From: Lytechinus pictus
Taxonomy: Eukaryota
DNA length: 64,000 nucleotides
Direction: 5' to 3'
Assembly: GCF_037042905.1 (NCBI RefSeq)
Contig: NC_087250.1
Location: 11,718,001-11,782,000 of the forward strand
Below, one piece after another: positions 1 through 64,000 of this stretch (position 1 is its first letter; the number at the start of each line of letters is the position of its first letter). A program made the position numbers and the translations under genes. The notes beneath the pieces are model-generated. The model had not been told where the DNA came from and ran no database searches. It worked only from the letters and a program-made list of their open reading frames with translations.

Positions 1-278
1 TCGGCCCGGCCATCTATCTAGAGGGCCATTGGCTTCTATATGTAATAGCGCTGGTTGTCTGCTTCTTGTCTGATTTGGGGTTATTCCTGGCTTTCAGTAT
101 GCACAGGGCGGTGACTTGTTGTTCGCGTACACTGCCGGCAATCTGTTGTCTACTCTTTGGCTGATGGTGGCTTTGGCGGGACCGGTTAAGATAGCTTTGT
201 TCACGATGAAATGTTTGTTTCTCAGCTTCTCAATACTTTCCCCAATACTTCTTATTTTCCCTTGCTTTGAATCCATAG

Positions 279-1523
279 AAGCTACGTACGCCTATGACTG
301 CAACAAGCGCATTGTCCCTGTCAAGGTGAACGAACTATTCAAGGCGAGAGGCTGGCTGGGAGGTATAACTGCCGGAAAGATCTACTACCCTGTCCGTGCT
401 GTAGACGAGGTGCCCGAACAGCTTCCAAGGATCATTGAGCTAGAGATTGAGGAGGAGCTGCAGAAGAATCCAGATGCCCAAGCAGGTGAGGGTGCACTAG
501 CTCCTTCGTAATTCTGTTTAGGGATATCGCTTAGTCTGCAGGCACAGATGATGATTGAAACTTTGATCCCCAAGTGGGTCTTCACACAAGACTAGCACAT
601 ACAAATTTCTGTTTCAAAGTCACTGTAGGCTGCGCATTCAGACCCCCTAAACTCGAGTGAACTGTTTGCACAGTAAACTAGATATCGTCAGTCCTCATAA
701 TAAATTGAACATATATCACCATCATTATCGTCATCATAACCAAAATTTTCATTAACAACACTGTCATAATGGTAATTGCTACCTTCCTCGCAAACCGTTG
801 ATGCGTCCGTTTTCCCAGATACCGAGTTCAAGTTAAAGAACCTCTTTATATATTCTGAACTTTCACTCACCATGATTACGCATGATTATGCATTTTTTAA
901 TGAATATTCAATTTTGTGGTCCTTTGCACTTCAACGTCAATTGTTAACAGTATTTGGTCATAAATATGGATAAACAAATCAAAGATGTCTAAACAAATTT
1001 TAACAGATTTATTGGATTTAGTTTTATCAGTACTTTTTTAAATACTTGATCTTGACAAAGCAGACAGTAGGTATAACGGCTCATATAATTTACCCATTTG
1101 TTATGGATTTAAAAAAAAAAAACCAAGTGAACCAAACTAAAGAAACATATGCCAAACTTTCATATCTGGGCTTACTTTAACCAGAAAATCACTTTGTAGG
1201 CTTACATTATTATGAAATACTATTCCTAACCACTTTCCTTCGATGACAATATTCGACCTTTCTCAGGTGCACGAATCAGCGGCCAAGTTGAAACGGAACC
1301 GGAAGTCGATAGCTGGGATCCGCCGAAAGTCCGCCAGTGGCTCACATCCAACGGCGTCAGCTCAACAAACGAGAGTTTGCAGAACCTTACAGGGTTGCAA
1401 TTGCTGCAGTTAAAGAAGCAGCTCGCAACGGCTCCAGATACATTCTACCAATCAATGAAAGAAGATCTGAAGGTCCCCTATATGGAGGTGCTCTCCCTGG
1501 CCGCAGCACTGGAGAAGCTGTGA
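279..1523 (+). CDS. ARM-TIR-SAM family paralogue copy 0, 3' part only: join(279..485,1267..1523), TIR C-terminal half plus SAM-like domain
   Basis: Acceptor atccatAG|279, donor 485|GTgag, acceptor tctcAG|1267, stop TGA 1521-1523. Exon 279-485 reads (E)ATYAYDCNKRIVPVKVNELFKARGWLGGITAGKIYY. The last exon (absent from the ORF track) reads GARISGQVETEPEVDSWDPPKVRQWLTSNGVSSTNESLQNLTGLQLLQLKKQLATAPDTFYQSMKEDLKVPYMEVLSLAAALEKL*. Both are clearly homologous to exons 4 and 5 of the downstream copies; upstream exons lie outside the window. Confidence 0.9.
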
Positions 1524-2247
1524 AAGGAATAACCTTGTGATCTAAACTTCATGTATTGTGAATCAAAGGGACCGTAATCTCAAGTTTGGTTTAACCAATG
1601 CCATGGTCTAAGATTGAGCAAAAAATTATTGGAATTGAAAAATATAAAAATGATGTTGGCATTGTTTGTTTCTAATTTTTTATTAGGCCATTTTTTCGTG
1701 ATTTAATGGTAAAGGAGATAATTTGTGCTATTATTCCCAGACAGCTGTGGATGAAATGAGTGCCAAATGTGTTGATTATTCGAATCTCTGCTGTTAAAGT
1801 TCTGTCAGTGTCGCACTTAAAGAGCTTACTTTAAACCCGAGTTCAGAGCATACTGGGCAATTGAGTTTATGGCGATAGATATGTGTATTTACAAAATTTA
1901 CTATCAAGCAATAATTTTAGAATATGCAGACGTCATGTTTCAATGATTATGAAGATAGTCGAGAAAAAAGTGTTAAGTGCCTGGACTAGTGTTTCTCTTT
2001 CTGGCCAGAGTTTCGAAAACATTCCATTTTAGCGGGTAGATAGGGATGGCTATTTGAACTCAGTGCTAGCAAATCTCGAATAATTTTGGTTAATCAACAA
2101 AATATGACCAACGGCTTTAGGTATTTTATGGGGACCTGGTTATGAAGATTTATTTTAGCAGCATAGGCCGAAAATGCATCGACTTTATTTAGAATTCGGA
2201 TCGCTGGATGACCGGACAACCGCTTATTGAAAATCGCTTATAGTGTA

Positions 2248-2955
2248 CCTGTTGGAACGAACACGGTGTCACACTGTGTTTACATACTGGACTACGTGAA
2301 AATATTATTCACAGTGTTAACATACCCAAATTCAACAGTGTGACGATACTTTCACACTGTAGACACCTCAAAAGTGCTACTGTTCACAGCTTGTTCACAT
2401 GGTCAACTAATATGTGAACCACAGTGATGAAATTCTCTCAATATGTTCCACAGTGTGAACACACTGTGGAACACCATATGGGAAACTGTGTTCTTTCCAA
2501 CAGATGTGGTTTCCTTAAACATTTAAAGTATTGTATAGATGAGACGAGAAACACAACCTGCATGTATATGTAAAGTTCGTGGTGGCTACGCGAGGGGGGT
2601 GTCAGCAGAAAAGCTACATGGCAAATACTGCGGTGTCAATTAATTCATACAGAGAGGACCACATCTGTCATTACTCTGGTGCTGAATCTACGGTGTTAGT
2701 TCAACACTCAAAGGTTTTATTACAATACACTCGGTTGCTACACTCTAAAAAACAAATCAGTAAAACATGACTAGTTAATATGGTCAGCTGGGTGCAACTG
2801 TTATTCTAGTCACACTTGACTATTTCTAGTCGTATTTTACTAGAACATAGTTATTTCTGACTAGAACATATGTCAGAAATGTCACAATACATATCAGTTG
2901 CACCCAGCTGACTAATGGTCTAGTCAATTTGGCTGATTTGTTTTAAGATGTACAT
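2248..2955. repeat. Two small MITE-like inverted-repeat elements (about 2248-2503 and 2739-2953)
   Basis: ctgttggaac..aacac / gtgttctttccaacag and tacactctaaaaaacaaatcag / ctgatttgttttaagatgta. Confidence 0.6.
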
Positions 2956-3314
2956 TCACACTGACAAAATGTTATTGTCAAAATAGCAGAAAAAATAACA
3001 TAAAAAATAAAAATAGTGGTGAAGGTTTGAGGCAAATCCATCGAAGAATTAACAAGTTATTGGAGTTTTAATTTTTGATTTGTGATATCATATGTGAGCA
3101 GTGTTCCCACATAATGTATGGTATAAAATAAAAGAAATATCATTAACTCATAAAATTGAAAATAAACTTTGTTGTACCTTCAGTAACTCGATAGACAAAT
3201 CAGTTCAAGCCCGCTCCAAAAAAAATAGTCATCACAAAAGAAAGCTCAAATTCTAATTATTTTCTTAATCTTTGATGGATTTTCCTCAAACCTTCACCAA
3301 TAACTGAATAAGCA

Positions 3315-3520
3315 TTATTCTTGCTTATATAGCGCTTAACATTAATTTTCTTACTTATACTTACGTCTTACTTTACCCTATAGATTTACATCAATTCAGT
3401 ATAATAACCCTTGCTTTTAGAGCAACTTTTACGCGCTCATTCGTTTCAAGAAATAAGTTCCTGTCGTTACCCATCTACCAATCACCTGGTTGAGTGCAGC
3501 ACAATGTGGGAAAATTTCCT
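3315..3520 (-). mobile_element. SINE fragment, same family as 11957-12219
   Basis: Shares tatagcgc, caag(g/a)aataa(a/g)ttcctg and gagtgcagcacaatgtgg...aaatttc blocks. Confidence 0.7.
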
Positions 3521-6206
3521 ATTATATTTAATACTTATTAAGTTTCTGCTATTTTTACAACAAACTTTTCGTCAGAAAGAACTTTCTGTTATACTGTTAT
3601 TCTGTTAACTCTCCCTGGTATATGTTAAAACTTAAATTTGAAGTTTTGACGATAAATTGTACATTGTAGTCAATGCAATCAATCGTATAAGTGGTCTACG
3701 ATGATTATTAAGATTTGTCTACAGTTTTTCATGAAAGCACGGGGTTCTCTGCTTTACATGAAATCCAATAAGTTTATTTAAAGACATATAAAGCATTAGT
3801 TTAGCTTAAGAATAATTCGTTATGTTTCATTTCGTATCTCCAGATCTTTATTTTGTTGAAAAATTTGATTTTTGACCTATGTATTTTTGTGTTTGATGGA
3901 CATTGTTATCATGAGCTTCATAATTGACATTAATTTGTTCTTGATGGTAATACCAAAATGTTCCAATTTCGATACTTGAGTTTGTATATGTGTCATTAAG
4001 CTGAATGAAGATATCCAAGAGCATTCCAATTTACGATCTGTTTGTGGATCTCACTGAAATATATTTTAATAAAGTTCTTATTTGCAACAAAATTATGTTT
4101 TATTCCTTGTTAGCAGTTTTACACTGTAAAACAAATAGCACGTTGTTTTAGCCTGTCACTCTACCAAGCTGTTTAAACTTTTTGTAATTGTTTAAACTTT
4201 TTAAACAATTCGTTGAAAAAGTTTAAACAGTAGTTGTTAGAGTGACGGGCTTAAACAAAATGCCGGGGAAAATGTGAGGTTAAAACGAGGGAGAGAGTGA
4301 TAGAGAAGGAAAGAGATACAAGGAGAGAGAGAGAGAAAGAAAGAAGGAGAGGTGCGACTATTCAGTTTACATGCACTTTATTTGACCCCCGCCTCTCCCT
4401 AAAATGACTGTAATAAAACGAGACAAAAAAGCCCCACTCTAAAAATGTCATAAAAAACGCATGTGAAACAGACACGTTACGACAAGCTGACAGAAGCTTT
4501 GGTTAACCTTACAAAGCGGTTATTAATACATCGGTATGCAAATGAGGGAGGCAATGACGTTATTCACAATGGCGTTATTCACTCACCATTTGTTTATTTT
4601 TTAACTTCATCATACATATGAAAATAGAAGTATGAAATAACTTGATTTTCTCCTCATCATGACATGTGGATGGCAATTGATGTATTAAACCTACGGTGAA
4701 GTGATGAAAAATCGTGTTATTATCGAATCTGTGTAAAACGAGCTATTGAATAATAATAAAAAATGAAATACAAAATCAATGTAATATGGTGAGTGACTCC
4801 ATCTACTCTCCTCTTTCCATAATTATTGTACATATGTATGTTTTGTGAAGATAAACGAAATTTGAAATTGTAATAACTTTTTTATTTTACACCCGACTAT
4901 GTTGAAAATTTCAGCGCTGTGTCCCTTTGGTCTTACTCTTTTTTACTGGAATACAATTTTCGTTGGGGTCGACGTAGTGTGCAGAAACAGACCCTCGGTT
5001 TTGCAATTCGCATAATGCATATTGCACACTGTTAGAAAATTTATCCTTAAAATAAAAAAAGTTCCTGCAGAGTCTCGAGAACACCTGTAATCTTACAAGA
5101 TTACAGGAAATTGGTATTTGGTGTATGGAACCTTACACATTTCCTTAAAGTACACACCCTTTCTCCTTTTTAAAAAGACTTGTTCTGTTAAATTGCAGAA
5201 AAATCCCTGTTTTATGAATTTTCAGAATGATTCTATTATAGCTTTCTGCTAAATCTTTTTTTTCTGTAAAATCAGGGTTATTTTAACAGTGCATAGTCTG
5301 AATTAGTGAGACTAGACAAAGCACTGTGGCTGGCTCTTATTCGACACAGACAGAGAATTTGGCGTCTAGTCTTGACTCTAGACAGTGTATGATTAGTTAA
5401 AGTGTCAAAAATGAGTCTGCATTTGCAGACTATTTTCGACGTTCTAGTAAATACCCGACATCGCACATGTTACCCTCATGAGCCCAAAATCTGGAAATAG
5501 GGTGGATGGGTCAATTTTTATACATTCACCGCTGCTGCGCTGCACAAATAATTCACGCATGGAATGATTCATCTATGCAGTCATAACGCAAATTTTAGTG
5601 CTTTGTAAGCCGTTGAATACAAATTTGTGATATATTCTATGCCTGAATCGGACCTTTTCTCACGAAAACTTTGAACGTTTGCATCCAGGGATTTGCTAAA
5701 ATTGCAGTTGTGCTCCAAAGTATGAGTAAACCCCAACACAAAATGCACGTGAATTATTCACGTGCATTTTGTGTTTTAAAATACGGCAGAACACTTGAAA
5801 TATATTTACTTTAATACTGGTGGGGTTCACTAAAATGCGACGACATGTACCCGGCACCGATAATGGATTTCATTGGGTAAAAATGCAATTATAACGTATA
5901 AACTACACCCAAACCCCCAAAACCATGAAAACAATAACAAAAAAAAAAGAATTTATAAAAAACGATGAAAACGACTATGGTTGTGATGTATCATTATGGT
6001 AGTGAGAACGATCTATCTCTTTATAAATTAAAATAGATTTACAAAATGTTGATAACCATTCAAGAGGATACAACTGCTTTTGTCGCTGAAATTTTGTTGA
6101 TAATACTATACCTATGCATTAACGTTAACCGACATGATATATGTAAACGCGTAGTAATGAACTTCATTAACGCAAACGGCATCGCGAGATTTATCCAGTG
6201 TGTCCA

Positions 6207-6461
6207 GAAACCGAAAGGCGCTGGCCAACGTCGTACCGCATTTCGTTGCCAAGTGATAAATATACACCAGCGTTCCTATTGTCAGTGCATAGACGAATGC
6301 GTTTCGTGAAGAGAGAGTTCGCCAATTTGTAAACGCTCATCATCAATGCAACCAATATACTGTACATAAGCATGATAAGGGAATGGGTCTAAACAGCGAG
6401 GAATGCAATATATTTTGCTGCTAGAATGAAGCCATTCCATATAAGATATGTAATGGTATGT
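6207..6461 (+). promoter_or_regulatory. Candidate promoter and non-coding first exon of copy 1 (homologues at about 16116-16362 and 29075-29320; diverged homologue about 45920-46212)
   Basis: GAAACCGAAAG (6207-6217), GATAAATATA (6255-6264), Inr-like TCAGT (6282-6286), donor-like GTATGT (6456-6461). Coding exon 1 is preceded by a pyrimidine tract plus AG in every copy, implying an upstream exon. No transcript evidence. Confidence 0.45.
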
Positions 6462-6632
6462 ATTTAATACACATTTTCTTCTATCTTTAATGATAATGTA
6501 TTTTGTGTAGACTTCTGTCACGTTGTTGTACTGATTGAATTTACGGTAATTGATAACAACATCATTGGTCATCCAGATTTCCAGTAGGCCGAAGCTATGG
6601 AAGCTTAAAAGTGCCACCCAGATGTTCGTATA

Positions 6633-6923
6633 ATCATCTCGTCATGTCTACGTCTCTTAGGAAAAAGAATAAGATGACGAGATCTCGGATCTCGATCGCC
6701 ATGACTACATCCCGTTGGCATGGTAGAGATGATCAGATGACAAGATCTTGCATCTCTTCATGTCTACATCCTATAGAAGAGATGCTCAGATGACAAGATC
6801 TCGGATCTCTTCATGTCTATTTCATGTTGGAGGAATGATCAGATGGCAAGATCTCGGATCCAAGATCTTGCCATCTGATCATTTCTTCTAAAAGACATGC
6901 CGAGATCCGAGATCTTGCCATCT
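6633..6923. repeat. Fold-back minisatellite (about 50-bp unit gatgacaagatctcggatctcgtcatgtctacatc) upstream of coding exon 1; homologues 16540-16640 plus 17331-17540 and 29518-29865
   Basis: Several direct units followed by inverted units; central hairpin 6834-6883. Confidence 0.85.
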
Positions 6924-7131
6924 CCTTTTAATCTCTTTAACCAATCCAACTTTTTTGGGATGGACTTGCCTTTAAGGTATCTCAAGGCAAGAGGAGGGCA
7001 TTTCGAAAAAAGGTCAAGGGGGTGGGGTAAAAAAAAACAACTTTTTAGGGCCTACCTTAATGAATAATGATAACTTTCTGTTCATCTTTTTTTTTCCTAC
7101 GATTTTATAGGTTTCGTGACGTACGCTAAAG

Positions 7132-8347
7132 ATGGGTTCTTCTGCAAGTGCTAGAAGGATTCCAACAGTGCAAAAGATCGCAGAACCTCCATCTGTCGAA
7201 AACTCAAACGCTAGCCGAGAAGTAGGAGGCCGCGATGAAGCGGACAGTGGTCCAGTGGCACCGGAATTAATAACTGAGCCATCCAACCCGGCAGCTCCCG
7301 CTGACACCCTGTCCGACATTTCAAACGTTCTGCATGTTGACTCTGCAGCTGCAAAGGCAAAACGAATCGAGGAATTTAGTGAGGAGATCAAACAATGTCT
7401 TATCCCTGTAAAAGAAGGTATCCAGCACATCCAGGAATGTGACAATTTCCCATGTGACTCGTGCAACGGGCACATGAGGGGTATCAACAAAGTTTCTGGG
7501 AACAAGAACCTTGACCGCAACGCTGCCGCGGACGGGTTGGCCATTGACACGGATTACTGCAAAATTTTTAGCTATAGATGGTCAAAGGGGGAATTGTTAC
7601 AGCAGATTGAGGATGCTGATGCTGATGCTGAAGAATTGACGCCCCAAAAGAAAACAATATTTACGTTTTATATTGAACTGTTAGCTTCCAGTTGGAACTT
7701 CACCGATGAATCCGATTACTTCTGTCTGCAAATGGAAGAGGACGGGTGCCTTGCGTTGATATCGGACTGGTTTTTACATCTGATCGAGGGTTCAAAGTCC
7801 AGAAATAAATGGGTAAATAATCTAGTCTTCGATGCAATGAACGTAATTTACAATTCATGCATGAGAGTGCGGGCGTTGGCTCCAAGCCACCACCGAGTCG
7901 TACCTGCTCTTCAGAGGTTTAGCGAGTCAAGAGGAAGCCTCACCCAGACAATCGCGTTCATGACGTTGGCTAAGCTAGTCAAGAAAGAAGAAGCCGACAA
8001 GCTATCCACCAATACCAAATGCATTTTTTTTCTATTGTCTCTTCTTAGGAAATGCCTCTCAAATCGAGACCACAAGTCCTCAATTAAAAGACAAACATCT
8101 AAGAAGAACTTTGTCACCGTAATAAGTCTAAATGCAGAAGAACTCGTGAAATCCGTAGAAGAGCTAGCCATTAATGATAACAACAAAAAGCTCATTGTTA
8201 CAAGAGGTGGGATCCACCTCCTCGGGAAATTGCTCAAACCAAAATGTACCAACGAAGAGAAGACCTCTGCCGCGAATACCATCTGGAGACTGGCATTCCT
8301 CAAAGAAAATAAAGAAAAACTTCGCAAATTCCAGGGTATCATATACA
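7132..8347 (+). CDS. copy 1 coding exon 1 (N-terminus, Cys motif, ARM region)
   Basis: ORF 7132..8361; acceptor ttttatAG|7111 upstream of the ATG; donor tacA|GTgagt. Confidence 0.92.
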
Positions 8348-11300
8348 GTGAGTACCTTTAAAATATTATGGATTGGCACACTAACATTGAAAACTATTAT
8401 GATAAAATAATCGGCAAAGACGCCTTGTATATACGTATAATGAACAATTAAAATCAAACAAGTAGCTGGACTAGTGATCCATCGGCAATTAGACTTTGCA
8501 TCTAAATTGGATAAACCAGGAAAATGGAACACCATGAGTAATAACTAACCTATATGGTGTATCCCGTTTATTTATATTAATTCGAAGGCAAGGGAATACT
8601 AAAAGAAATTGGAAACCTATGCACAAAGCGCTAGTTTCCTTATAGTTTATGGCTAAAAAAATACGAATTTAATCACTTTACTAGATCTGACCGAGTATTC
8701 CCAGAGTGAGCACGAAAAACTCCGTACTGCCTGCATGGGAGCTCTCTTCGAGATCTACGAATCCAGACTTCCCGAAAACCTGAAGAGCAAGAAAACCGAC
8801 GATGGGTCACCGCAGAGGGCGCCACCCGACACTGCAAAGTCAACTGGACACATCATGCTCAGTTACAAATGGGAACACCCGTCCAAACCTGTGATGAGAG
8901 AGTTCAAGAATGAGCTTCGAAAGAGAGGATACGCTGTATGGATGGATGAGGACCATATGAGTAAGTCCAGGGACCCTTGACACAAAGATTAGCAATTATA
9001 CGCCTGATTTTCACAATTAACATTACATTCAGGTCAATGAAATCAACCGTAACAACATTTTATACCATAATTGCTGAACTTTATGTTATGGGCCCCAGAT
9101 CAATCATGAAATCCATTATGAAGTCATAATGTAAAATAAGAACAACTTTTTAGATGTACGTGTCAGGAATTATGTCACCCCGGCCTTTATTGCCATCTAT
9201 TCATAACTAAATTCGCTATACCCATATCCCCTTCCTTCTTTCTCTTCTTTATCATCATCATCTTCTTTCTCCTCCTTCTCTTTCTATTATTCTACATTTC
9301 ATTTTCCTACCTGTGGTTGTCTCTTCAAAAATCAATTTCTCTTCAATACTTTCAAATTTCACATAATTTATGTTACATTTTTGTTGTTGTTTCAGTGGGT
9401 GATAAAATTGGAGCGATGGCAGAAGCTGTAGAGAATGCTGATATGATAATTGCCTGTATTACAAGTGGTTACCAGGACAGTCAAGACTGCAGAACAGGTG
9501 ATAATTTTTTCCTTTCCCACTCATCATCATCATCATCATCGCGATCAACATCAGTCATCACTGCAATCACCATCATCATCATCATGACCATCATCATCAT
9601 CATTACCACCATCATTATCATTATCACCGTCATCATCATCACTATCATCATCATCATGACCATGACCATTATCATCGTCAGCACCATCATTTTATCATCA
9701 TCACCATCATCATCATCATTATCATCATCATCATCTCAGTCGACATCACATCATCTTCATTTTCATCATTGTCACCATCACCATGATCATCATCATCATC
9801 ATCATCACCACCACCAGCAACAACATCATCATACCAACACCATCACCATCCTTATCACCATCATCATCATCATCACCCTAATCATCTTCATCATCATCAT
9901 CTTCATCATCGTCATCAACATCATCACCACCGTCATCAACTTCATCATCACCATCATTATCATCATCACCATCATCATCTTCATCATTATTGCAATCGAC
10001 CTCATCAACAACGCATGGCAGGTAATTAAAAAGAACAACAATTTGGTCCAGAAACAAACACAGATCACATATAATAGGAACTTCAACAGCAAAGTAAGAT
10101 AACACCCTATACTATACCAGCTCTGTATTGTTAGTGCAGTGGCGTACAGATGGGGGAGGGGGCCCTTCGGGGTGCTTCCCCCATTATTTTTTTTTTCACC
10201 GACGACCTAGACAAAAATGATAACAGGAAAGAAAAGTAAAGAGAGGTTGGGTGAGATATATTTTTTCTGGATATTATGTCAAAATCTATTCCAAAATTTG
10301 ATTTTTTGTACTTGAAGTTCTGATATTTTTATGAATTTTGCCCATGAAATGCCATATCTGACCCCCATCAATTTTGTTTTTGCGCGGGGGGGGGGGGGGG
10401 GGGGTTCATTACGCTACTGAGTATGTGGAAATATTCCAAAATGAAAAAAAAAGGATGCCTGCTACTGACGTGTACAGTCACTGTTGACCCCTTTCCAAAT
10501 GCATCATTAACGTATACGTATTGAAAGTTCCTACTTATTTCAAAGTCTCTCATTTAATAATTTCAGAAGCGTCTTATGCATACGAATGCAAGAAGAAGAT
10601 CATTCCAGTAAAAGTTAGGCCCGACTTCAAAGCTTCTGGCTGGCTAGGGGGTATTACGGCCGGGAAGATATACTACATCGTTCAAAAAGCAGAGCTCGTC
10701 TCAGAAGTACTTCCTAGCATCATAGAGAAAGAATTCGCTGTGCAGAAAGAAACAATCCAGAAGGTGGATGCTACAACGATAGGTATGTGAATCTGAATCA
10801 GCCTATTTCCCAGCCTTTCCTAACAAAAAACCAATGAGGAACGAGCTGTACGCGAGGGAAAATGTAAAATGTTCAATTTGAAATTAACGATCTGGGCCCC
10901 GTAACACAACGCTTGGAGATGAATAGAAAATATGCAAGAACGCTTCTGATTGGTTCCTGGTCAGTATTTTAAACTAAAGTGCGCGTGTAACATTGATCTT
11001 GATTGGTCAGTGCATTTTGCGATTGATCGCTAATCTTTGTGTTACGGAGCTCAGGTCAAGTTTTGAAATGGTCGGGTTTCAACAAGTACGTTGATGAGAA
11101 ATGCAATAGCCCCTCCCCCTTTACCAACTTGTTCCACAGCGTATGCTTATGGACATTGAACCGGGATGAATTAAACACATGTATTATGTATGTGATGGGA
11201 GAGTGCCAAAAACACACACACACATACATAACATATAGAAATAAAATCTATTGCATTTTATTCATACAATAGTTAACTGTTTATCAATAATTTCTTCTAC

Positions 11301-11727
11301 CTCTGTATCATTGTATTTACGTAATACTAGCGATTTCCCATTGCAGATATTTTGAAAAATGCCTAGTTTTCTCTTTACCTGTTCTCCAATACTTTCATAG
11401 GTGCAAAGTCGGATACAGCTATTCTAATTTTGAGTGCATTCCTTTTTCTTGATAGGGTCACAACTGCCGGAACAGGAACCGAAGTCACCTCCAACAGAAT
11501 CCCAAGTACCCGGGTGGGATTCAAAGAGGGTCCAGGATTGGCTGGCGGCGAACAACATCACATCACGCAACAAAGCGCTTAAATCCATCAACGGAACTCA
11601 GTTGCTTCAGCTCAAGAAACAGCTTACCACCGTACCACAGGCGTTCTACCAGTCCATGAAAGATGATCTGAAGGTTCCATACCTTGACGTTCTTTCCCTC
11701 GCAGCTGCACTTGAAAACCTTGAATAG
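7132..11727 (+). CDS. Myristoylation-motif ARM-TIR-SAM protein copy 1 (693 aa): join(7132..8347,8685..8960,9396..9497,10567..10782,11456..11727)
   Basis: All four introns are GT-AG and phase 1; exon lengths 1216+276+102+216+272=2082 nt, open to TAG. N-terminus MGSSAS; ARM consensus LAINDNNKKLIVTRGGIHLLGKLL...AANTIWRLAF; TIR_2 motifs HIMLSYKW, GYAVWMD, AMAEAVENA, YQDSQDCRTEASYA, IIPVKV, GWLG; SAM-like VPGWDSKRVQDWL...INGTQLLQL. Confidence 0.93.
8685..8960 (+). CDS. copy 1 coding exon 2 (last ARM repeat, linker, TIR start)
   Basis: ctAG|8685, 8960|GTaagt; same 276-nt exon in all four full copies. Confidence 0.92.
9396..9497 (+). CDS. copy 1 coding exon 3 (TIR core)
   Basis: ttcAG|9396, 9497|GTgata; MGDKIGAMAEAVENADMIIACITSGYQDSQDCRT. 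Confidence 0.92.
9520..10010. repeat. (CAT/CAC)n microsatellite in intron 3 (also 20190-20745, 32522-32890)
   Basis: Direct inspection. Confidence 0.95.
10137..10420. mobile_element. hAT-like MITE in intron 3, shared by copies 1-3 (about 20877-21141, 35693-35949; relative at about 53530-53945)
   Basis: CAGTGGCGTA start and TACGC(T/C)ACTG end at the same intronic position in three copies. Confidence 0.7.
10567..10782 (+). CDS. copy 1 coding exon 4 (TIR C-terminal half)
   Basis: tttcAG|10567, 10782|GTatgt; EASYAYECKKKIIPVKV...GWLGGITAGKIYY. Confidence 0.92.
11456..11727 (+). CDS. copy 1 coding exon 5 (SAM-like domain)
   Basis: gatAG|11456 to stop TAG 11727. Confidence 0.92.
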
Positions 11728-11956
11728 TCACGTGGTGTTGCGTAACTGCCGATCACGTGATATCACCAACGGTACCATCAGCGTGCCCAGTACCGGCAAC
11801 TCAGGAAACACTAATGTTCCTTGCCTTGATGTTCGTTCTGTCTCTCGCAGCTGCCCTTGAAAGCTTTTATGAGTCACTCAGTATTTGCGTCATTGCCATC
11901 ACGCTATATTTTTAATGGACCTGTTACAACAATTCAAGAAGCAACTTGCCACAATA

Positions 11957-12219
11957 ATAATAATAATAGTCAGTTCTTGTATAGCGCATAACACATTATA
12001 AATAACGTATCTATGCACTTCCAAAGGACTTGGATATTATTACCCTGGCTTTATCCCCGCAGCCTTTTACAGCGCTGTGGCATTTCAAGGAATAAATTCC
12101 TGAGTGCAGCACAATGTGGATAAATTTCTTGCTGAAGGAAACTACGCCATGACTGGGATTTGAACCCACGACCTTCTGTTTCAAAGTTCGGAGAATAATC
12201 CACTGGGCCACAACGCTCC
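11957..12219 (-). mobile_element. tRNA-derived SINE inserted downstream of copy 1
   Basis: Minus strand A box TGGCCCAGTGG, B box GGTTCAAATCC, (ATT)n tail, CAATA direct repeats at 11952-11956 and 12221-12225; empty site in copy 2 (gccacaatgccaaaacc, about 22801). Confidence 0.9.
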
Positions 12220-12867
12220 TCAATACCAAAACCTTAATCAGTCAAGACAATCTAATGTTCATCACCTTGATGTCCTTTCTCTGGCAGCTGGACTTGAAAA
12301 CCTTGACTTGTTGATATAATATGTTGTAAATATTATATTATGTTTATAGTTGTTACAAAATATTCCATATGATGGTATTTTAATCATGTGTAGTGGTTTG
12401 CGCGCTTGCAGTGACAATCCAACTATGTGGTGAAGCTACAGCTGAATTTGGCAATGCTGGCAGCAAAAGTTAATAACCTGATTGGTACAAATTTTCAAAA
12501 CAGCGACACACAGACCCCTCTGTCTCTATAACACACAAAAACACAACTGCTTTCACGTACATCCTACTCTCTCTCTCTGTTACGGGTAGATATAGTGTTT
12601 AGGAAGCATCTTGAAATAAACGGTATCTTACTTCAGTCCCTACCTTGAACAAAATCATCAACTGTCCGATGATTTTCTCTTGTCACGGGATTTCCACAAT
12701 GTTCTATCATGGGAACATTGCTACTCATTCTCTACGCTGGTCTCCTTAGTGTGTCATGATAGTGATCACATATATAAGACGGATGTTACATTACTGTTAT
12801 TTTCGAGCATTGCGACATTGCCTTTATAGGGATGGTGAATATATAACTCTATACTAGTGTTCATCAG

Positions 12868-13139
12868 GGCCCCGTCTTACAATGAGTTACGATTGATCCA
12901 ATCAATCGCAACTATTGAAAGCCAACAACATCAACATCTGCTATGCATGTTTGTTCAAAATATTTTCTAACTATGATGTATATTCATGCATCTATTGTTT
13001 TTTTGAAAATCTGCGGTGCTTTCCTTTGTTTACAAAAGACATTGTGCAAATTTCCTGTAGAAAAAACATTATGACACTGATGGATTTCCAAAGAGTTACG
13101 ATGGATTGGATCAATCGTAACTCCTTGTTAGACGAGGCC
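12868..13139. mobile_element. MITE with GGCCCCGTCTTACAA..GAGTTACGATTGATCC TIRs (other copies 23426-23693, split copy 54139-54175 plus 61443-61670, fragments near 13665, 24208-24897, 62727-62850)
   Basis: Long TIRs, CWG target (CAG left, CTG right); empty site gttcatCAGatgtga at 38148-38150. Confidence 0.85.
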
Positions 13140-14297
13140 CTGATGTGAATCTGGGCTAACAATCTTAAACGAGGTTGAACTTTTTCTCTCTGTGACGTCA
13201 CCATTTAGGAGAAAGTGATCTCACTGCCTTTGTAGTTAATGTGAGTGCTATCATACCTTCAAAGTCTTCAATGTACCTTCCGTGAAGCAGATCATCCGCG
13301 TTAAAAAGTAAAAGTAAAACCGCTGCATATGAACTTTATAAAATGAAAGTATTTAGACTGAAATCAAGCCTGGCACTTAGTAATTACAGTTATCATGTCT
13401 CGCAGCGACCACTGTAACAGCTAGTGAACTTAACGAAAAAAAAATTAAAAAAATAGCGCAGCTAAAGAAACGCTGACACTTTCAATAATGCTTCAGCTTG
13501 TCTCGCCTAATGCACAATAGATCAATTTGCAGTTCTCTAAAATGGCTCTCAATCCAACTGGGCATCCTGGTGTATGTTTCATAAGCAGTCCTTAAGTTAC
13601 AAGTGACATTACGATCGACTGGTGACTCTTTCTTATTTTAAAAATAAAACAAATACAAATCTTTGTCCCGTCTTCAGAGAGTTACAATGGATCGGATCAT
13701 AACTTCAAGTATATAAAAGTCCATCAATGTCATCATGTTTTCTTTAGGACATTTGCACAATGTCATTTGAAAACAAAAATGAGCATACTGAATTGTCAAG
13801 AAAACAGTGAATGCATGAATATACATATATCAAGAAAATATGTTGACCGAACATGTATTTTAAGGCCATCGCACACCTTACGACTGTTCGCGATCCGATT
13901 TTTGAACAAATCAAATTTTGCTAATTTTCTGAAAATGTGAAAGGAATATATCATTTTATTTGAGGTTAAAAGTATTTGAAAGAATACTAATATAACCATT
14001 TTTAAAGATTGCAAGCCTTTATATTGGAGTAAAGGCCAAATTAGTTTTAAATCGTAGCCAATCGTACGACTGCTATGACGTAATTACGACTAGATATTAA
14101 AATTGATTGTATTCTAGAATGATGATAGCATAGTCACATATTTAAACATAGGTATTCGTATGATGATTTTGAACATTACACAGTAAGATATTCCAAGTCT
14201 CAATATTAGCATCAAATTCTAATACGTTTTATTCCAAATTTATATACATATTTATATATATTTGCATACATATTTTTTCAATTGGATATAGGTTTTT

Positions 14298-14334
<37 letters not shown>

Positions 14335-14879
14335 CATATATACTCATACATACTATTTAAGTTCCCAATTATTTATTTTTACTTCTTCGAAGGAGATCCA
14401 GGCTTTGCAAGGTTGGACTCATCATTTCCATTTACATAAAATATGCTCTATTTTTATACTGCTTTTCGTTTAAAATGTCGATCAGTTAATTTGTACCTGT
14501 CTCATATTACTTTGTACTATGTATAAAGGAGCTGAAATAAAGTATTGCTAACAAACTGGTTGTTTTGATTGAAATGGTCATTAATTTCTGAAGAACACTC
14601 AAACCATATGCCTCTTCAATGAAATAAACAACACCCTCGGGCAATAGCAAAACGACACCCCTTTCAAACTTTTGCAGACATCATAAGGTCCATTTGTTGT
14701 TCATGAGATGACAACATCAGATGTGTTTCTTTGTCCTCTTTTTTTTCTTCTACAGCTCCTACTTTGAACAGAGCGATATATTAGAATACCAATGGCAAAT
14801 TATAACAAAAACAGAAACATAAAATACTAGTTCTACTACACCAGTAATGCGACGTTTTACTAGTACAAAAACAACAATG

Positions 14880-14925
<46 letters not shown>

Positions 14926-15230
14926 TGAATACTATTTTTTTTACTACCACTACTACTACTACTACTTCTACTTCTACNNNNNNNNNNNNNNNNNNNNNNN
15001 NNNNNNNNNNNNNNNNNNNNNNNNNNNNNNNNNNNNNNNNNNNNNNNNNNNNNNNNNNNNNNNNNNNNNNNNNNNNNNNNNNNNNNNNNNNNNNNNNNNN
15101 NNNNNTATTACTAGTCGAACCATTACCACAACAAAAACAACAACAACAACTACTACTACTACTACTACTACTATTGCTACTCTTACTACTGCTACTGTTG
15201 CTGCTGCCGCTACTTCTACTACTACAACTA
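14880..15230. repeat. (CTA)n/(CTG)n microsatellite with gap (homologues about 27080-27345, 27867-27925, 42139-42385)
   Basis: Direct inspection; same position within the duplicated unit. Confidence 0.9.
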
Positions 15231-16642
15231 ACAAAAGTAATGACGCTGCTACTGCTATTAGTAATAATGGGAGTAGAAAGGGGTTGACTTTGAAGCATCG
15301 TATCTACCGTCTACAACAACGTTTATTAAGAACAAAATCCGTAAAATCCTAGAATAAAGCATTCGAATAAAAGAAAAGTATAGACAAGAAAAAAACAACG
15401 CATGGGGTGATTTGTCTCTGCAGTCATAACGCATGTTTAAGTGGATTTTAATTCATTGCCTGAATTGGACATTTTCTCACAAAACATTGAATTTTTAAAA
15501 TTTGGTTTGGCTAAAATACAGTTGTGCTCAAAAGTTAGTGAACCCCACAACCATGACAACGAAATGCACTCGCTTATTATGCAGAGTGTTGAATGTAGAC
15601 AACAACACACAATGTTCGGCAAGCCCAGAGAAACAAACTTTATGGAATGTAATATTTATTACCTGACTCACAATTAAATATCTAAAACATAGCAGAATTG
15701 GAACACTTGAAATCTATTCACTTTTTGTCGGGGTTCACTAACAAATACGACAACATGTACCCGGCAACGGTAATGGATTTCATTGGGTAAAAATGCAACT
15801 AACGTATAAACTACCCCTAAAACCCCAAAACAACTACAACAACTAAAACAAAATGATTGATAATAAACGATGAAAATTGCTATGGTTGTAATAGGGTGAT
15901 CATTATGGTAATGATAACGATTTACCTCTTTATGAATTAAAATAGATTTACAAAATGTTGATAACCATTCAAGAGGATAAAACTGCTTTTGTCGCTGAAA
16001 TTTTGTTGATAACACTATACCTATGCATTAACCTTAACCGGCATGATACATGTGAACACGCAATAATGAACTTCATCAACGCAAACGGCATCGCGAGATT
16101 TATCCAGTATGTCTAGAAACCGAAAGGCGCTGGCCAACGTCATACCGCATTTCGTTGCCAAGTGATAAATATACACCAGCGTTCCGATTGTCAGTGCATA
16201 GACGAATGCGTTTCGTGAAGAGAGATTTCGCCAGTTTGCACAGGCTCATCATCAATGCAGCCAATTACTATATGTAAGGGAATGGTTCTAAACAGCGAGG
16301 AATATAATATATTGTGCTGCTAGTATAAAGCCGTTCCATATAGGATATATATAATCGTATGTATTTATACACCTTTTCTTCTATTCTTAATGATAATATA
16401 TTATGTCTAGACTTCTGTCACGATGTTGCTTTTATTTCAATTTTGCAGTACTCATTGGCTATACGGTAATTGATAAACAGAAACATTGGTTATCGAGATT
16501 TCCAGCAGGCCGAAGCTATGGAAGCTTTAAAGTTAGGAAAATAGAATGAGACGACGAGATCTCGGGTCTCGTCATGTCTACATCCCGTGGGAGAGATGAT
16601 CAGATGACAAGATCTTGCATCTCGTCATGTCTACATCTTATA

Positions 16643-17330
16643 TCTTTAATATGTTGTACTGGTTATATGTAAAATTTATTTTGGGGGTATTGCACCTACT
16701 CTGTTCTTCTATTCTTCATATCTTTCCTTCCTCTTCTTTTAGCCCAGGGCTGCTCCTGCAGGTTGTTTTGAAAGAATGGAGTGGGCACCGTTGGGATATC
16801 CAATGTTATGCTTGTTTCTCTTTTCTCCAACCATTTGGATCATCCTGTGGGGACTTTTTGATTACGTTTCAAGTTTAGTTTAAAGTTTCGAACCAAGTCT
16901 CATGCTTACGTCATTGCTTAATGCTCCATTCAACTTTGCAAAGCGCCGTTTGTATCTTTATACTGCTTAAAAAAAAAAAACCATTTCATTCAATTACCAA
17001 CATTCCCACTCAACTGTGCCCGTAGATACGTTTTTGTTTTTCTTTGTTTCTCTTTCCGTCAGTTTAATATGTTTTTTTCAGGCTGCTTAACTACATACCG
17101 TCCAAATCAAACGTTTCCCTTTTCTTTTTCTAGTTATCTTTGCAAGGTTGGATGGAGTCCGCCCTTTCTTGGGTTTATTGATTAATCATATTTTACATAT
17201 ATATTTTGTATACTGTTCTGTTAAATTTGTGTGTGAATCTTTTTACTCTGTACAAACATTTACAATTCAGCCATTGGCTGCCAAGAATGTTTTGATTCCT
17301 AATAAAACCATTATTATTATTATTATTATA
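16643..17330 (+). mobile_element. 5'-truncated retroposon insertion specific to copy 2 upstream intron
   Basis: Interrupts the minisatellite at gtctacatcttata|gaa, ends AATAAAacc(ATT)n, TTATA on both sides; absent at homologous sites of copies 1 and 3. Confidence 0.75.
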
Positions 17331-17768
17331 GAACAGATGATCAGATGACAAGATCTTGCATCTCGTCATGTCTACATCTTATAGTACAGATGATAAGATG
17401 GCGAGATCTCGGATCTCGTCATGTCTACATCCTGTGGGAGAGATGATCAGATGGCAAGATCTCGGATCAAAGATCTTGCCGTCTGATCATATCTTCTAGA
17501 AGATGTAAGCATAACGAGATTCGAGATCTTGCCATCTGTTTTTTTTTATCCAATCAAACTTTTTGTTGGGATGGATTTGCCCTTTAAGATATTTCAAGGC
17601 AAGAGGAGGGCATTTTGAAAAAAAAAGGGCCAATGGGGTGGGGTTAAGAAAACGACATTCAGCGAATAACTAACCCGACATTCTTTTTAGGGCCTACCTG
17701 AACGAATAATGATGACTTGCATCCTTTTTTTTCTTACGATTTTATAGGTTTCGTGACCTATGCTAAAG

Positions 17769-20700
17769 ATGGGTTCTTCTGCAAGTGCTAGAAGGATTCC
17801 ACCAGTGCAACAGATCGCAGAACCTCCATCTGTCGAAAACTCAAAAGCTAGCCGAGAAGTAGGAGGCCACAATGAAGCGGACAGTGGTCCAGAGGCACCG
17901 GAAGGAATAACTGAGCCATCCAACCCGGCAGCTCCCGCTGACAACCTGGCCGATATTTCAGACGTTCTGCTTGTTGACTCTGCAGCTGCAAAGGCAAAAC
18001 GAATAGAGGAGTTTAGTGAGGAGATCAAGCAATGTCTTATACCTGTAAAAGAAGGTATCCAGCACATCAAGGAATGTGACGATTTCCCATGCGACTCGTG
18101 CAACGAGCACATGAGGGGTATCAACAAAGTTTCTCGGAACAAGAACATTGACCGCAATGCTGCCGCGGACGGGTTGGCCATTGACACGGACTACTGCAAA
18201 ATGTTTAGCTATAGATGGTCAAAGGGGGAATTGTTACAGCAGATCGAGGATGCTGATCCCACTGAAGAATTGACGCCCCAAAAGAAAACGATATTTACGT
18301 TTTATATTGAACTCTTAGGTTCCAGTTGGAACTTCACCGATAAGTCCGAGTACTTCTGTCTACAAATGGAAGAGGACGGATGCCTGGCGTTGATATCGGA
18401 CTGGTTTTTACATCTGGTCGAGGGTTCGAACTCCACGAATAAATGGGTTGATGATGTAGTCTTCGATGCAATGAACGTAATTGATAATTCATGCATGAGA
18501 GTGCGGGCGTTGGCTCCAAGGCACCACCGAGTCGTACCTGCTCTTCAGAAGTTCGGCGAGTCAACAGAAAGCTTGACCCAGACGATCGCGTACATGACGT
18601 TGGCTAAGCTAGTCAAGAAAGAAGAAGCCGACAAGCTATCCACCAATACCAAATGCATTGTATCGCTACTGTCTCTCCTGAAGAAATGCCTCTCAAATCC
18701 AGACCACAAGGCCTCAACTAGAAGACAAACATCTAAGAAGAACTTTGTCACCGTAATAAGTCTAAATGCAGAAGAGCTCGTGCAATCCGTTGAAGATCTA
18801 GCCATAAATGATAACAACAAAAAGCTCATCGTTACAAAAGGTGGGATCCCACTCCTCGGGCAATTGCTTAAACCAAATTGTTCCATCGAAGAGAAGACCT
18901 CTGCTGCGAATACCATCTGGAGACTGGCATTCCTCAAGGAAAATAAAGAGAAACTTCGCAAAGACCAGGGTATCATATACAGTGAGTACCTTTCAAATAT
19001 TATGAATTGGCACAATAACATGGAAACCCATTATGATAAAATAATCAGCAAAGACGCCTTCCATATACGTAGAATGAACAAGCAAAATCAAACAACATAA
19101 GTAGCTGGCCTAGCGATCCATCGGCAATTAGACCTTGCATCTGAATTGAATAAACCAGGAAAAATAAAACACCATGAGTAATAACGAACCTATTTGGTGT
19201 ATCCCGTTTATTTAGATTAATTTGAAGGTAAGAGTGTCAATTAAAATATAGATCAGTTACAAAATTGGAAACTAATGCACAAAGCGCTAGTTTCCCAATT
19301 GTTTATTGCTAAAAAATTACGATTTTAATCACTTTGCTAGATCTGACCGAGTATTCCCAGAGTGAGCACGAAAAACTCCGTACTGCTTGCATGGGAGCTC
19401 TCTTCGAGATCTACGAATCCAGACTTCCCGAAAACCTGAAGAGCAAAAAAACCGACGAGGGGTCACCGCAGAGAGCGCCACCCGACAATGCAAAGTCAAC
19501 TGGACACATCATGCTCAGCTACAAATGGGAACACCCGTCCAAACCTGTGATGCGTGAGTTCAAGAAGGAGCTTCGAAAGAGAGGATACGTTGTATGGATG
19601 GATGAGGACCATATGAGTAAGTCCAGGGACCCTCAACACAAAAGTTAGCAATTGTATGCATGATTTTCACAATTAACATTACATTCAGGTCAATCAGATC
19701 AACCGTGAACAAAAAATTATACCATGATTGCTATGCTTTATGTTACGGGCCCCAGATCAATCTTAAAATCCATTACGATGTCCTTACATTAACTGTGGTA
19801 AAATAAGAACAACTTTTAGATGTACGTGTAATGAATTATGCCACCCCAGGCTTTTATTGCCATCCATTCATTACTAAATTCGCCATCCCCATATCCCCTT
19901 CCTTCTTTCTCTTCTTTATCATCATTACCTTCTTTCCCCTCCTTCTCTTTCTATTCTTCTACATTTCATTCTCTACTCGTGGTTGTCTCTTCCAAAATCC
20001 ATTTCTCTTCAATACTTCCAAATTTCACAAACATTTATGTTCAATTTTTGTTTGTTTCAGTGGGTGATAAAATTGGGGCGATGGCAGAAGCTGTAGAGAA
20101 TGCTGACATGATAATTGCCTGCATTACAAGTGGTTACCAAGATAGTCAAGACTGCAGAACAGGTGAGAATTTTCTCCTTTCCAACTTCTCATCATCATCG
20201 CAATCAACATCAGTCATTACTGCAATCATCATCATTATCATTACCACCACCACCATGATCATCATCATCTTCAGCACCATCATTTCATTACTTCATCATC
20301 ATCGTCATCCTCATCATTACCACCATCATCATTATCATCGTCATCATCATCATCATCATCATCATCTCAGTCGACATCACATCATCACTGCAGTCATCAT
20401 CATCACTATCACCAAGACCATAACTATCATCATCATCACCACCACCATGCAGCAAAACCATCATCATACCACCACCATCACCATCCTTATCACCTTCATC
20501 ATCATCATTATCAGTTTTCAGAACTGAAGTGGGTTCCCTGNNNNNNNNNNNNNNNNNNNNNNNNNNNNNNNNNNNNNNNNNNNNNNNNNNNNNNNNNNNN
20601 NNNNNNNNNNNNNNNNNNNNNNNNNNNNNNNNNNNNNNNNNNNNNNNNNNNNNNNNNNNNNNNNNNNNNNNNNNNNNNNNNNNNNNNNNNNNNNNNNNNN

Positions 20701-22429
20701 NNNNNNNNNNNNNNNNCTTCATCATTATCGCAATCTACATCATCAACTCTCCATGGCAGGTTTTTAAAGAGAGCCACCCTTTTGTCCAGTAAAAAATAGA
20801 CCACATATTCTAGGAATTTAAACAGCAAAATAAGATAACACTGAGTCTATACTATACTAGAATTGTATAGTCTATGCGGTGGCGTGCAAATTAGGGGGGG
20901 GGGGGGCTTGGGGACGCTTCCCCCTCCCCAATTTCTTCACGACCTAGACCCCCCAAAATGATAAAAGGAAAGAAAAGAAAGTAAAGAGAGTAGGGTGAAA
21001 TATTGCATTATTTTCTGGATATCACGTCAAAATCTATCCCAAAATTGTATTTTTGTAATAAAACTGATGAAATTTCAAAGATTTTTGCCCGATATGCCAT
21101 ATCTGGCCTCCTCAATTCTTATGGGGTTGATAACGCCACTGAGTCTGTGGAAGTATTCTAAAATGAAAAAAAGGAATGCCTGCTATTGAAGTGTAAAGGT
21201 CACTCTTGACCCCTATCCAAATGCATCATTAACGTATACGTATTGAAAGTTCCTACTTATTTCAAAGACTCTCATTTAATAATTTCAGAAGCGTCTTATG
21301 CATACGAATGCAAGAAGAAGATCATTCCAGTGAAAGTTAAGGCCGACTTCAAAGCTTCTGGCTGGCTAGGGGGTATTACGGCCGGGAAGATATACTACAT
21401 CGTGCAAAAAGAAGAGCTCGTCGCCAAAGTACTTCCTAGCATCATAGAAAAAGAATTCGCTGTGCAGAAAGAAACAATCCAGAAGGTGAATGCTACAACG
21501 ACAGGTATGTAATTCTAAATCTACGCACCCTATTCCCCACCCCTTCCTAACAAAAATCAATGTGGAACGAGCTGTACCGAGGGGAAATGTAAAATGTTCA
21601 AATTGAATTTAACGATCTGGGCCCGTTAACACAACGCTTAGCGATGAATAGAAAATATGCAAGAACGCTTCTGATTGGTTCCTGGTCAGTATTTTAACTA
21701 AAGTGCGCATGAAACATTGATCTTGATTGGTGAAGTCCATTTTGCGATTGATCGCTAATCTTTGTGTTACGGAGCTCAGGTCAAGTTTTGAAATGGTCGG
21801 GTTTTAACAAGTTCGTTGGTGAGAAATGCAATAGTCCTCCCCCCTCACTCACCTGTTCCACAGCGTACGCTTATGGACATTCAACCAGGATGAACTAAAC
21901 ACATGTATTATGTATGTCACGGGAGATTACAAACACAGAAATAAACATAGAAATAAAATCTATCAATAGTTAACTGTCTATCAATAATATCTTCCACATC
22001 TGTATCATTGTATGTACACAATGCTAACGATTTCCCACTGCAAACGTTTTAAAAAATGCCGAGTTTTAGCGTTACCTGTTTTCCAATTGCGATTTTTCAT
22101 AGGCGCAAAGTCGGATATAGCTATTCTAATTTTGATTGCATTCCCTTTTCTTGATAGGGTCACAACTGCCGGAACAGGAACCGAAGTCACCTCCAACAGA
22201 ATCCCAAGTACCCGGATGGGATTCCAAGAGGGTCCAGGATTGGCTGGCGGCGAACAACGTCACATCACGTAACAAAGCGCTTAAATCCATCAACGGAACT
22301 CAGTTGCTGCAGCTCAAGAAACAGCTTACTACAGTACCACAGGCGTTCTACCAGTCCATGAAAGATGATCTGAAGGTTCCATACCTTGACGTTCTTTCCC
22401 TCGCAGCTGCACTTGAAAACCTTGCATAG
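17769..22429 (+). CDS. Myristoylation-motif ARM-TIR-SAM protein copy 2 (692 aa): join(17769..18981,19341..19616,20061..20162,21289..21504,22158..22429)
   Basis: Same five-exon structure, GT-AG phase-1 introns, 1213+276+102+216+272 nt, frame intact. An extra in-frame ATG at 17760 is in weak context. Confidence 0.93.
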
Positions 22430-24408
22430 TCACGTGGTAATGTGATATCACCAAAGGTACCATCAGCGTGCCAAGTTACGGCATGGACTTACAACTCAAG
22501 AAACACCTGACCACAATGGGAAATCCAATGTTCCTTACCTTGAAGTTCTTTCTCTAGACGCTGCTCTTGAAAACCTTGAATAGTCACGTGGTGTTTGCGT
22601 AATTGCCGATCACGTGATATCCCCGACGGTACCACCAACGTGCCAAGTTCCGGCAACTCAAGAAACACTAATGTTCCTTGCATTGAAGTTCTTTCTCTCG
22701 CAGCTGCCCTTGAAAGCCTTAAGTAGTCACTCAGTATTTGCGTCAGGCACATCACGCTATATTTTCAACGGACCTGTTACTACAACTCAAGAAGGAACTT
22801 GCCACAATGCCAAAACCTTAATCAGTCAAGACAATCTAATGTTCATCACCTTGAAGTCCTTCTCTTGCAGCTGCACTTGAAAACCTTGACTATTTGATCG
22901 AATATGTTGTAAATATTATATTATGTTTATAGTTACGTTAGATTCCATATGATGGTATTTTGATTATTTGTAGTGGTTGGCACGCTTGTAGTAACAATCC
23001 AATGTGTGTTGAAGCTACAGCTGATTTGGGCAATGCTGGCATCAAAAGTTAATCAGTGGAATATAGCCTGATTGTGATTGGTACAAATTTTCAAAACAGC
23101 GACACACAGACCCCTCTGTCTCTATAACACACAAAAACACAACTGCCTTCACGTGCATCCTACTCTCTCTCTCACGGGTATAAATAGTGTTAAGGAAGCA
23201 TTTTGAAATAAACAATACCTTACTTCAGTCCCTACTGAACTTGTCAGGGGAGTTCCACAGTGTTCTATAATGGGACCATTGCTACTCATTCTCTACGCTG
23301 GTCTCCTTAGTGTGTCATGATAGTGATCACATATATAAGACGGATGTTACATTACTGTTATTTTCGAGCATTGCAACATTGCCTTAGGGATGGTAAATAT
23401 ATAACTCTATACTAGTGTTCATCAGGGTCCCGTCTTACAAAGAGTTACGATTGATTCAATCAATCGCTACTATGGAAAGCCAGCGACATCAACATCTTTT
23501 ATGCATGTATGTGCAAAATATTTTCTAACTATGATGTGTATTCATGTATCTATTGTTTTCTTGAAAATCCGCTTTGCTTTTCTTTGTTTACAAAAGACAT
23601 TGTGCAAATTTCCTGTTGAAAAAATATGACACTGATGGATTTCCAATGAGTTACGATGGATTGGATCAATCGTAACTCTTTGTAAGACGGGGCTAACAAT
23701 CTTAAACGAGGTTGAACTTTTTCTCTCTGTGACGTCACCATTTAGGAGAAAGTGATCTCACTGCCTTTGTAGTTTATGGGACTGCTGTCATACCTTCAAA
23801 GTCTCCAATGTACCTTGGATCCACAATGGATACATTTTCCCGTGAAGCAGATCATCCACGTTAAAAAGTAAAAGTAAAACTGCTGCATATAAACTTTATA
23901 AAATGTGAAAGTATCTAGACTGAAATCAAGCCTGGCACGTACAGTTATCATATCTCACAGCGACCACTGTAACAGTTCGTGAACTTAACGAAAAACAAAA
24001 GATTCATCGCAGCTAACGAAACGCTGACACTTTCAATAACGCTTCAACTTATCTCGCCTCATGCACAATAAATCATTCTCGAAAATGACTCTCAATCCAA
24101 CTGGGCATCCTGGTGTATGTTTCATAAAGCAGACCTTAACTTGCAACGGTCATTACGATAGACTGGCAACCCTTTCTTATCTTTAAAATAAACAAATGAA
24201 AATCTTTGTCCCGTCTTACAGAGAGTAACGATTGATCGGATCATAACTTCAAGTATATAAAGGTCCATCAATGTCATCATGTTTTATTTAGGACATTTGC
24301 ACAATGTCATTTGAAAACAAAGAGGAGCATACTAAATTGTTTAGAAAACAGTGAATGCATGAATATACATTGTATCAAGAAAATATGTTGACCGAACATG
24401 TATTTTAA

Positions 24409-24822
24409 GGCCATCGCACACCTGACGACTGTTCGCGATCCGATTTTGGAACAAATTGCATTTTGCTAATTTTCTGAAAATTTGAAAGGAATATATTATT
24501 TTGTTTGAGGTTAAAAGTAATTGAAAGAATACTTATATAACCATTTTTAAAGATTGCAAGCCTTTATATTAGAGTAAAGGCCAAATTAGTTTAAAATCTT
24601 AGCCAATCGTACGCTTGCTATGACATCATTACGACTAGATATTAAATTAGATTTTATTCTAAGAAGGATGATAGCATAGTCACATATCTAAACATAGGTA
24701 TTCGTATGATGATTTTGAACATTACACACTAAGATATTCCAAGTCTCAATATTAGCATCAAATTTTACTACGTTTTATTCCAAAAATGAGTCGCAGACCA
24801 ATCGTAAGGTGTGTGGTCGCCT
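24409..24822. mobile_element. Harbinger-like MITE nested in another MITE (truncated homologue about 13863-14237)
   Basis: taa-ggccatcgcacacctgacga ... tcgtaaggtgtgtggtcgcc-tt inverted ends. Confidence 0.65.
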
Positions 24823-25426
24823 TTAGATGTTGACGTTGCTGGCTTGTCATAGTTGTGGTTGATTGGATCAATCGTAAATCCTTGTAAGACGGGGCCCAGG
24901 TGTATGTCGGTCACCTCAAGAAAGGGTCACAAGTCACCCGAAAACACGACGGGAAAAAAATGCATGTACAAATCAAACACCTTTTGTCTGTTTTCCGTCC
25001 TGTTTTGAAGAGCTACCGAAACTTGGGGATAGACTGAACCTTATAGCAATGTTTATTTGTTATTAATTATTATATGTAACCATTATCATCGCTGCTGGTC
25101 TTTGAGAAATAACGTTGAGATTTAGAGCGGGTCTTCCCACCATATTTTTTCTTCATAGTATCGTAATTATCCACAACTTAGCCAAACGGTCTATGGTATA
25201 TTTCAGTTCACTTTGAAGAATACAATAAGGAGGAAGTCTTCAATTGACGCGGACAATCATCTTCAAGAATAATGTACAATGTGAGAAAGTATGCTTCATG
25301 GACCCTCGACCTCGCACACCCTCCCTGTTCTAAGACACCCCATATCTTCTCAAACATAATCTAACTTTAGATGCATTTCGAACTCGTTAAAACCTATATC
25401 CAATTGAAAAAATATATATGCATATA

Positions 25427-25509
<83 letters not shown>

Positions 25510-25526
25510 TTGCATATATATTTTTG

Positions 25527-26065
25527 GATGAGGAAAGAAAGCTTTTGGAAGAGAAGATTATCCATCGCCTTGGATGTCTCCAATCCAATGGACTCAATGT
25601 TTCTTTCTACTCATTTCGTCTGACGTAGATATTTCTTTTCTTCTTTTTCTTTTACTTTCTTTTTATTTTTCTTTTTCCTTCTTTTCCTGGTCTTTCTTTC
25701 CTTTTCTTTTTCCTTCTCTTTTTTTCTTTTTCCCCTATCTCCCTCCTTCTCATTCGCTCTCTCATTCTTTCTTTCTCTCACGTGCTCTCTCTTATCGTCA
25801 CTTTCTCATTTTCTCTCTATCTACCTCTCCTACTGTCTTCTTTCGTTTCCCCTTTATGACGTATCCTCTTCGTCATCCTTTGTGCGCTTTTGCTCACTGT
25901 TTTGAATACGCGCATCTTTATGATGCATTATTTTGACGCAATGTGATAAATTTGTCATAACTTGACAAAGCCCTATGGGCGAAAATTCGTTAAAAAATTA
26001 CTGTCCACGGAGTTTTTATTCTTTTCTTTGTTTGAACCTACTTATAATCTCCGAGCAGATCATTT

Positions 26066-26068
<3 letters not shown>
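25527..26068 (+). mobile_element. Penelope-like element remnant between two (TA)n tracts
   Basis: ERKLLEEKIIHRLGCLQSNGLNVSF resembles the C-terminus of Penelope GIY-YIG endonucleases; followed by a pyrimidine-rich tract and a variant hammerhead-like motif at 25958-25992. Confidence 0.65.
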
Positions 26069-26131
<63 letters not shown>

Positions 26132-26455
26132 GCACTACTCGTTGNNNNNNNNNNNNNNNNNNNNNNNNNNNNNNNNNNNNNNNNNNNNNNNNNNNNNNNN
26201 NNNNNNNNNNNNNNNNNNNNNNNNNNNNNNNNNNNNNNNNNNNNNNNNNNNNNNNNNNNNNNNNNNNNNNNNNNNNNNNNNNNNNNNNNNNNNNNNNNNN
26301 NNNNNNNNNNNNNNNNNNNNNNNNNNNNNNNNNNNNNNNNTTCAATTGGATATAGGTTTTAACACACACACTCATATATATGTATACATATATACTCAGG
26401 TAGGTAAGTATATAGTGATATACGGCAATATCTAATAGTGCTCGACTGTGTAGGA

Positions 26456-26502
26456 GCTGAGTCGCTGATGAGCCTTAGGGTGAAACAGTCTGTACGACTA
26501 GC
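26456..26502 (+). ncRNA. Minimal type I hammerhead ribozyme motif (Penelope-like)
   Basis: agtcg CTGATGA gcc-ttag-ggt GAAA cagtctg TA cgact: stem I agtcg/cgact, canonical CUGAUGA and GAAA core, quasi-palindromic stem III, GUA cleavage triplet. Confidence 0.7.
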
Positions 26503-28414
26503 TTAGTTAAGCAATCCAACCAAACAATTATTTATACATGTATACTCATACATACTATTAAGTTCCCAATTATATATTTTTACTTCTTCGAAGGAGATCC
26601 AGGCTTTGCAAGGTTGGACGCATCATTTCCATTTACATAAAATGTGCTCTATTTTTATACTGCTTTTCGTTTCAATTGTCAACCAGTTAATTTGTACCTG
26701 TCTTATATTACTTCGTACTATGTATATAGGCGCTGAAATAAAGTAGTGCCAAAAGACTAGTTGTTCTGATTGAAATGGCCATTAATTTCTGAAGAACACT
26801 CAAACCATATGCCTCTTCAATGAAATAAACAACATCCTCGGGCAATAGCAAAACGACACCCCTTTCAAACTTTTACAGACACCATAAGCTTCATTTGTTG
26901 TTCATGAGATGACAACATCAGATGTGTTTCTTTATCTTCCCTTTTTTCTTCTACAGCTCCTACTTTGAACAGACCGATATAAAGAGTACCAAAGGCAAAT
27001 TATAACAAAAACAACAACATAAAATACTAGTTCTACTACACCAGTAATACGACGTTCTACTAGTACAAAAAACCGCAATGACTACTACAACTACTACGAN
27101 NNNNNNNNNNNNNNNNNNNNNNNNNNNNNNNNNNNNNNNNNNNNNNNNNNNNNNNNNNNNNNNNNNNNNNNNNNNNNNNNNNNNNNNNNNNNNNNNNNNN
27201 NNNNNNNNNNNNNNNNNNNNNNNNNNNNNNNNNNNNNNNNNNNNNNNNNNNNNNNNNNNNNNNNNNNNNNNNNAGTACTACTACTACTACTGCTACTCTT
27301 ACTACTGCTACTGCTGCTGCTGCTGCTACTTCTACTACTACAACTAACACAAGTAATGACGCTACTACTGCTATTAGTAATAATGGGAGTAGAAAGGGGT
27401 TGACTTTGAAGCACCGTATCTACCGTCTACTACAACGTTTATTAAGAACAAAATCAGTAAAATTCTAGAATTAATGAATAAAGTATTCAAATAAAACAAA
27501 AGTATAGACAAGAAAAAAAGACGCATTGGGTGATTTATCTCTGCAGGCATAAGGCATATTTAAGTGGGTTTCAAGCCACTGAATATACATTTCTATGAAT
27601 TCATTGCCTGAATCGGACATTTTCTCACAAAACATTGAATGTTTAAAATTTGGGTTGGCTAAAAAACAGTTGTGCTCANNNNNNNNNNNNNNNNNNNNNN
27701 NNNNNNNNNNNNNNNNNNNNNNNNNNNNNNNNNNNNNNNNNNNNNNNNNNNNNNNNNNNNNNNNNNNNNNNNNNNNNNNNNNNNNNNNNNNNNNNNNNNN
27801 NNNNNNNNNNNNNNNNNNNNNNNNNNNNNNNNNNNNNNNNNNNNNNNNNNNNNNNNNNNNNNNNNNTACTACTGCTACTCTTACTACTGCTACTGTTGCT
27901 GCTGCTGCTACTTCTACTACTACAACTAACACAAGTAATGACGCTACTACTGCTATTAGTAATAATGGGAGTAGAAAGGGGTTGACTTTGAAGCACCGTA
28001 TCTACCGTCTACTACAACGTTTATTAAGAACAAAATCAGTAAAATTCTAGAATTAATGAATAAAGTATTCAAATAAAACAAAAGTATAGACAAGAAAAAA
28101 AGACGCATTGGGTGATTTATCTCTGCAGGCATAAGGCATATTTAAGTGGGTTTCAAGCCACTGAATATACATTTCTATGAATTCATTGCCTGAATCGGAC
28201 ATTTTCTCACAAAACATTGAATGTTTAAAATTTGGGTTGGCTAAAAAACAGTTGTGCTCAAAAGTTAGTGAGCCCCACAACCATGACAACGAATGCACTC
28301 ATTTATTATGCAGAGTGTTGAATGTAGACAACAACACTACAATGCTCGGCAAGCCCAGAGAACAAACTTTATGAATGTAATATTCATTACCCGACTCACA
28401 ATTAAATATCTAAA

Positions 28415-28677
28415 ATAATCATTCATTTCATTCATTTATTTATTAATTTTTCCAACAAATTTATAATGCAATAATTACAATAAATAAAACATAACATCAG
28501 AAAATATAAATGACATAAATATTCAAATAAACCAAATATAAAGATTATACACCTGATACAGAAGTAAATATTTCCAATTTGATAATAACAATATGCAAGA
28601 TATGTTGGAAAAATGGAGTGGCCCACTAAAAAGCAAAGCTTGTAAAGTGTGGACCACTCAAGAAGAAAAAAGTATAA
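28415..28677 (-). mobile_element. LINE 3'-tail fragment specific to copy 3 upstream region
   Basis: Stem-loop gagtggtccacactttacaagctttgctttttagtgggccactc (minus) resembling the 54580-54622 tail, (GAAT)n end; empty site at about 15686. Confidence 0.75.
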
Positions 28678-30105
28678 CATATCAGAATTGGAACACTTGA
28701 ATTATATTCACTTTTTGTCGGGGTTCACTTAACAAATACGACGACATGTACCCGGCAAAGGTAATGGATTTCATTGTGTAAAAATGCAACTAACGTATAA
28801 ACTACCCCTAAAACCCGAAAAACAACAACACAAACAAAATGATGAATAATAAAGGATGAAAATTGCTTCGGTTGTGATGGTGATTTACCACTTTATGAAT
28901 TAAAATAGATTTACAAACTGTTGATAACCATTCAAGAGGATAGAAACTGCTTTTGTCACTGAAATTTTGTTGATAATACTATACCTATGCATTAAACTTA
29001 ACCGACATGATACATGTAAACACGTAGTAATGAACTTCTTTGATGCAAACGGCGAGATTTATCCAGTATGTCCAGAAACCGAAAGGCGCTGGCCAACGTC
29101 ATACCGCATTTTGTTGCCAAGTGATAAATATACACCACCGTTCCTATTGTCAGTGCATAGACGAATGCGTTTCGTGAAGAGAGATATCGCCAATTTGCAA
29201 AGGCTCGTCATCAATGCAGCCAATATACTGTACATAAGGGAATGGTTCTAAACAGCGAGGAATGCAATATATTTTGCTGCTAGTATGAAGCCCTTCCATA
29301 TAATATATAAGACCGTATGTATTCAATACACCTTTTCTTCTATTTTTAATGATAATATATTTTGTCTGGACTTCTGTCACGTTGTTGCTTTTATTTCAAT
29401 TTTGCAGTACTCATTGGATTTACGGTAATTGGTAAACAACATCATTGGTTATCGAGATTTCTAGTAGGCCAAAGCTATGGAAGCTTAAAAAAGCCACCCA
29501 GATGTTGATATAAATAATCATCTCGTCATGTCTACATCTCTTAGGAAAAAAATATATGACGAGATCTCGGATCTCACCATGTCTACATCCCGTTGGCATG
29601 GTGGGAGAGATGATCAGATGACAACATCTTAGATCTCGTCATGTCTACATCCCGTGTGAGAGATAATCAGATGACAAGATCGTGCATCTCGTCATGTCTA
29701 AATCTTATAGAAGAGATGCTCAGATGGCAAGATCTCGGATCTCGTCACGTCTACATCCTGTGGGAGAGATGATAAGATGGCAAGATCTAGGATCCAAGAT
29801 CTTGCCATCTGATCATCTCTTCTAGAAGATGTAAACATGACGAGATTCGAGATCTTGCCATCTGTTTTTAATATTTTTTTTTATCCAATCCAACTTTTTG
29901 TTGGGATGGACTTACCCTTTAAGATATTTCTAGGCAAGAGGATGGCATTTGGAAAAAAAAGGGCAAAGGGGGTGGGGTTAAGAAAACAACATTCAGCGAA
30001 TAACTCACCCGACATTCTTTTTAGGGCCTATACCTGAATGAATAATGATGACTTGCATCCTTTTTTTTCTTTACGATTTTATAGGTTTCGTAACGTATGC
30101 TAAAG

Positions 30106-32809
30106 ATGGGTTCTTCTGCAAGTGCTAGAAGGATTCCACCAGTGCAAAAGATTGCAGAACCTCCATCTGTCGAAAACTCAAACGCTACCCGAGAAGTAGG
30201 AGGCCACAATGAAGCGGACAGTGGTCCAGTGGAACCGGAATTAATAACTGAGCCATCCAACCCAGTTCCCGCTGACACCCTGGCCGATATTTCAGACGTT
30301 ATGCTTGTGGACTCTGCAGCTGCAAAGGCAAAACGAATCGAGGAGTTCAGTGAGGAGATCAAACAATGTCTTATCCCTGTAAAAGAAGGTATCCAGCACA
30401 TCCAGGAATGTGACAATTTCCCATGTGTCTCGTGCAACGGGCACATGAGGGGTATCAGCAAAGTTTCAGGGAACAAGAACATTGACCGCAACGCTGCCGC
30501 GGACGGGTTGGCCATTTACACGGACTACTGCAAAATGTTTAGCTATAGATGGTCAAAGGGGGAATTGTTACAGCAGATTGAGAATGCTGGTGCTGATGCT
30601 GAAGAATTGACGCCTCAAAAGAAAACAATATTTACGTTTTATATTGAACTGTTAGTTTCCAGTTGGAACTTCACCGATAATTCCGAGTACTTCTGTCTGC
30701 AAATGGAAGAGGACGGGTGCCTGGCGTTGATATCGGACTGGTTTTTACATCTGATCGAGGGTTCAAAGTCCAGAAATAAATGGGTTAATGATCTAGTCTT
30801 CGATGCAATGAACGTAATTGACAATTCATGCATGAGAGTGCGGGCTTTGGCTCCAAGGCACCACCGAGTCGTACCTGCTCTTCAGAGGTTTAGCGAGTCA
30901 ACAGGAAGCCTCACCCAGACAATCGCGTTCATGACGTTGGCGAAGCTAGTGAAGAAAGAAGAAGCCGACAAGCTATCCACCAATACCAAATGCATTTTTT
31001 TTCTATTGTCTCTTCTGAGGAAATGCCTCTCAAATCGAGACCACAAGTCCTCAATTAAAAGACAAACATCTAAGAAGGACATTGTCACCGTAGTAAGTCT
31101 AGATGCAGAAGAGCTCGTGAAATCCGTAGAAGATCTAGCCATTAATGATAACAACAAAAAGCTCATTGTTACAGAAGGTGGGATCCCACTCCTTGCGAAA
31201 TTGCTCAAACCAAAATGTACCACCGAAGAGAAGACCTCTGCCGCGAATACCATCTGGAGACTGGCATTCCTCAAGGAAAATAAAGAAAAATTTCGCAAAT
31301 TCCAGGGTATCATATACAGTGAGTACCTTTCAAATATTATGCATTGTCACACTAACGTTGAAACCTATTATGATAAAATAATCGGCAAAGACGTTTTGCA
31401 TATACGTAGAATGAACAAGTAAACTCAAACAACATAAGTAGCTGGCCTAGCGATCCATCGGCAATTAGACCTTGCATCTAAATTTAGTAAACCAGGAAAA
31501 TGGAGCACTATGAGTAGTAACTAACCAATTTGGTGTATCTCGTTTATTTAGATTAATTCGAAGGCAAGAGTGTCAACTCAAAGATAGTTCAGTAACAAAA
31601 TTGGAAACCTATGCACAAAGCGCTAGTTTCCTTATTGTTTATGGCTAAAACAATACGAATTTAATCACTTTACTAGATCTGACCGAGTATTCCCAGAGTG
31701 AGCACGAAAAACTCCGTACTGCCTGCATGGGAGCTCTCTTCGAGATCTACGAATCCAGACTTCCTGAAAACCTGAAGAGCAAGAAAACCGACGATGGGTC
31801 ACCGCAGAGGGCGTCATCCGACACTGCAAAGTCAACTGGACACATCATGCTCAGTTACAAATGGGAACACCCGTCCAAACCTGTGATGAGAGAGTTCAAG
31901 AAGGAGCTTCGAAAGAGAGGATACGCTGTATGGATGGATGAGGACCATATGAGTAAGTCCATGGATCCTTAACACAAAGATTAGCAATTGCAAGCCTGAT
32001 TTTCACAATTAACATTACATTCAAGTCAATGAAATCAACCGTAAAACATTTTATAACATAATTGCTAAGCTTTATGTTATGGGCCCCAGATCAATCTTAA
32101 AATCCATTATGATGTCCTTACATTAACTGTGGTAAAATAAGAACAACTTTTTAGATGTACGTGTCAGGAATTATGTCATCCCAGGCCTTTATTGCCATCC
32201 ACTCATTTCTTAATTCACCATCCCCATTTCCCCTTTCTTCTTTCTCTTCTTTATCATCATCTTCTTTTTTCCTCCTTCTCTTTCTATTCTTTTACATTTC
32301 ATTTTCCTACTTGTGATTGTCTCTTCGAAAATCAATTTCTCTTCAATACATCCAAATTTCACATACATTTATGTTATTTTTTTGTTGTTTTAGTGGGTGA
32401 TAAAATTGGGGCGATGGCAGAAGCTGTAGAGAATGCTGATATGATAATTGCCTGTATTACAAGTGGTTACCAAGATAGTCAAGACTGCAGAACAGGTGAA
32501 AACTTTCTCTTTTCCATCTGCTCATCATCATCATCGCAATCAACATCGGTCATCACTGCATACATCATCATTATTATCACCACCGCCACCATGATCATCA
32601 TCGTNNNNNNNNNNNNNNNNNNNNNNNNNNNNNNNNNNNNNNNNNNNNNNNNNNNNNNNNNNNNNNNNNNNNNNNNNNNNNNNNNNNNNNNNNNNNNNNN
32701 NNNNNNNNNNNNNNNNNNNNNNNNNNNNNNNNNNNNNNNNNNNNNNNNNNNNNNNNNNNNNNNNNNNNNNNNNNNNNNNNNNNNNNNNNNNNNNNNNNNN
32801 NTCATCAAC

Positions 32810-32840
<31 letters not shown>

Positions 32841-35800
32841 CTATCATCACCATCATCATCACCATCATCATTATCATCATCATCTCCATCATTTTTTTAT
32901 TTTCATTTTTATTGTAATATATTTATTCAGGATAAAGAAAAAGGTCAGCCGAGGCTGTTTTACATCATGGTCCTGACACACACAAAATATATACTATGCA
33001 CAAAATTATTTTAAAAAGAGGTAACGACTACAATGGCTCACAATATAAAAGTAATAAACGGTCTGACCTAGAAGGAAAACGGGATAAAAGAAGGAAGAAA
33101 GACGAGAGAGAGAGAGAGAGAGGAAGGAAGGTAAGAGAAAGATAGGGAGAAAAGGAGGGAGAAAGAAATAAAAGACGGTCGGTCAATTATTGAACAATAC
33201 ATATTATGTCATTAAACGGTAGATTTAAAATAATGGCATTTATACTACGCTTAAAAACTTCAAGAGATTTAGCATTCTGAATATCAGATGGAAGGCTATT
33301 CCAAACCAAGCCGCCAGCATATTTAAAACAACTCTTAAAACATTCGAGAGTAGGCTTTGGTAAAACGACGTTCAACGTATTGGCAAGTCTAGTACCAAAA
33401 GAGTGTCTTTCAAAAACCATTTCCACTTCATTGCACATTCGGACTGGGGCCTTTCCATGAATACAGCTATACATTATACAAGCTAAAAAGTAATAAGATC
33501 TGATATCAAGAGTTTGCCATTTAAGTGAATTAATTATACTAAGGCCATGTACATTGTAATCAAAATTCCCTGTAACTATGCGTGCAGCCCTTTTCTGTAA
33601 ACGTAAAAGTGTATTTCTATGATGTAAAGAACAGTTTCCCCATACGGAACAAGAATAATCAAAGGTTGGTTGTATGGTGCATTTATATATTTTATTGAAA
33701 ACTTCCTTGCGTAAAAAATTACTAATTTTCATTAGTGTAAATATCTTGTACATGTTGTAACTTAAAGATTTAATTAAATATTTGATATGAGCATCCCAGC
33801 ATAGTTTACTATCTAACATGATGCCTAGGTATTTTGTGCTTTGTACTTGTTCAATGATATCATTATTAATATACACCTTCAATTTAAGATCATTATTATT
33901 CCTTGAATTATTGGCCAAAATCATGACATTACTTTTTTCGCATTAATCCTTAATCTGTTACAGTAATACCATTCATTAGTAGAATTCAAATCTGCTTGAA
34001 GCTTGGATGTAATAACATTAATATCTTTATCAGACACATATATTACAACATCATCAGCGTAAATATTACATATACTATTCTTTAAACAATCTGTAATATC
34101 ATTCATAAAAATTAGAAAAAGGGAAGGACCTAAAAAAATACCTTGAGGAATTCCTATGGATATATCTTTTGTTTTAGATTGTTTACCTTGAGAAAAAAAC
34201 TGCTTGTTTTCTGTCTGAAAGAAAACTTTGAAACCAAAGGAGTTCAGTGTCAGAAATGCCATAATTATTCAGTTTAAAAAGTAATAGTTTATGTTCAATA
34301 CAATCAAAACATTTAGAAATATCAAGGAAACATGCACCAACATTTTCTCCTTCATTAAAAGATTCGTACCAATCATCAATAATTCTATCTAAGCAAGTAT
34401 TTTGGTTGAGTGATTTGGCAAGAAGGCATATTGGTCAATATTAATAAGATCGTTCGTCTGTAAATAAGATAAAAATTGGGATTGAACTTCCATTTCCACT
34501 AGTATAGCAATATGACATACAACACAAATTGGTCTATAATTAGAAATGTCATTGGTGTCATCTACACCCTTATAAACCGGTGTAGTAGTTCTTTAGATTT
34601 TCCAATCATCAGGTAATGTTCCAGACATCAAACTTGCGTTGAACAAATTGGTTAAAGATTCATAAATAAAAGGAACTGAACTACGAAGTAATTTAGTATC
34701 AAAGTCTAAAATATCAAGACTACTCAGATCAGACAAAAGAGAAATATTTTTATATGTGCTATCAGGCGTAATTGGTTTGAAGGTAAAAGAGTGGATACTG
34801 GTTGGATGATTCCATGATAAAGTGTGATGATTAAAAGTTTCTGAAAATTTGTTTTCCAACGTTCACGGAAAAATCATTAAATTTATCACTATCCAAATTT
34901 GATGGTAGGATAGAATCTGTTTTGTCTCTACCTGTAATTTTGTTTAATTCTTTCCAAAATTTTCTACTATCGTTGCTATATCTGTTAGACAGTGAATCAA
35001 ATATGTTTTCTTACTTTTACGTATTTCCTTAGTAACTGAGATTCGAATAAAGCGATATTCTGTAAGTAAATATAGAAGTTTTAAGGTATCATATTTTTCT
35101 TTTAAAAATTCCGTCTATAAATGGGTTTAATAATGTTTGAATTCATCCATGGACAGTGTCTGTCCTTAACCCGACATTCCTTGATAGGAGCANNNNNNNN
35201 NNNNNNNNNNNNNNNNNNNNNNNNNNNNNNNNNNNNNNNNNNNNNNNNNNNNNNNNNNNNNNNNNNNNNNNNNNNNNNNNNNNNNNNNNNNNNNNNNNNN
35301 NNNNNNNNNNNNNNNNNNNNNNNNNNNNNNNNNNNNNNNNNNNNNNNNNNNNNNNNNNNNNNNNNNNNNNNNNNNNNNNNNNNNNNNNNNNNNNNNNNNN
35401 NNNNNNNNNNNNNNNNNNNNNNNNNNNNNNNNNNNNNNNNNNNNNNNNNNNNNNNNNNNNNNNNNNNNNNNNNNNNNNNNNNNNNNNNNNNNNNNNNNNN
35501 NNNNNNNNNNNNNNNNNNNNNNNNNNNNNNNNNNNNNNNNNNNNNNNNNNNNNNNAACATCATCAACTGTGCATGGCAGGTTATTAAAAAGAGCCACCCT
35601 TTTGTCCAGAAACAAACAGACCACATATTCTCGGAATTTAAACGGCAAAGTAAGATGACACTCTATACTATACTAGCATTGTATAGTCTATGCTGTGGCG
35701 TAGAAATGAGGGGGGGGGGTTAGGGATGCTTCACCCCCCAATATTTTGCACGACCTAGACCCCCCAAAAATGATAAAAGGAAAAAAAAGTAAAGAGAGTA

Positions 35801-37107
35801 GGGTGAAATATTAGATTATTTTCTGGATATCATGTCAAAATCTATCCCAAAATTGTATTTTTGTAATAAAAGTGCTGAAATTTTAAAGATGTTTACCCAA
35901 TATGCTATATCTGGCCTTCTCAATTCTTTGTGGTTGATTACGCCACTGAGTCTGTGGAAGTATTCCAAAATGAAAAAGGGATGTCTGCTACTGATGTGTA
36001 AGTCACTGTTGTCCCCTTTCCAAATGCATCATTAACGTATACGTATTGAAAGTTCCTACTTATTTCAAAGACTCTCATTTAATAATTTCAGAAGCGTCTT
36101 ATGCATACGAATGCAAGAAGAAGATAATTCCAGTGAAAGTTAAGGCCGACTTCAAAGCTTCTGGCTGGCTAGGGGGTATTACGGCCGGTAAGATATACTA
36201 CATCGTGCAAAAAGCAGAGCTCGTCTCCGAAGTACTTCCTAGTATCATAGAAAAAGAATTCGCTGTGCAGAAAGAAACAATCCAGAAGGTGAATGCTACA
36301 ACGACAGGTATGTGATTCTGAATCTATGCACCCTATTCCCCACCCCTTCCTAACAAAAGCCCATGTGGAACGAGATGTACGCGAGGGGAAATACATAATT
36401 TTTTAAATTTGAAATCAAAGACCAGGTCGAGTTTCTACATGAAATCTCGACCATTTAAAAATGGTCGCGTTTTTACAAATTCTTTATTGAGAAATGCAAT
36501 AGTCCCCCCCCCCTTACCCACTTGTTTCACAGCGTACGCTTATGGACATTTAACCAGGATGAACTAAACACATGTATTACGTACGTCACGGGAGAGTACA
36601 AACACAGATATAGACATAGAAATAAAATTCATTGCATTTTTTTCATACAATAGTCTATCAATAATTTCTTCCACCTCTGTCTTAATGTATATACATAATG
36701 CTAACGATTTCCCACTGCAAACGTTTTGAAAATTGCTGAGTTTTAACGTTACCTGTTCTCCAATTGCGACATTTTCATAGGTGCAAAGTCGAATAAAGCT
36801 ATTCTAATTTCGATTGCATTCCCTTTTCTTTATAGGGTCACAACTGCCGGAACAGGAACCGAAGTCACCTACAACAGAATCCCAAGTACCCGGATGGGAT
36901 TCCAAGAGGGTCCAGGATTGGCTGGCGGTGAACAACGTCACATCACGTAACAAAGCGCTTAAATCAATCAACGGAACTCAGTTGCTGCAGCTCAAGAAAC
37001 AGCTTACCACCGTACCACAGGCGTTCTATCAGTCCATGAAAGATGATCTGAAGGTTCCATACCTTGACGTTCTTTCCCTCGCAGCTGCACTTAAAAACCT
37101 TGAATAG
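30106..37107 (+). CDS. Myristoylation-motif ARM-TIR-SAM protein copy 3 (692 aa): join(30106..31318,31677..31952,32394..32495,36092..36307,36836..37107)
   Basis: Same exon sizes and splice sites, frame intact. Intron 3 is enlarged by an antisense LINE and contains two N gaps, so contiguity across this intron relies on scaffolding. Confidence 0.9.
32891..35192 (-). mobile_element. Degenerate CR1/L2-group LINE (frameshifted RT) in intron 3 of copy 3
   Basis: Broken ORFs 33187-33924, 33921-34262, 34593-34859, 35102-; motifs GIPQGIFLGPSLF, YADD (34050-34061), KYLG, LQKRAARI; 3' end abuts the (CAT)n tract; 5' end lost in N gap. Confidence 0.92.
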
Positions 37108-39225
37108 TCACGTGGTGTTTGCGTAACTGCCGATCACGTGATATCACCATCGGTACCATCAGCGAGCCCAGTTTACGACATGGACTTAAAACTCAAGAAA
37201 CACCTGACCACAATGGGAAATATAATGTTCCTTACCTTGAAGTTCCTTCTCTTGCAGCTGCTCTTGAAACCCTTGAATAGTCACGTGGTGTTTGCGTATT
37301 AACAGTCAATCACGTGATATCCCCGACGGTACCATCAACATGCCCATACCGGCAACTCAGGAAACACTAATGTTCCTTGCATTGAAGATCTTTCTCTCGC
37401 AGCTGCACTTGAAAGCCTGTATTAGTCACACAGTATTTGCGTCACTGCCATATCACGTTATATTTTCAACGGACCTGTTACTACAACTCAAGAAGCTACT
37501 TGTCACATTGCCAAAAACTTAATCAGTCAAGACAGTCTAATGTTCATCACCTTGAAGTCCTTCTCTTGCAGCTGCACTTGAAAACCTTGACTAGTCATTT
37601 TGTAAATTATATGTTAAGTTTATAGTTGTTATATTAGATTCCATGGTATTTGTAATATGTGTAGTGGTTTGCGCGCTTGCAGTGACAATTGATCTGTGTG
37701 TTAAAGCTAACAGCTGATTTTGGCAATGCTTGCATCAAAGGTTAATCACTGGAATATAACCTGATTTGTACAAATTTTCAAAACAGCGACACACAGACCC
37801 CTCTGTCTCTATGACACACAAAAACACAACTGCCTTCACGTACATCCTACTTTCTTTCTCTCACGGGTATAAATAGCGTTTAGGAAGCATCTTGTAGTGA
37901 ACAGTACCTTACTTAAATACCTGCTGTGAACAGAGTCAACAACTTTCTAATCATTTCCTTTTGTCAGGGGAGTTCCACAATGTTATATAGTGGGACCTTT
38001 GCTACTCATCCTCTATGCTCTTCTCCTTAGTTTGTCATGATAGTGATCACATATTTAAGGCGGATGGTACATCAATGTAAATAATTTTTGAGCATCGCCA
38101 CATTGTTTTTTGGGATGGTAAATATATAACTCTTTACTAGTGTTCATCAGATGTGAAGGTCTGGGCTAACAATCTTAAACGAGGTTGAACTTTTTCTGCC
38201 TGTGACGTCACCATTTCGGAGAGGTGATCTCATCGCCTTACATTCAGACCGCATGTCCTTATGCTTATGAGCAAAAAGGCCAGATTCATCCAAATCATCT
38301 CGTGGCTGAATCCTCCTCTTTGCAAAATCTTGTGATTCATGTTTTTTTTTCCTATAATTAACCTGTTTTAACCTCAAGTCAAATTAAACATCATTGCACC
38401 ATCAGATAGATTTAAAATGTTACTCTTTCATATTGATCATTTATTTTGTATTCAATATTTTGATAAATAGGTGAATTTCTGGCATGAAAATGTGCCATAA
38501 AACTGATTTTTCTTCGTCGGTTTTCTTTTACAAAGTGTGCAAAACTTTTTATTTTGAGCCTCAACGATATTCATATCACCATAAAACTGAACTTTTTAAT
38601 CGGGTCAAGATCACACTTTTCCCATCAAGAGACGAGATTACTGAAATTTTGGAGTAGCATGATCCAGAGTTCTGATTGGCTGGATAAGGTTCACAAAACA
38701 ACAGGCGCGGGTAATTTGAGGAGATTACCACATGGGGAGTGTGACCTTCCCGTGAACCCAGGTACTGAAACCGTTGGAATTTGCCAGTGTGTGGTCTCTT
38801 TGACCAATCAGAGTGCATTATTCTTGTTTTCAAGCTGCTTTATGTACTTGGCCAATGAAAAGTGTGATCTTGACCCGATTAACCTAATTCTTATTTTGAA
38901 ACCTATACCATTTAAAGCATACCTATTCAGCTTTATCATGATTTAAAAATCATTTGGGCTCAATCAATAATAAAGTGTAAAAATAACACATTTTGTCAGG
39001 TGAAAATAATTATTTTTTAGCACAATTTAGATCAAAAGTTTCACCTACATTACATAATCTTTGAATAAATTCAAACATATGACCTTAAAGAATAATTCTT
39101 CTTCTTTACAATGATACCAAAATCATGAAATTCGATGTACAATTAAAACAGCAATGACCGAATAAAAAGAGGTGTTTTGGTCCGCATCAAGCTCATTCAA
39201 TATGCAAAACTTCTGTAGTCATGAA

Positions 39226-39339
39226 CAGTGGCGGACCGTGACCCGGAGAAGACAAAGCATTGTAGGGGCACTGTATTGTTTGCGAACAATGCTGTGCCCC
39301 TCCAATGCTTTGTCTCCTCTGGGTCACGGTCTGCCACTG
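39226..39339. mobile_element. 114-bp palindromic hAT-like MITE
   Basis: cagtggcggaccgtgacccggagaagacaaagcattg ... caatgctttgtctcctctgggtcacggtctgccactg; flanks GTCATGAA / GTCATAAA. Confidence 0.85.
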
Positions 39340-40250
39340 GTCATAAATATCACTTGGATGAAAAAAACCACTTTTGGCGGACCTGCCTACTGACTGCTTA
39401 GTTGATGGGACTGCTGTCATACCTTCAAAGTCTTCCTTGTACCTTGGACCCACAATCCAGATACCATTTACCGTGAAGCAGATTATCCAGAATAAAAGTA
39501 AAAGTAAAACTGCTGCATATAAACTTTTTAAAATGTGGAAGTATTTAGAAAAAAAGACACAAAACAAAATGCTGAAAATGTCCTTATTTTTCTAAGTTGA
39601 GCAATAATTTATGAAAACAATTATACGAACATTGTCATGAATATTCATCAGGTGGGCTGATAATGGAATGTCCCACTTTCATTTTTCTTATTTTATGACA
39701 TGAAATCATAATTAATTTATACTTTTATACATGTGTGTATGGTACGTCTCACTTATAATCAAATAAGATGTAACAATGAATATCCAATTGATAAAATCAT
39801 TTGTCAATCCATTTTGTTATTCTTAGAGGACACAATCTGAATAAATATATTTTATATTATATGTCTTTTGCACATTATCAGTTGTTCCCCATTCCTTCGC
39901 TTTATCCCCACTCTTATGCACCAGTTTATTATGCCTTTCTTTGTAACCTGTTTGACCCACCTCTCACTAATTATCTTGTTATTTATCTCTTCCTCATACC
40001 CTCTATCACTGTTTTGTTCCAGATCCTGTTTGATGTTGCCTGCCTCATTATCTTAATTCCTCTTAGCTTAAGGTATTTCACTGGCCTTACTTACACTAAC
40101 TTCCCTTTGTGTCTGCCTACTCCTTTTCTTCCATCCCCTTCTCTAACCTGATTGGTCATCACTACTCTCTAAGCCTTCTTGTTTCTAGTGCTGCTGTTGC
40201 ATGTCTGTGGTCTATATTATGGTTGTTCCACTTTATATGTTTGTCATTTT

Positions 40251-40289
40251 GCCTCCGACGAAGATTCTGCTAGGATCGAAAGCTTAGGC
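40251..40289 (+). ncRNA. Minimal hammerhead-like motif with variant core (Penelope-like remnant about 39865-40305)
   Basis: gcct CCGACGA a gattc-tgcta-ggatc GAAA gctt aggc; stem I gcct/aggc, palindromic AAGCTT stem III; U4-to-C change in core. Confidence 0.5.
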
Positions 40290-40963
40290 CCCTTTTGACT
40301 TTCTAAATATATTTTAATGATACAACAGAACAAGTGGGGAAATGTCATTGTCAATTTGCTCTTTGAACATTCATGATTACATGCAGAGAAGTGTTTCTCC
40401 AAAATAATTCAAATTTTAAAAATGTCATAAATCTGTTATTCGTTGTCCGATTTTGATCAATTTTTCAGTGTTTCATATGTCTGATTTTTTAAATCTGTTC
40501 AAATAATATTGTGGCATATCTTCAGCCCCTAATATCCTTTAATAGCAATTATTATTATCATAATTTATTTTCAATACGCTGCTCCATGAGAAATAACGTT
40601 GGGATTCTGAGGGGAGTCTTCACACGAGGCTGATTTTCTCATATAGTTTTGTCGTGATCATTGTATATTAAGCGAATTTTAATATTCAAATGGTCTAGTG
40701 TATATTTCAGTTTACTTGAAAGAATAAGGTTAGGTTGAATTCTCAGTTGACGTAGAAAAACATCTTGAAAGATAAGAAACTGTCTGCCTCTTGGACCATC
40801 CCTGTTTTAAGACACCCAACATCTTTTCAAACATATTGCATTACGAACTCTGTACAACCTCTATCCAATATATATATACATATATCATACATAATTATAT
40901 AGATATAAATATATATACATGTATATACACTTATACATATACATATATATATATGAATGAAGA

Positions 40964-40998
<35 letters not shown>

Positions 40999-41000
40999 GT

Positions 41001-41334
41001 ATGTGTAAAGTTATACATGTACAACAGCTTTGGCAACTCTTTTATTTAAATATTGTAAAGAAATGGATGAAGAGAACAGTGGTAGGCGTAGCTTAAATCA
41101 AGGTTCCCCAGAGCTATCTACCCTTTGGAAAAATTGGTGATGCCGAAAAAATGTCTCTGCCGGGAATCGAACCCGGGCCCCCAGCTTTGAACGCCGGTGC
41201 CTTAACCACTAGACCACAGAGACGGGTTAGTGGCTAGGGCGACCCCGATCCGATTGACCGTCAGGTAGACAGATTTTCGACACTATACCAATTATAATTT
41301 CCTTTGTCGGGTGAAGGTGGGTTTCGAACAATGA
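41001..41334 (-). repeat. tRNA-containing dispersed repeat, partial permuted copy inside a (TA)n microsatellite
   Basis: Near-identical to parts of 45066-45489 but begins with the segment that ends that copy. Confidence 0.85.
41152..41223 (-). tRNA. tRNA-like gene, anticodon TCA (opal-suppressor-like or tRNA-derived repeat head), copy A
   Basis: Minus strand folds GTCTCTG TG GTCT AGTGGTTA AGGC A CCGGC GTTCAAA GCTGG GGGC CCGGG TTCGATT CCCGG CAGAGAC A; A box TGGTCTAGTGG, B box GGTTCGATTCC, followed by T6. Function uncertain because it lies in a repeat. Confidence 0.55.
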
Positions 41335-42231
41335 TAAACAATGATATATGTATATATATATATACTGTATATATATAAATGAAGTGTATATTCTTTATAC
41401 GCATGCATAATATCAAGTATCCAGTGATTTATTTTTACTTTTTCGAGGGAGATCCAAGCTTTACAAGCATTGATTTTAGTGGACTCCTCATTTCCATTTC
41501 CATATGCTCTATTTTATACTGCTTTTTTGTATCTGATTTGTATTACTTTGTGTTATGTATGAAAGGAACTGAAATAAAGTAGTGCCAAAAAACTAGTTGT
41601 TTTGATTGAAATGGTCATTTATTTCCGAAGGACCACTCAAATCATGCAAACTTTATGCCTCTTCATTGAAAAAAAACATCCTCGGGCAATAGCAAAAAGC
41701 GACAACCCTTTCAAATCTTTACAGACACCATAAGCTCTTTTTGTTGTTCATGAGATGACAACATGAAATGTATTTCTTTATCTTCCCCTTTTTTCTCTTC
41801 TACAGCTTCTACTTTGAAGAGAAAATATAAAATATAGCAATACAAAAAATAACAACAATAACAAAACATAAAAGATACTAGTTCTACTACCAGCAATACA
41901 ATAACAGCAATATTTTTTTTAATACTACGTTCTGCTAGTATGACAACAAAANNNNNNNNNNNNNNNNNNNNNNNNNNNNNNNNNNNNNNNNNNNNNNNNN
42001 NNNNNNNNNNNNNNNNNNNNNNNNNNNNNNNNNNNNNNNNNNNNNNNNNNNNNNNNNNNNNNNNNNNNNNNNNNNNNNNNNNNNNNNNNNNNNNNNNNNN
42101 NNNNNNNNNNNNNNNNNNNNNNNNNNNNNNNNNNNNNNCTGCTACTACTACTACTCTTAATACTACTACTTTTACTAGTAGAACTGCTACTACGACTACT
42201 ACTACTACCTATACTACTGCTGCTGCTGCTG

Positions 42232-42264
<33 letters not shown>

Positions 42265-42385
42265 TTACTAGGAGAACTGCTGCTGCTACTACTACTTCTA
42301 CTCTTACTACTACTTCTTTTACTAGTAGAACTGCTACTACTACTACTACTGCTACTTTTACTCGTAGAACTACAACTACTACCAC

Positions 42386-43522
42386 CAGTGGCGTACCGTG
42401 GGTCACGGCATTGGGGGGCACGAGCAAAAATTTTGAGTCACTTAGTGAGCGCAGCGCGCCCAGTTGCCAGGTATACTGACCTAATAGAGACATTTTAAGG
42501 ACAGTGCCATTAAACGGATATTCAGACCTAAAAAAGGACATTATAAAATTCTTTTGTAATCATGATACGTACCTGTCTCGCTAAATAATGCGAGCGTGAA
42601 GCGCGAGCTGAAATTTTTGTAAATATTGACCCCAAACAGGAAGATTTTAAGGACTATATTTTAGGAATCCGTTAAGAGTATACACATCTCACCATAGTCA
42701 TCTAATGCGAGTGCCAATAAGCGCTTGCTGATTTTGTTAGAATTATATCTAAACATATGCACATAAAGCACTTGTAATCATGATTAACATACCCATCTCA
42801 CTAATCAAATCTTGCGAGCGCGAAGCGCGAGCTGAAAATTTAGGAAATTCAGACCTGAAGAGGGGCATTTTAAGGCTTGTTTGTAGGAATTCACGAAGAC
42901 CATACGTAGTTCACTAACCAAACGGTGCGAGCGCGAAGCGCGAGGTGAAAATTTTTGATATTCAGATCAGAAAAAGGAACATTTTAAGGACTGATTCTAG
43001 GAATTCATTGAGAGCAGACATATTTCACCAATCCGCTACTGCTAACGTAAGCACGGACAGGAAATGTTTTATATTAAGACCTTAAAATGGGGCAATCACT
43101 TTAGTCATGAAAAAGAAGCATACTATTGTACATAAAACAATAACTCGAAGTGCGAGGAAATATATTTGGCAGTTTGGTATATATTGACTTGAAAACGGGA
43201 GGTTTTAGTTTTTATCAGGGTTATATATCTCGGTAAACAGACAATGCGAGCTTCAGGAGCAATGAAAACATAGGCCCTGAGCAAATTATGTTTCATTAAG
43301 TTATGAAAAATGTTTCTTATGTAATATAACATAACATATTATTATGAAATATTATAATGAAACATTATAATGAACAATAATGTCTTTTTTCCCACTACGT
43401 TTCTCTTTCTTTCTCCCTCTTTTTCTCCTTTTCCCCGTTTTTTTTTTTTTTTTTTTTGGTCAGCCGATTGGGGGGGGGGGGGGGCACGTGCCCCCCCATG
43501 CCCCCCCGTAGTTACGCCACTG
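42386..43522. mobile_element. Non-autonomous hAT-like element
   Basis: TIR CAGTGGCGTA / TACGCCACTG with perfect 8-bp target duplication ACTACCAC (42378-42385, 43523-43530); internal gcgagcgcgaagcgcgagc repeats. Confidence 0.9.
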
Positions 43523-44451
43523 ACTACCACAAATGATAATAATAGTAACGCTGCTACTATGATAAGTAAATATGGTGGTAGAAAGAGGTTGACGTTGAAG
43601 TAATCTACCAAAACCTTTGCTTCGCCGTCTACTTCTACTACTAGCGTTTATCACCAAATTAGTATAATCCTAGAATAAAGTATTCCAATATTTCTGCTTC
43701 CTGTAGGCCATATTCCTCATGTTACTACTAAGGATTTTGAAATGGTGACACTAGTAAATGGATTCATCGAAAAAACACAAAAACTAAAAATAGATTAAAA
43801 AAAGAAATAAATGAATAAAACAGTCTGCCGTTAAAAAAAAATGTCTGTGTCATACTCAGCCATTCCAACGAAACCTTCTCCATACTGACCAACGGTATGT
43901 TATTAGAAATAAACTTATAGCTTCTGTCGGTCTGGGTCCCGTAACACAAAGGTTAGCAATTGATTGTTTGTTTGATTTCATAAATGATTGTACATTGTAT
44001 TCAACGAAATCAATCGTAGAAAAATGTTCTATATACTACTACTACTACTACGACGACGACGACGACGACAACTACTACGACTACCACGACTACTACGACT
44101 ACGACTACTACTACTACTAATGATAATAATAATAATAACGTCATACTTAAGTTCTCAAAACTGTTAGCTCTGACAACTTAACTGTTTTCCCAGCGGGCTC
44201 TGTTTAACATGACAATGTTTAATCTTTTCCTCAATACCATTGTCACAGCGAAATCGATTCCTGTCCCACCAACTGCTGGAAAGTACACATTATTTACATA
44301 GAGAGGATTGTGTGAAAAATATTATTCACACTGTTAAGATGCTCAAATTCAACAGAGTGAAGATATTTTCACACTATGGACTGCTCGACAGTGTGACCGT
44401 TCACAGCGTGTTAACACTGTCGACTATGTGAATAATGATGTGATTCACAGG

Positions 44452-44840
44452 TAAATTGCCAATTGGTCTACTGCCAACTCATCCACTCACCACATGGTCT
44501 ACTTTCATTTAGTCTAATGCCATTCCGTCCATCAATATTTCGTCTAACAACCATTTGGTCCATTAACAATCGGTCCAATCATCGCTTCGTCTAATCACCA
44601 TTTTGTTTATGACCATTTCGTTTTATAACCAGTTGGTCTAATATCCATTTCATTCATTCTTTTTGCACAATTATTTAACACCTAGTCCAATTAGACCAAA
44701 TGGTATATGGACTAAATGGCTATTGGTTTTGGACCAACCGGTAATTAGACGAAATGGGATTAGACTAAAAGAAAGTAGACAATGTGGATAGTGGATGAAC
44801 TGATCGTAGACCAAATGACAGTAGACAAGTTGGCAATTTG
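44452..44840. repeat. MITE-like element (aaattgccaa..gtctact / agtagac..ttggcaattt) nested in a CACAGTGT-rich element related to 2248-2503
   Basis: Inverted ends and internal ggtcta/tagacc subrepeats. Confidence 0.6.
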
Positions 44841-45018
44841 AAGATTTGGAAACAAACCGATTCACAGTGTTGGAAACGATGGTCAGTGTAAAGGTGATTT
44901 CACATTGTATTGTATTCCACACTGTAAACACAGTGTTGGACGCTGTGGTCTTTCCATGATTACGTTACTTTCAATGCCATGACATCGGTCGTGTTGGAGT
45001 GCAGTTTGTTGGTAAGAC

Positions 45019-45065
<47 letters not shown>

Positions 45066-45068
<3 letters not shown>

Positions 45069-45489
45069 TGAAAGAAATGGATGAAGAGAACAATGGTAGG
45101 CGTAGCTTAAATCAAGGTTCCCCAGAGCTATCTACCCTTTGGAAAAATTGGTGATGCCGAAAAATGTCTCTGCCGGGAATCGAACCCGGGCCCCCAGCTT
45201 TGAACGCCGGTGCCTTAACCACTAGACCACAGAGACGGGTTAGTGGCTAGGGCGACCCCGATCCAATTGACCGGCAGATAGACAGATTTTCGACACTATA
45301 CCAATTATAATTTCTTTTGTCGGGTGAAGGCGGGTTTTGAACAATGACAAGCCGCCATGCCTCAGCTGGATCAAAGCTATTGCTTTGATACAGTACACGT
45401 ATGGGAGAAAGTATACAAATGTGTAAAGTTATACATGTACAACAGCTTTGGCAACCCTTTTATTTAAATATTGTGTGAAAGAAATGGAT
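45066..45489 (-). repeat. tRNA-containing dispersed repeat, 407-bp unit with 17-bp terminal redundancy, adjacent to (TA)n
   Basis: gtgtgaaagaaatggat at 45066-45082 and 45473-45489. Confidence 0.85.
45165..45236 (-). tRNA. tRNA-like gene, anticodon TCA, copy B (identical to copy A)
   Basis: Same 72 nt, followed by T5 on the minus strand. Confidence 0.55.
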
Positions 45490-45741
45490 ATATTGCACCA
45501 ATGCGATAACCAATGCTATAATTATTTACGCCAAATTATGAATATGCACAATATTTATTTAAATATTGTGTGAGAGAAATTGATATATTGCACCAATGCG
45601 ATAACCAATGCTATAATTATTTACGCCAAATTATGAATATGCACAATATTTATTTAAATATTGTGTGAAAGAAATGGATATATTGCACCAATGCGATAAC
45701 CAATGCTATAATTATTTACGCAAAATTACAAATATGCACAA
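45459..45741. repeat. 95-bp tandem repeat, 3 units
   Basis: ttgtgtga recurs at 45471, 45566, 45661. Confidence 0.9.
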
Positions 45742-46348
45742 ACCAGACTCCCTGATTCCCCCTCTGTTTTCCCCAGCTTAATAGATAAGGTTATCGCACG
45801 GATAGTGCTTAACAAATACCAGCATTATTACCATCATACGTATAAACTAAATAATGAATGGCAGAGCCTGTGTGGTAGTGACGTTCAAGGTCATAGCCAT
45901 TGGCCACACGTTTCATTCATACGAACTGATTAGGCGCTAGTTAATATAATTGCGTCTCCCGTTGCCGAGCAACCGTCACAAACACGGACTCCCATCGTCA
46001 GAGTGAACAGACGACGGTGCTTCGTAAAATAGATACAATTCTCCACATAATAGAAACACGATCATACTACAGTATTTTCTTTATAACCATTTCTTCGTGT
46101 GACATCGAGAAATATTTATATATTATAACTGTATTAACCTAACAATATGATATTCCATTTGCAGAGGTGAATATGTCGAAGCAACGATAAATTATCGTGT
46201 GGAAAGGTAAATACAATATGACACATTATATGAATTCGTTTTTCATAGTAGTTGTATTAGTGATTATGTGGCATTGACACAGACATGCTGTGCCATGCGT
46301 ATGCGATGGACTGATGCATCTCGAGTGTGTGATGACTAAAAGCTCATA

Positions 46349-46392
<44 letters not shown>

Positions 46393-46397
46393 ACCTA

Positions 46398-46429
<32 letters not shown>

Positions 46430-46437
46430 TTAAAAAG

Positions 46438-47550
46438 TTTGGAAATCTGAGTTTGGCCATTAATTTCCCCAACTCCCAATTTTACACTATGCGTATTTGA
46501 CATTATTCAAAAGATCATTTAATTTTCTTTAAAATAATACCATGCTTGTTATGATCATGCAAGCACAAAAAGAGCAGGATTCTAAAGTGTTGGATGAGGT
46601 CTGAATTGAAAAGCGGCAAAAGGAGCAAAAAATTAGGTTTGGAAATCTGAGTTTGGCCATTAATTTCTCCCGACTCCCAATTTTACACAATTCATTTTTG
46701 ACATCAATCAAAGGATCGGTTATTTCCCTTTAAAATTATACCATGTTTGTTATGATCACGGCATTACGAAAAAAGCAGGATTCAAAAGTGTTGGAAAACG
46801 AGCAGAAATAGTCATGAAGGGTCAATACAGAACATGATTCTTTTGTCTGTGTCAATAGAGATGAAATCCATTCAAATCAAACCCCTGCTTCTTCATTTTT
46901 TATGTTTTGTTGTGGTTTATGTAGTGATGGTTCTGTGAGATACATGTAACATGGTTTGAGTCGTGGTTTGAAATAACAATACATGTTTGTTTATTTCTTG
47001 TGTTTGCTTGTACAGAGGTGTGTTTGATTGTACGTTAATGCTGATGTTAAGGTACATGAAAACATTTAAAAGAAATCGCTGAGAAACTCACTCATCACCA
47101 TGGAAAAAAGAACCCGATTTTCAATATTGTGTCATTTTGCAACTTTTGAATTTTGACCTGGTCTCACATTTCAATGCACTGCACCACAATGTGAACCATA
47201 ATCATATCATGTAGGGTATCATTTTTAAGAAAATAAAATGATCTATTAATTGATATTAATTAAACATTGATATTTAGTAAAACCGAGGAGGGGTTATCGA
47301 TCAAAATCAAAATAAATCGCTGAGAAACTTGATCATAATCACCACGGAAAAAAGAACAGTGACTTTTAATATTGTGTCATTTTGCAACTTTTGAATTTTG
47401 ACCTTGCCCCACATTCCAAGGCACTGCACCTCCATGTGAACCATAATCATATCATGTAGGGTATCATTTTAAAGAAAATTAGAGATCTATTCATTAATTT
47501 TAATTACACGCCGATATTTACTAAGACCGAGGAGGGATTATCGATCAAAG
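46438..47550. repeat. Two local tandem duplications (about 200-bp period at 46438/46638; about 240-bp period at about 47073/47314)
   Basis: tttggaaatctgagtttggccattaatttc and aaatcgctgagaaact each occur twice with co-linear flanks. Confidence 0.8.
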
Positions 47551-47604
47551 TCAGATTTCCAAACTTTTTTGATGAGTTTATATATAAATATAAACCGTCG
47601 TACT

Positions 47605-47830
47605 GGAAGCGTGTTGGTAAAATAGTTCTGAATATTGCTTTGCAATTTGAGGGTCGCGTGTTCGAACCCCAACTCGTTCTAGCGTCCTTAGGCAAGGCGT
47701 CAATGCACACTTTGCCACTATCTACCCAGCCGCCTAACAGGCTGCGAAAAAAAGCTCTGTCATAGATTAGTATCGCAATACATAGAAGCCCATGATTGTT
47801 ATAATTATTATCGTTATTATTATCATTAGG
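47605..47830 (+). mobile_element. Degenerate tRNA-derived SINE
   Basis: B-box-like gtgttcgaaccc, gtccttaggcaaggc core, ATT-rich tail. Confidence 0.6.
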
Positions 47831-47988
47831 CCTATTGTTGTTTTTTGTTGTTTTTAATAATTATTTATTATCAAATTATTATTATAATTATTTTCCTACT
47901 ATTGTACCAATTCAGAAAGCATCATGATCCTCACTGGCCACTATTAACAAAGAAACTTTTTGTTTAATTATCTTACAGTGTGTAAGAC

Positions 47989-50900
47989 ATGGGGTCTGCG
48001 GCAAGTTCAAGGAAGAGTCGGCCAGCCGATAAATTTGAAAAAGTTGAACCAGTCCCAGATTCTGCAGGAGCAGCTACAGAAAGCAACAACAAAACAGATG
48101 GGTCTCCTGGAAAACCACAATCGGCTGATTCAACCAATCCTGCAGAAAGTGAAACTGTTCAAACTGCCGTAGGTACACTTGGAGGAATTTCCGATGGCTC
48201 TTCGAGACCTATGGATGACATATCAGATGCTCTGCTTGTTGATTTTGCAGATGTAAAGTTGAAACGACAGGACCACAAGATACGCGACAAGATCGAACAG
48301 TGTCTCATTCCTGTTAAAGAGAGTATCCGATACATTCGGGAGTGCAACGAATTTAACTGTACCTTATGCAACAAACATATGAGGGATATCAACTTATTTT
48401 CTCGTGACTCTAACAATAGCCTCACAGCAACGGCAAACGCAATCGGCGTTGACACAGACCATTGCAAAATGTTTACCTATACCTGGACAAAGGGAACAAA
48501 GATACAGGAGATTGAAAATGCGCAACCGAGTGAAGAACTTCCATCCGAAATCAAAGAGATTTTTACCTTTTACATGGACCTCCTAGGCTCGACCTGGAAT
48601 TTCACCGACAAGTCTGACTTCTTCTGCTTGCAACTTGAGGAAGATGGATGTCTCTCCGTCATTGTCGACTGGCTTTTACACCTAGGTGAGAAGGGGTGTG
48701 CGATGAACAAGTGGGTTGAAGATATGGTCTTCGACGCAATGAACATTTTGGAAAACGCATGTAGGAGACTACCCGCATTGGCACCTAGGCATCACCGCGC
48801 GGTTCCTGGTATTCAGAAGGTTTGCGAATCAACGGACAGTCTGACGCAGACAGTTGCGTTTATGACTTTAGCAAGGCTAGTGAAGAAAGAAGAAGCAGAC
48901 AAGCTGTCCACGAATTATGAATGCATCGTATCGCTACTGTCTCTCTTGGAGAAGTGCCTGTCGGATCCAAAACACAAGACGAAGGTCACACGGCGGACCT
49001 CGAAGAAGCGTTCTTCAACTGTGATAAGTCTGAAGGCAGTCGAGCTCCTCCAGTCTGTAGAGGAACTGGCTATTAACGACAACAACAAGCAGCTCATTGT
49101 AGCCAAAGGGGGAATTCCAATTCTTGGGAAACTACTCGAACCAAAGTGTTCGAAGGAGGAGAAGACATCTGCAGCCAACACAATCTGGAGACTTGCATTT
49201 CTGAAGGAAAATAAAGAGAAACTCCGCAAAGAACAATCTATTATTTACAGTAAGTAAGACTCTTCATCTCGATTTCATTATCATTGGGGAAATGCGTCTC
49301 ATGGGCTCACTTTCGTATCTAACAACAGTAATAATAATACTACTACTACTAATAATAATACGCAACATTTTTACAGCGCCTAATACAATGCTTATAAGCG
49401 TTACATACTACATCCATGGTTCCGACTCTCGTTTTTAAACCAGTAGTTATGGGCTTGAATCTTGGGCATGGCGTTATTGTCAGTTGAGGTCAATGGGAAG
49501 CACGGCCGTAATACTTTCTTAAATGCACAAATCGCTTGAAAATAAGTGAGGGCCAAGGCTGATGCAATAATAATAGGCCCACACTTCTGAATATAGAAGG
49601 CGCCATATCATTGATATATAAAATCCATATCCTATTATCAGATGTGACTGAGAATTCCCAAAGTGAGCACGAAAATCTCCGTACAGCCTGCATGGGAGCT
49701 CTCTTCGAAATTTACGAATCCAGACTTCCCGAAAGCCTAAAGAACAGGAAAACAGCTGACGAGTCACCGCAGATGGCGCCAGTGGACACTGCAAAATCAA
49801 CTGGACACATCATGCTCAGCTACAAATGGGAACACCCGTCCAAACCTGTGATGAGAGAGTTCAAGAAGGAGCTTCGAAATAGAGGGTACACCGTATGGAT
49901 GGATGAGGACCATATGAGTAAGTCTACATTAAGGAAATATGAAATTGAATGCTTGTTTTTAACCTACCGAAGAATTCACCCCTGCCCCCTTTTGTTTTCA
50001 TTAGAACAAGTTATTTTCACGTATAAATTCCTTTTCCGTTTCTTCTCTGTGTTTTCTCTTACTTCTTAATCGTTTTTTCTTCTTTTTCTTCTCTTTTTTT
50101 ATCAAAGTTATTATTCTCCCTGTCTGTATTCCATTAGTGATCTCAATATTAAAATGCCCATAACTTTCTTACTTTGGGGGGTATCGTCTTAAAACTTTCA
50201 TTGATCTTGATTTTTCCCTTTTAGAAGAATTCGACTATTCTAATAGGATTCATTCTCATTTGATGTCGTTTCTCTTCTGTTCCTTGTTCCAGTGGGTGAT
50301 AAAATCGGTGCCATGTCCGAAGCGGTTGAGAATGCGGACATGGTGATAGCCTGCATTACACGTGGCTACCAAGACAGCCAAGACTGCAGAACAGGTAACT
50401 GAGATACTTCCCTTACTTAGATCAAGTACAAGTTTAAATTTTGTTGTTGCATGCGTTGCACACTTTCCTCCTGACTTGGGAGTTTTCGATTTGCACGTCA
50501 TCCACATTTAGGGACAGGACGTGTACAAAGTCGGAAAATAGTATTACAAACGGACATACTGATGTTGTCGACATAAACTCATCAATATTTCACACTATTT
50601 TCCGTAGCATGTTGCGTTCACGGTAAGGAAAGTCACTGGTCAGGAGTGATGGTCAGTTACACACATGCGATGGACGAACAATTAGTGCCTATCCACTAAC
50701 CTGGCGAATTTGGGAATCGTTATCGCTGTAATGAATAGTTGACATGTCAGTCGCTATTATTAGATATTGGCGGCTATTGTCGTCTCTGCCCGTGTAACGA
50801 CAGTTTGGATTAATATTCTGAACCCAATTTTTCTTGTTACTTCCACAGCTAAATCTAACATTCCTTTCATTTCTTAATGTAAATTCGTCCTGGCGAACTT

Positions 50901-52915
50901 GAAAAAGACAACATCAATACGTTTAAGGAGAATGAAACCTTTGGAACAAGATAGCTTGTGTGAAAACAGAAAAAATCCAAGAAACAGATCAACGAAACTT
51001 TGAGAAAAATCGAACAAATAATGAGAAAGTTATGAGCATTTCAATATTGCGATCACGAATGCTATGGAGATCCTCACATTGGCAATGCGACAAAGATGTG
51101 TGATGTCACTTGTGAACAACTCTCACCATTACTTTAGTATTCACTTAAACTGCCTTTTTTATCACATCTATCAGTAAATCATGTGTTCTTTCTATAAGAG
51201 GGCATGTATAATACAGATTAAAAAAAATACCTCATGGATAAAGAGTTTGTATCACCTTACGAAAAAAGCAAAACGAGACATTTTGGGGGTATTTTAAAGT
51301 CCATCAAAGGGAAAGTTGTTCACATTGGACATCACACATCCTTGTCGCATTGCCGACGGGATGATCTCAATAGCATTAGTGATTGCAATATTCAAATGCT
51401 CATAACTTTCTCATTATTTGTCCGATTTTTCTCAAACTTTCTATGTTCTTATTCTTTGATTTTTCTGTTTCGACACAAGCCTATTTGTTCCAAAGGTTTC
51501 ATTCCCCTTTAATATATATATATATATATTATCGCCTGCGACAGTTGCTAAGTGTTTAATTTCATTTAAGATGTAGGGTAGGGGTTGCAAATGTTTTTAT
51601 GTTCGGTTTAGGATTATGTTTAGGGTATAGTGTTAAACTCCGTGTTGAAGTTGGTCATTCGATTAGTGTGTGGAATTTAGAGCTGAGCAAACGGGTGATT
51701 TCAAGTTTAGTGTTGACCTTTTGTTGTTGGTGTTACCAAACATAAAATGCAGATGGTCCCGAAATGTCACTCACCAGTTGTTGAGATGTGTTGAGATGTC
51801 AATAATGTGATCTGGATCAGTATTACAAACTCTGAATAAGTTTTGGAAATAGGGGAAGGAATCAAAATTCCAACACCAGCACCAACACCAAGGCCAACAC
51901 CGGACTTGAAATCACGATCGTCGCCGGTGCAGTCGTCATGGAACCTAAGTATTATACCTGTTTATCCATTTTCAGAAGCGTCCTACGCATATGAATGCAA
52001 GAAAAAGATCATTCCGGTGAAAGTGGCGGACGACTTCAAAGCTTCTGGCTGGCTAGGGGGTATTACTGCAGGGAAGATATACTACATCGTGCAAAAACCC
52101 GAGCTCGTCTCAAAGATACTACCTAGCATTATAGAAAAGGAGTTCACAGCGCAGAGAGATATCGTTCAGAATACAATAGCTGTTACGCCAGGTATTTATC
52201 ATGCTTCGTTTCATAAACCTATTTGCTATCAGAAATAGACTGACACACACAAACACACACACACAAGGAAGAAGGGGAAATGCGTGTGTAAAACAAATTG
52301 GGGGAGACAGAGGATATACAGAGAGAAGAAAAGAGAGAGCGAATGAGTGCGAACATGAAAAGCAAAGTTCTCCATACGTTTATATTTCAGGTGAATGGTT
52401 AATCAACAATTCTCTACGATATGCTATCTGATCATGCTGATAGAACAACTTTCCTTGATTTTCGTCCTCTGTGTAGCACTGTTACTGCTACATATGTCGG
52501 ATATAAACCTGACAATTCCTTTCTTGAAACGCGCACCTAATTTTCACGGCTCGAAAATAAAATATTTAGCCAATGTGAACTTGAATTATTGCAACGCACA
52601 TTTTACTACCTATTTTTTTTCTGCGTTTCCTCTTCGTTGACAGGTCTTCCACCGCCAGACCAGGAACTGAAGCCGCCTCAATTAGTTTCTCAAGTACCCG
52701 GATGGGACGCTAAGAGGGTCCAGGATTGGCTAGCAGAAAACAACGTCACGACACGAAACAAGGCACTGAAAGCGTTCAATGGAGTCCAGTTGCTACAGCT
52801 TAAGAAACAACTGTCTACAGCGCCCCCAACTTTCTATCAGTGTATGAAAGATGATCTTAAGGTTCCATACCCCGATGTCCTTTCGCTTGCAGCTGCACTG
52901 GAGAATCTTGATTAG
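47989..52915 (+). CDS. Myristoylation-motif ARM-TIR-SAM protein copy 4, divergent (708 aa): join(47989..49249,49642..49917,50293..50394,51976..52191,52644..52915)
   Basis: MGSAASSRKSR start; donors and acceptors at homologous positions (A|GTaagt 49249, AG|49642, 49917|GTaagt, AG|50293, 50394|GTaact, AG|51976, 52191|GTattt, AG|52644); 1261+276+102+216+272=2127 nt. Exon 3 (not in ORF track) reads MGDKIGAMSEAVENADMVIACITRGYQDSQDCRT. Confidence 0.93.
50923..51512. mobile_element. MITE with long TIRs and TTAA flanks (Kolobok-like) in intron 3 of copy 4
   Basis: ttaa-ggagaatgaaacctttggaacaa... / ...ttgttccaaaggtttcattcccct-ttaa; inverted symmetry extends more than 150 bp. Confidence 0.8.
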
Positions 52916-55128
52916 TCACGTGGTATTTGCCGTGAAGGGTCACCTGATAAGAGCATGGCGAATCGCGTCTTATTTTAGTAATAACCTGGCGAGCCCAAAC
53001 AGACATGGAAATACTGTTATAATAGGTTTTATTTTGTCAGACTACGCCTCACGAATATTCATAGACACGAAATGTAAAGATATAGACTATCGAAGCGATG
53101 ACGTCAGCTACCATGGTGTCATGGCGACCAGGTTCTAAACAAATGAATTCCCCCGAATGAAAGCGTGTGTTTCTCATTGGAGAAAAGGGCTGCTATCAGA
53201 ATTTGATCACTTGCAACCTATTTTTCAGACGAGCCAAAGTGTACAGACGACCGTCAGCTGCGACTCTGTTTAGAACCAGCCCGCCATGACACCATGGCAA
53301 CTGACGTGACACTTCCGTTTTCTATAGCGTAATTTCCGACGCAGCGATTGGTGTGGTGCGATCACTGCAGTCAAACCATTGACGAAGGTTACAGTCTCGC
53401 CTTGAACGATTTTTGTTCAAACACATAAATTGAGGCAAGACTCTGAAAAAGTATAAAGTGCACGATTTGAGGTCTTATTCAAAGCCTTAAAAAATAGAGT
53501 TTCGGCTTCCCTATGTTACGGGAAAGAAGGCGCTGGCGGATCCAAGAGGGCGGAGGGGAGCGCATGTGACCTGGTGAATATGGGGTACACGCAGACACCA
53601 TTATGAATGGCAATATACCCTTCCATTTCATAATGGCATCACAATCTCATGGCGGCATCCCTTTGGCGATAAAGGAATACGCGTAAACGGAATTGGGTAA
53701 AGATGGGGCTTTATCAAGACCAAGAAAAAAGGGAAAGGGAAAGAAAAAGAAATAGAGAAGGGTAAAATATAATAATATTTAATAATATAATAATATTTTC
53801 CGAATATTATGTCAAAATCGATCACAAAATTGATTTTTTTAAATAAAAATATCGATTTTGTTTGCTTGCTGGCTCGCAATTTTTGTCATGATACTCCATA
53901 TTTTAATAGCCCCCCTCCCCATGTTCGTGGCTCATTACGCCACTGCAACTTTGCAAGGCAATGCTTTTAGTCTCGAAGATTGTGTTCCGATGACGTCACT
54001 GCGTAAGATCTACTAATTAAATTGTACGATATTATTGTGCATATCCATGCTTTACGTTCACTAATACCAACTGAGTTATGTGCAATGGCCAATGTGTGAT
54101 TAGAGAGGACAAGCTATTAAATGCTTGAATTTCACCAGGGCGCCGTCTGACAAAGAGTTACGATTGATCCAATCATCAGGGGCCCATTTCATAAAGAGTT
54201 GCTATCATAGCAAGTTGCTATCATAGCAACTCTGGTAGAATAGCAGCTTTTACTTGCTATGCTAGCAACTTGCTATGCTAGCAACTTTGCATTTCATAAA
54301 AGCACATTCGCTGGAAAGTCAGCTTGACTTTCCAGCTATTTATTTGAATAGTCATGTACGAGGCTGATTAGGGGGAAATCCCCTTTCTCTCCAGTTTTTT
54401 GTTTTAAGATAGATAAGATAAGATAAGATATTTATTCGTCTTTCTTTCTGCACATACATTTTATCTTACAAGTATGATTTCACATTCTACAAATGAAAAA
54501 AATCAATTAACCATAAATCATTGTTACAGTAGAAAAAAAGAAACATAGCAAATAACTAAACGTATTGAGAGAAAGACAAGGAGAACCCCTGAAAAAGCAA
54601 GGCTTGTAAGGCTAGGGTCTCCTTTGCTTCAAGTACATGACTGAATAGTATTCAGTGTTGACATGTAATATCTTTAAAAATACAAAAGAAAAAAAAAATG
54701 CAACAATAAAACAAAAAAGACAAACTAAAACTAATCAATGACAAAAAACACACACTAATAGAATACATTGTTTGAATGTACAGTTATGAAGTCTAATAAA
54801 CTAACAACAATATGATATAATTAAGTGATATATGATGGAAGAGGAAATAAGTATGGATAACATGGCATGAAAAAAGAGGACAATCGTATGTATAAATAAT
54901 AATAGTAAAGTAAAAAAACTAAACATGACAAAGGTAAAAGAAACACAAGAAAATAATACAAAAGGAAAAAAACATGGGCTGACCCTCTGCAGAATAATCC
55001 AGTTAGACAAGATACAAGATAAATATATATTGATATATCATAACATTCTCCAGTCTTATATACAGTTTTTTAGGCTTCAAAATTAAAAATAACATAGTAT
55101 ATAAAAGCATATCTTAACCTAGAGCAAT

Positions 55129-58125
55129 TCACAAATAACAATTAAGAAGATAACCTTTAAGTACACGCTGAAAAGTATAAATGCTTACCGATTTTTTTAT
55201 ATTTGAATTGAGAGAGTTCCAGAACCTGGGTCCTGTATTTACAACTGTCCTAAAAGCAGAACTTGTATGTAACTTGGGTAAGTGGAATGCAGAAGCATTT
55301 CGTGTATAATAGTTATGTATGTCACTATTTTTCATGAACATTGTGACCAGAGCTGGTGGCATGATGCCTGCATTGTATGCATACATTAGAGTACCAAGTT
55401 GAAAATCATAGATATCTTGTAATTTTAGAATTCTCTGCTCATAAAAAAGTGGGGTAGTATGCGAGCGATAGTTAACATTACAAACAATTCTTAAAACTCT
55501 TTTCTGAATCAAGTACACCCTTTCTAGATTGGTTTTAAGAGAATTACCCCATGCAAGAACACCGTAATTGAGATACGGGAGAATTAGTGTTGAATACATC
55601 ATACAAAGAATATCAGTAGAGAAAAAGGATTTTAATTTGTATATTACACCACTATTTTTTGATAATGTCTTACATAGATGATTTATATGGGTTTTCCAAA
55701 TCAGTTTTTCATCTATATGCAACCCCAGAAATTTGGTCGTCTTTACTCTATCTATTAACACATCATTAAATATAACATCACCTGGAACTTCTCTTATCGT
55801 GTTGCTAAAGAGCATATAATTTGTTTTCTGCATATTTAGAGATAATTTATTTGCTTGAATCCACAAAGTGACTTTCCTCAGTTCACTATTAACTGTTTTT
55901 AAAAGGGTCTCAGGATTTCTGTGGGAATGATACAAACTTGAATCATCTGCAAATAAAATGAACGATAAAATATCAGAGGAATAGTGAAAATCATTAATAT
56001 ACACAATAAATAATAACGGACCAAGGAGGGATCCCTGGGGAACACCACAAGTGACATTCTGTAAACCTGACTCGGCATCCTTTATTGAGACAAATTGTTT
56101 CCTGTCAGCTAAGTAACTCTTGAACCAGTCCAATGATGTACCCCTGATACCATAATGTGATAACTTGCCAGTCAAAATATCATGATCTACTGTGTCAAAA
56201 GCTTTCGAATAATCAAGAAATATACCAATTGTATGCATCTTTTTGTCTATGGATTGTGATACTTTATCAATAAAATGTAGCAAGGCATGGGTGGTGGTAT
56301 GTTTCTCGCGAAAGCCAAACTGAAATTTAGAAAAAATATTACTCTTGTTGAAAAATTTCAAAGTTCTAACATAGATCACTTTCTCAAGAATCTTTGAGAA
56401 TGCAGTCAATAGAGAAATAGGTCTGTAATTATTCAGACATTGAGGGTCTCCTTTCTTAAAAATGGGTACGACCTTCGCAATTTTCATGTCAGTAGGAACT
56501 TTCCCACATGACATTGATAGATTAAAGACATGAAGTAGGGGTTGAATAATTCCTAAGATAATTTCTTTAATTAAGTTGTTAGAAACCCCATCATAACCAG
56601 GACTTTTCCCGTTTTTAAGAGATTTCACAATGGTAAGCAGTTCTTCCCGAACTACTGGTAAGAAAAATAAACTTTTACTATTTTGCTCTTTCATAAAATC
56701 TCTGTAAGTCTGCTGAGAAAGTGGCACTACCCGTGAAAGTTTTGGCCCAATGCTGCAAAAGTAATCGTTAAAGTTGTCTGCTATAATATTCCTTTCTTCC
56801 ACCACATGACCGTTAATTTCAATACTCTTTACATGAGATATCTTTTCCTTTGACTTGAATACTTTCTTAATCACTTTCCAAGTTCCCTTGATATCGTTTC
56901 TTGTTGCCTGAAATTGAGTGCGATAATATGATTTCTTTGCAGTACGAAGGACTGAAGTAAGCGTATTTTTATAATTTACATAACGTTTACGTGAAGATTC
57001 GGTACCACGCACTTTATACGAATAATACAGCTTGTTTTTCTTGTTAATGGATCTCAACAAAGAAGCACTAACCCATGGCATAATAGGAACATTTTTACGA
57101 TTTCTTCTACTTTGCTTTACAACTGGTACATTTTTATTATACAGAGACATGAATTTTTGTAAGAACCTTTTAAACGATATGTTCACATCATTTTCTTTAA
57201 GAACTTCACTCCAGTCCGTTTCTATCAAGGCTGCCCGCAGCTTTGCAATATTAGCGGAAGTGTTTTTCCGAATTGATTTGGATTCTTGTTTACAGACTTT
57301 ACCCAAGCTTAGACGAGCGAAGATTGGGAAATGATCTGAAATATCTGATACAATAATCCCTGAGGATGGAAAAGGTTGTTTATTACAGAAAATGTTATCT
57401 ATGAGCGTAGATGAAGTTTCAGTTACCCTTGTTGGTTTAATAATTAATGGCATTAAGGAAAAGGACAGCATCATATTAAGAAACGCATCATAATGATAGT
57501 TTTCATCACACTGAAGGAGGTTTATGTTATAATCACCCATTATGAACATTGTTTTGTTTACGAAAAGTGGGTTTGAAAGAATATTATGCATTTCGTTCAC
57601 AAAACTCTCTAAGTTACTCTGAGGGGGTCTATACACAACTCCAAATAAAACATTTCTTTTTCCTGGAATGAAGCACTCTGCGAATATTGATTCCATATGC
57701 TCAGCCATCATATTTAGCTCATCCCTTAATTGAAAGTCCACTGAATCTGGAATATATAAAGCAACTCCACCTCCTTTTTTAGCATATCTATGATTAGACA
57801 CAAGATTATGACCAGGAATATGATAAAGATTTAAGTCATTCTCACTCGAGAACCAGGTCTCAGTGACTCCAATCACTGCTTTACTATCTTCAAATTTTTC
57901 AATTAGTGTACTAAATGCATCAAAGTTCCTAGGCATACTTCTCATATTTAAATGCAAGACAGTAGCAATTTCAAGATTGTCTCGAAAACTATTAATAAAC
58001 TGATTTTCTGAATAGTATTGACAGTTAATTGCAGAAGCATGTCCTAAATCATCAGTATCACTAAGCTCTAGTATTCTTGAATTATTTTCTAAGGAGCTAC
58101 AAATGGCTTCTTCTATACTAATCAT
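55129..58125 (-). CDS. LINE ORF2: apurinic-like endonuclease plus reverse transcriptase (CR1/L2 group, Crack/Daphne-like)
   Basis: 998-aa open frame; endonuclease motifs HLNMRS, GVTETW, GGGVALY, YRPP, GDYN, TLIDNIF, SDH; RT motifs YRPISLL, QFGFR, FLDYSKAFDTVDH, GVPQGSLLGPLLF, FADD, KFLG. Confidence 0.96.
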   Translation of the reverse strand: MISIEEAICSSLENNSRILELSDTDDLGHASAINCQYYSENQFINSFRDNLEIATVLHLNMRSMPRNFDAFSTLIEKFEDSKAVIGVTETWFSSENDLNLYHIPGHNLVSNHRYAKKGGGVALYIPDSVDFQLRDELNMMAEHMESIFAECFIPGKRNVLFGVVYRPPQSNLESFVNEMHNILSNPLFVNKTMFIMGDYNINLLQCDENYHYDAFLNMMLSFSLMPLIIKPTRVTETSSTLIDNIFCNKQPFPSSGIIVSDISDHFPIFARLSLGKVCKQESKSIRKNTSANIAKLRAALIETDWSEVLKENDVNISFKRFLQKFMSLYNKNVPVVKQSRRNRKNVPIMPWVSASLLRSINKKNKLYYSYKVRGTESSRKRYVNYKNTLTSVLRTAKKSYYRTQFQATRNDIKGTWKVIKKVFKSKEKISHVKSIEINGHVVEERNIIADNFNDYFCSIGPKLSRVVPLSQQTYRDFMKEQNSKSLFFLPVVREELLTIVKSLKNGKSPGYDGVSNNLIKEIILGIIQPLLHVFNLSMSCGKVPTDMKIAKVVPIFKKGDPQCLNNYRPISLLTAFSKILEKVIYVRTLKFFNKSNIFSKFQFGFREKHTTTHALLHFIDKVSQSIDKKMHTIGIFLDYSKAFDTVDHDILTGKLSHYGIRGTSLDWFKSYLADRKQFVSIKDAESGLQNVTCGVPQGSLLGPLLFIVYINDFHYSSDILSFILFADDSSLYHSHRNPETLLKTVNSELRKVTLWIQANKLSLNMQKTNYMLFSNTIREVPGDVIFNDVLIDRVKTTKFLGLHIDEKLIWKTHINHLCKTLSKNSGVIYKLKSFFSTDILCMMYSTLILPYLNYGVLAWGNSLKTNLERVYLIQKRVLRIVCNVNYRSHTTPLFYEQRILKLQDIYDFQLGTLMYAYNAGIMPPALVTMFMKNSDIHNYYTRNASAFHLPKLHTSSAFRTVVNTGPRFWNSLNSNIKKSVSIYTFQRVLKGYLLNCYL

Positions 58126-58503
58126 TTGGATGTTGAGTATACAATTTCAAGTGAAATCTAACTGTTTGCGCCATAAAGAACATGTCAGCATGAAAAGGAA
58201 GATTGTCAAGATACACACATACTATATAAGAGAAAAACATACAATAATGTATATCAAATAAGATGAACATATTATATAAATTACAAATGCAAATGAAAAA
58301 AAGAAAAAGATGATTAGAGATTGCAATAGAAATAACAATGAAAGAAAAAAAACACAAATGAAAATTAAAAGGAAAGTTGAATGGAAAAAAAAAGAAGTAA
58401 CTTTGGGTAGTCATGGGATTTGGCTTGCAAGGAAATAACCCTTTTTTTTTCAAAGTGGGAAAATAGGTCAGCATGATATTCTACAATAGACATTAATTAC
58501 AAT

Positions 58504-59265
58504 TCAAAGCTTCAAAATATCATCATCACATGTGATGAGTTTTTTCGTAAGTCCGCCTCCGGTGTTCTTAAGTCCAGCGAAAATTTTTCCATCGTTGCTC
58601 CAAGACCGCTCAACTTTCGGTGAGTGACGAACATTGAAAAGAAGCTTCTGTCTTGTGGGAGTCAGATCATCATTAACAAAGATTTTTGAACCCTTCAACT
58701 TTGATCTGGCTCCCATAATACGAGCTCGGGTGCGGAGGCTGGAAAACTCCACTAGCAGTTGACGAGGAGAACTTCTTCTTGCTCCCTTGTCTACTAGAGG
58801 ACCCAGTCGATGACATCGGACAAAGTCGGATGAAGTCACGTTGACCCCCATCCTCCTGCCAATGTCAATGACAGCCTCCTCTGGATCTTCATCTTTCACC
58901 TCTGGAACTCCTTGGATCCTGATGTTGCGTGACCTGGATTTTTGCTCCAGGTCATCAATTCTTTGCTCTAAGACTGCCACCTTTTCCACAGATTTCTTTT
59001 CCGCCTCCTTATGTAGCTGTATCTCTGACTCCTGGGCCTTTATCCTCCCCTCAAGCTCCATGATCTGGCCCTCCTGCATCTCTAGCCGGGTGATGATTGC
59101 AGACATTGCCTCCGTAACCGCATCTTGTACAAACTTTTTTAATTGACTGCTTTTCTCGAGCTTGTCGATGACAAGCTGGGCAATGTCGTCAGATTCCCTT
59201 TTTGTTGGCATATTAAAAAATATGGGTTTATAATGAGATGAAAAGTGGGAAATAATCAACAACAA
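58504..59265 (-). CDS. LINE ORF1 (coiled coil plus L1-ORF1-like RRM and C-terminal domain)
   Basis: Heptad-rich N half then LEQKSRSRNIRIQGVPE...CHRLG...PRQLLVEF...IFVNDDLT, immediately upstream of ORF2 on the same strand; true start may be the internal MPTKRES. Confidence 0.9.
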   Translation of the reverse strand: MLLIISHFSSHYKPIFFNMPTKRESDDIAQLVIDKLEKSSQLKKFVQDAVTEAMSAIITRLEMQEGQIMELEGRIKAQESEIQLHKEAEKKSVEKVAVLEQRIDDLEQKSRSRNIRIQGVPEVKDEDPEEAVIDIGRRMGVNVTSSDFVRCHRLGPLVDKGARRSSPRQLLVEFSSLRTRARIMGARSKLKGSKIFVNDDLTPTRQKLLFNVRHSPKVERSWSNDGKIFAGLKNTGGGLTKKLITCDDDILKL

Positions 59266-60494
59266 AAAAACAGATTGTTGAAAATTAATGCGAGTGAAGG
59301 CTGCAGCGGAGGAAAAGACCCAAGTGAAAGGACAGGTTTATTTGAACAGCAAGAGCATTGATAGGGTAGTACTCTGTTTTGAAGCGAAGACTATGTCTAC
59401 AGGAATGGAATGTTAACTAATAGCTACACAAGGACATTTCTACACGTTGATCCACTTTCACTTTCACGAACATTTCTAGCTCCAGGTATCACAAAAAGTC
59501 CAAGGTGTGGGACTGTAGTAAGAAGTTCCTTGCAAGACCCATGAGAAATCCAACAAAAATACACATAAAGTTTCTACATTCTGATAGTAGCTTATATCAA
59601 CACAGATGTCACAATGATGGCATCTATTAGCTGCACAACATATGAAGTGTGAAGTATGAAGACTTAAACTGGAAAAAAAGATTTTTTGTAGACACTTTAC
59701 GAGCACATGGCAGAGTGAGCTCAGTTTTCAATTCAAGTCATAAGTTTTGGTAGAAAGCACTGGCGGATCCAGGGGGGGGGGGGGCACAGCCGGCCCGTGC
59801 CCCCCCCCACCTTTGAGAAGCAAAATTAGAAGAAGAAAAATTGAAAGAGAATATTATTATTTTTTTGCTTATTAATTTTTTCGGGAGCGAAATAATTATT
59901 TAGCATCTGCAAACAGGGTCTGCAGCATAAGACTAGCAGTTGAAGCAGAGTGATGGCTCTATGGCGATAGTTTGCAATTCTAGAAGAGAGTAAGAAGAAA
60001 ATATCTATTTGTCACAGGATGGCATAGCATTGTTTCTCCATTGTGTAAGTTTTCAGAGAATTGATTTCATTTAGCCCTATGCCAGGGAAAAAAATATTTT
60101 AAAAAGGGGGAAAATTTATTATTATTGCCGGTCGAAATTTCACCTTCAACAAATTTTCTACCGTACAAGTTTAATCCCAGTCCCACACTTGACTATTTGT
60201 GTCGGTAATGCAAGGTTGTATCAACAACAAGGCAGGCGGCGGCCCACTGCTGGTGCACCGTGCAGTGCTGTATGATCACCCTGAAGCAAGTAAATTTGTA
60301 GACTCTAATTATGCATGAAACATCGAAAATGACCTTAAAAGATTATTTTAGTTAAAAATGGAAATTATTTTTAAGTTATCGGTTTCAACGGTGAATAACC
60401 ATTTAGTAAATGGATTCAACAATGCCATGGCCACAACTTTTTTTTTTGGAGAAAGTCAGAAACGGAAAGAAAAGCAATCATTTTTTATCGCATA

Positions 60495-60850
60495 CATTCG
60501 TAATTCCGAAGCTTCATTATTCCGAAGGTTCGTTAGTCCGAAAACGAAGTGAGGTTCGTAATTCCGAAAGTTCGTTAATCCGAAAACGAAACGGTTAACG
60601 AACGTTATTTCGTTTTCGGACTAACGAACCTTATTTCGTTTTCGGATTAACGAACCTTCGGAACAACGAACCTTATTTCGTTCTTGGATTAACGAACCTT
60701 CGGAACATCAAACCTTATTTCGTTATCGGATTGTCGAACCTTCGGAATAACGCCACAAATGTTCGGATTAACGAACCCTTTTACGTTTTCAGATTAACGA
60801 ACATCGAGGTATAGGCAATTTACGTGTTTCGGAATTACGAAGTGTAACCT
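60495..60850. repeat. Fold-back element built of TTCCGAA / TTCGGA(A/T) subrepeats
   Basis: ttcgtaattccgaa ... ttcggaattacgaa inverted ends; internal ttcgttttcggattaacgaacc repeats. Confidence 0.75.
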
Positions 60851-61547
60851 TTTTTATGGCCTAGGGCTTTTTTAATTTAGGCCTTGAATTAAACACTTCC
60901 ACATAATAGATCTACCTTCCTCTATTTTTTCTCACAAGAAAAAAAATCCTCTCAATTTTTTTTTTTTTTTAAATGTCTATAACCTCCCTTTTTTTCCCTT
61001 TGCCTGCCCTGGGAAAGACTGAAAAATTTGCTGTTTCGGAGGGGGGGTAGGTAGAACAAAAAAAAGAAACAGCATTTCTACTAGAAAGCATTACATTAAT
61101 ATTTTTTTATTAGCATTATCATAGACATTGCTCTAGATATCCGTTCTCTTGTAAGAGCCATTTGGGCATGCCTGAGCACAACGTACACCATTCTTAACAA
61201 TGAAAAACCCTTTACAGTGTCAACTTGACGCTCCCCCATGACCAGCGTCAAATATTTAACCCTATTTGACGCTCCAGTAACCATACTTGTCGCTCCAGTA
61301 AAAAGTTGACGCTCCTACTGGAGCGTCAACTTTTTATGAAATGCGCTGCAGCGTCAAATATTTAATTTGACGCTGCAGGTGAAAATTTGACGCTGTTTTG
61401 GGACTTGACGCTGACGCTGTACCTTTATGAAATAGGCCCCTGAACTGTATGGAAATCCATCAACACCACAATCTTTTTTTCAGGAAATTTGCACAATCTC
61501 CTTAGTAAACAAAAATAATCTTACTGAATCTCCAAGCAAACGGGGTA

Positions 61548-63860
61548 TGTGTGAATATACTTCATAACTAGAAAATATTTTGAACAAATTTGCATTTTCG
61601 ATATTGACGTTGCTAGCCATCAATAGTTGTTGTTGATCTGATCAATCGCAACTCTTTGTAAGACGGGACCCAGGTATTCACCCTTTCGGTAAATAGATGG
61701 AACTCAAAGTAAACTCTTTTCCCAGCTGATTCAAAAAATCACCTGTAATTGTACTATTCGAAACAATTAAAGAACATAACGGGGGATATGACTTCGGTTC
61801 ATACAACTTACAGTTTAGTATTTTTAACCCTAAGAAGACTGGGGGAGGGGGCTGATTCAGCCCCCCCCCCCTCGACATTTTTCGCGATAAATCCGCCGCT
61901 TGAATTTTGTGACCACGTCGCTCGCTGACTTTTTACTTTCACGTCTCGCTCAACTTTTGAGACCAAAATTGTGAACCCGGGTACGCGGTTCAAAATTACG
62001 CAACATTTCGTAAGTGCATGCAAACCCAAAATTACTCAAAAACGTAAATTTGTGTACAAATCCAATGCAAATAGTGTTTTTAGCCAAAATTCATAAATGT
62101 ATCATTATTTTTCCTTTTACTGCTTAAAATCAATAAATTTTATTTTTGTTATGGTCAAAATAAAGTCCCCGACAATTTCAATTGAAAAAACAATAAAAAC
62201 AAAAAGTCGAAAAAAAGAAATACATAAGAAATTTAGAAAACAATAGAATACATAAGAAAATAAATGTGATGTTGAAATTTTTGAAAAATAAATATGATCA
62301 GATGTCTATCTAGAGTATGTGAAACAAAAATAGCATTTTAAGGGCATTATTTTATTAATTAGAGCAAACGTATGATTTTACGCATAAATTAGCATAATTA
62401 ATGAGCAATGAGATTTTTCGCAATTTGATATTAATGTTTTGCAGATAATGCCATGGGTAACGCGCGTGCCAATTTTCGTCGCGATCGCGCAATCGACGGC
62501 CGAGATCATAAGGGGGGCTGAATCAGCCCCCCCCCCCAGTCTTCGTAGGCGTTGAAATAGCCCAATATATTGGAATTCTCTTTAACATGTGGGAGAAAAA
62601 ATGAACGAGCCAATGGAAATTCTGTTTGGACAAGACATATCTATCGTGTAATCTAAGGGTCATGAAACGTTTGCTTATTTTGTTCAACTTAAAAAATAAA
62701 CAGGCAATGTTTGAAGAAAAAAAAAATGTGTGAATATACTTCATAACTAGAAAATATTTTGAACAAATTTGAATGTTCGATATTGACGTTGCTAGCCATC
62801 AATAGTTGTTGTTGATCTGATCAATCGCAACTCTTTGTAAGACGGGACCCAGGTATTCACCCTTTCGGTAAATAGATGGAACTCAAAGTAAACTCTTTTC
62901 CAAGCTGATTCAAAAAATCACCTGTAATTGTACTATTCGAAACAATTAAAGAACATAACGGGGGATATGACTTCGGTTCATACAACTTACAGTTTAGTAT
63001 TTTTAACCCTAAGAAGACTGGGGGAGGGGGCTGATTCAGCCCCCCCCCCCTCGACATTTTTCGCGATAAATCCGCCGCTTGAATTTTGTGACCACGTCGC
63101 TCGCTGACTTTTTACTTTCACGTCTCGCTCAACTTTTGAGACCAAAATTGTGAACCCGGGTACGCGGTTCAAAATTACGCAACATTTCGTAAGTGCATGC
63201 AGACCCAAAATTACTCAAAAACGTAAATTTGTGTACAAATCCAATGCAAATAGTGTTTTTAGCCAAAATTCATAAATGTATCATTATTTTCCTTTTACTG
63301 CTTAAAATCAATAAATTTTATTTTTGTTATGGTCAAAATAAAGTCCCCGACAATTTCAATTGAAAAAACAATAAAAACAAAAAGTCGAAAAAAAGAAATA
63401 CATAAGAAATTTAGAAAACAATAGAATACATACGAAAATAAATGTGATGTTGAAATTTTTGAAAAATAAATATGATCAGATGTCTATCTAGAGTACGTGA
63501 AACAAAAATAGCATTTTAAGGGCATTATTTTATTAATTAGAGCAAACGTATGATTTTACGCATAAATTAGCATAATTAATGAGCAATGAGATTTTTCGCA
63601 ATTTGATATTAATGTTTTGCAGATAATGCCATGGGTAACGCGCGTGCCAATTTTCGTCGCGATCGCGCAATCGACGGCCGAGATCATAAGGGGGGCTGAA
63701 TCAGCCCCCCCCCAGTCTTCTTAGGCGTTGAAATAGCCCAATCTATTGGAATTCTCTTTAACATGTGGGAGAAAAAATGAACGAGCCAATGGAAATTCTG
63801 TTTGGACAGGACATATCTATCGTGTTATCTAAGGGTCATGAAACGTTTGCTTATTTTGTT
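61548..63860. repeat. Near-identical tandem duplication, period 1179 bp, each unit with a piggyBac-like MITE (TTAA-CCCTAAGAAGACTGGGGG start at about 61824 and 63003)
   Basis: Identical ORF-track peptides at 61678/62857 and 61808/62987; ggctgattcagcc / ggctgaatcagcc inverted ends. Confidence 0.85.
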
Positions 63861-64000
63861 CGTTTTTTGATGAGTCTGTGCATAATATTTTTAATTGAAT
63901 CGACTTTCCACACACACTTCAAACACCCTCACACACATATTAGTCGTGAACTTCCTGCTTGATAGGATTTTATTACTCCATAAACTAGCAATTAGAAATA

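What the first reader, a model, noticed from the sequence alone, without database searches (positions are those of the whole stretch)
279..52915. Tandem array of at least 5 intact genes for an N-myristoylated ARM-TIR-SAM protein: a SARM1-like domain set in rearranged order with the putative NADase Glu retained
Seen: four complete five-exon genes and one partial copy splice cleanly to 692-708 aa proteins with ARM repeats, a TIR_2-type TIR (HIMLSYKW..VWMD..AMAEAVENA..YQDSQDCRTEASYA..IIPV..GWLG) and a C-terminal SAM-like domain; none has a frameshift or stop. Established: SARM1 (ARM-SAM-SAM-TIR) is an NAD+ hydrolase whose ARM domain senses metabolites and autoinhibits, SAM oligomerises, and TIR uses a Glu in helix alphaC; bacterial and plant enzymatic TIRs share this Glu in an S-x-x-C-x-x-E context, matching SQDCRTE here. 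Inference: an expanded family of membrane-tethered sensor-executioner or second-messenger-producing TIR enzymes of invertebrate innate immunity, not the SARM1 orthologue. ARM-TIR genes are known to be expanded in some invertebrates, but I know of no functional description of this myristoyl-ARM-TIR-SAM arrangement.
Basis: partly seen in the sequence, partly recalled or inferred. Interest (0 to 1): 0.9.

Follow-up and report, generated by a model that had tools for sequence, protein, structure and literature searches.

The report
Tandem ARM-TIR-SAM genes, sea urchin
Five intact, spliced neighbouring genes in the painted sea urchin encode probably lipid-anchored armadillo-TIR-SAM proteins. They belong to a widespread but functionally unstudied animal family that keeps the key catalytic residue of NAD-cleaving immune enzymes such as SARM1; whether they are enzymes is untested.

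Summary
The window is Lytechinus pictus, C6:11718001-11782000. It carries four complete genes (A 693 aa, B 692, C 692, D 708) and the last two exons of a fifth (copy 0, 648 aa), whose other exons lie intact just upstream. All introns are GT-AG, no copy has a stop or frameshift, and every N gap falls in an intron or between genes.

Transcript contigs from two studies confirm all four coding introns of gene A and show an extra non-coding first exon. The copies are under purifying selection. Phylogeny and the matching array in L. variegatus argue that they are true paralogs, not haplotypes.

The domain reading also holds:
- a disordered N-terminus starting MGxxxS;
- a canonical beta-catenin-like ARM solenoid;
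- a TIR_2 domain whose nearest solved relatives are NAD-cleaving TIRs, with the alphaC Glu kept in 159 of 162 aligned family sequences;
- a C-terminal SAM closest to SARM1 SAM1.

The novelty is smaller than claimed. This is the known "ARM-TIR" class and forms one cluster in a 2026 survey of animal TIRs. In that survey four isolated TIRs of the cluster showed no activity in E. coli. The family also lacks the Trp that sits four residues before the Glu in SARM1. NADase function is therefore plausible but unproven. I rate it a new member of a known kind, of moderate interest.

The parts
279..1523 (+). Copy 0, last two coding exons (279-485 and 1267-1523). Exons 1-3 lie upstream of the window at C6:11713354-11716828.
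   Evidence: tblastn with the L. variegatus orthologue P0016 gave 94-100% identity apart from the short exon 3 (79%). The spliced model is 648 aa, intact and GT-AG throughout.
6397..6449 (+). 3' end of a non-coding first exon of gene A. Its 5' limit is unknown. It is spliced to 7111.
   Evidence: A transcript contig of run X1 shows a 6449>7111 joint with GT..AG ends. It rests on one contig, which carries 6 unplaced letters at the joint.
7111..11727 (+). Gene A (LOC129263364). CDS exons: 7132-8347, 8685-8960, 9396-9497, 10567-10782, 11456-11727; 693 aa.
   Evidence: The model comes and is 100% identical to P0001. All four coding introns appear as GT..AG joints in contigs of runs X1 and X2, and coverage is confined to exons.
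7132..7152 (+). N-myristoylation motif MGSSASA (Gly2, Ser6).
   Evidence: It matches PROSITE PS00008. The start codon has a strong Kozak context (A at -3, G at +4). 49 of 151 family proteins that start with Met carry the motif, 44 of them with S/T at position 6.
9497..10568 (+). Codon of Glu532, the putative catalytic Glu, split by intron 3 (G at 9497, AA at 10567-10568).
   Evidence: The split is seen. Glu is conserved in 159 of 162 aligned family sequences. It aligns with the Glu of HKE in TIR-1/SARM1 and of WDE in Cat1. It lies in model helix 527-538, which is alphaC.
17760..22429 (+). Gene B (LOC129262950). CDS exons: 17769 (or 17760)-18981, 19341-19616, 20061-20162, 21289-21504, 22158-22429; 692 or 695 aa.
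   Evidence: The model comes and is identical to P0170. The gap at 20541-20716 lies inside intron 3, and its flanks are collinear with A.
30097..37107 (+). Gene C (LOC129262947). CDS exons: 30106 (or 30097)-31318, 31677-31952, 32394-32495, 36092-36307, 36836-37107; 692 or 695 aa.
   Evidence: The model comes and is identical to P0171. Intron 3 (3596 nt) holds two gaps and about 2.2 kb found nowhere else in the window.
47989..52915 (+). Gene D, the divergent paralog. CDS exons: 47989-49249, 49642-49917, 50293-50394, 51976-52191, 52644-52915; 708 aa.
   Evidence: D is 67-69% identical to A, B and C. Its L. variegatus orthologue (89% identity in exon 1) lies directly downstream of the B orthologue.

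Best explanation
This is a genuine, transcribed tandem array of five paralogous genes of the metazoan ARM-TIR(-SAM) family.

**Architecture (shown).** Each protein has:
- a roughly 60-residue disordered N-terminus beginning MGxxxS;
- a canonical armadillo solenoid of about 350 residues;
- a TIR_2 domain of the enzymatic structural type, with the alphaC Glu;
- a linker;
- one C-terminal SAM domain.

**Mechanism (inferred).** The protein is co-translationally N-myristoylated and sits reversibly on a membrane. The ARM groove binds a protein or peptide ligand and holds the TIR apart. On activation, the SAM domain and the membrane concentrate the TIR domains. The TIRs then form a composite active site that cleaves NAD+, giving cADPR or ADPR, or depleting NAD locally. 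This is SARM1-like logic with a different domain order and probably a different kind of ARM ligand.

The array itself is an ordinary lineage-specific expansion. Copy 0, B and D predate the split between L. pictus and L. variegatus. A and C arose afterwards.

**What the confidence covers.** The figure given is for the enzymatic mechanism. The descriptive part (a real five-gene array with ARM-TIR-SAM architecture) I hold at about 0.9.
For: **Array is real**
- The gene models are intact and the splice joints appear in transcript contigs from two studies.
- dN/dS is 0.17-0.36 overall, 0.09-0.19 in the TIR and 0.04-0.22 in the SAM.
- The A clade (100/100) and the C clade (99/95) are reciprocally monophyletic and each holds its own older-assembly variants. 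B and copy 0 group with L. variegatus genes.
- L. variegatus has same-strand tandem genes that include the B and D orthologues.

**Domains**
- TIR_2: E 8e-17, 62 bits against a cut-off of 28.
- ARM: Vac8 E 3e-6; Z 20.5 to designed ARM proteins; Z 18.7 to beta-catenin at rmsd 4.6 A over 290 residues.
- SAM: five helices at pLDDT about 90. The family profile hits SARM1 SAM1 at E 2e-6 and the SMS1 SAM at 3e-6.
- 130 of 154 family members carry the SAM.

**Enzymatic-type TIR**
- The best profile hit in the PDB is C. elegans TIR-1 (6e-9), followed by Cat1 (2e-7). The Glu aligns in both.
- The top 50 Foldseek hits are almost all NAD-cleaving TIRs: SPARTA, SARM1 (TM 0.62-0.73), RPP1, RPS4, RUN1, AbTir, ThsB and BtpA. 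No MyD88 or TLR appears.
- Glu is kept in 159 of 162 sequences. The equivalents of SARM1 Y568, D594 and G601 are conserved.
- TIRs of neighbouring clusters with the same HIMxSY...WMD...WLG signature do make cADPR or deplete NAD: a 639-aa oyster protein, herring and coelacanth.

**Myristoylation**
- The motif is enriched at least tenfold across distant relatives, including 12 that start MGC.
Against: - No activity has been measured for these proteins.
- In Hurieva et al. 2026, Table S4, all four isolated TIRs tested from this same TIR cluster (Chlamydomonas, amphioxus, spotted gar, ascidian) have an empty "Active" field. The same assay also left the known enzymes RUN1, RPS4 and RPP1 blank, and the constructs lacked the SAM domain.
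- The Trp four residues before the Glu (SARM1 W638, whose mutation greatly lowers kcat/Km; PMC8266388) is N, S, A or D in the family and never W.
- That survey reports the Glu in some TLR subclades too, so the Glu alone does not separate enzymes from scaffolds.
- The ARM looks like a peptide-binding ARM, not like the SARM1 ARM.
- B and C have an in-frame ATG three codons upstream, which RefSeq uses. That start would block myristoylation, although its Kozak context is weak.
- L. pictus copy 0 (MGNLVII) fails the strict motif.
- Two raw RNA-seq runs showed no exon reads, so expression there is low.
Confidence: 0.45

Rival explanations
1. The proteins are non-enzymatic, membrane-anchored TIR adaptors, comparable to TRAM/TICAM2. 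The myristoylated protein would bridge the large sea-urchin TLR or IL-1R-like repertoire to downstream partners recruited by the ARM and SAM domains. In this reading the conserved Glu is structural or part of an interface.
For: - Four TIRs of this cluster were inactive in E. coli.
- The W638 equivalent is absent.
- The ARM is of the protein- or peptide-binding type.
- The genome holds at least 88 TIR_2 matches, mostly TLR-like long ORFs, so potential partners exist.
- From my own knowledge, not tested here: TRAM is an N-myristoylated TIR adaptor.
Against: - The structural neighbours are enzymatic TIRs, not MyD88, TLR or TRAM.
- The best sequence matches are SARM1/TIR-1 and Cat1.
- The Glu and the BB-loop Asp and Gly are nearly invariant across a family that reaches green algae, and TLR signalling is not known there (my own knowledge).
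- The negative assay has known false negatives.
Confidence: 0.3
2. Part of the array is an assembly artefact. A and C would be two haplotypes of one locus placed in tandem, so the true copy number would be four.
For: - The region is broken into short contigs by eight gaps.
- A 394-nt stretch is duplicated at 99.7% identity on either side of the gap at 27679-27866.
- The older annotation had two A-like and two C-like models, so copy number changed between assembly versions.
- dS between A and C is only 0.083, in a species group known for high heterozygosity (my own knowledge).
Against: - The A clade and the C clade are each monophyletic with their own roughly 2% variants, while A and C differ by 6.5% at the protein level.
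- Whole 10-12 kb units, including the intergenic DNA, are repeated at distinct spacings.
- L. variegatus also carries several A/B/C-type genes in tandem.
- Even if this were true, four paralogs would remain.
Confidence: 0.1
3. The TIR acts on a substrate other than NAD+, for example as a nucleic-acid or nucleotide 2',3'-cyclase or nucleosidase as reported for some plant TIRs. Alternatively it only binds a nucleotide signal.
For: - The family replaces the Trp at the W638 position with small polar residues and has its own invariant Trp residues (W468, W491, W557). This suggests a remodelled pocket.
- Nucleoside 2'-deoxyribosyltransferases appear among the structural hits.
Against: There is no direct evidence. 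The Glu and the BB-loop geometry are those of NAD-cleaving TIRs.
Confidence: 0.1

Closest known systems
ARM-TIR class of invertebrate TIR-domain proteins (oyster, Aplysia and others), which is TIR cluster 'A0A0B7AZE4_1' in Hurieva et al. 2026 (bioRxiv 10.64898/2026.04.20.719644)
   Same: - The architecture is the same: an ARM (Pfam TPR clan) N-terminal to a TIR_2 domain that has Glu at the catalytic position.
- The TIR signature is the same: HIMxSYxW, VWMD, AMAxAVENA, SxxCRTE, IIP, GWLG.
- S. purpuratus, starfish, mollusc, cnidarian, amphioxus, gar and green-algal proteins are listed in that cluster.
   Different: The difference is in what has been described, not in kind. In the papers I could read, the C-terminal SAM, the conserved MGxxxS start and this five-gene Lytechinus array are not discussed. 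Gerdol et al. 2017 could not be read here.
SARM1 / C. elegans TIR-1 / Drosophila dSarm
   Same: - The same three domain types are present.
- SARM1 and TIR-1 are the best PDB sequence matches for both the TIR and the SAM.
- Human SARM1 is the top full-length Foldseek hit.
- The catalytic Glu and the equivalents of Y568, D594 and G601 are conserved.
   Different: - The order is ARM-TIR-SAM, not ARM-SAM-SAM-TIR, and there is one SAM rather than two.
- The N-terminus is a myristoylation motif rather than a mitochondrial targeting sequence.
- The W638 equivalent is missing.
- The ARM resembles beta-catenin and Vac8, not the SARM1 ARM.
- Activity is untested.
TRAM (TICAM2), an N-myristoylated TIR adaptor (from my own knowledge)
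   Same: It also has an MGxxxS-type N-terminus that tethers a cytosolic TIR protein to membranes.
   Different: - TRAM has no ARM or SAM domain.
- TRAM-type and TLR-type TIRs are not among the structural neighbours.
Vac8 (yeast), an acylated armadillo-repeat protein
   Same: It is the best PDB sequence match for the ARM region (E 3e-6; Z 17.8). From my own knowledge, it is also N-myristoylated.
   Different: It has no TIR or SAM domain. The resemblance is confined to the generic ARM repeats.

Membership tests
SARM1 orthologue | Domain order ARM-SAM-SAM-TIR with tandem SAM domains | tested here: not met
   The order is ARM (about 82-432), TIR (459-592), then a single SAM (620-693).
SARM1 orthologue | Catalytic Glu (E642) in helix alphaC | tested here: met
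   E532 aligns with the Glu of HKE in TIR-1. It lies in model helix 527-538. It is conserved in 159 of 162 family sequences.
SARM1 orthologue | Trp four residues before the Glu (W638), which contributes to catalysis | tested here: not met
   The position is D528 in gene A. Across the family it is N 84, S 30, A 14 and D 12, and never W. The W638A effect is reported in PMC8266388.
SARM1 orthologue | ARM domain with an allosteric NMN/NAD+ pocket that autoinhibits the TIR | not tested
   The ARM aligns best with beta-catenin, designed ARM proteins and Vac8 (Z 18-20). No residue-level comparison with the SARM1 pocket was possible.
ARM-TIR class / TIR cluster A0A0B7AZE4_1 | TIR_2 domain above the Pfam gathering score | tested here: met
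   PF13676 scores 62.3 bits against a cut-off of 28, E 7.9e-17.
ARM-TIR class / TIR cluster A0A0B7AZE4_1 | Armadillo-type solenoid N-terminal to the TIR | tested here: met
   Vac8 E 3e-6 and ARMC4 E 1e-5. VIA Z is 20.5 to designed ARM proteins and 18.7 to beta-catenin over about 290 residues. The Pfam Arm and ARM_ARMC5 matches are only subthreshold.
ARM-TIR class / TIR cluster A0A0B7AZE4_1 | Family TIR signature and collinear full-length similarity to other members | tested here: met
   192 representatives match at E<=1e-30, most of them over residues about 180-692. The consensus and 46 matches the amphioxus, ascidian and Chlamydomonas sequences tested in Table S4. S. purpuratus proteins with the same layout are listed in that cluster.
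SAM domain | Five-helix bundle of about 70 residues with profile similarity to known SAM domains | tested here: met
   Helices at 626-635, 643-646, 650-662, 664-674 and 679-690 with pLDDT about 90. Profile hits: SARM1 SAM1 2e-6, SMS1 SAM 3e-6, liprin-beta 3e-7, ETV6 and Shank. Pfam SAM_3 is only subthreshold (16.7 against 22.6 bits).
SAM domain | Self-association (oligomer or polymer) | tested here: inconclusive
   The predicted homodimer of residues 618-693 gave no verdict. This is neither support nor evidence against.
N-myristoylated proteins | Met-Gly start matching G-{EDRKHPFYW}-x(2)-[STAGCN]-{P}, with Ser or Thr preferred at position 6 | tested here: met
   A, B and C read MGSSASA and D reads MGSAASS. 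49 of 151 family members that start with Met match. Caveats: B and C have an upstream in-frame ATG in a weak context, and L. pictus copy 0 (MGNLVII) does not match the strict pattern.
N-myristoylated proteins | Actual attachment of myristate by NMT | not testable with these tools
   This needs metabolic labelling or mass spectrometry.
Catalytically active (NAD+-cleaving) TIR | Glu-dependent NAD+ cleavage or cADPR production | not testable with these tools
   The only evidence is from the literature. Four isolated TIRs of this cluster were scored not active in E. coli, while related clusters (oyster, herring, coelacanth) were active. The RUN1, RPS4 and RPP1 controls were also blank.

The most novel reading that the evidence does not exclude
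The ARM-TIR-SAM family, conserved from green algae to ray-finned fish, would be a membrane-tethered TIR enzyme gated by a protein ligand. Its activity would need SAM-driven clustering, which would explain why the isolated TIRs scored negative. Its pocket would be remodelled, with no Trp at the W638 position and new invariant Trp residues, and might yield a distinct nucleotide signal. That would make it a second SARM1-like executioner or second-messenger system in animals, independent of SARM1, here expanded to five genes in a sea urchin.
Probability: 0.35. Interest if true: 0.8.

Novelty: new member of a known kind. Interest (0 to 1): 0.45.

Why it matters
Enzymatic TIR signalling is established in bacteria, in plants and for SARM1, and it is now being extended to other animal TIRs. 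This family has hundreds of 50%-identity clusters and reaches from algae to fish. It has a near-invariant catalytic-position Glu, a conserved lipid anchor and a SAM oligomeriser, yet no known function.

The sea-urchin array offers five natural variants with a constant TIR-SAM and a faster-evolving N-terminus and ARM, in an organism with tractable embryos. That makes one question directly testable: do the ARM and SAM domains and the membrane anchor gate a TIR enzyme?

The array itself is an ordinary lineage-specific duplication that RefSeq already annotates as "uncharacterized protein".

Tried and rejected
- **SAM self-association.** Complex prediction on two copies of the SAM (residues 618-693) gave no verdict (score 0.02). 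I do not use it either way.
- **Raw RNA-seq runs X16 and X17** (about 6% of each read) gave no exon reads. They therefore show nothing about starts, strand or induction.
- **Exon-wise Pfam scans** were too weak to call the domains. I needed the full RefSeq protein.
- **Single-sequence phmmer against the PDB** found only ARM proteins. The TIR and SAM relatives appeared only with a family profile.
- **Search for a canonical SARM1 in this genome.** I intersected exon-level TIR_2 and SAM_2 hits. No SAM-then-TIR neighbourhood turned up, only a TIR-SAM open frame on C17. The method is insensitive to split exons, so this says nothing about whether SARM1 is absent.
- **Gerdol et al. 2017** (the ecTIR-DC classification) is not held in the library. 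I could not check whether ARM-TIR-SAM has a name there.
- **My first exon-1 donor** (8335) was replaced by the stronger GTGAGT donor at 8347, which the transcript contigs confirm.
- **Haplotype artefact for B, D and copy 0** is rejected because each has an L. variegatus orthologue.


Full report
**Origin and layout.** The window is Lytechinus pictus, G000:C6:11718001-11782000 on the + strand; protein hits name the species. Direct-repeat analysis shows units of about 10.6-18 kb repeated four times, at 91-98% identity among the first three and 63-74% to the fourth. The quoted TIR motifs occur at four collinear places, plus a GWLG near position 350.

**Gene models.** I built spliced models by hand for the ungapped copy A and carried them over by homology.
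- A: 7132-8347, 8685-8960, 9396-9497, 10567-10782, 11456-11727.
- B: 17769-18981, 19341-19616, 20061-20162, 21289-21504, 22158-22429.
- C: 30106-31318, 31677-31952, 32394-32495, 36092-36307, 36836-37107.
- D: 47989-49249, 49642-49917, 50293-50394, 51976-52191, 52644-52915.

They encode 693, 692, 692 and 708 aa. Every intron is GT-AG, and there is no internal stop and no N in the coding sequence. A is identical to RefSeq XP_054757250.2. B and C equal XP_054756892.2 and XP_054756889.2 apart from a three-residue N-terminal extension. The partial copy at the window start (exons at 279-485 and 1267-1523) continues upstream of the window into a complete, intact 648-aa gene. A whole-genome search finds no further copies on this chromosome. 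More distant paralogs lie on C7, C15 and C19. The array therefore has exactly five genes.

**Gaps.** All eight N runs lie in intron 3 of B, in intron 3 of C (two runs) or between genes. They coincide with a microsatellite-rich part of intron 3. Their flanks are collinear with the ungapped intron 3 of A. The only junction not backed by continuous sequence joins C exons 1-3 to C exons 4-5. An older RefSeq model (P0172) carries C-specific residues in both halves, which supports that link. A 394-nt stretch duplicated at 99.7% identity around the gap at 27679-27866 looks like redundant contig ends.

**Transcription and splicing.** Contigs of two runs from two studies of the same organism cover the exons of A but not its introns. 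They contain all four coding-intron joints at exactly the modelled positions. One contig adds a further GT..AG joint, 6449>7111, which defines a non-coding first exon. Two raw RNA-seq runs, about 6% sampled, gave no exon reads, so expression there is low.

**Paralogs or haplotypes?**
- A, B and C differ by dS 0.08-0.13. D differs from them by dS of about 1.2. Omega is 0.17-0.36 overall, 0.09-0.19 in the TIR, 0.04-0.22 in the SAM and 0.33-0.71 in the N-terminus.
- In a maximum-likelihood tree, copy 0 pairs with L. variegatus LOC121416945 and B groups with LOC121416946 and LOC121416742.
- A and C form sister clades, each holding its own variants from the older assembly at about 2% divergence, with support 100/100 and 99/95.
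- In L. variegatus, three same-strand genes lie in tandem: an A/C-like gene, the B orthologue and a 707-aa D orthologue with 89% identity in exon 1.
- So copy 0, B, D and the A/C ancestor predate the species split, and A and C duplicated later in L. pictus. A haplotype artefact for A and C is unlikely but is not excluded by read depth, which I could not measure.

**Domains.**
- Pfam gives TIR_2 well above threshold and only subthreshold ARM and SAM_3 matches.
- An AlphaFold2 model built on 46 homologues (pLDDT 80) has residues 1-62 disordered, a helical solenoid at 58-430, a TIR at 459-592 and a five-helix C-terminal domain.
- The solenoid aligns with designed armadillo proteins (Z 20.5), beta-catenin (Z 18.7, rmsd 4.6 A, 290 residues) and Vac8 (Z 17.8). 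Vac8 and ARMC4 are also the best sequence hits. It is a canonical ARM. The SARM1 ARM is not among the best Z-scores, although full-length human SARM1 tops the Foldseek list.
- A profile of the TIR-SAM half hits C. elegans TIR-1 (6e-9), human SARM1 SAM1 (2e-6), the CRISPR-associated NADase Cat1 (2e-7), the SMS1 SAM, the liprin-beta SAM and ETV6.
- A separate TIR-SAM model (pLDDT 86) finds almost only NAD-cleaving TIRs among its top 50 PDB neighbours. No MyD88 or TLR appears.

**Catalytic residues.** In the profile alignments the family Glu (E532 in A) pairs with the Glu of HKE in TIR-1 and of WDE in Cat1. It sits in the predicted alphaC helix. Across 165 family sequences:
- The Glu is present in 159 of 162 aligned rows.
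- The equivalents of SARM1 Y568 (Y466), D594 (D493) and G601 (G499) are nearly invariant.
- The position four residues before the Glu, W638 in SARM1, is N, S, A or D and never Trp. W638A strongly reduces SARM1 efficiency (PMC8266388).
- The family instead has its own invariant Trp residues (W468, W491, W557).

**N-terminus.** A, B and C read MGSSASA and D reads MGSAASS, with a strong Kozak context. In B and C an in-frame ATG three codons upstream sits in a weak context; it is ACG in A and absent in D. Of 151 family proteins that start with Met, 49 match the myristoylation pattern. 44 of these have S/T at position 6 and 12 begin MGC. This is far above chance, so a lipid anchor is a family trait. 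L. pictus copy 0 does not fit the strict pattern.

**Family and literature.**
- An exhaustive search finds 3568 representatives at E<=1e-3 and 192 at E<=1e-30, most of them collinear over the ARM-TIR-SAM region. 130 of 154 with a TIR also have the SAM. Atlas neighbours are mollusc, rotifer and green-algal ARM+TIR_2(+SAM_2) clusters.
- "ARM-TIR" is already a named class in oyster and Aplysia immune-gene surveys (PMC4346834, PMC9334734). A TIR-SAM combination was noted in amphioxus (PMC2575513).
- Hurieva et al. 2026 (bioRxiv 10.64898/2026.04.20.719644) place S. purpuratus, starfish, mollusc, cnidarian, flatworm and green-algal proteins of this layout in one TIR cluster with Glu at the catalytic position.
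- They tested four isolated TIRs of that cluster: Chlamydomonas, amphioxus, spotted gar and an ascidian. All four have an empty "Active" field. An oyster 639-aa protein and fish TIR-only relatives from neighbouring clusters made cADPR or depleted NAD+. Known plant enzymes (RUN1, RPS4, RPP1) were also blank in that assay.

**Verdict.** The SARM1 comparison is justified as "works like", not as membership: the domain order, the number of SAM domains, the N-terminal signal, the W638 position and the ARM type all differ. Enzymatic activity is the best-supported mechanism, at about 45%. It is weakened by the published negatives and the missing Trp. A myristoylated scaffold adaptor is a serious rival, at about 30%. 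The immune role is inference. The array is a new, well-documented member of a known but uncharacterised family.

Noticed in passing
window 41152-41223 (-) and 45165-45236 (-): ARAGORN calls two tRNA-SeC genes with anticodon TCA. They lie in a roughly 300-nt direct repeat (41044-41338 matches 45056-45350 at 95.6%), between genes C and D.
   Followed up: partly
window 55129-58125 (-) and 58504-59265 (-): An uninterrupted 998-aa ORF carries an AP endonuclease domain and a reverse transcriptase domain (RVT_1, E 2e-32). It is a LINE-type retrotransposon downstream of the array. A 253-aa ORF upstream of it may be its ORF1.
   Followed up: partly
window 61547-63586: Two 99%-identical copies of a unit of about 1178 nt form a tandem repeat near the window end (families D10 and D11).
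   Followed up: no
window 27285-27678 and 27867-28260: A 394-nt stretch is duplicated at 99.7% identity on both sides of an assembly gap between genes B and C. It is probably redundant contig ends, and the region is poorly assembled.
   Followed up: partly
window 32802-35192: A contig piece inside intron 3 of gene C has about 2.2 kb with no counterpart elsewhere in the window, including intron 3 of A, B and D. It includes a 245-aa ORF (33187-33924, -) with no Pfam hit. It is either an insertion or a misplaced contig.
   Followed up: partly
window 6591-6787 and 10925-11121: Two short stretches have very high depth in RNA-type contigs (up to about 2400) and many loose ends. They look like interspersed repeats that are transcribed elsewhere in the genome, one upstream of gene A and one in its intron 4.
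   Followed up: no
window 9500-10000 (intron 3 of A) and the matching parts of B and C: This part of the intron is a long AT-rich, microsatellite-like repeat that reads as a spurious 261-aa Ile/Thr/His-rich ORF. All the intronic assembly gaps fall in it.
   Followed up: partly
G000:C17:1831752-1832444 (-), and C7:24828768-24838693, C15:9695031-9711553, C19:14203942-14206118: The same genome holds further TIR-SAM and ARM-TIR-SAM loci: a single 379-aa open frame with TIR_2 followed by SAM_2 on C17, and 30-36% identical paralogs of the array genes on C7, C15 and C19. Contigs C9/C27 and C2/C25 give identical SAM_2 hits, which suggests retained haplotigs.
   Followed up: no
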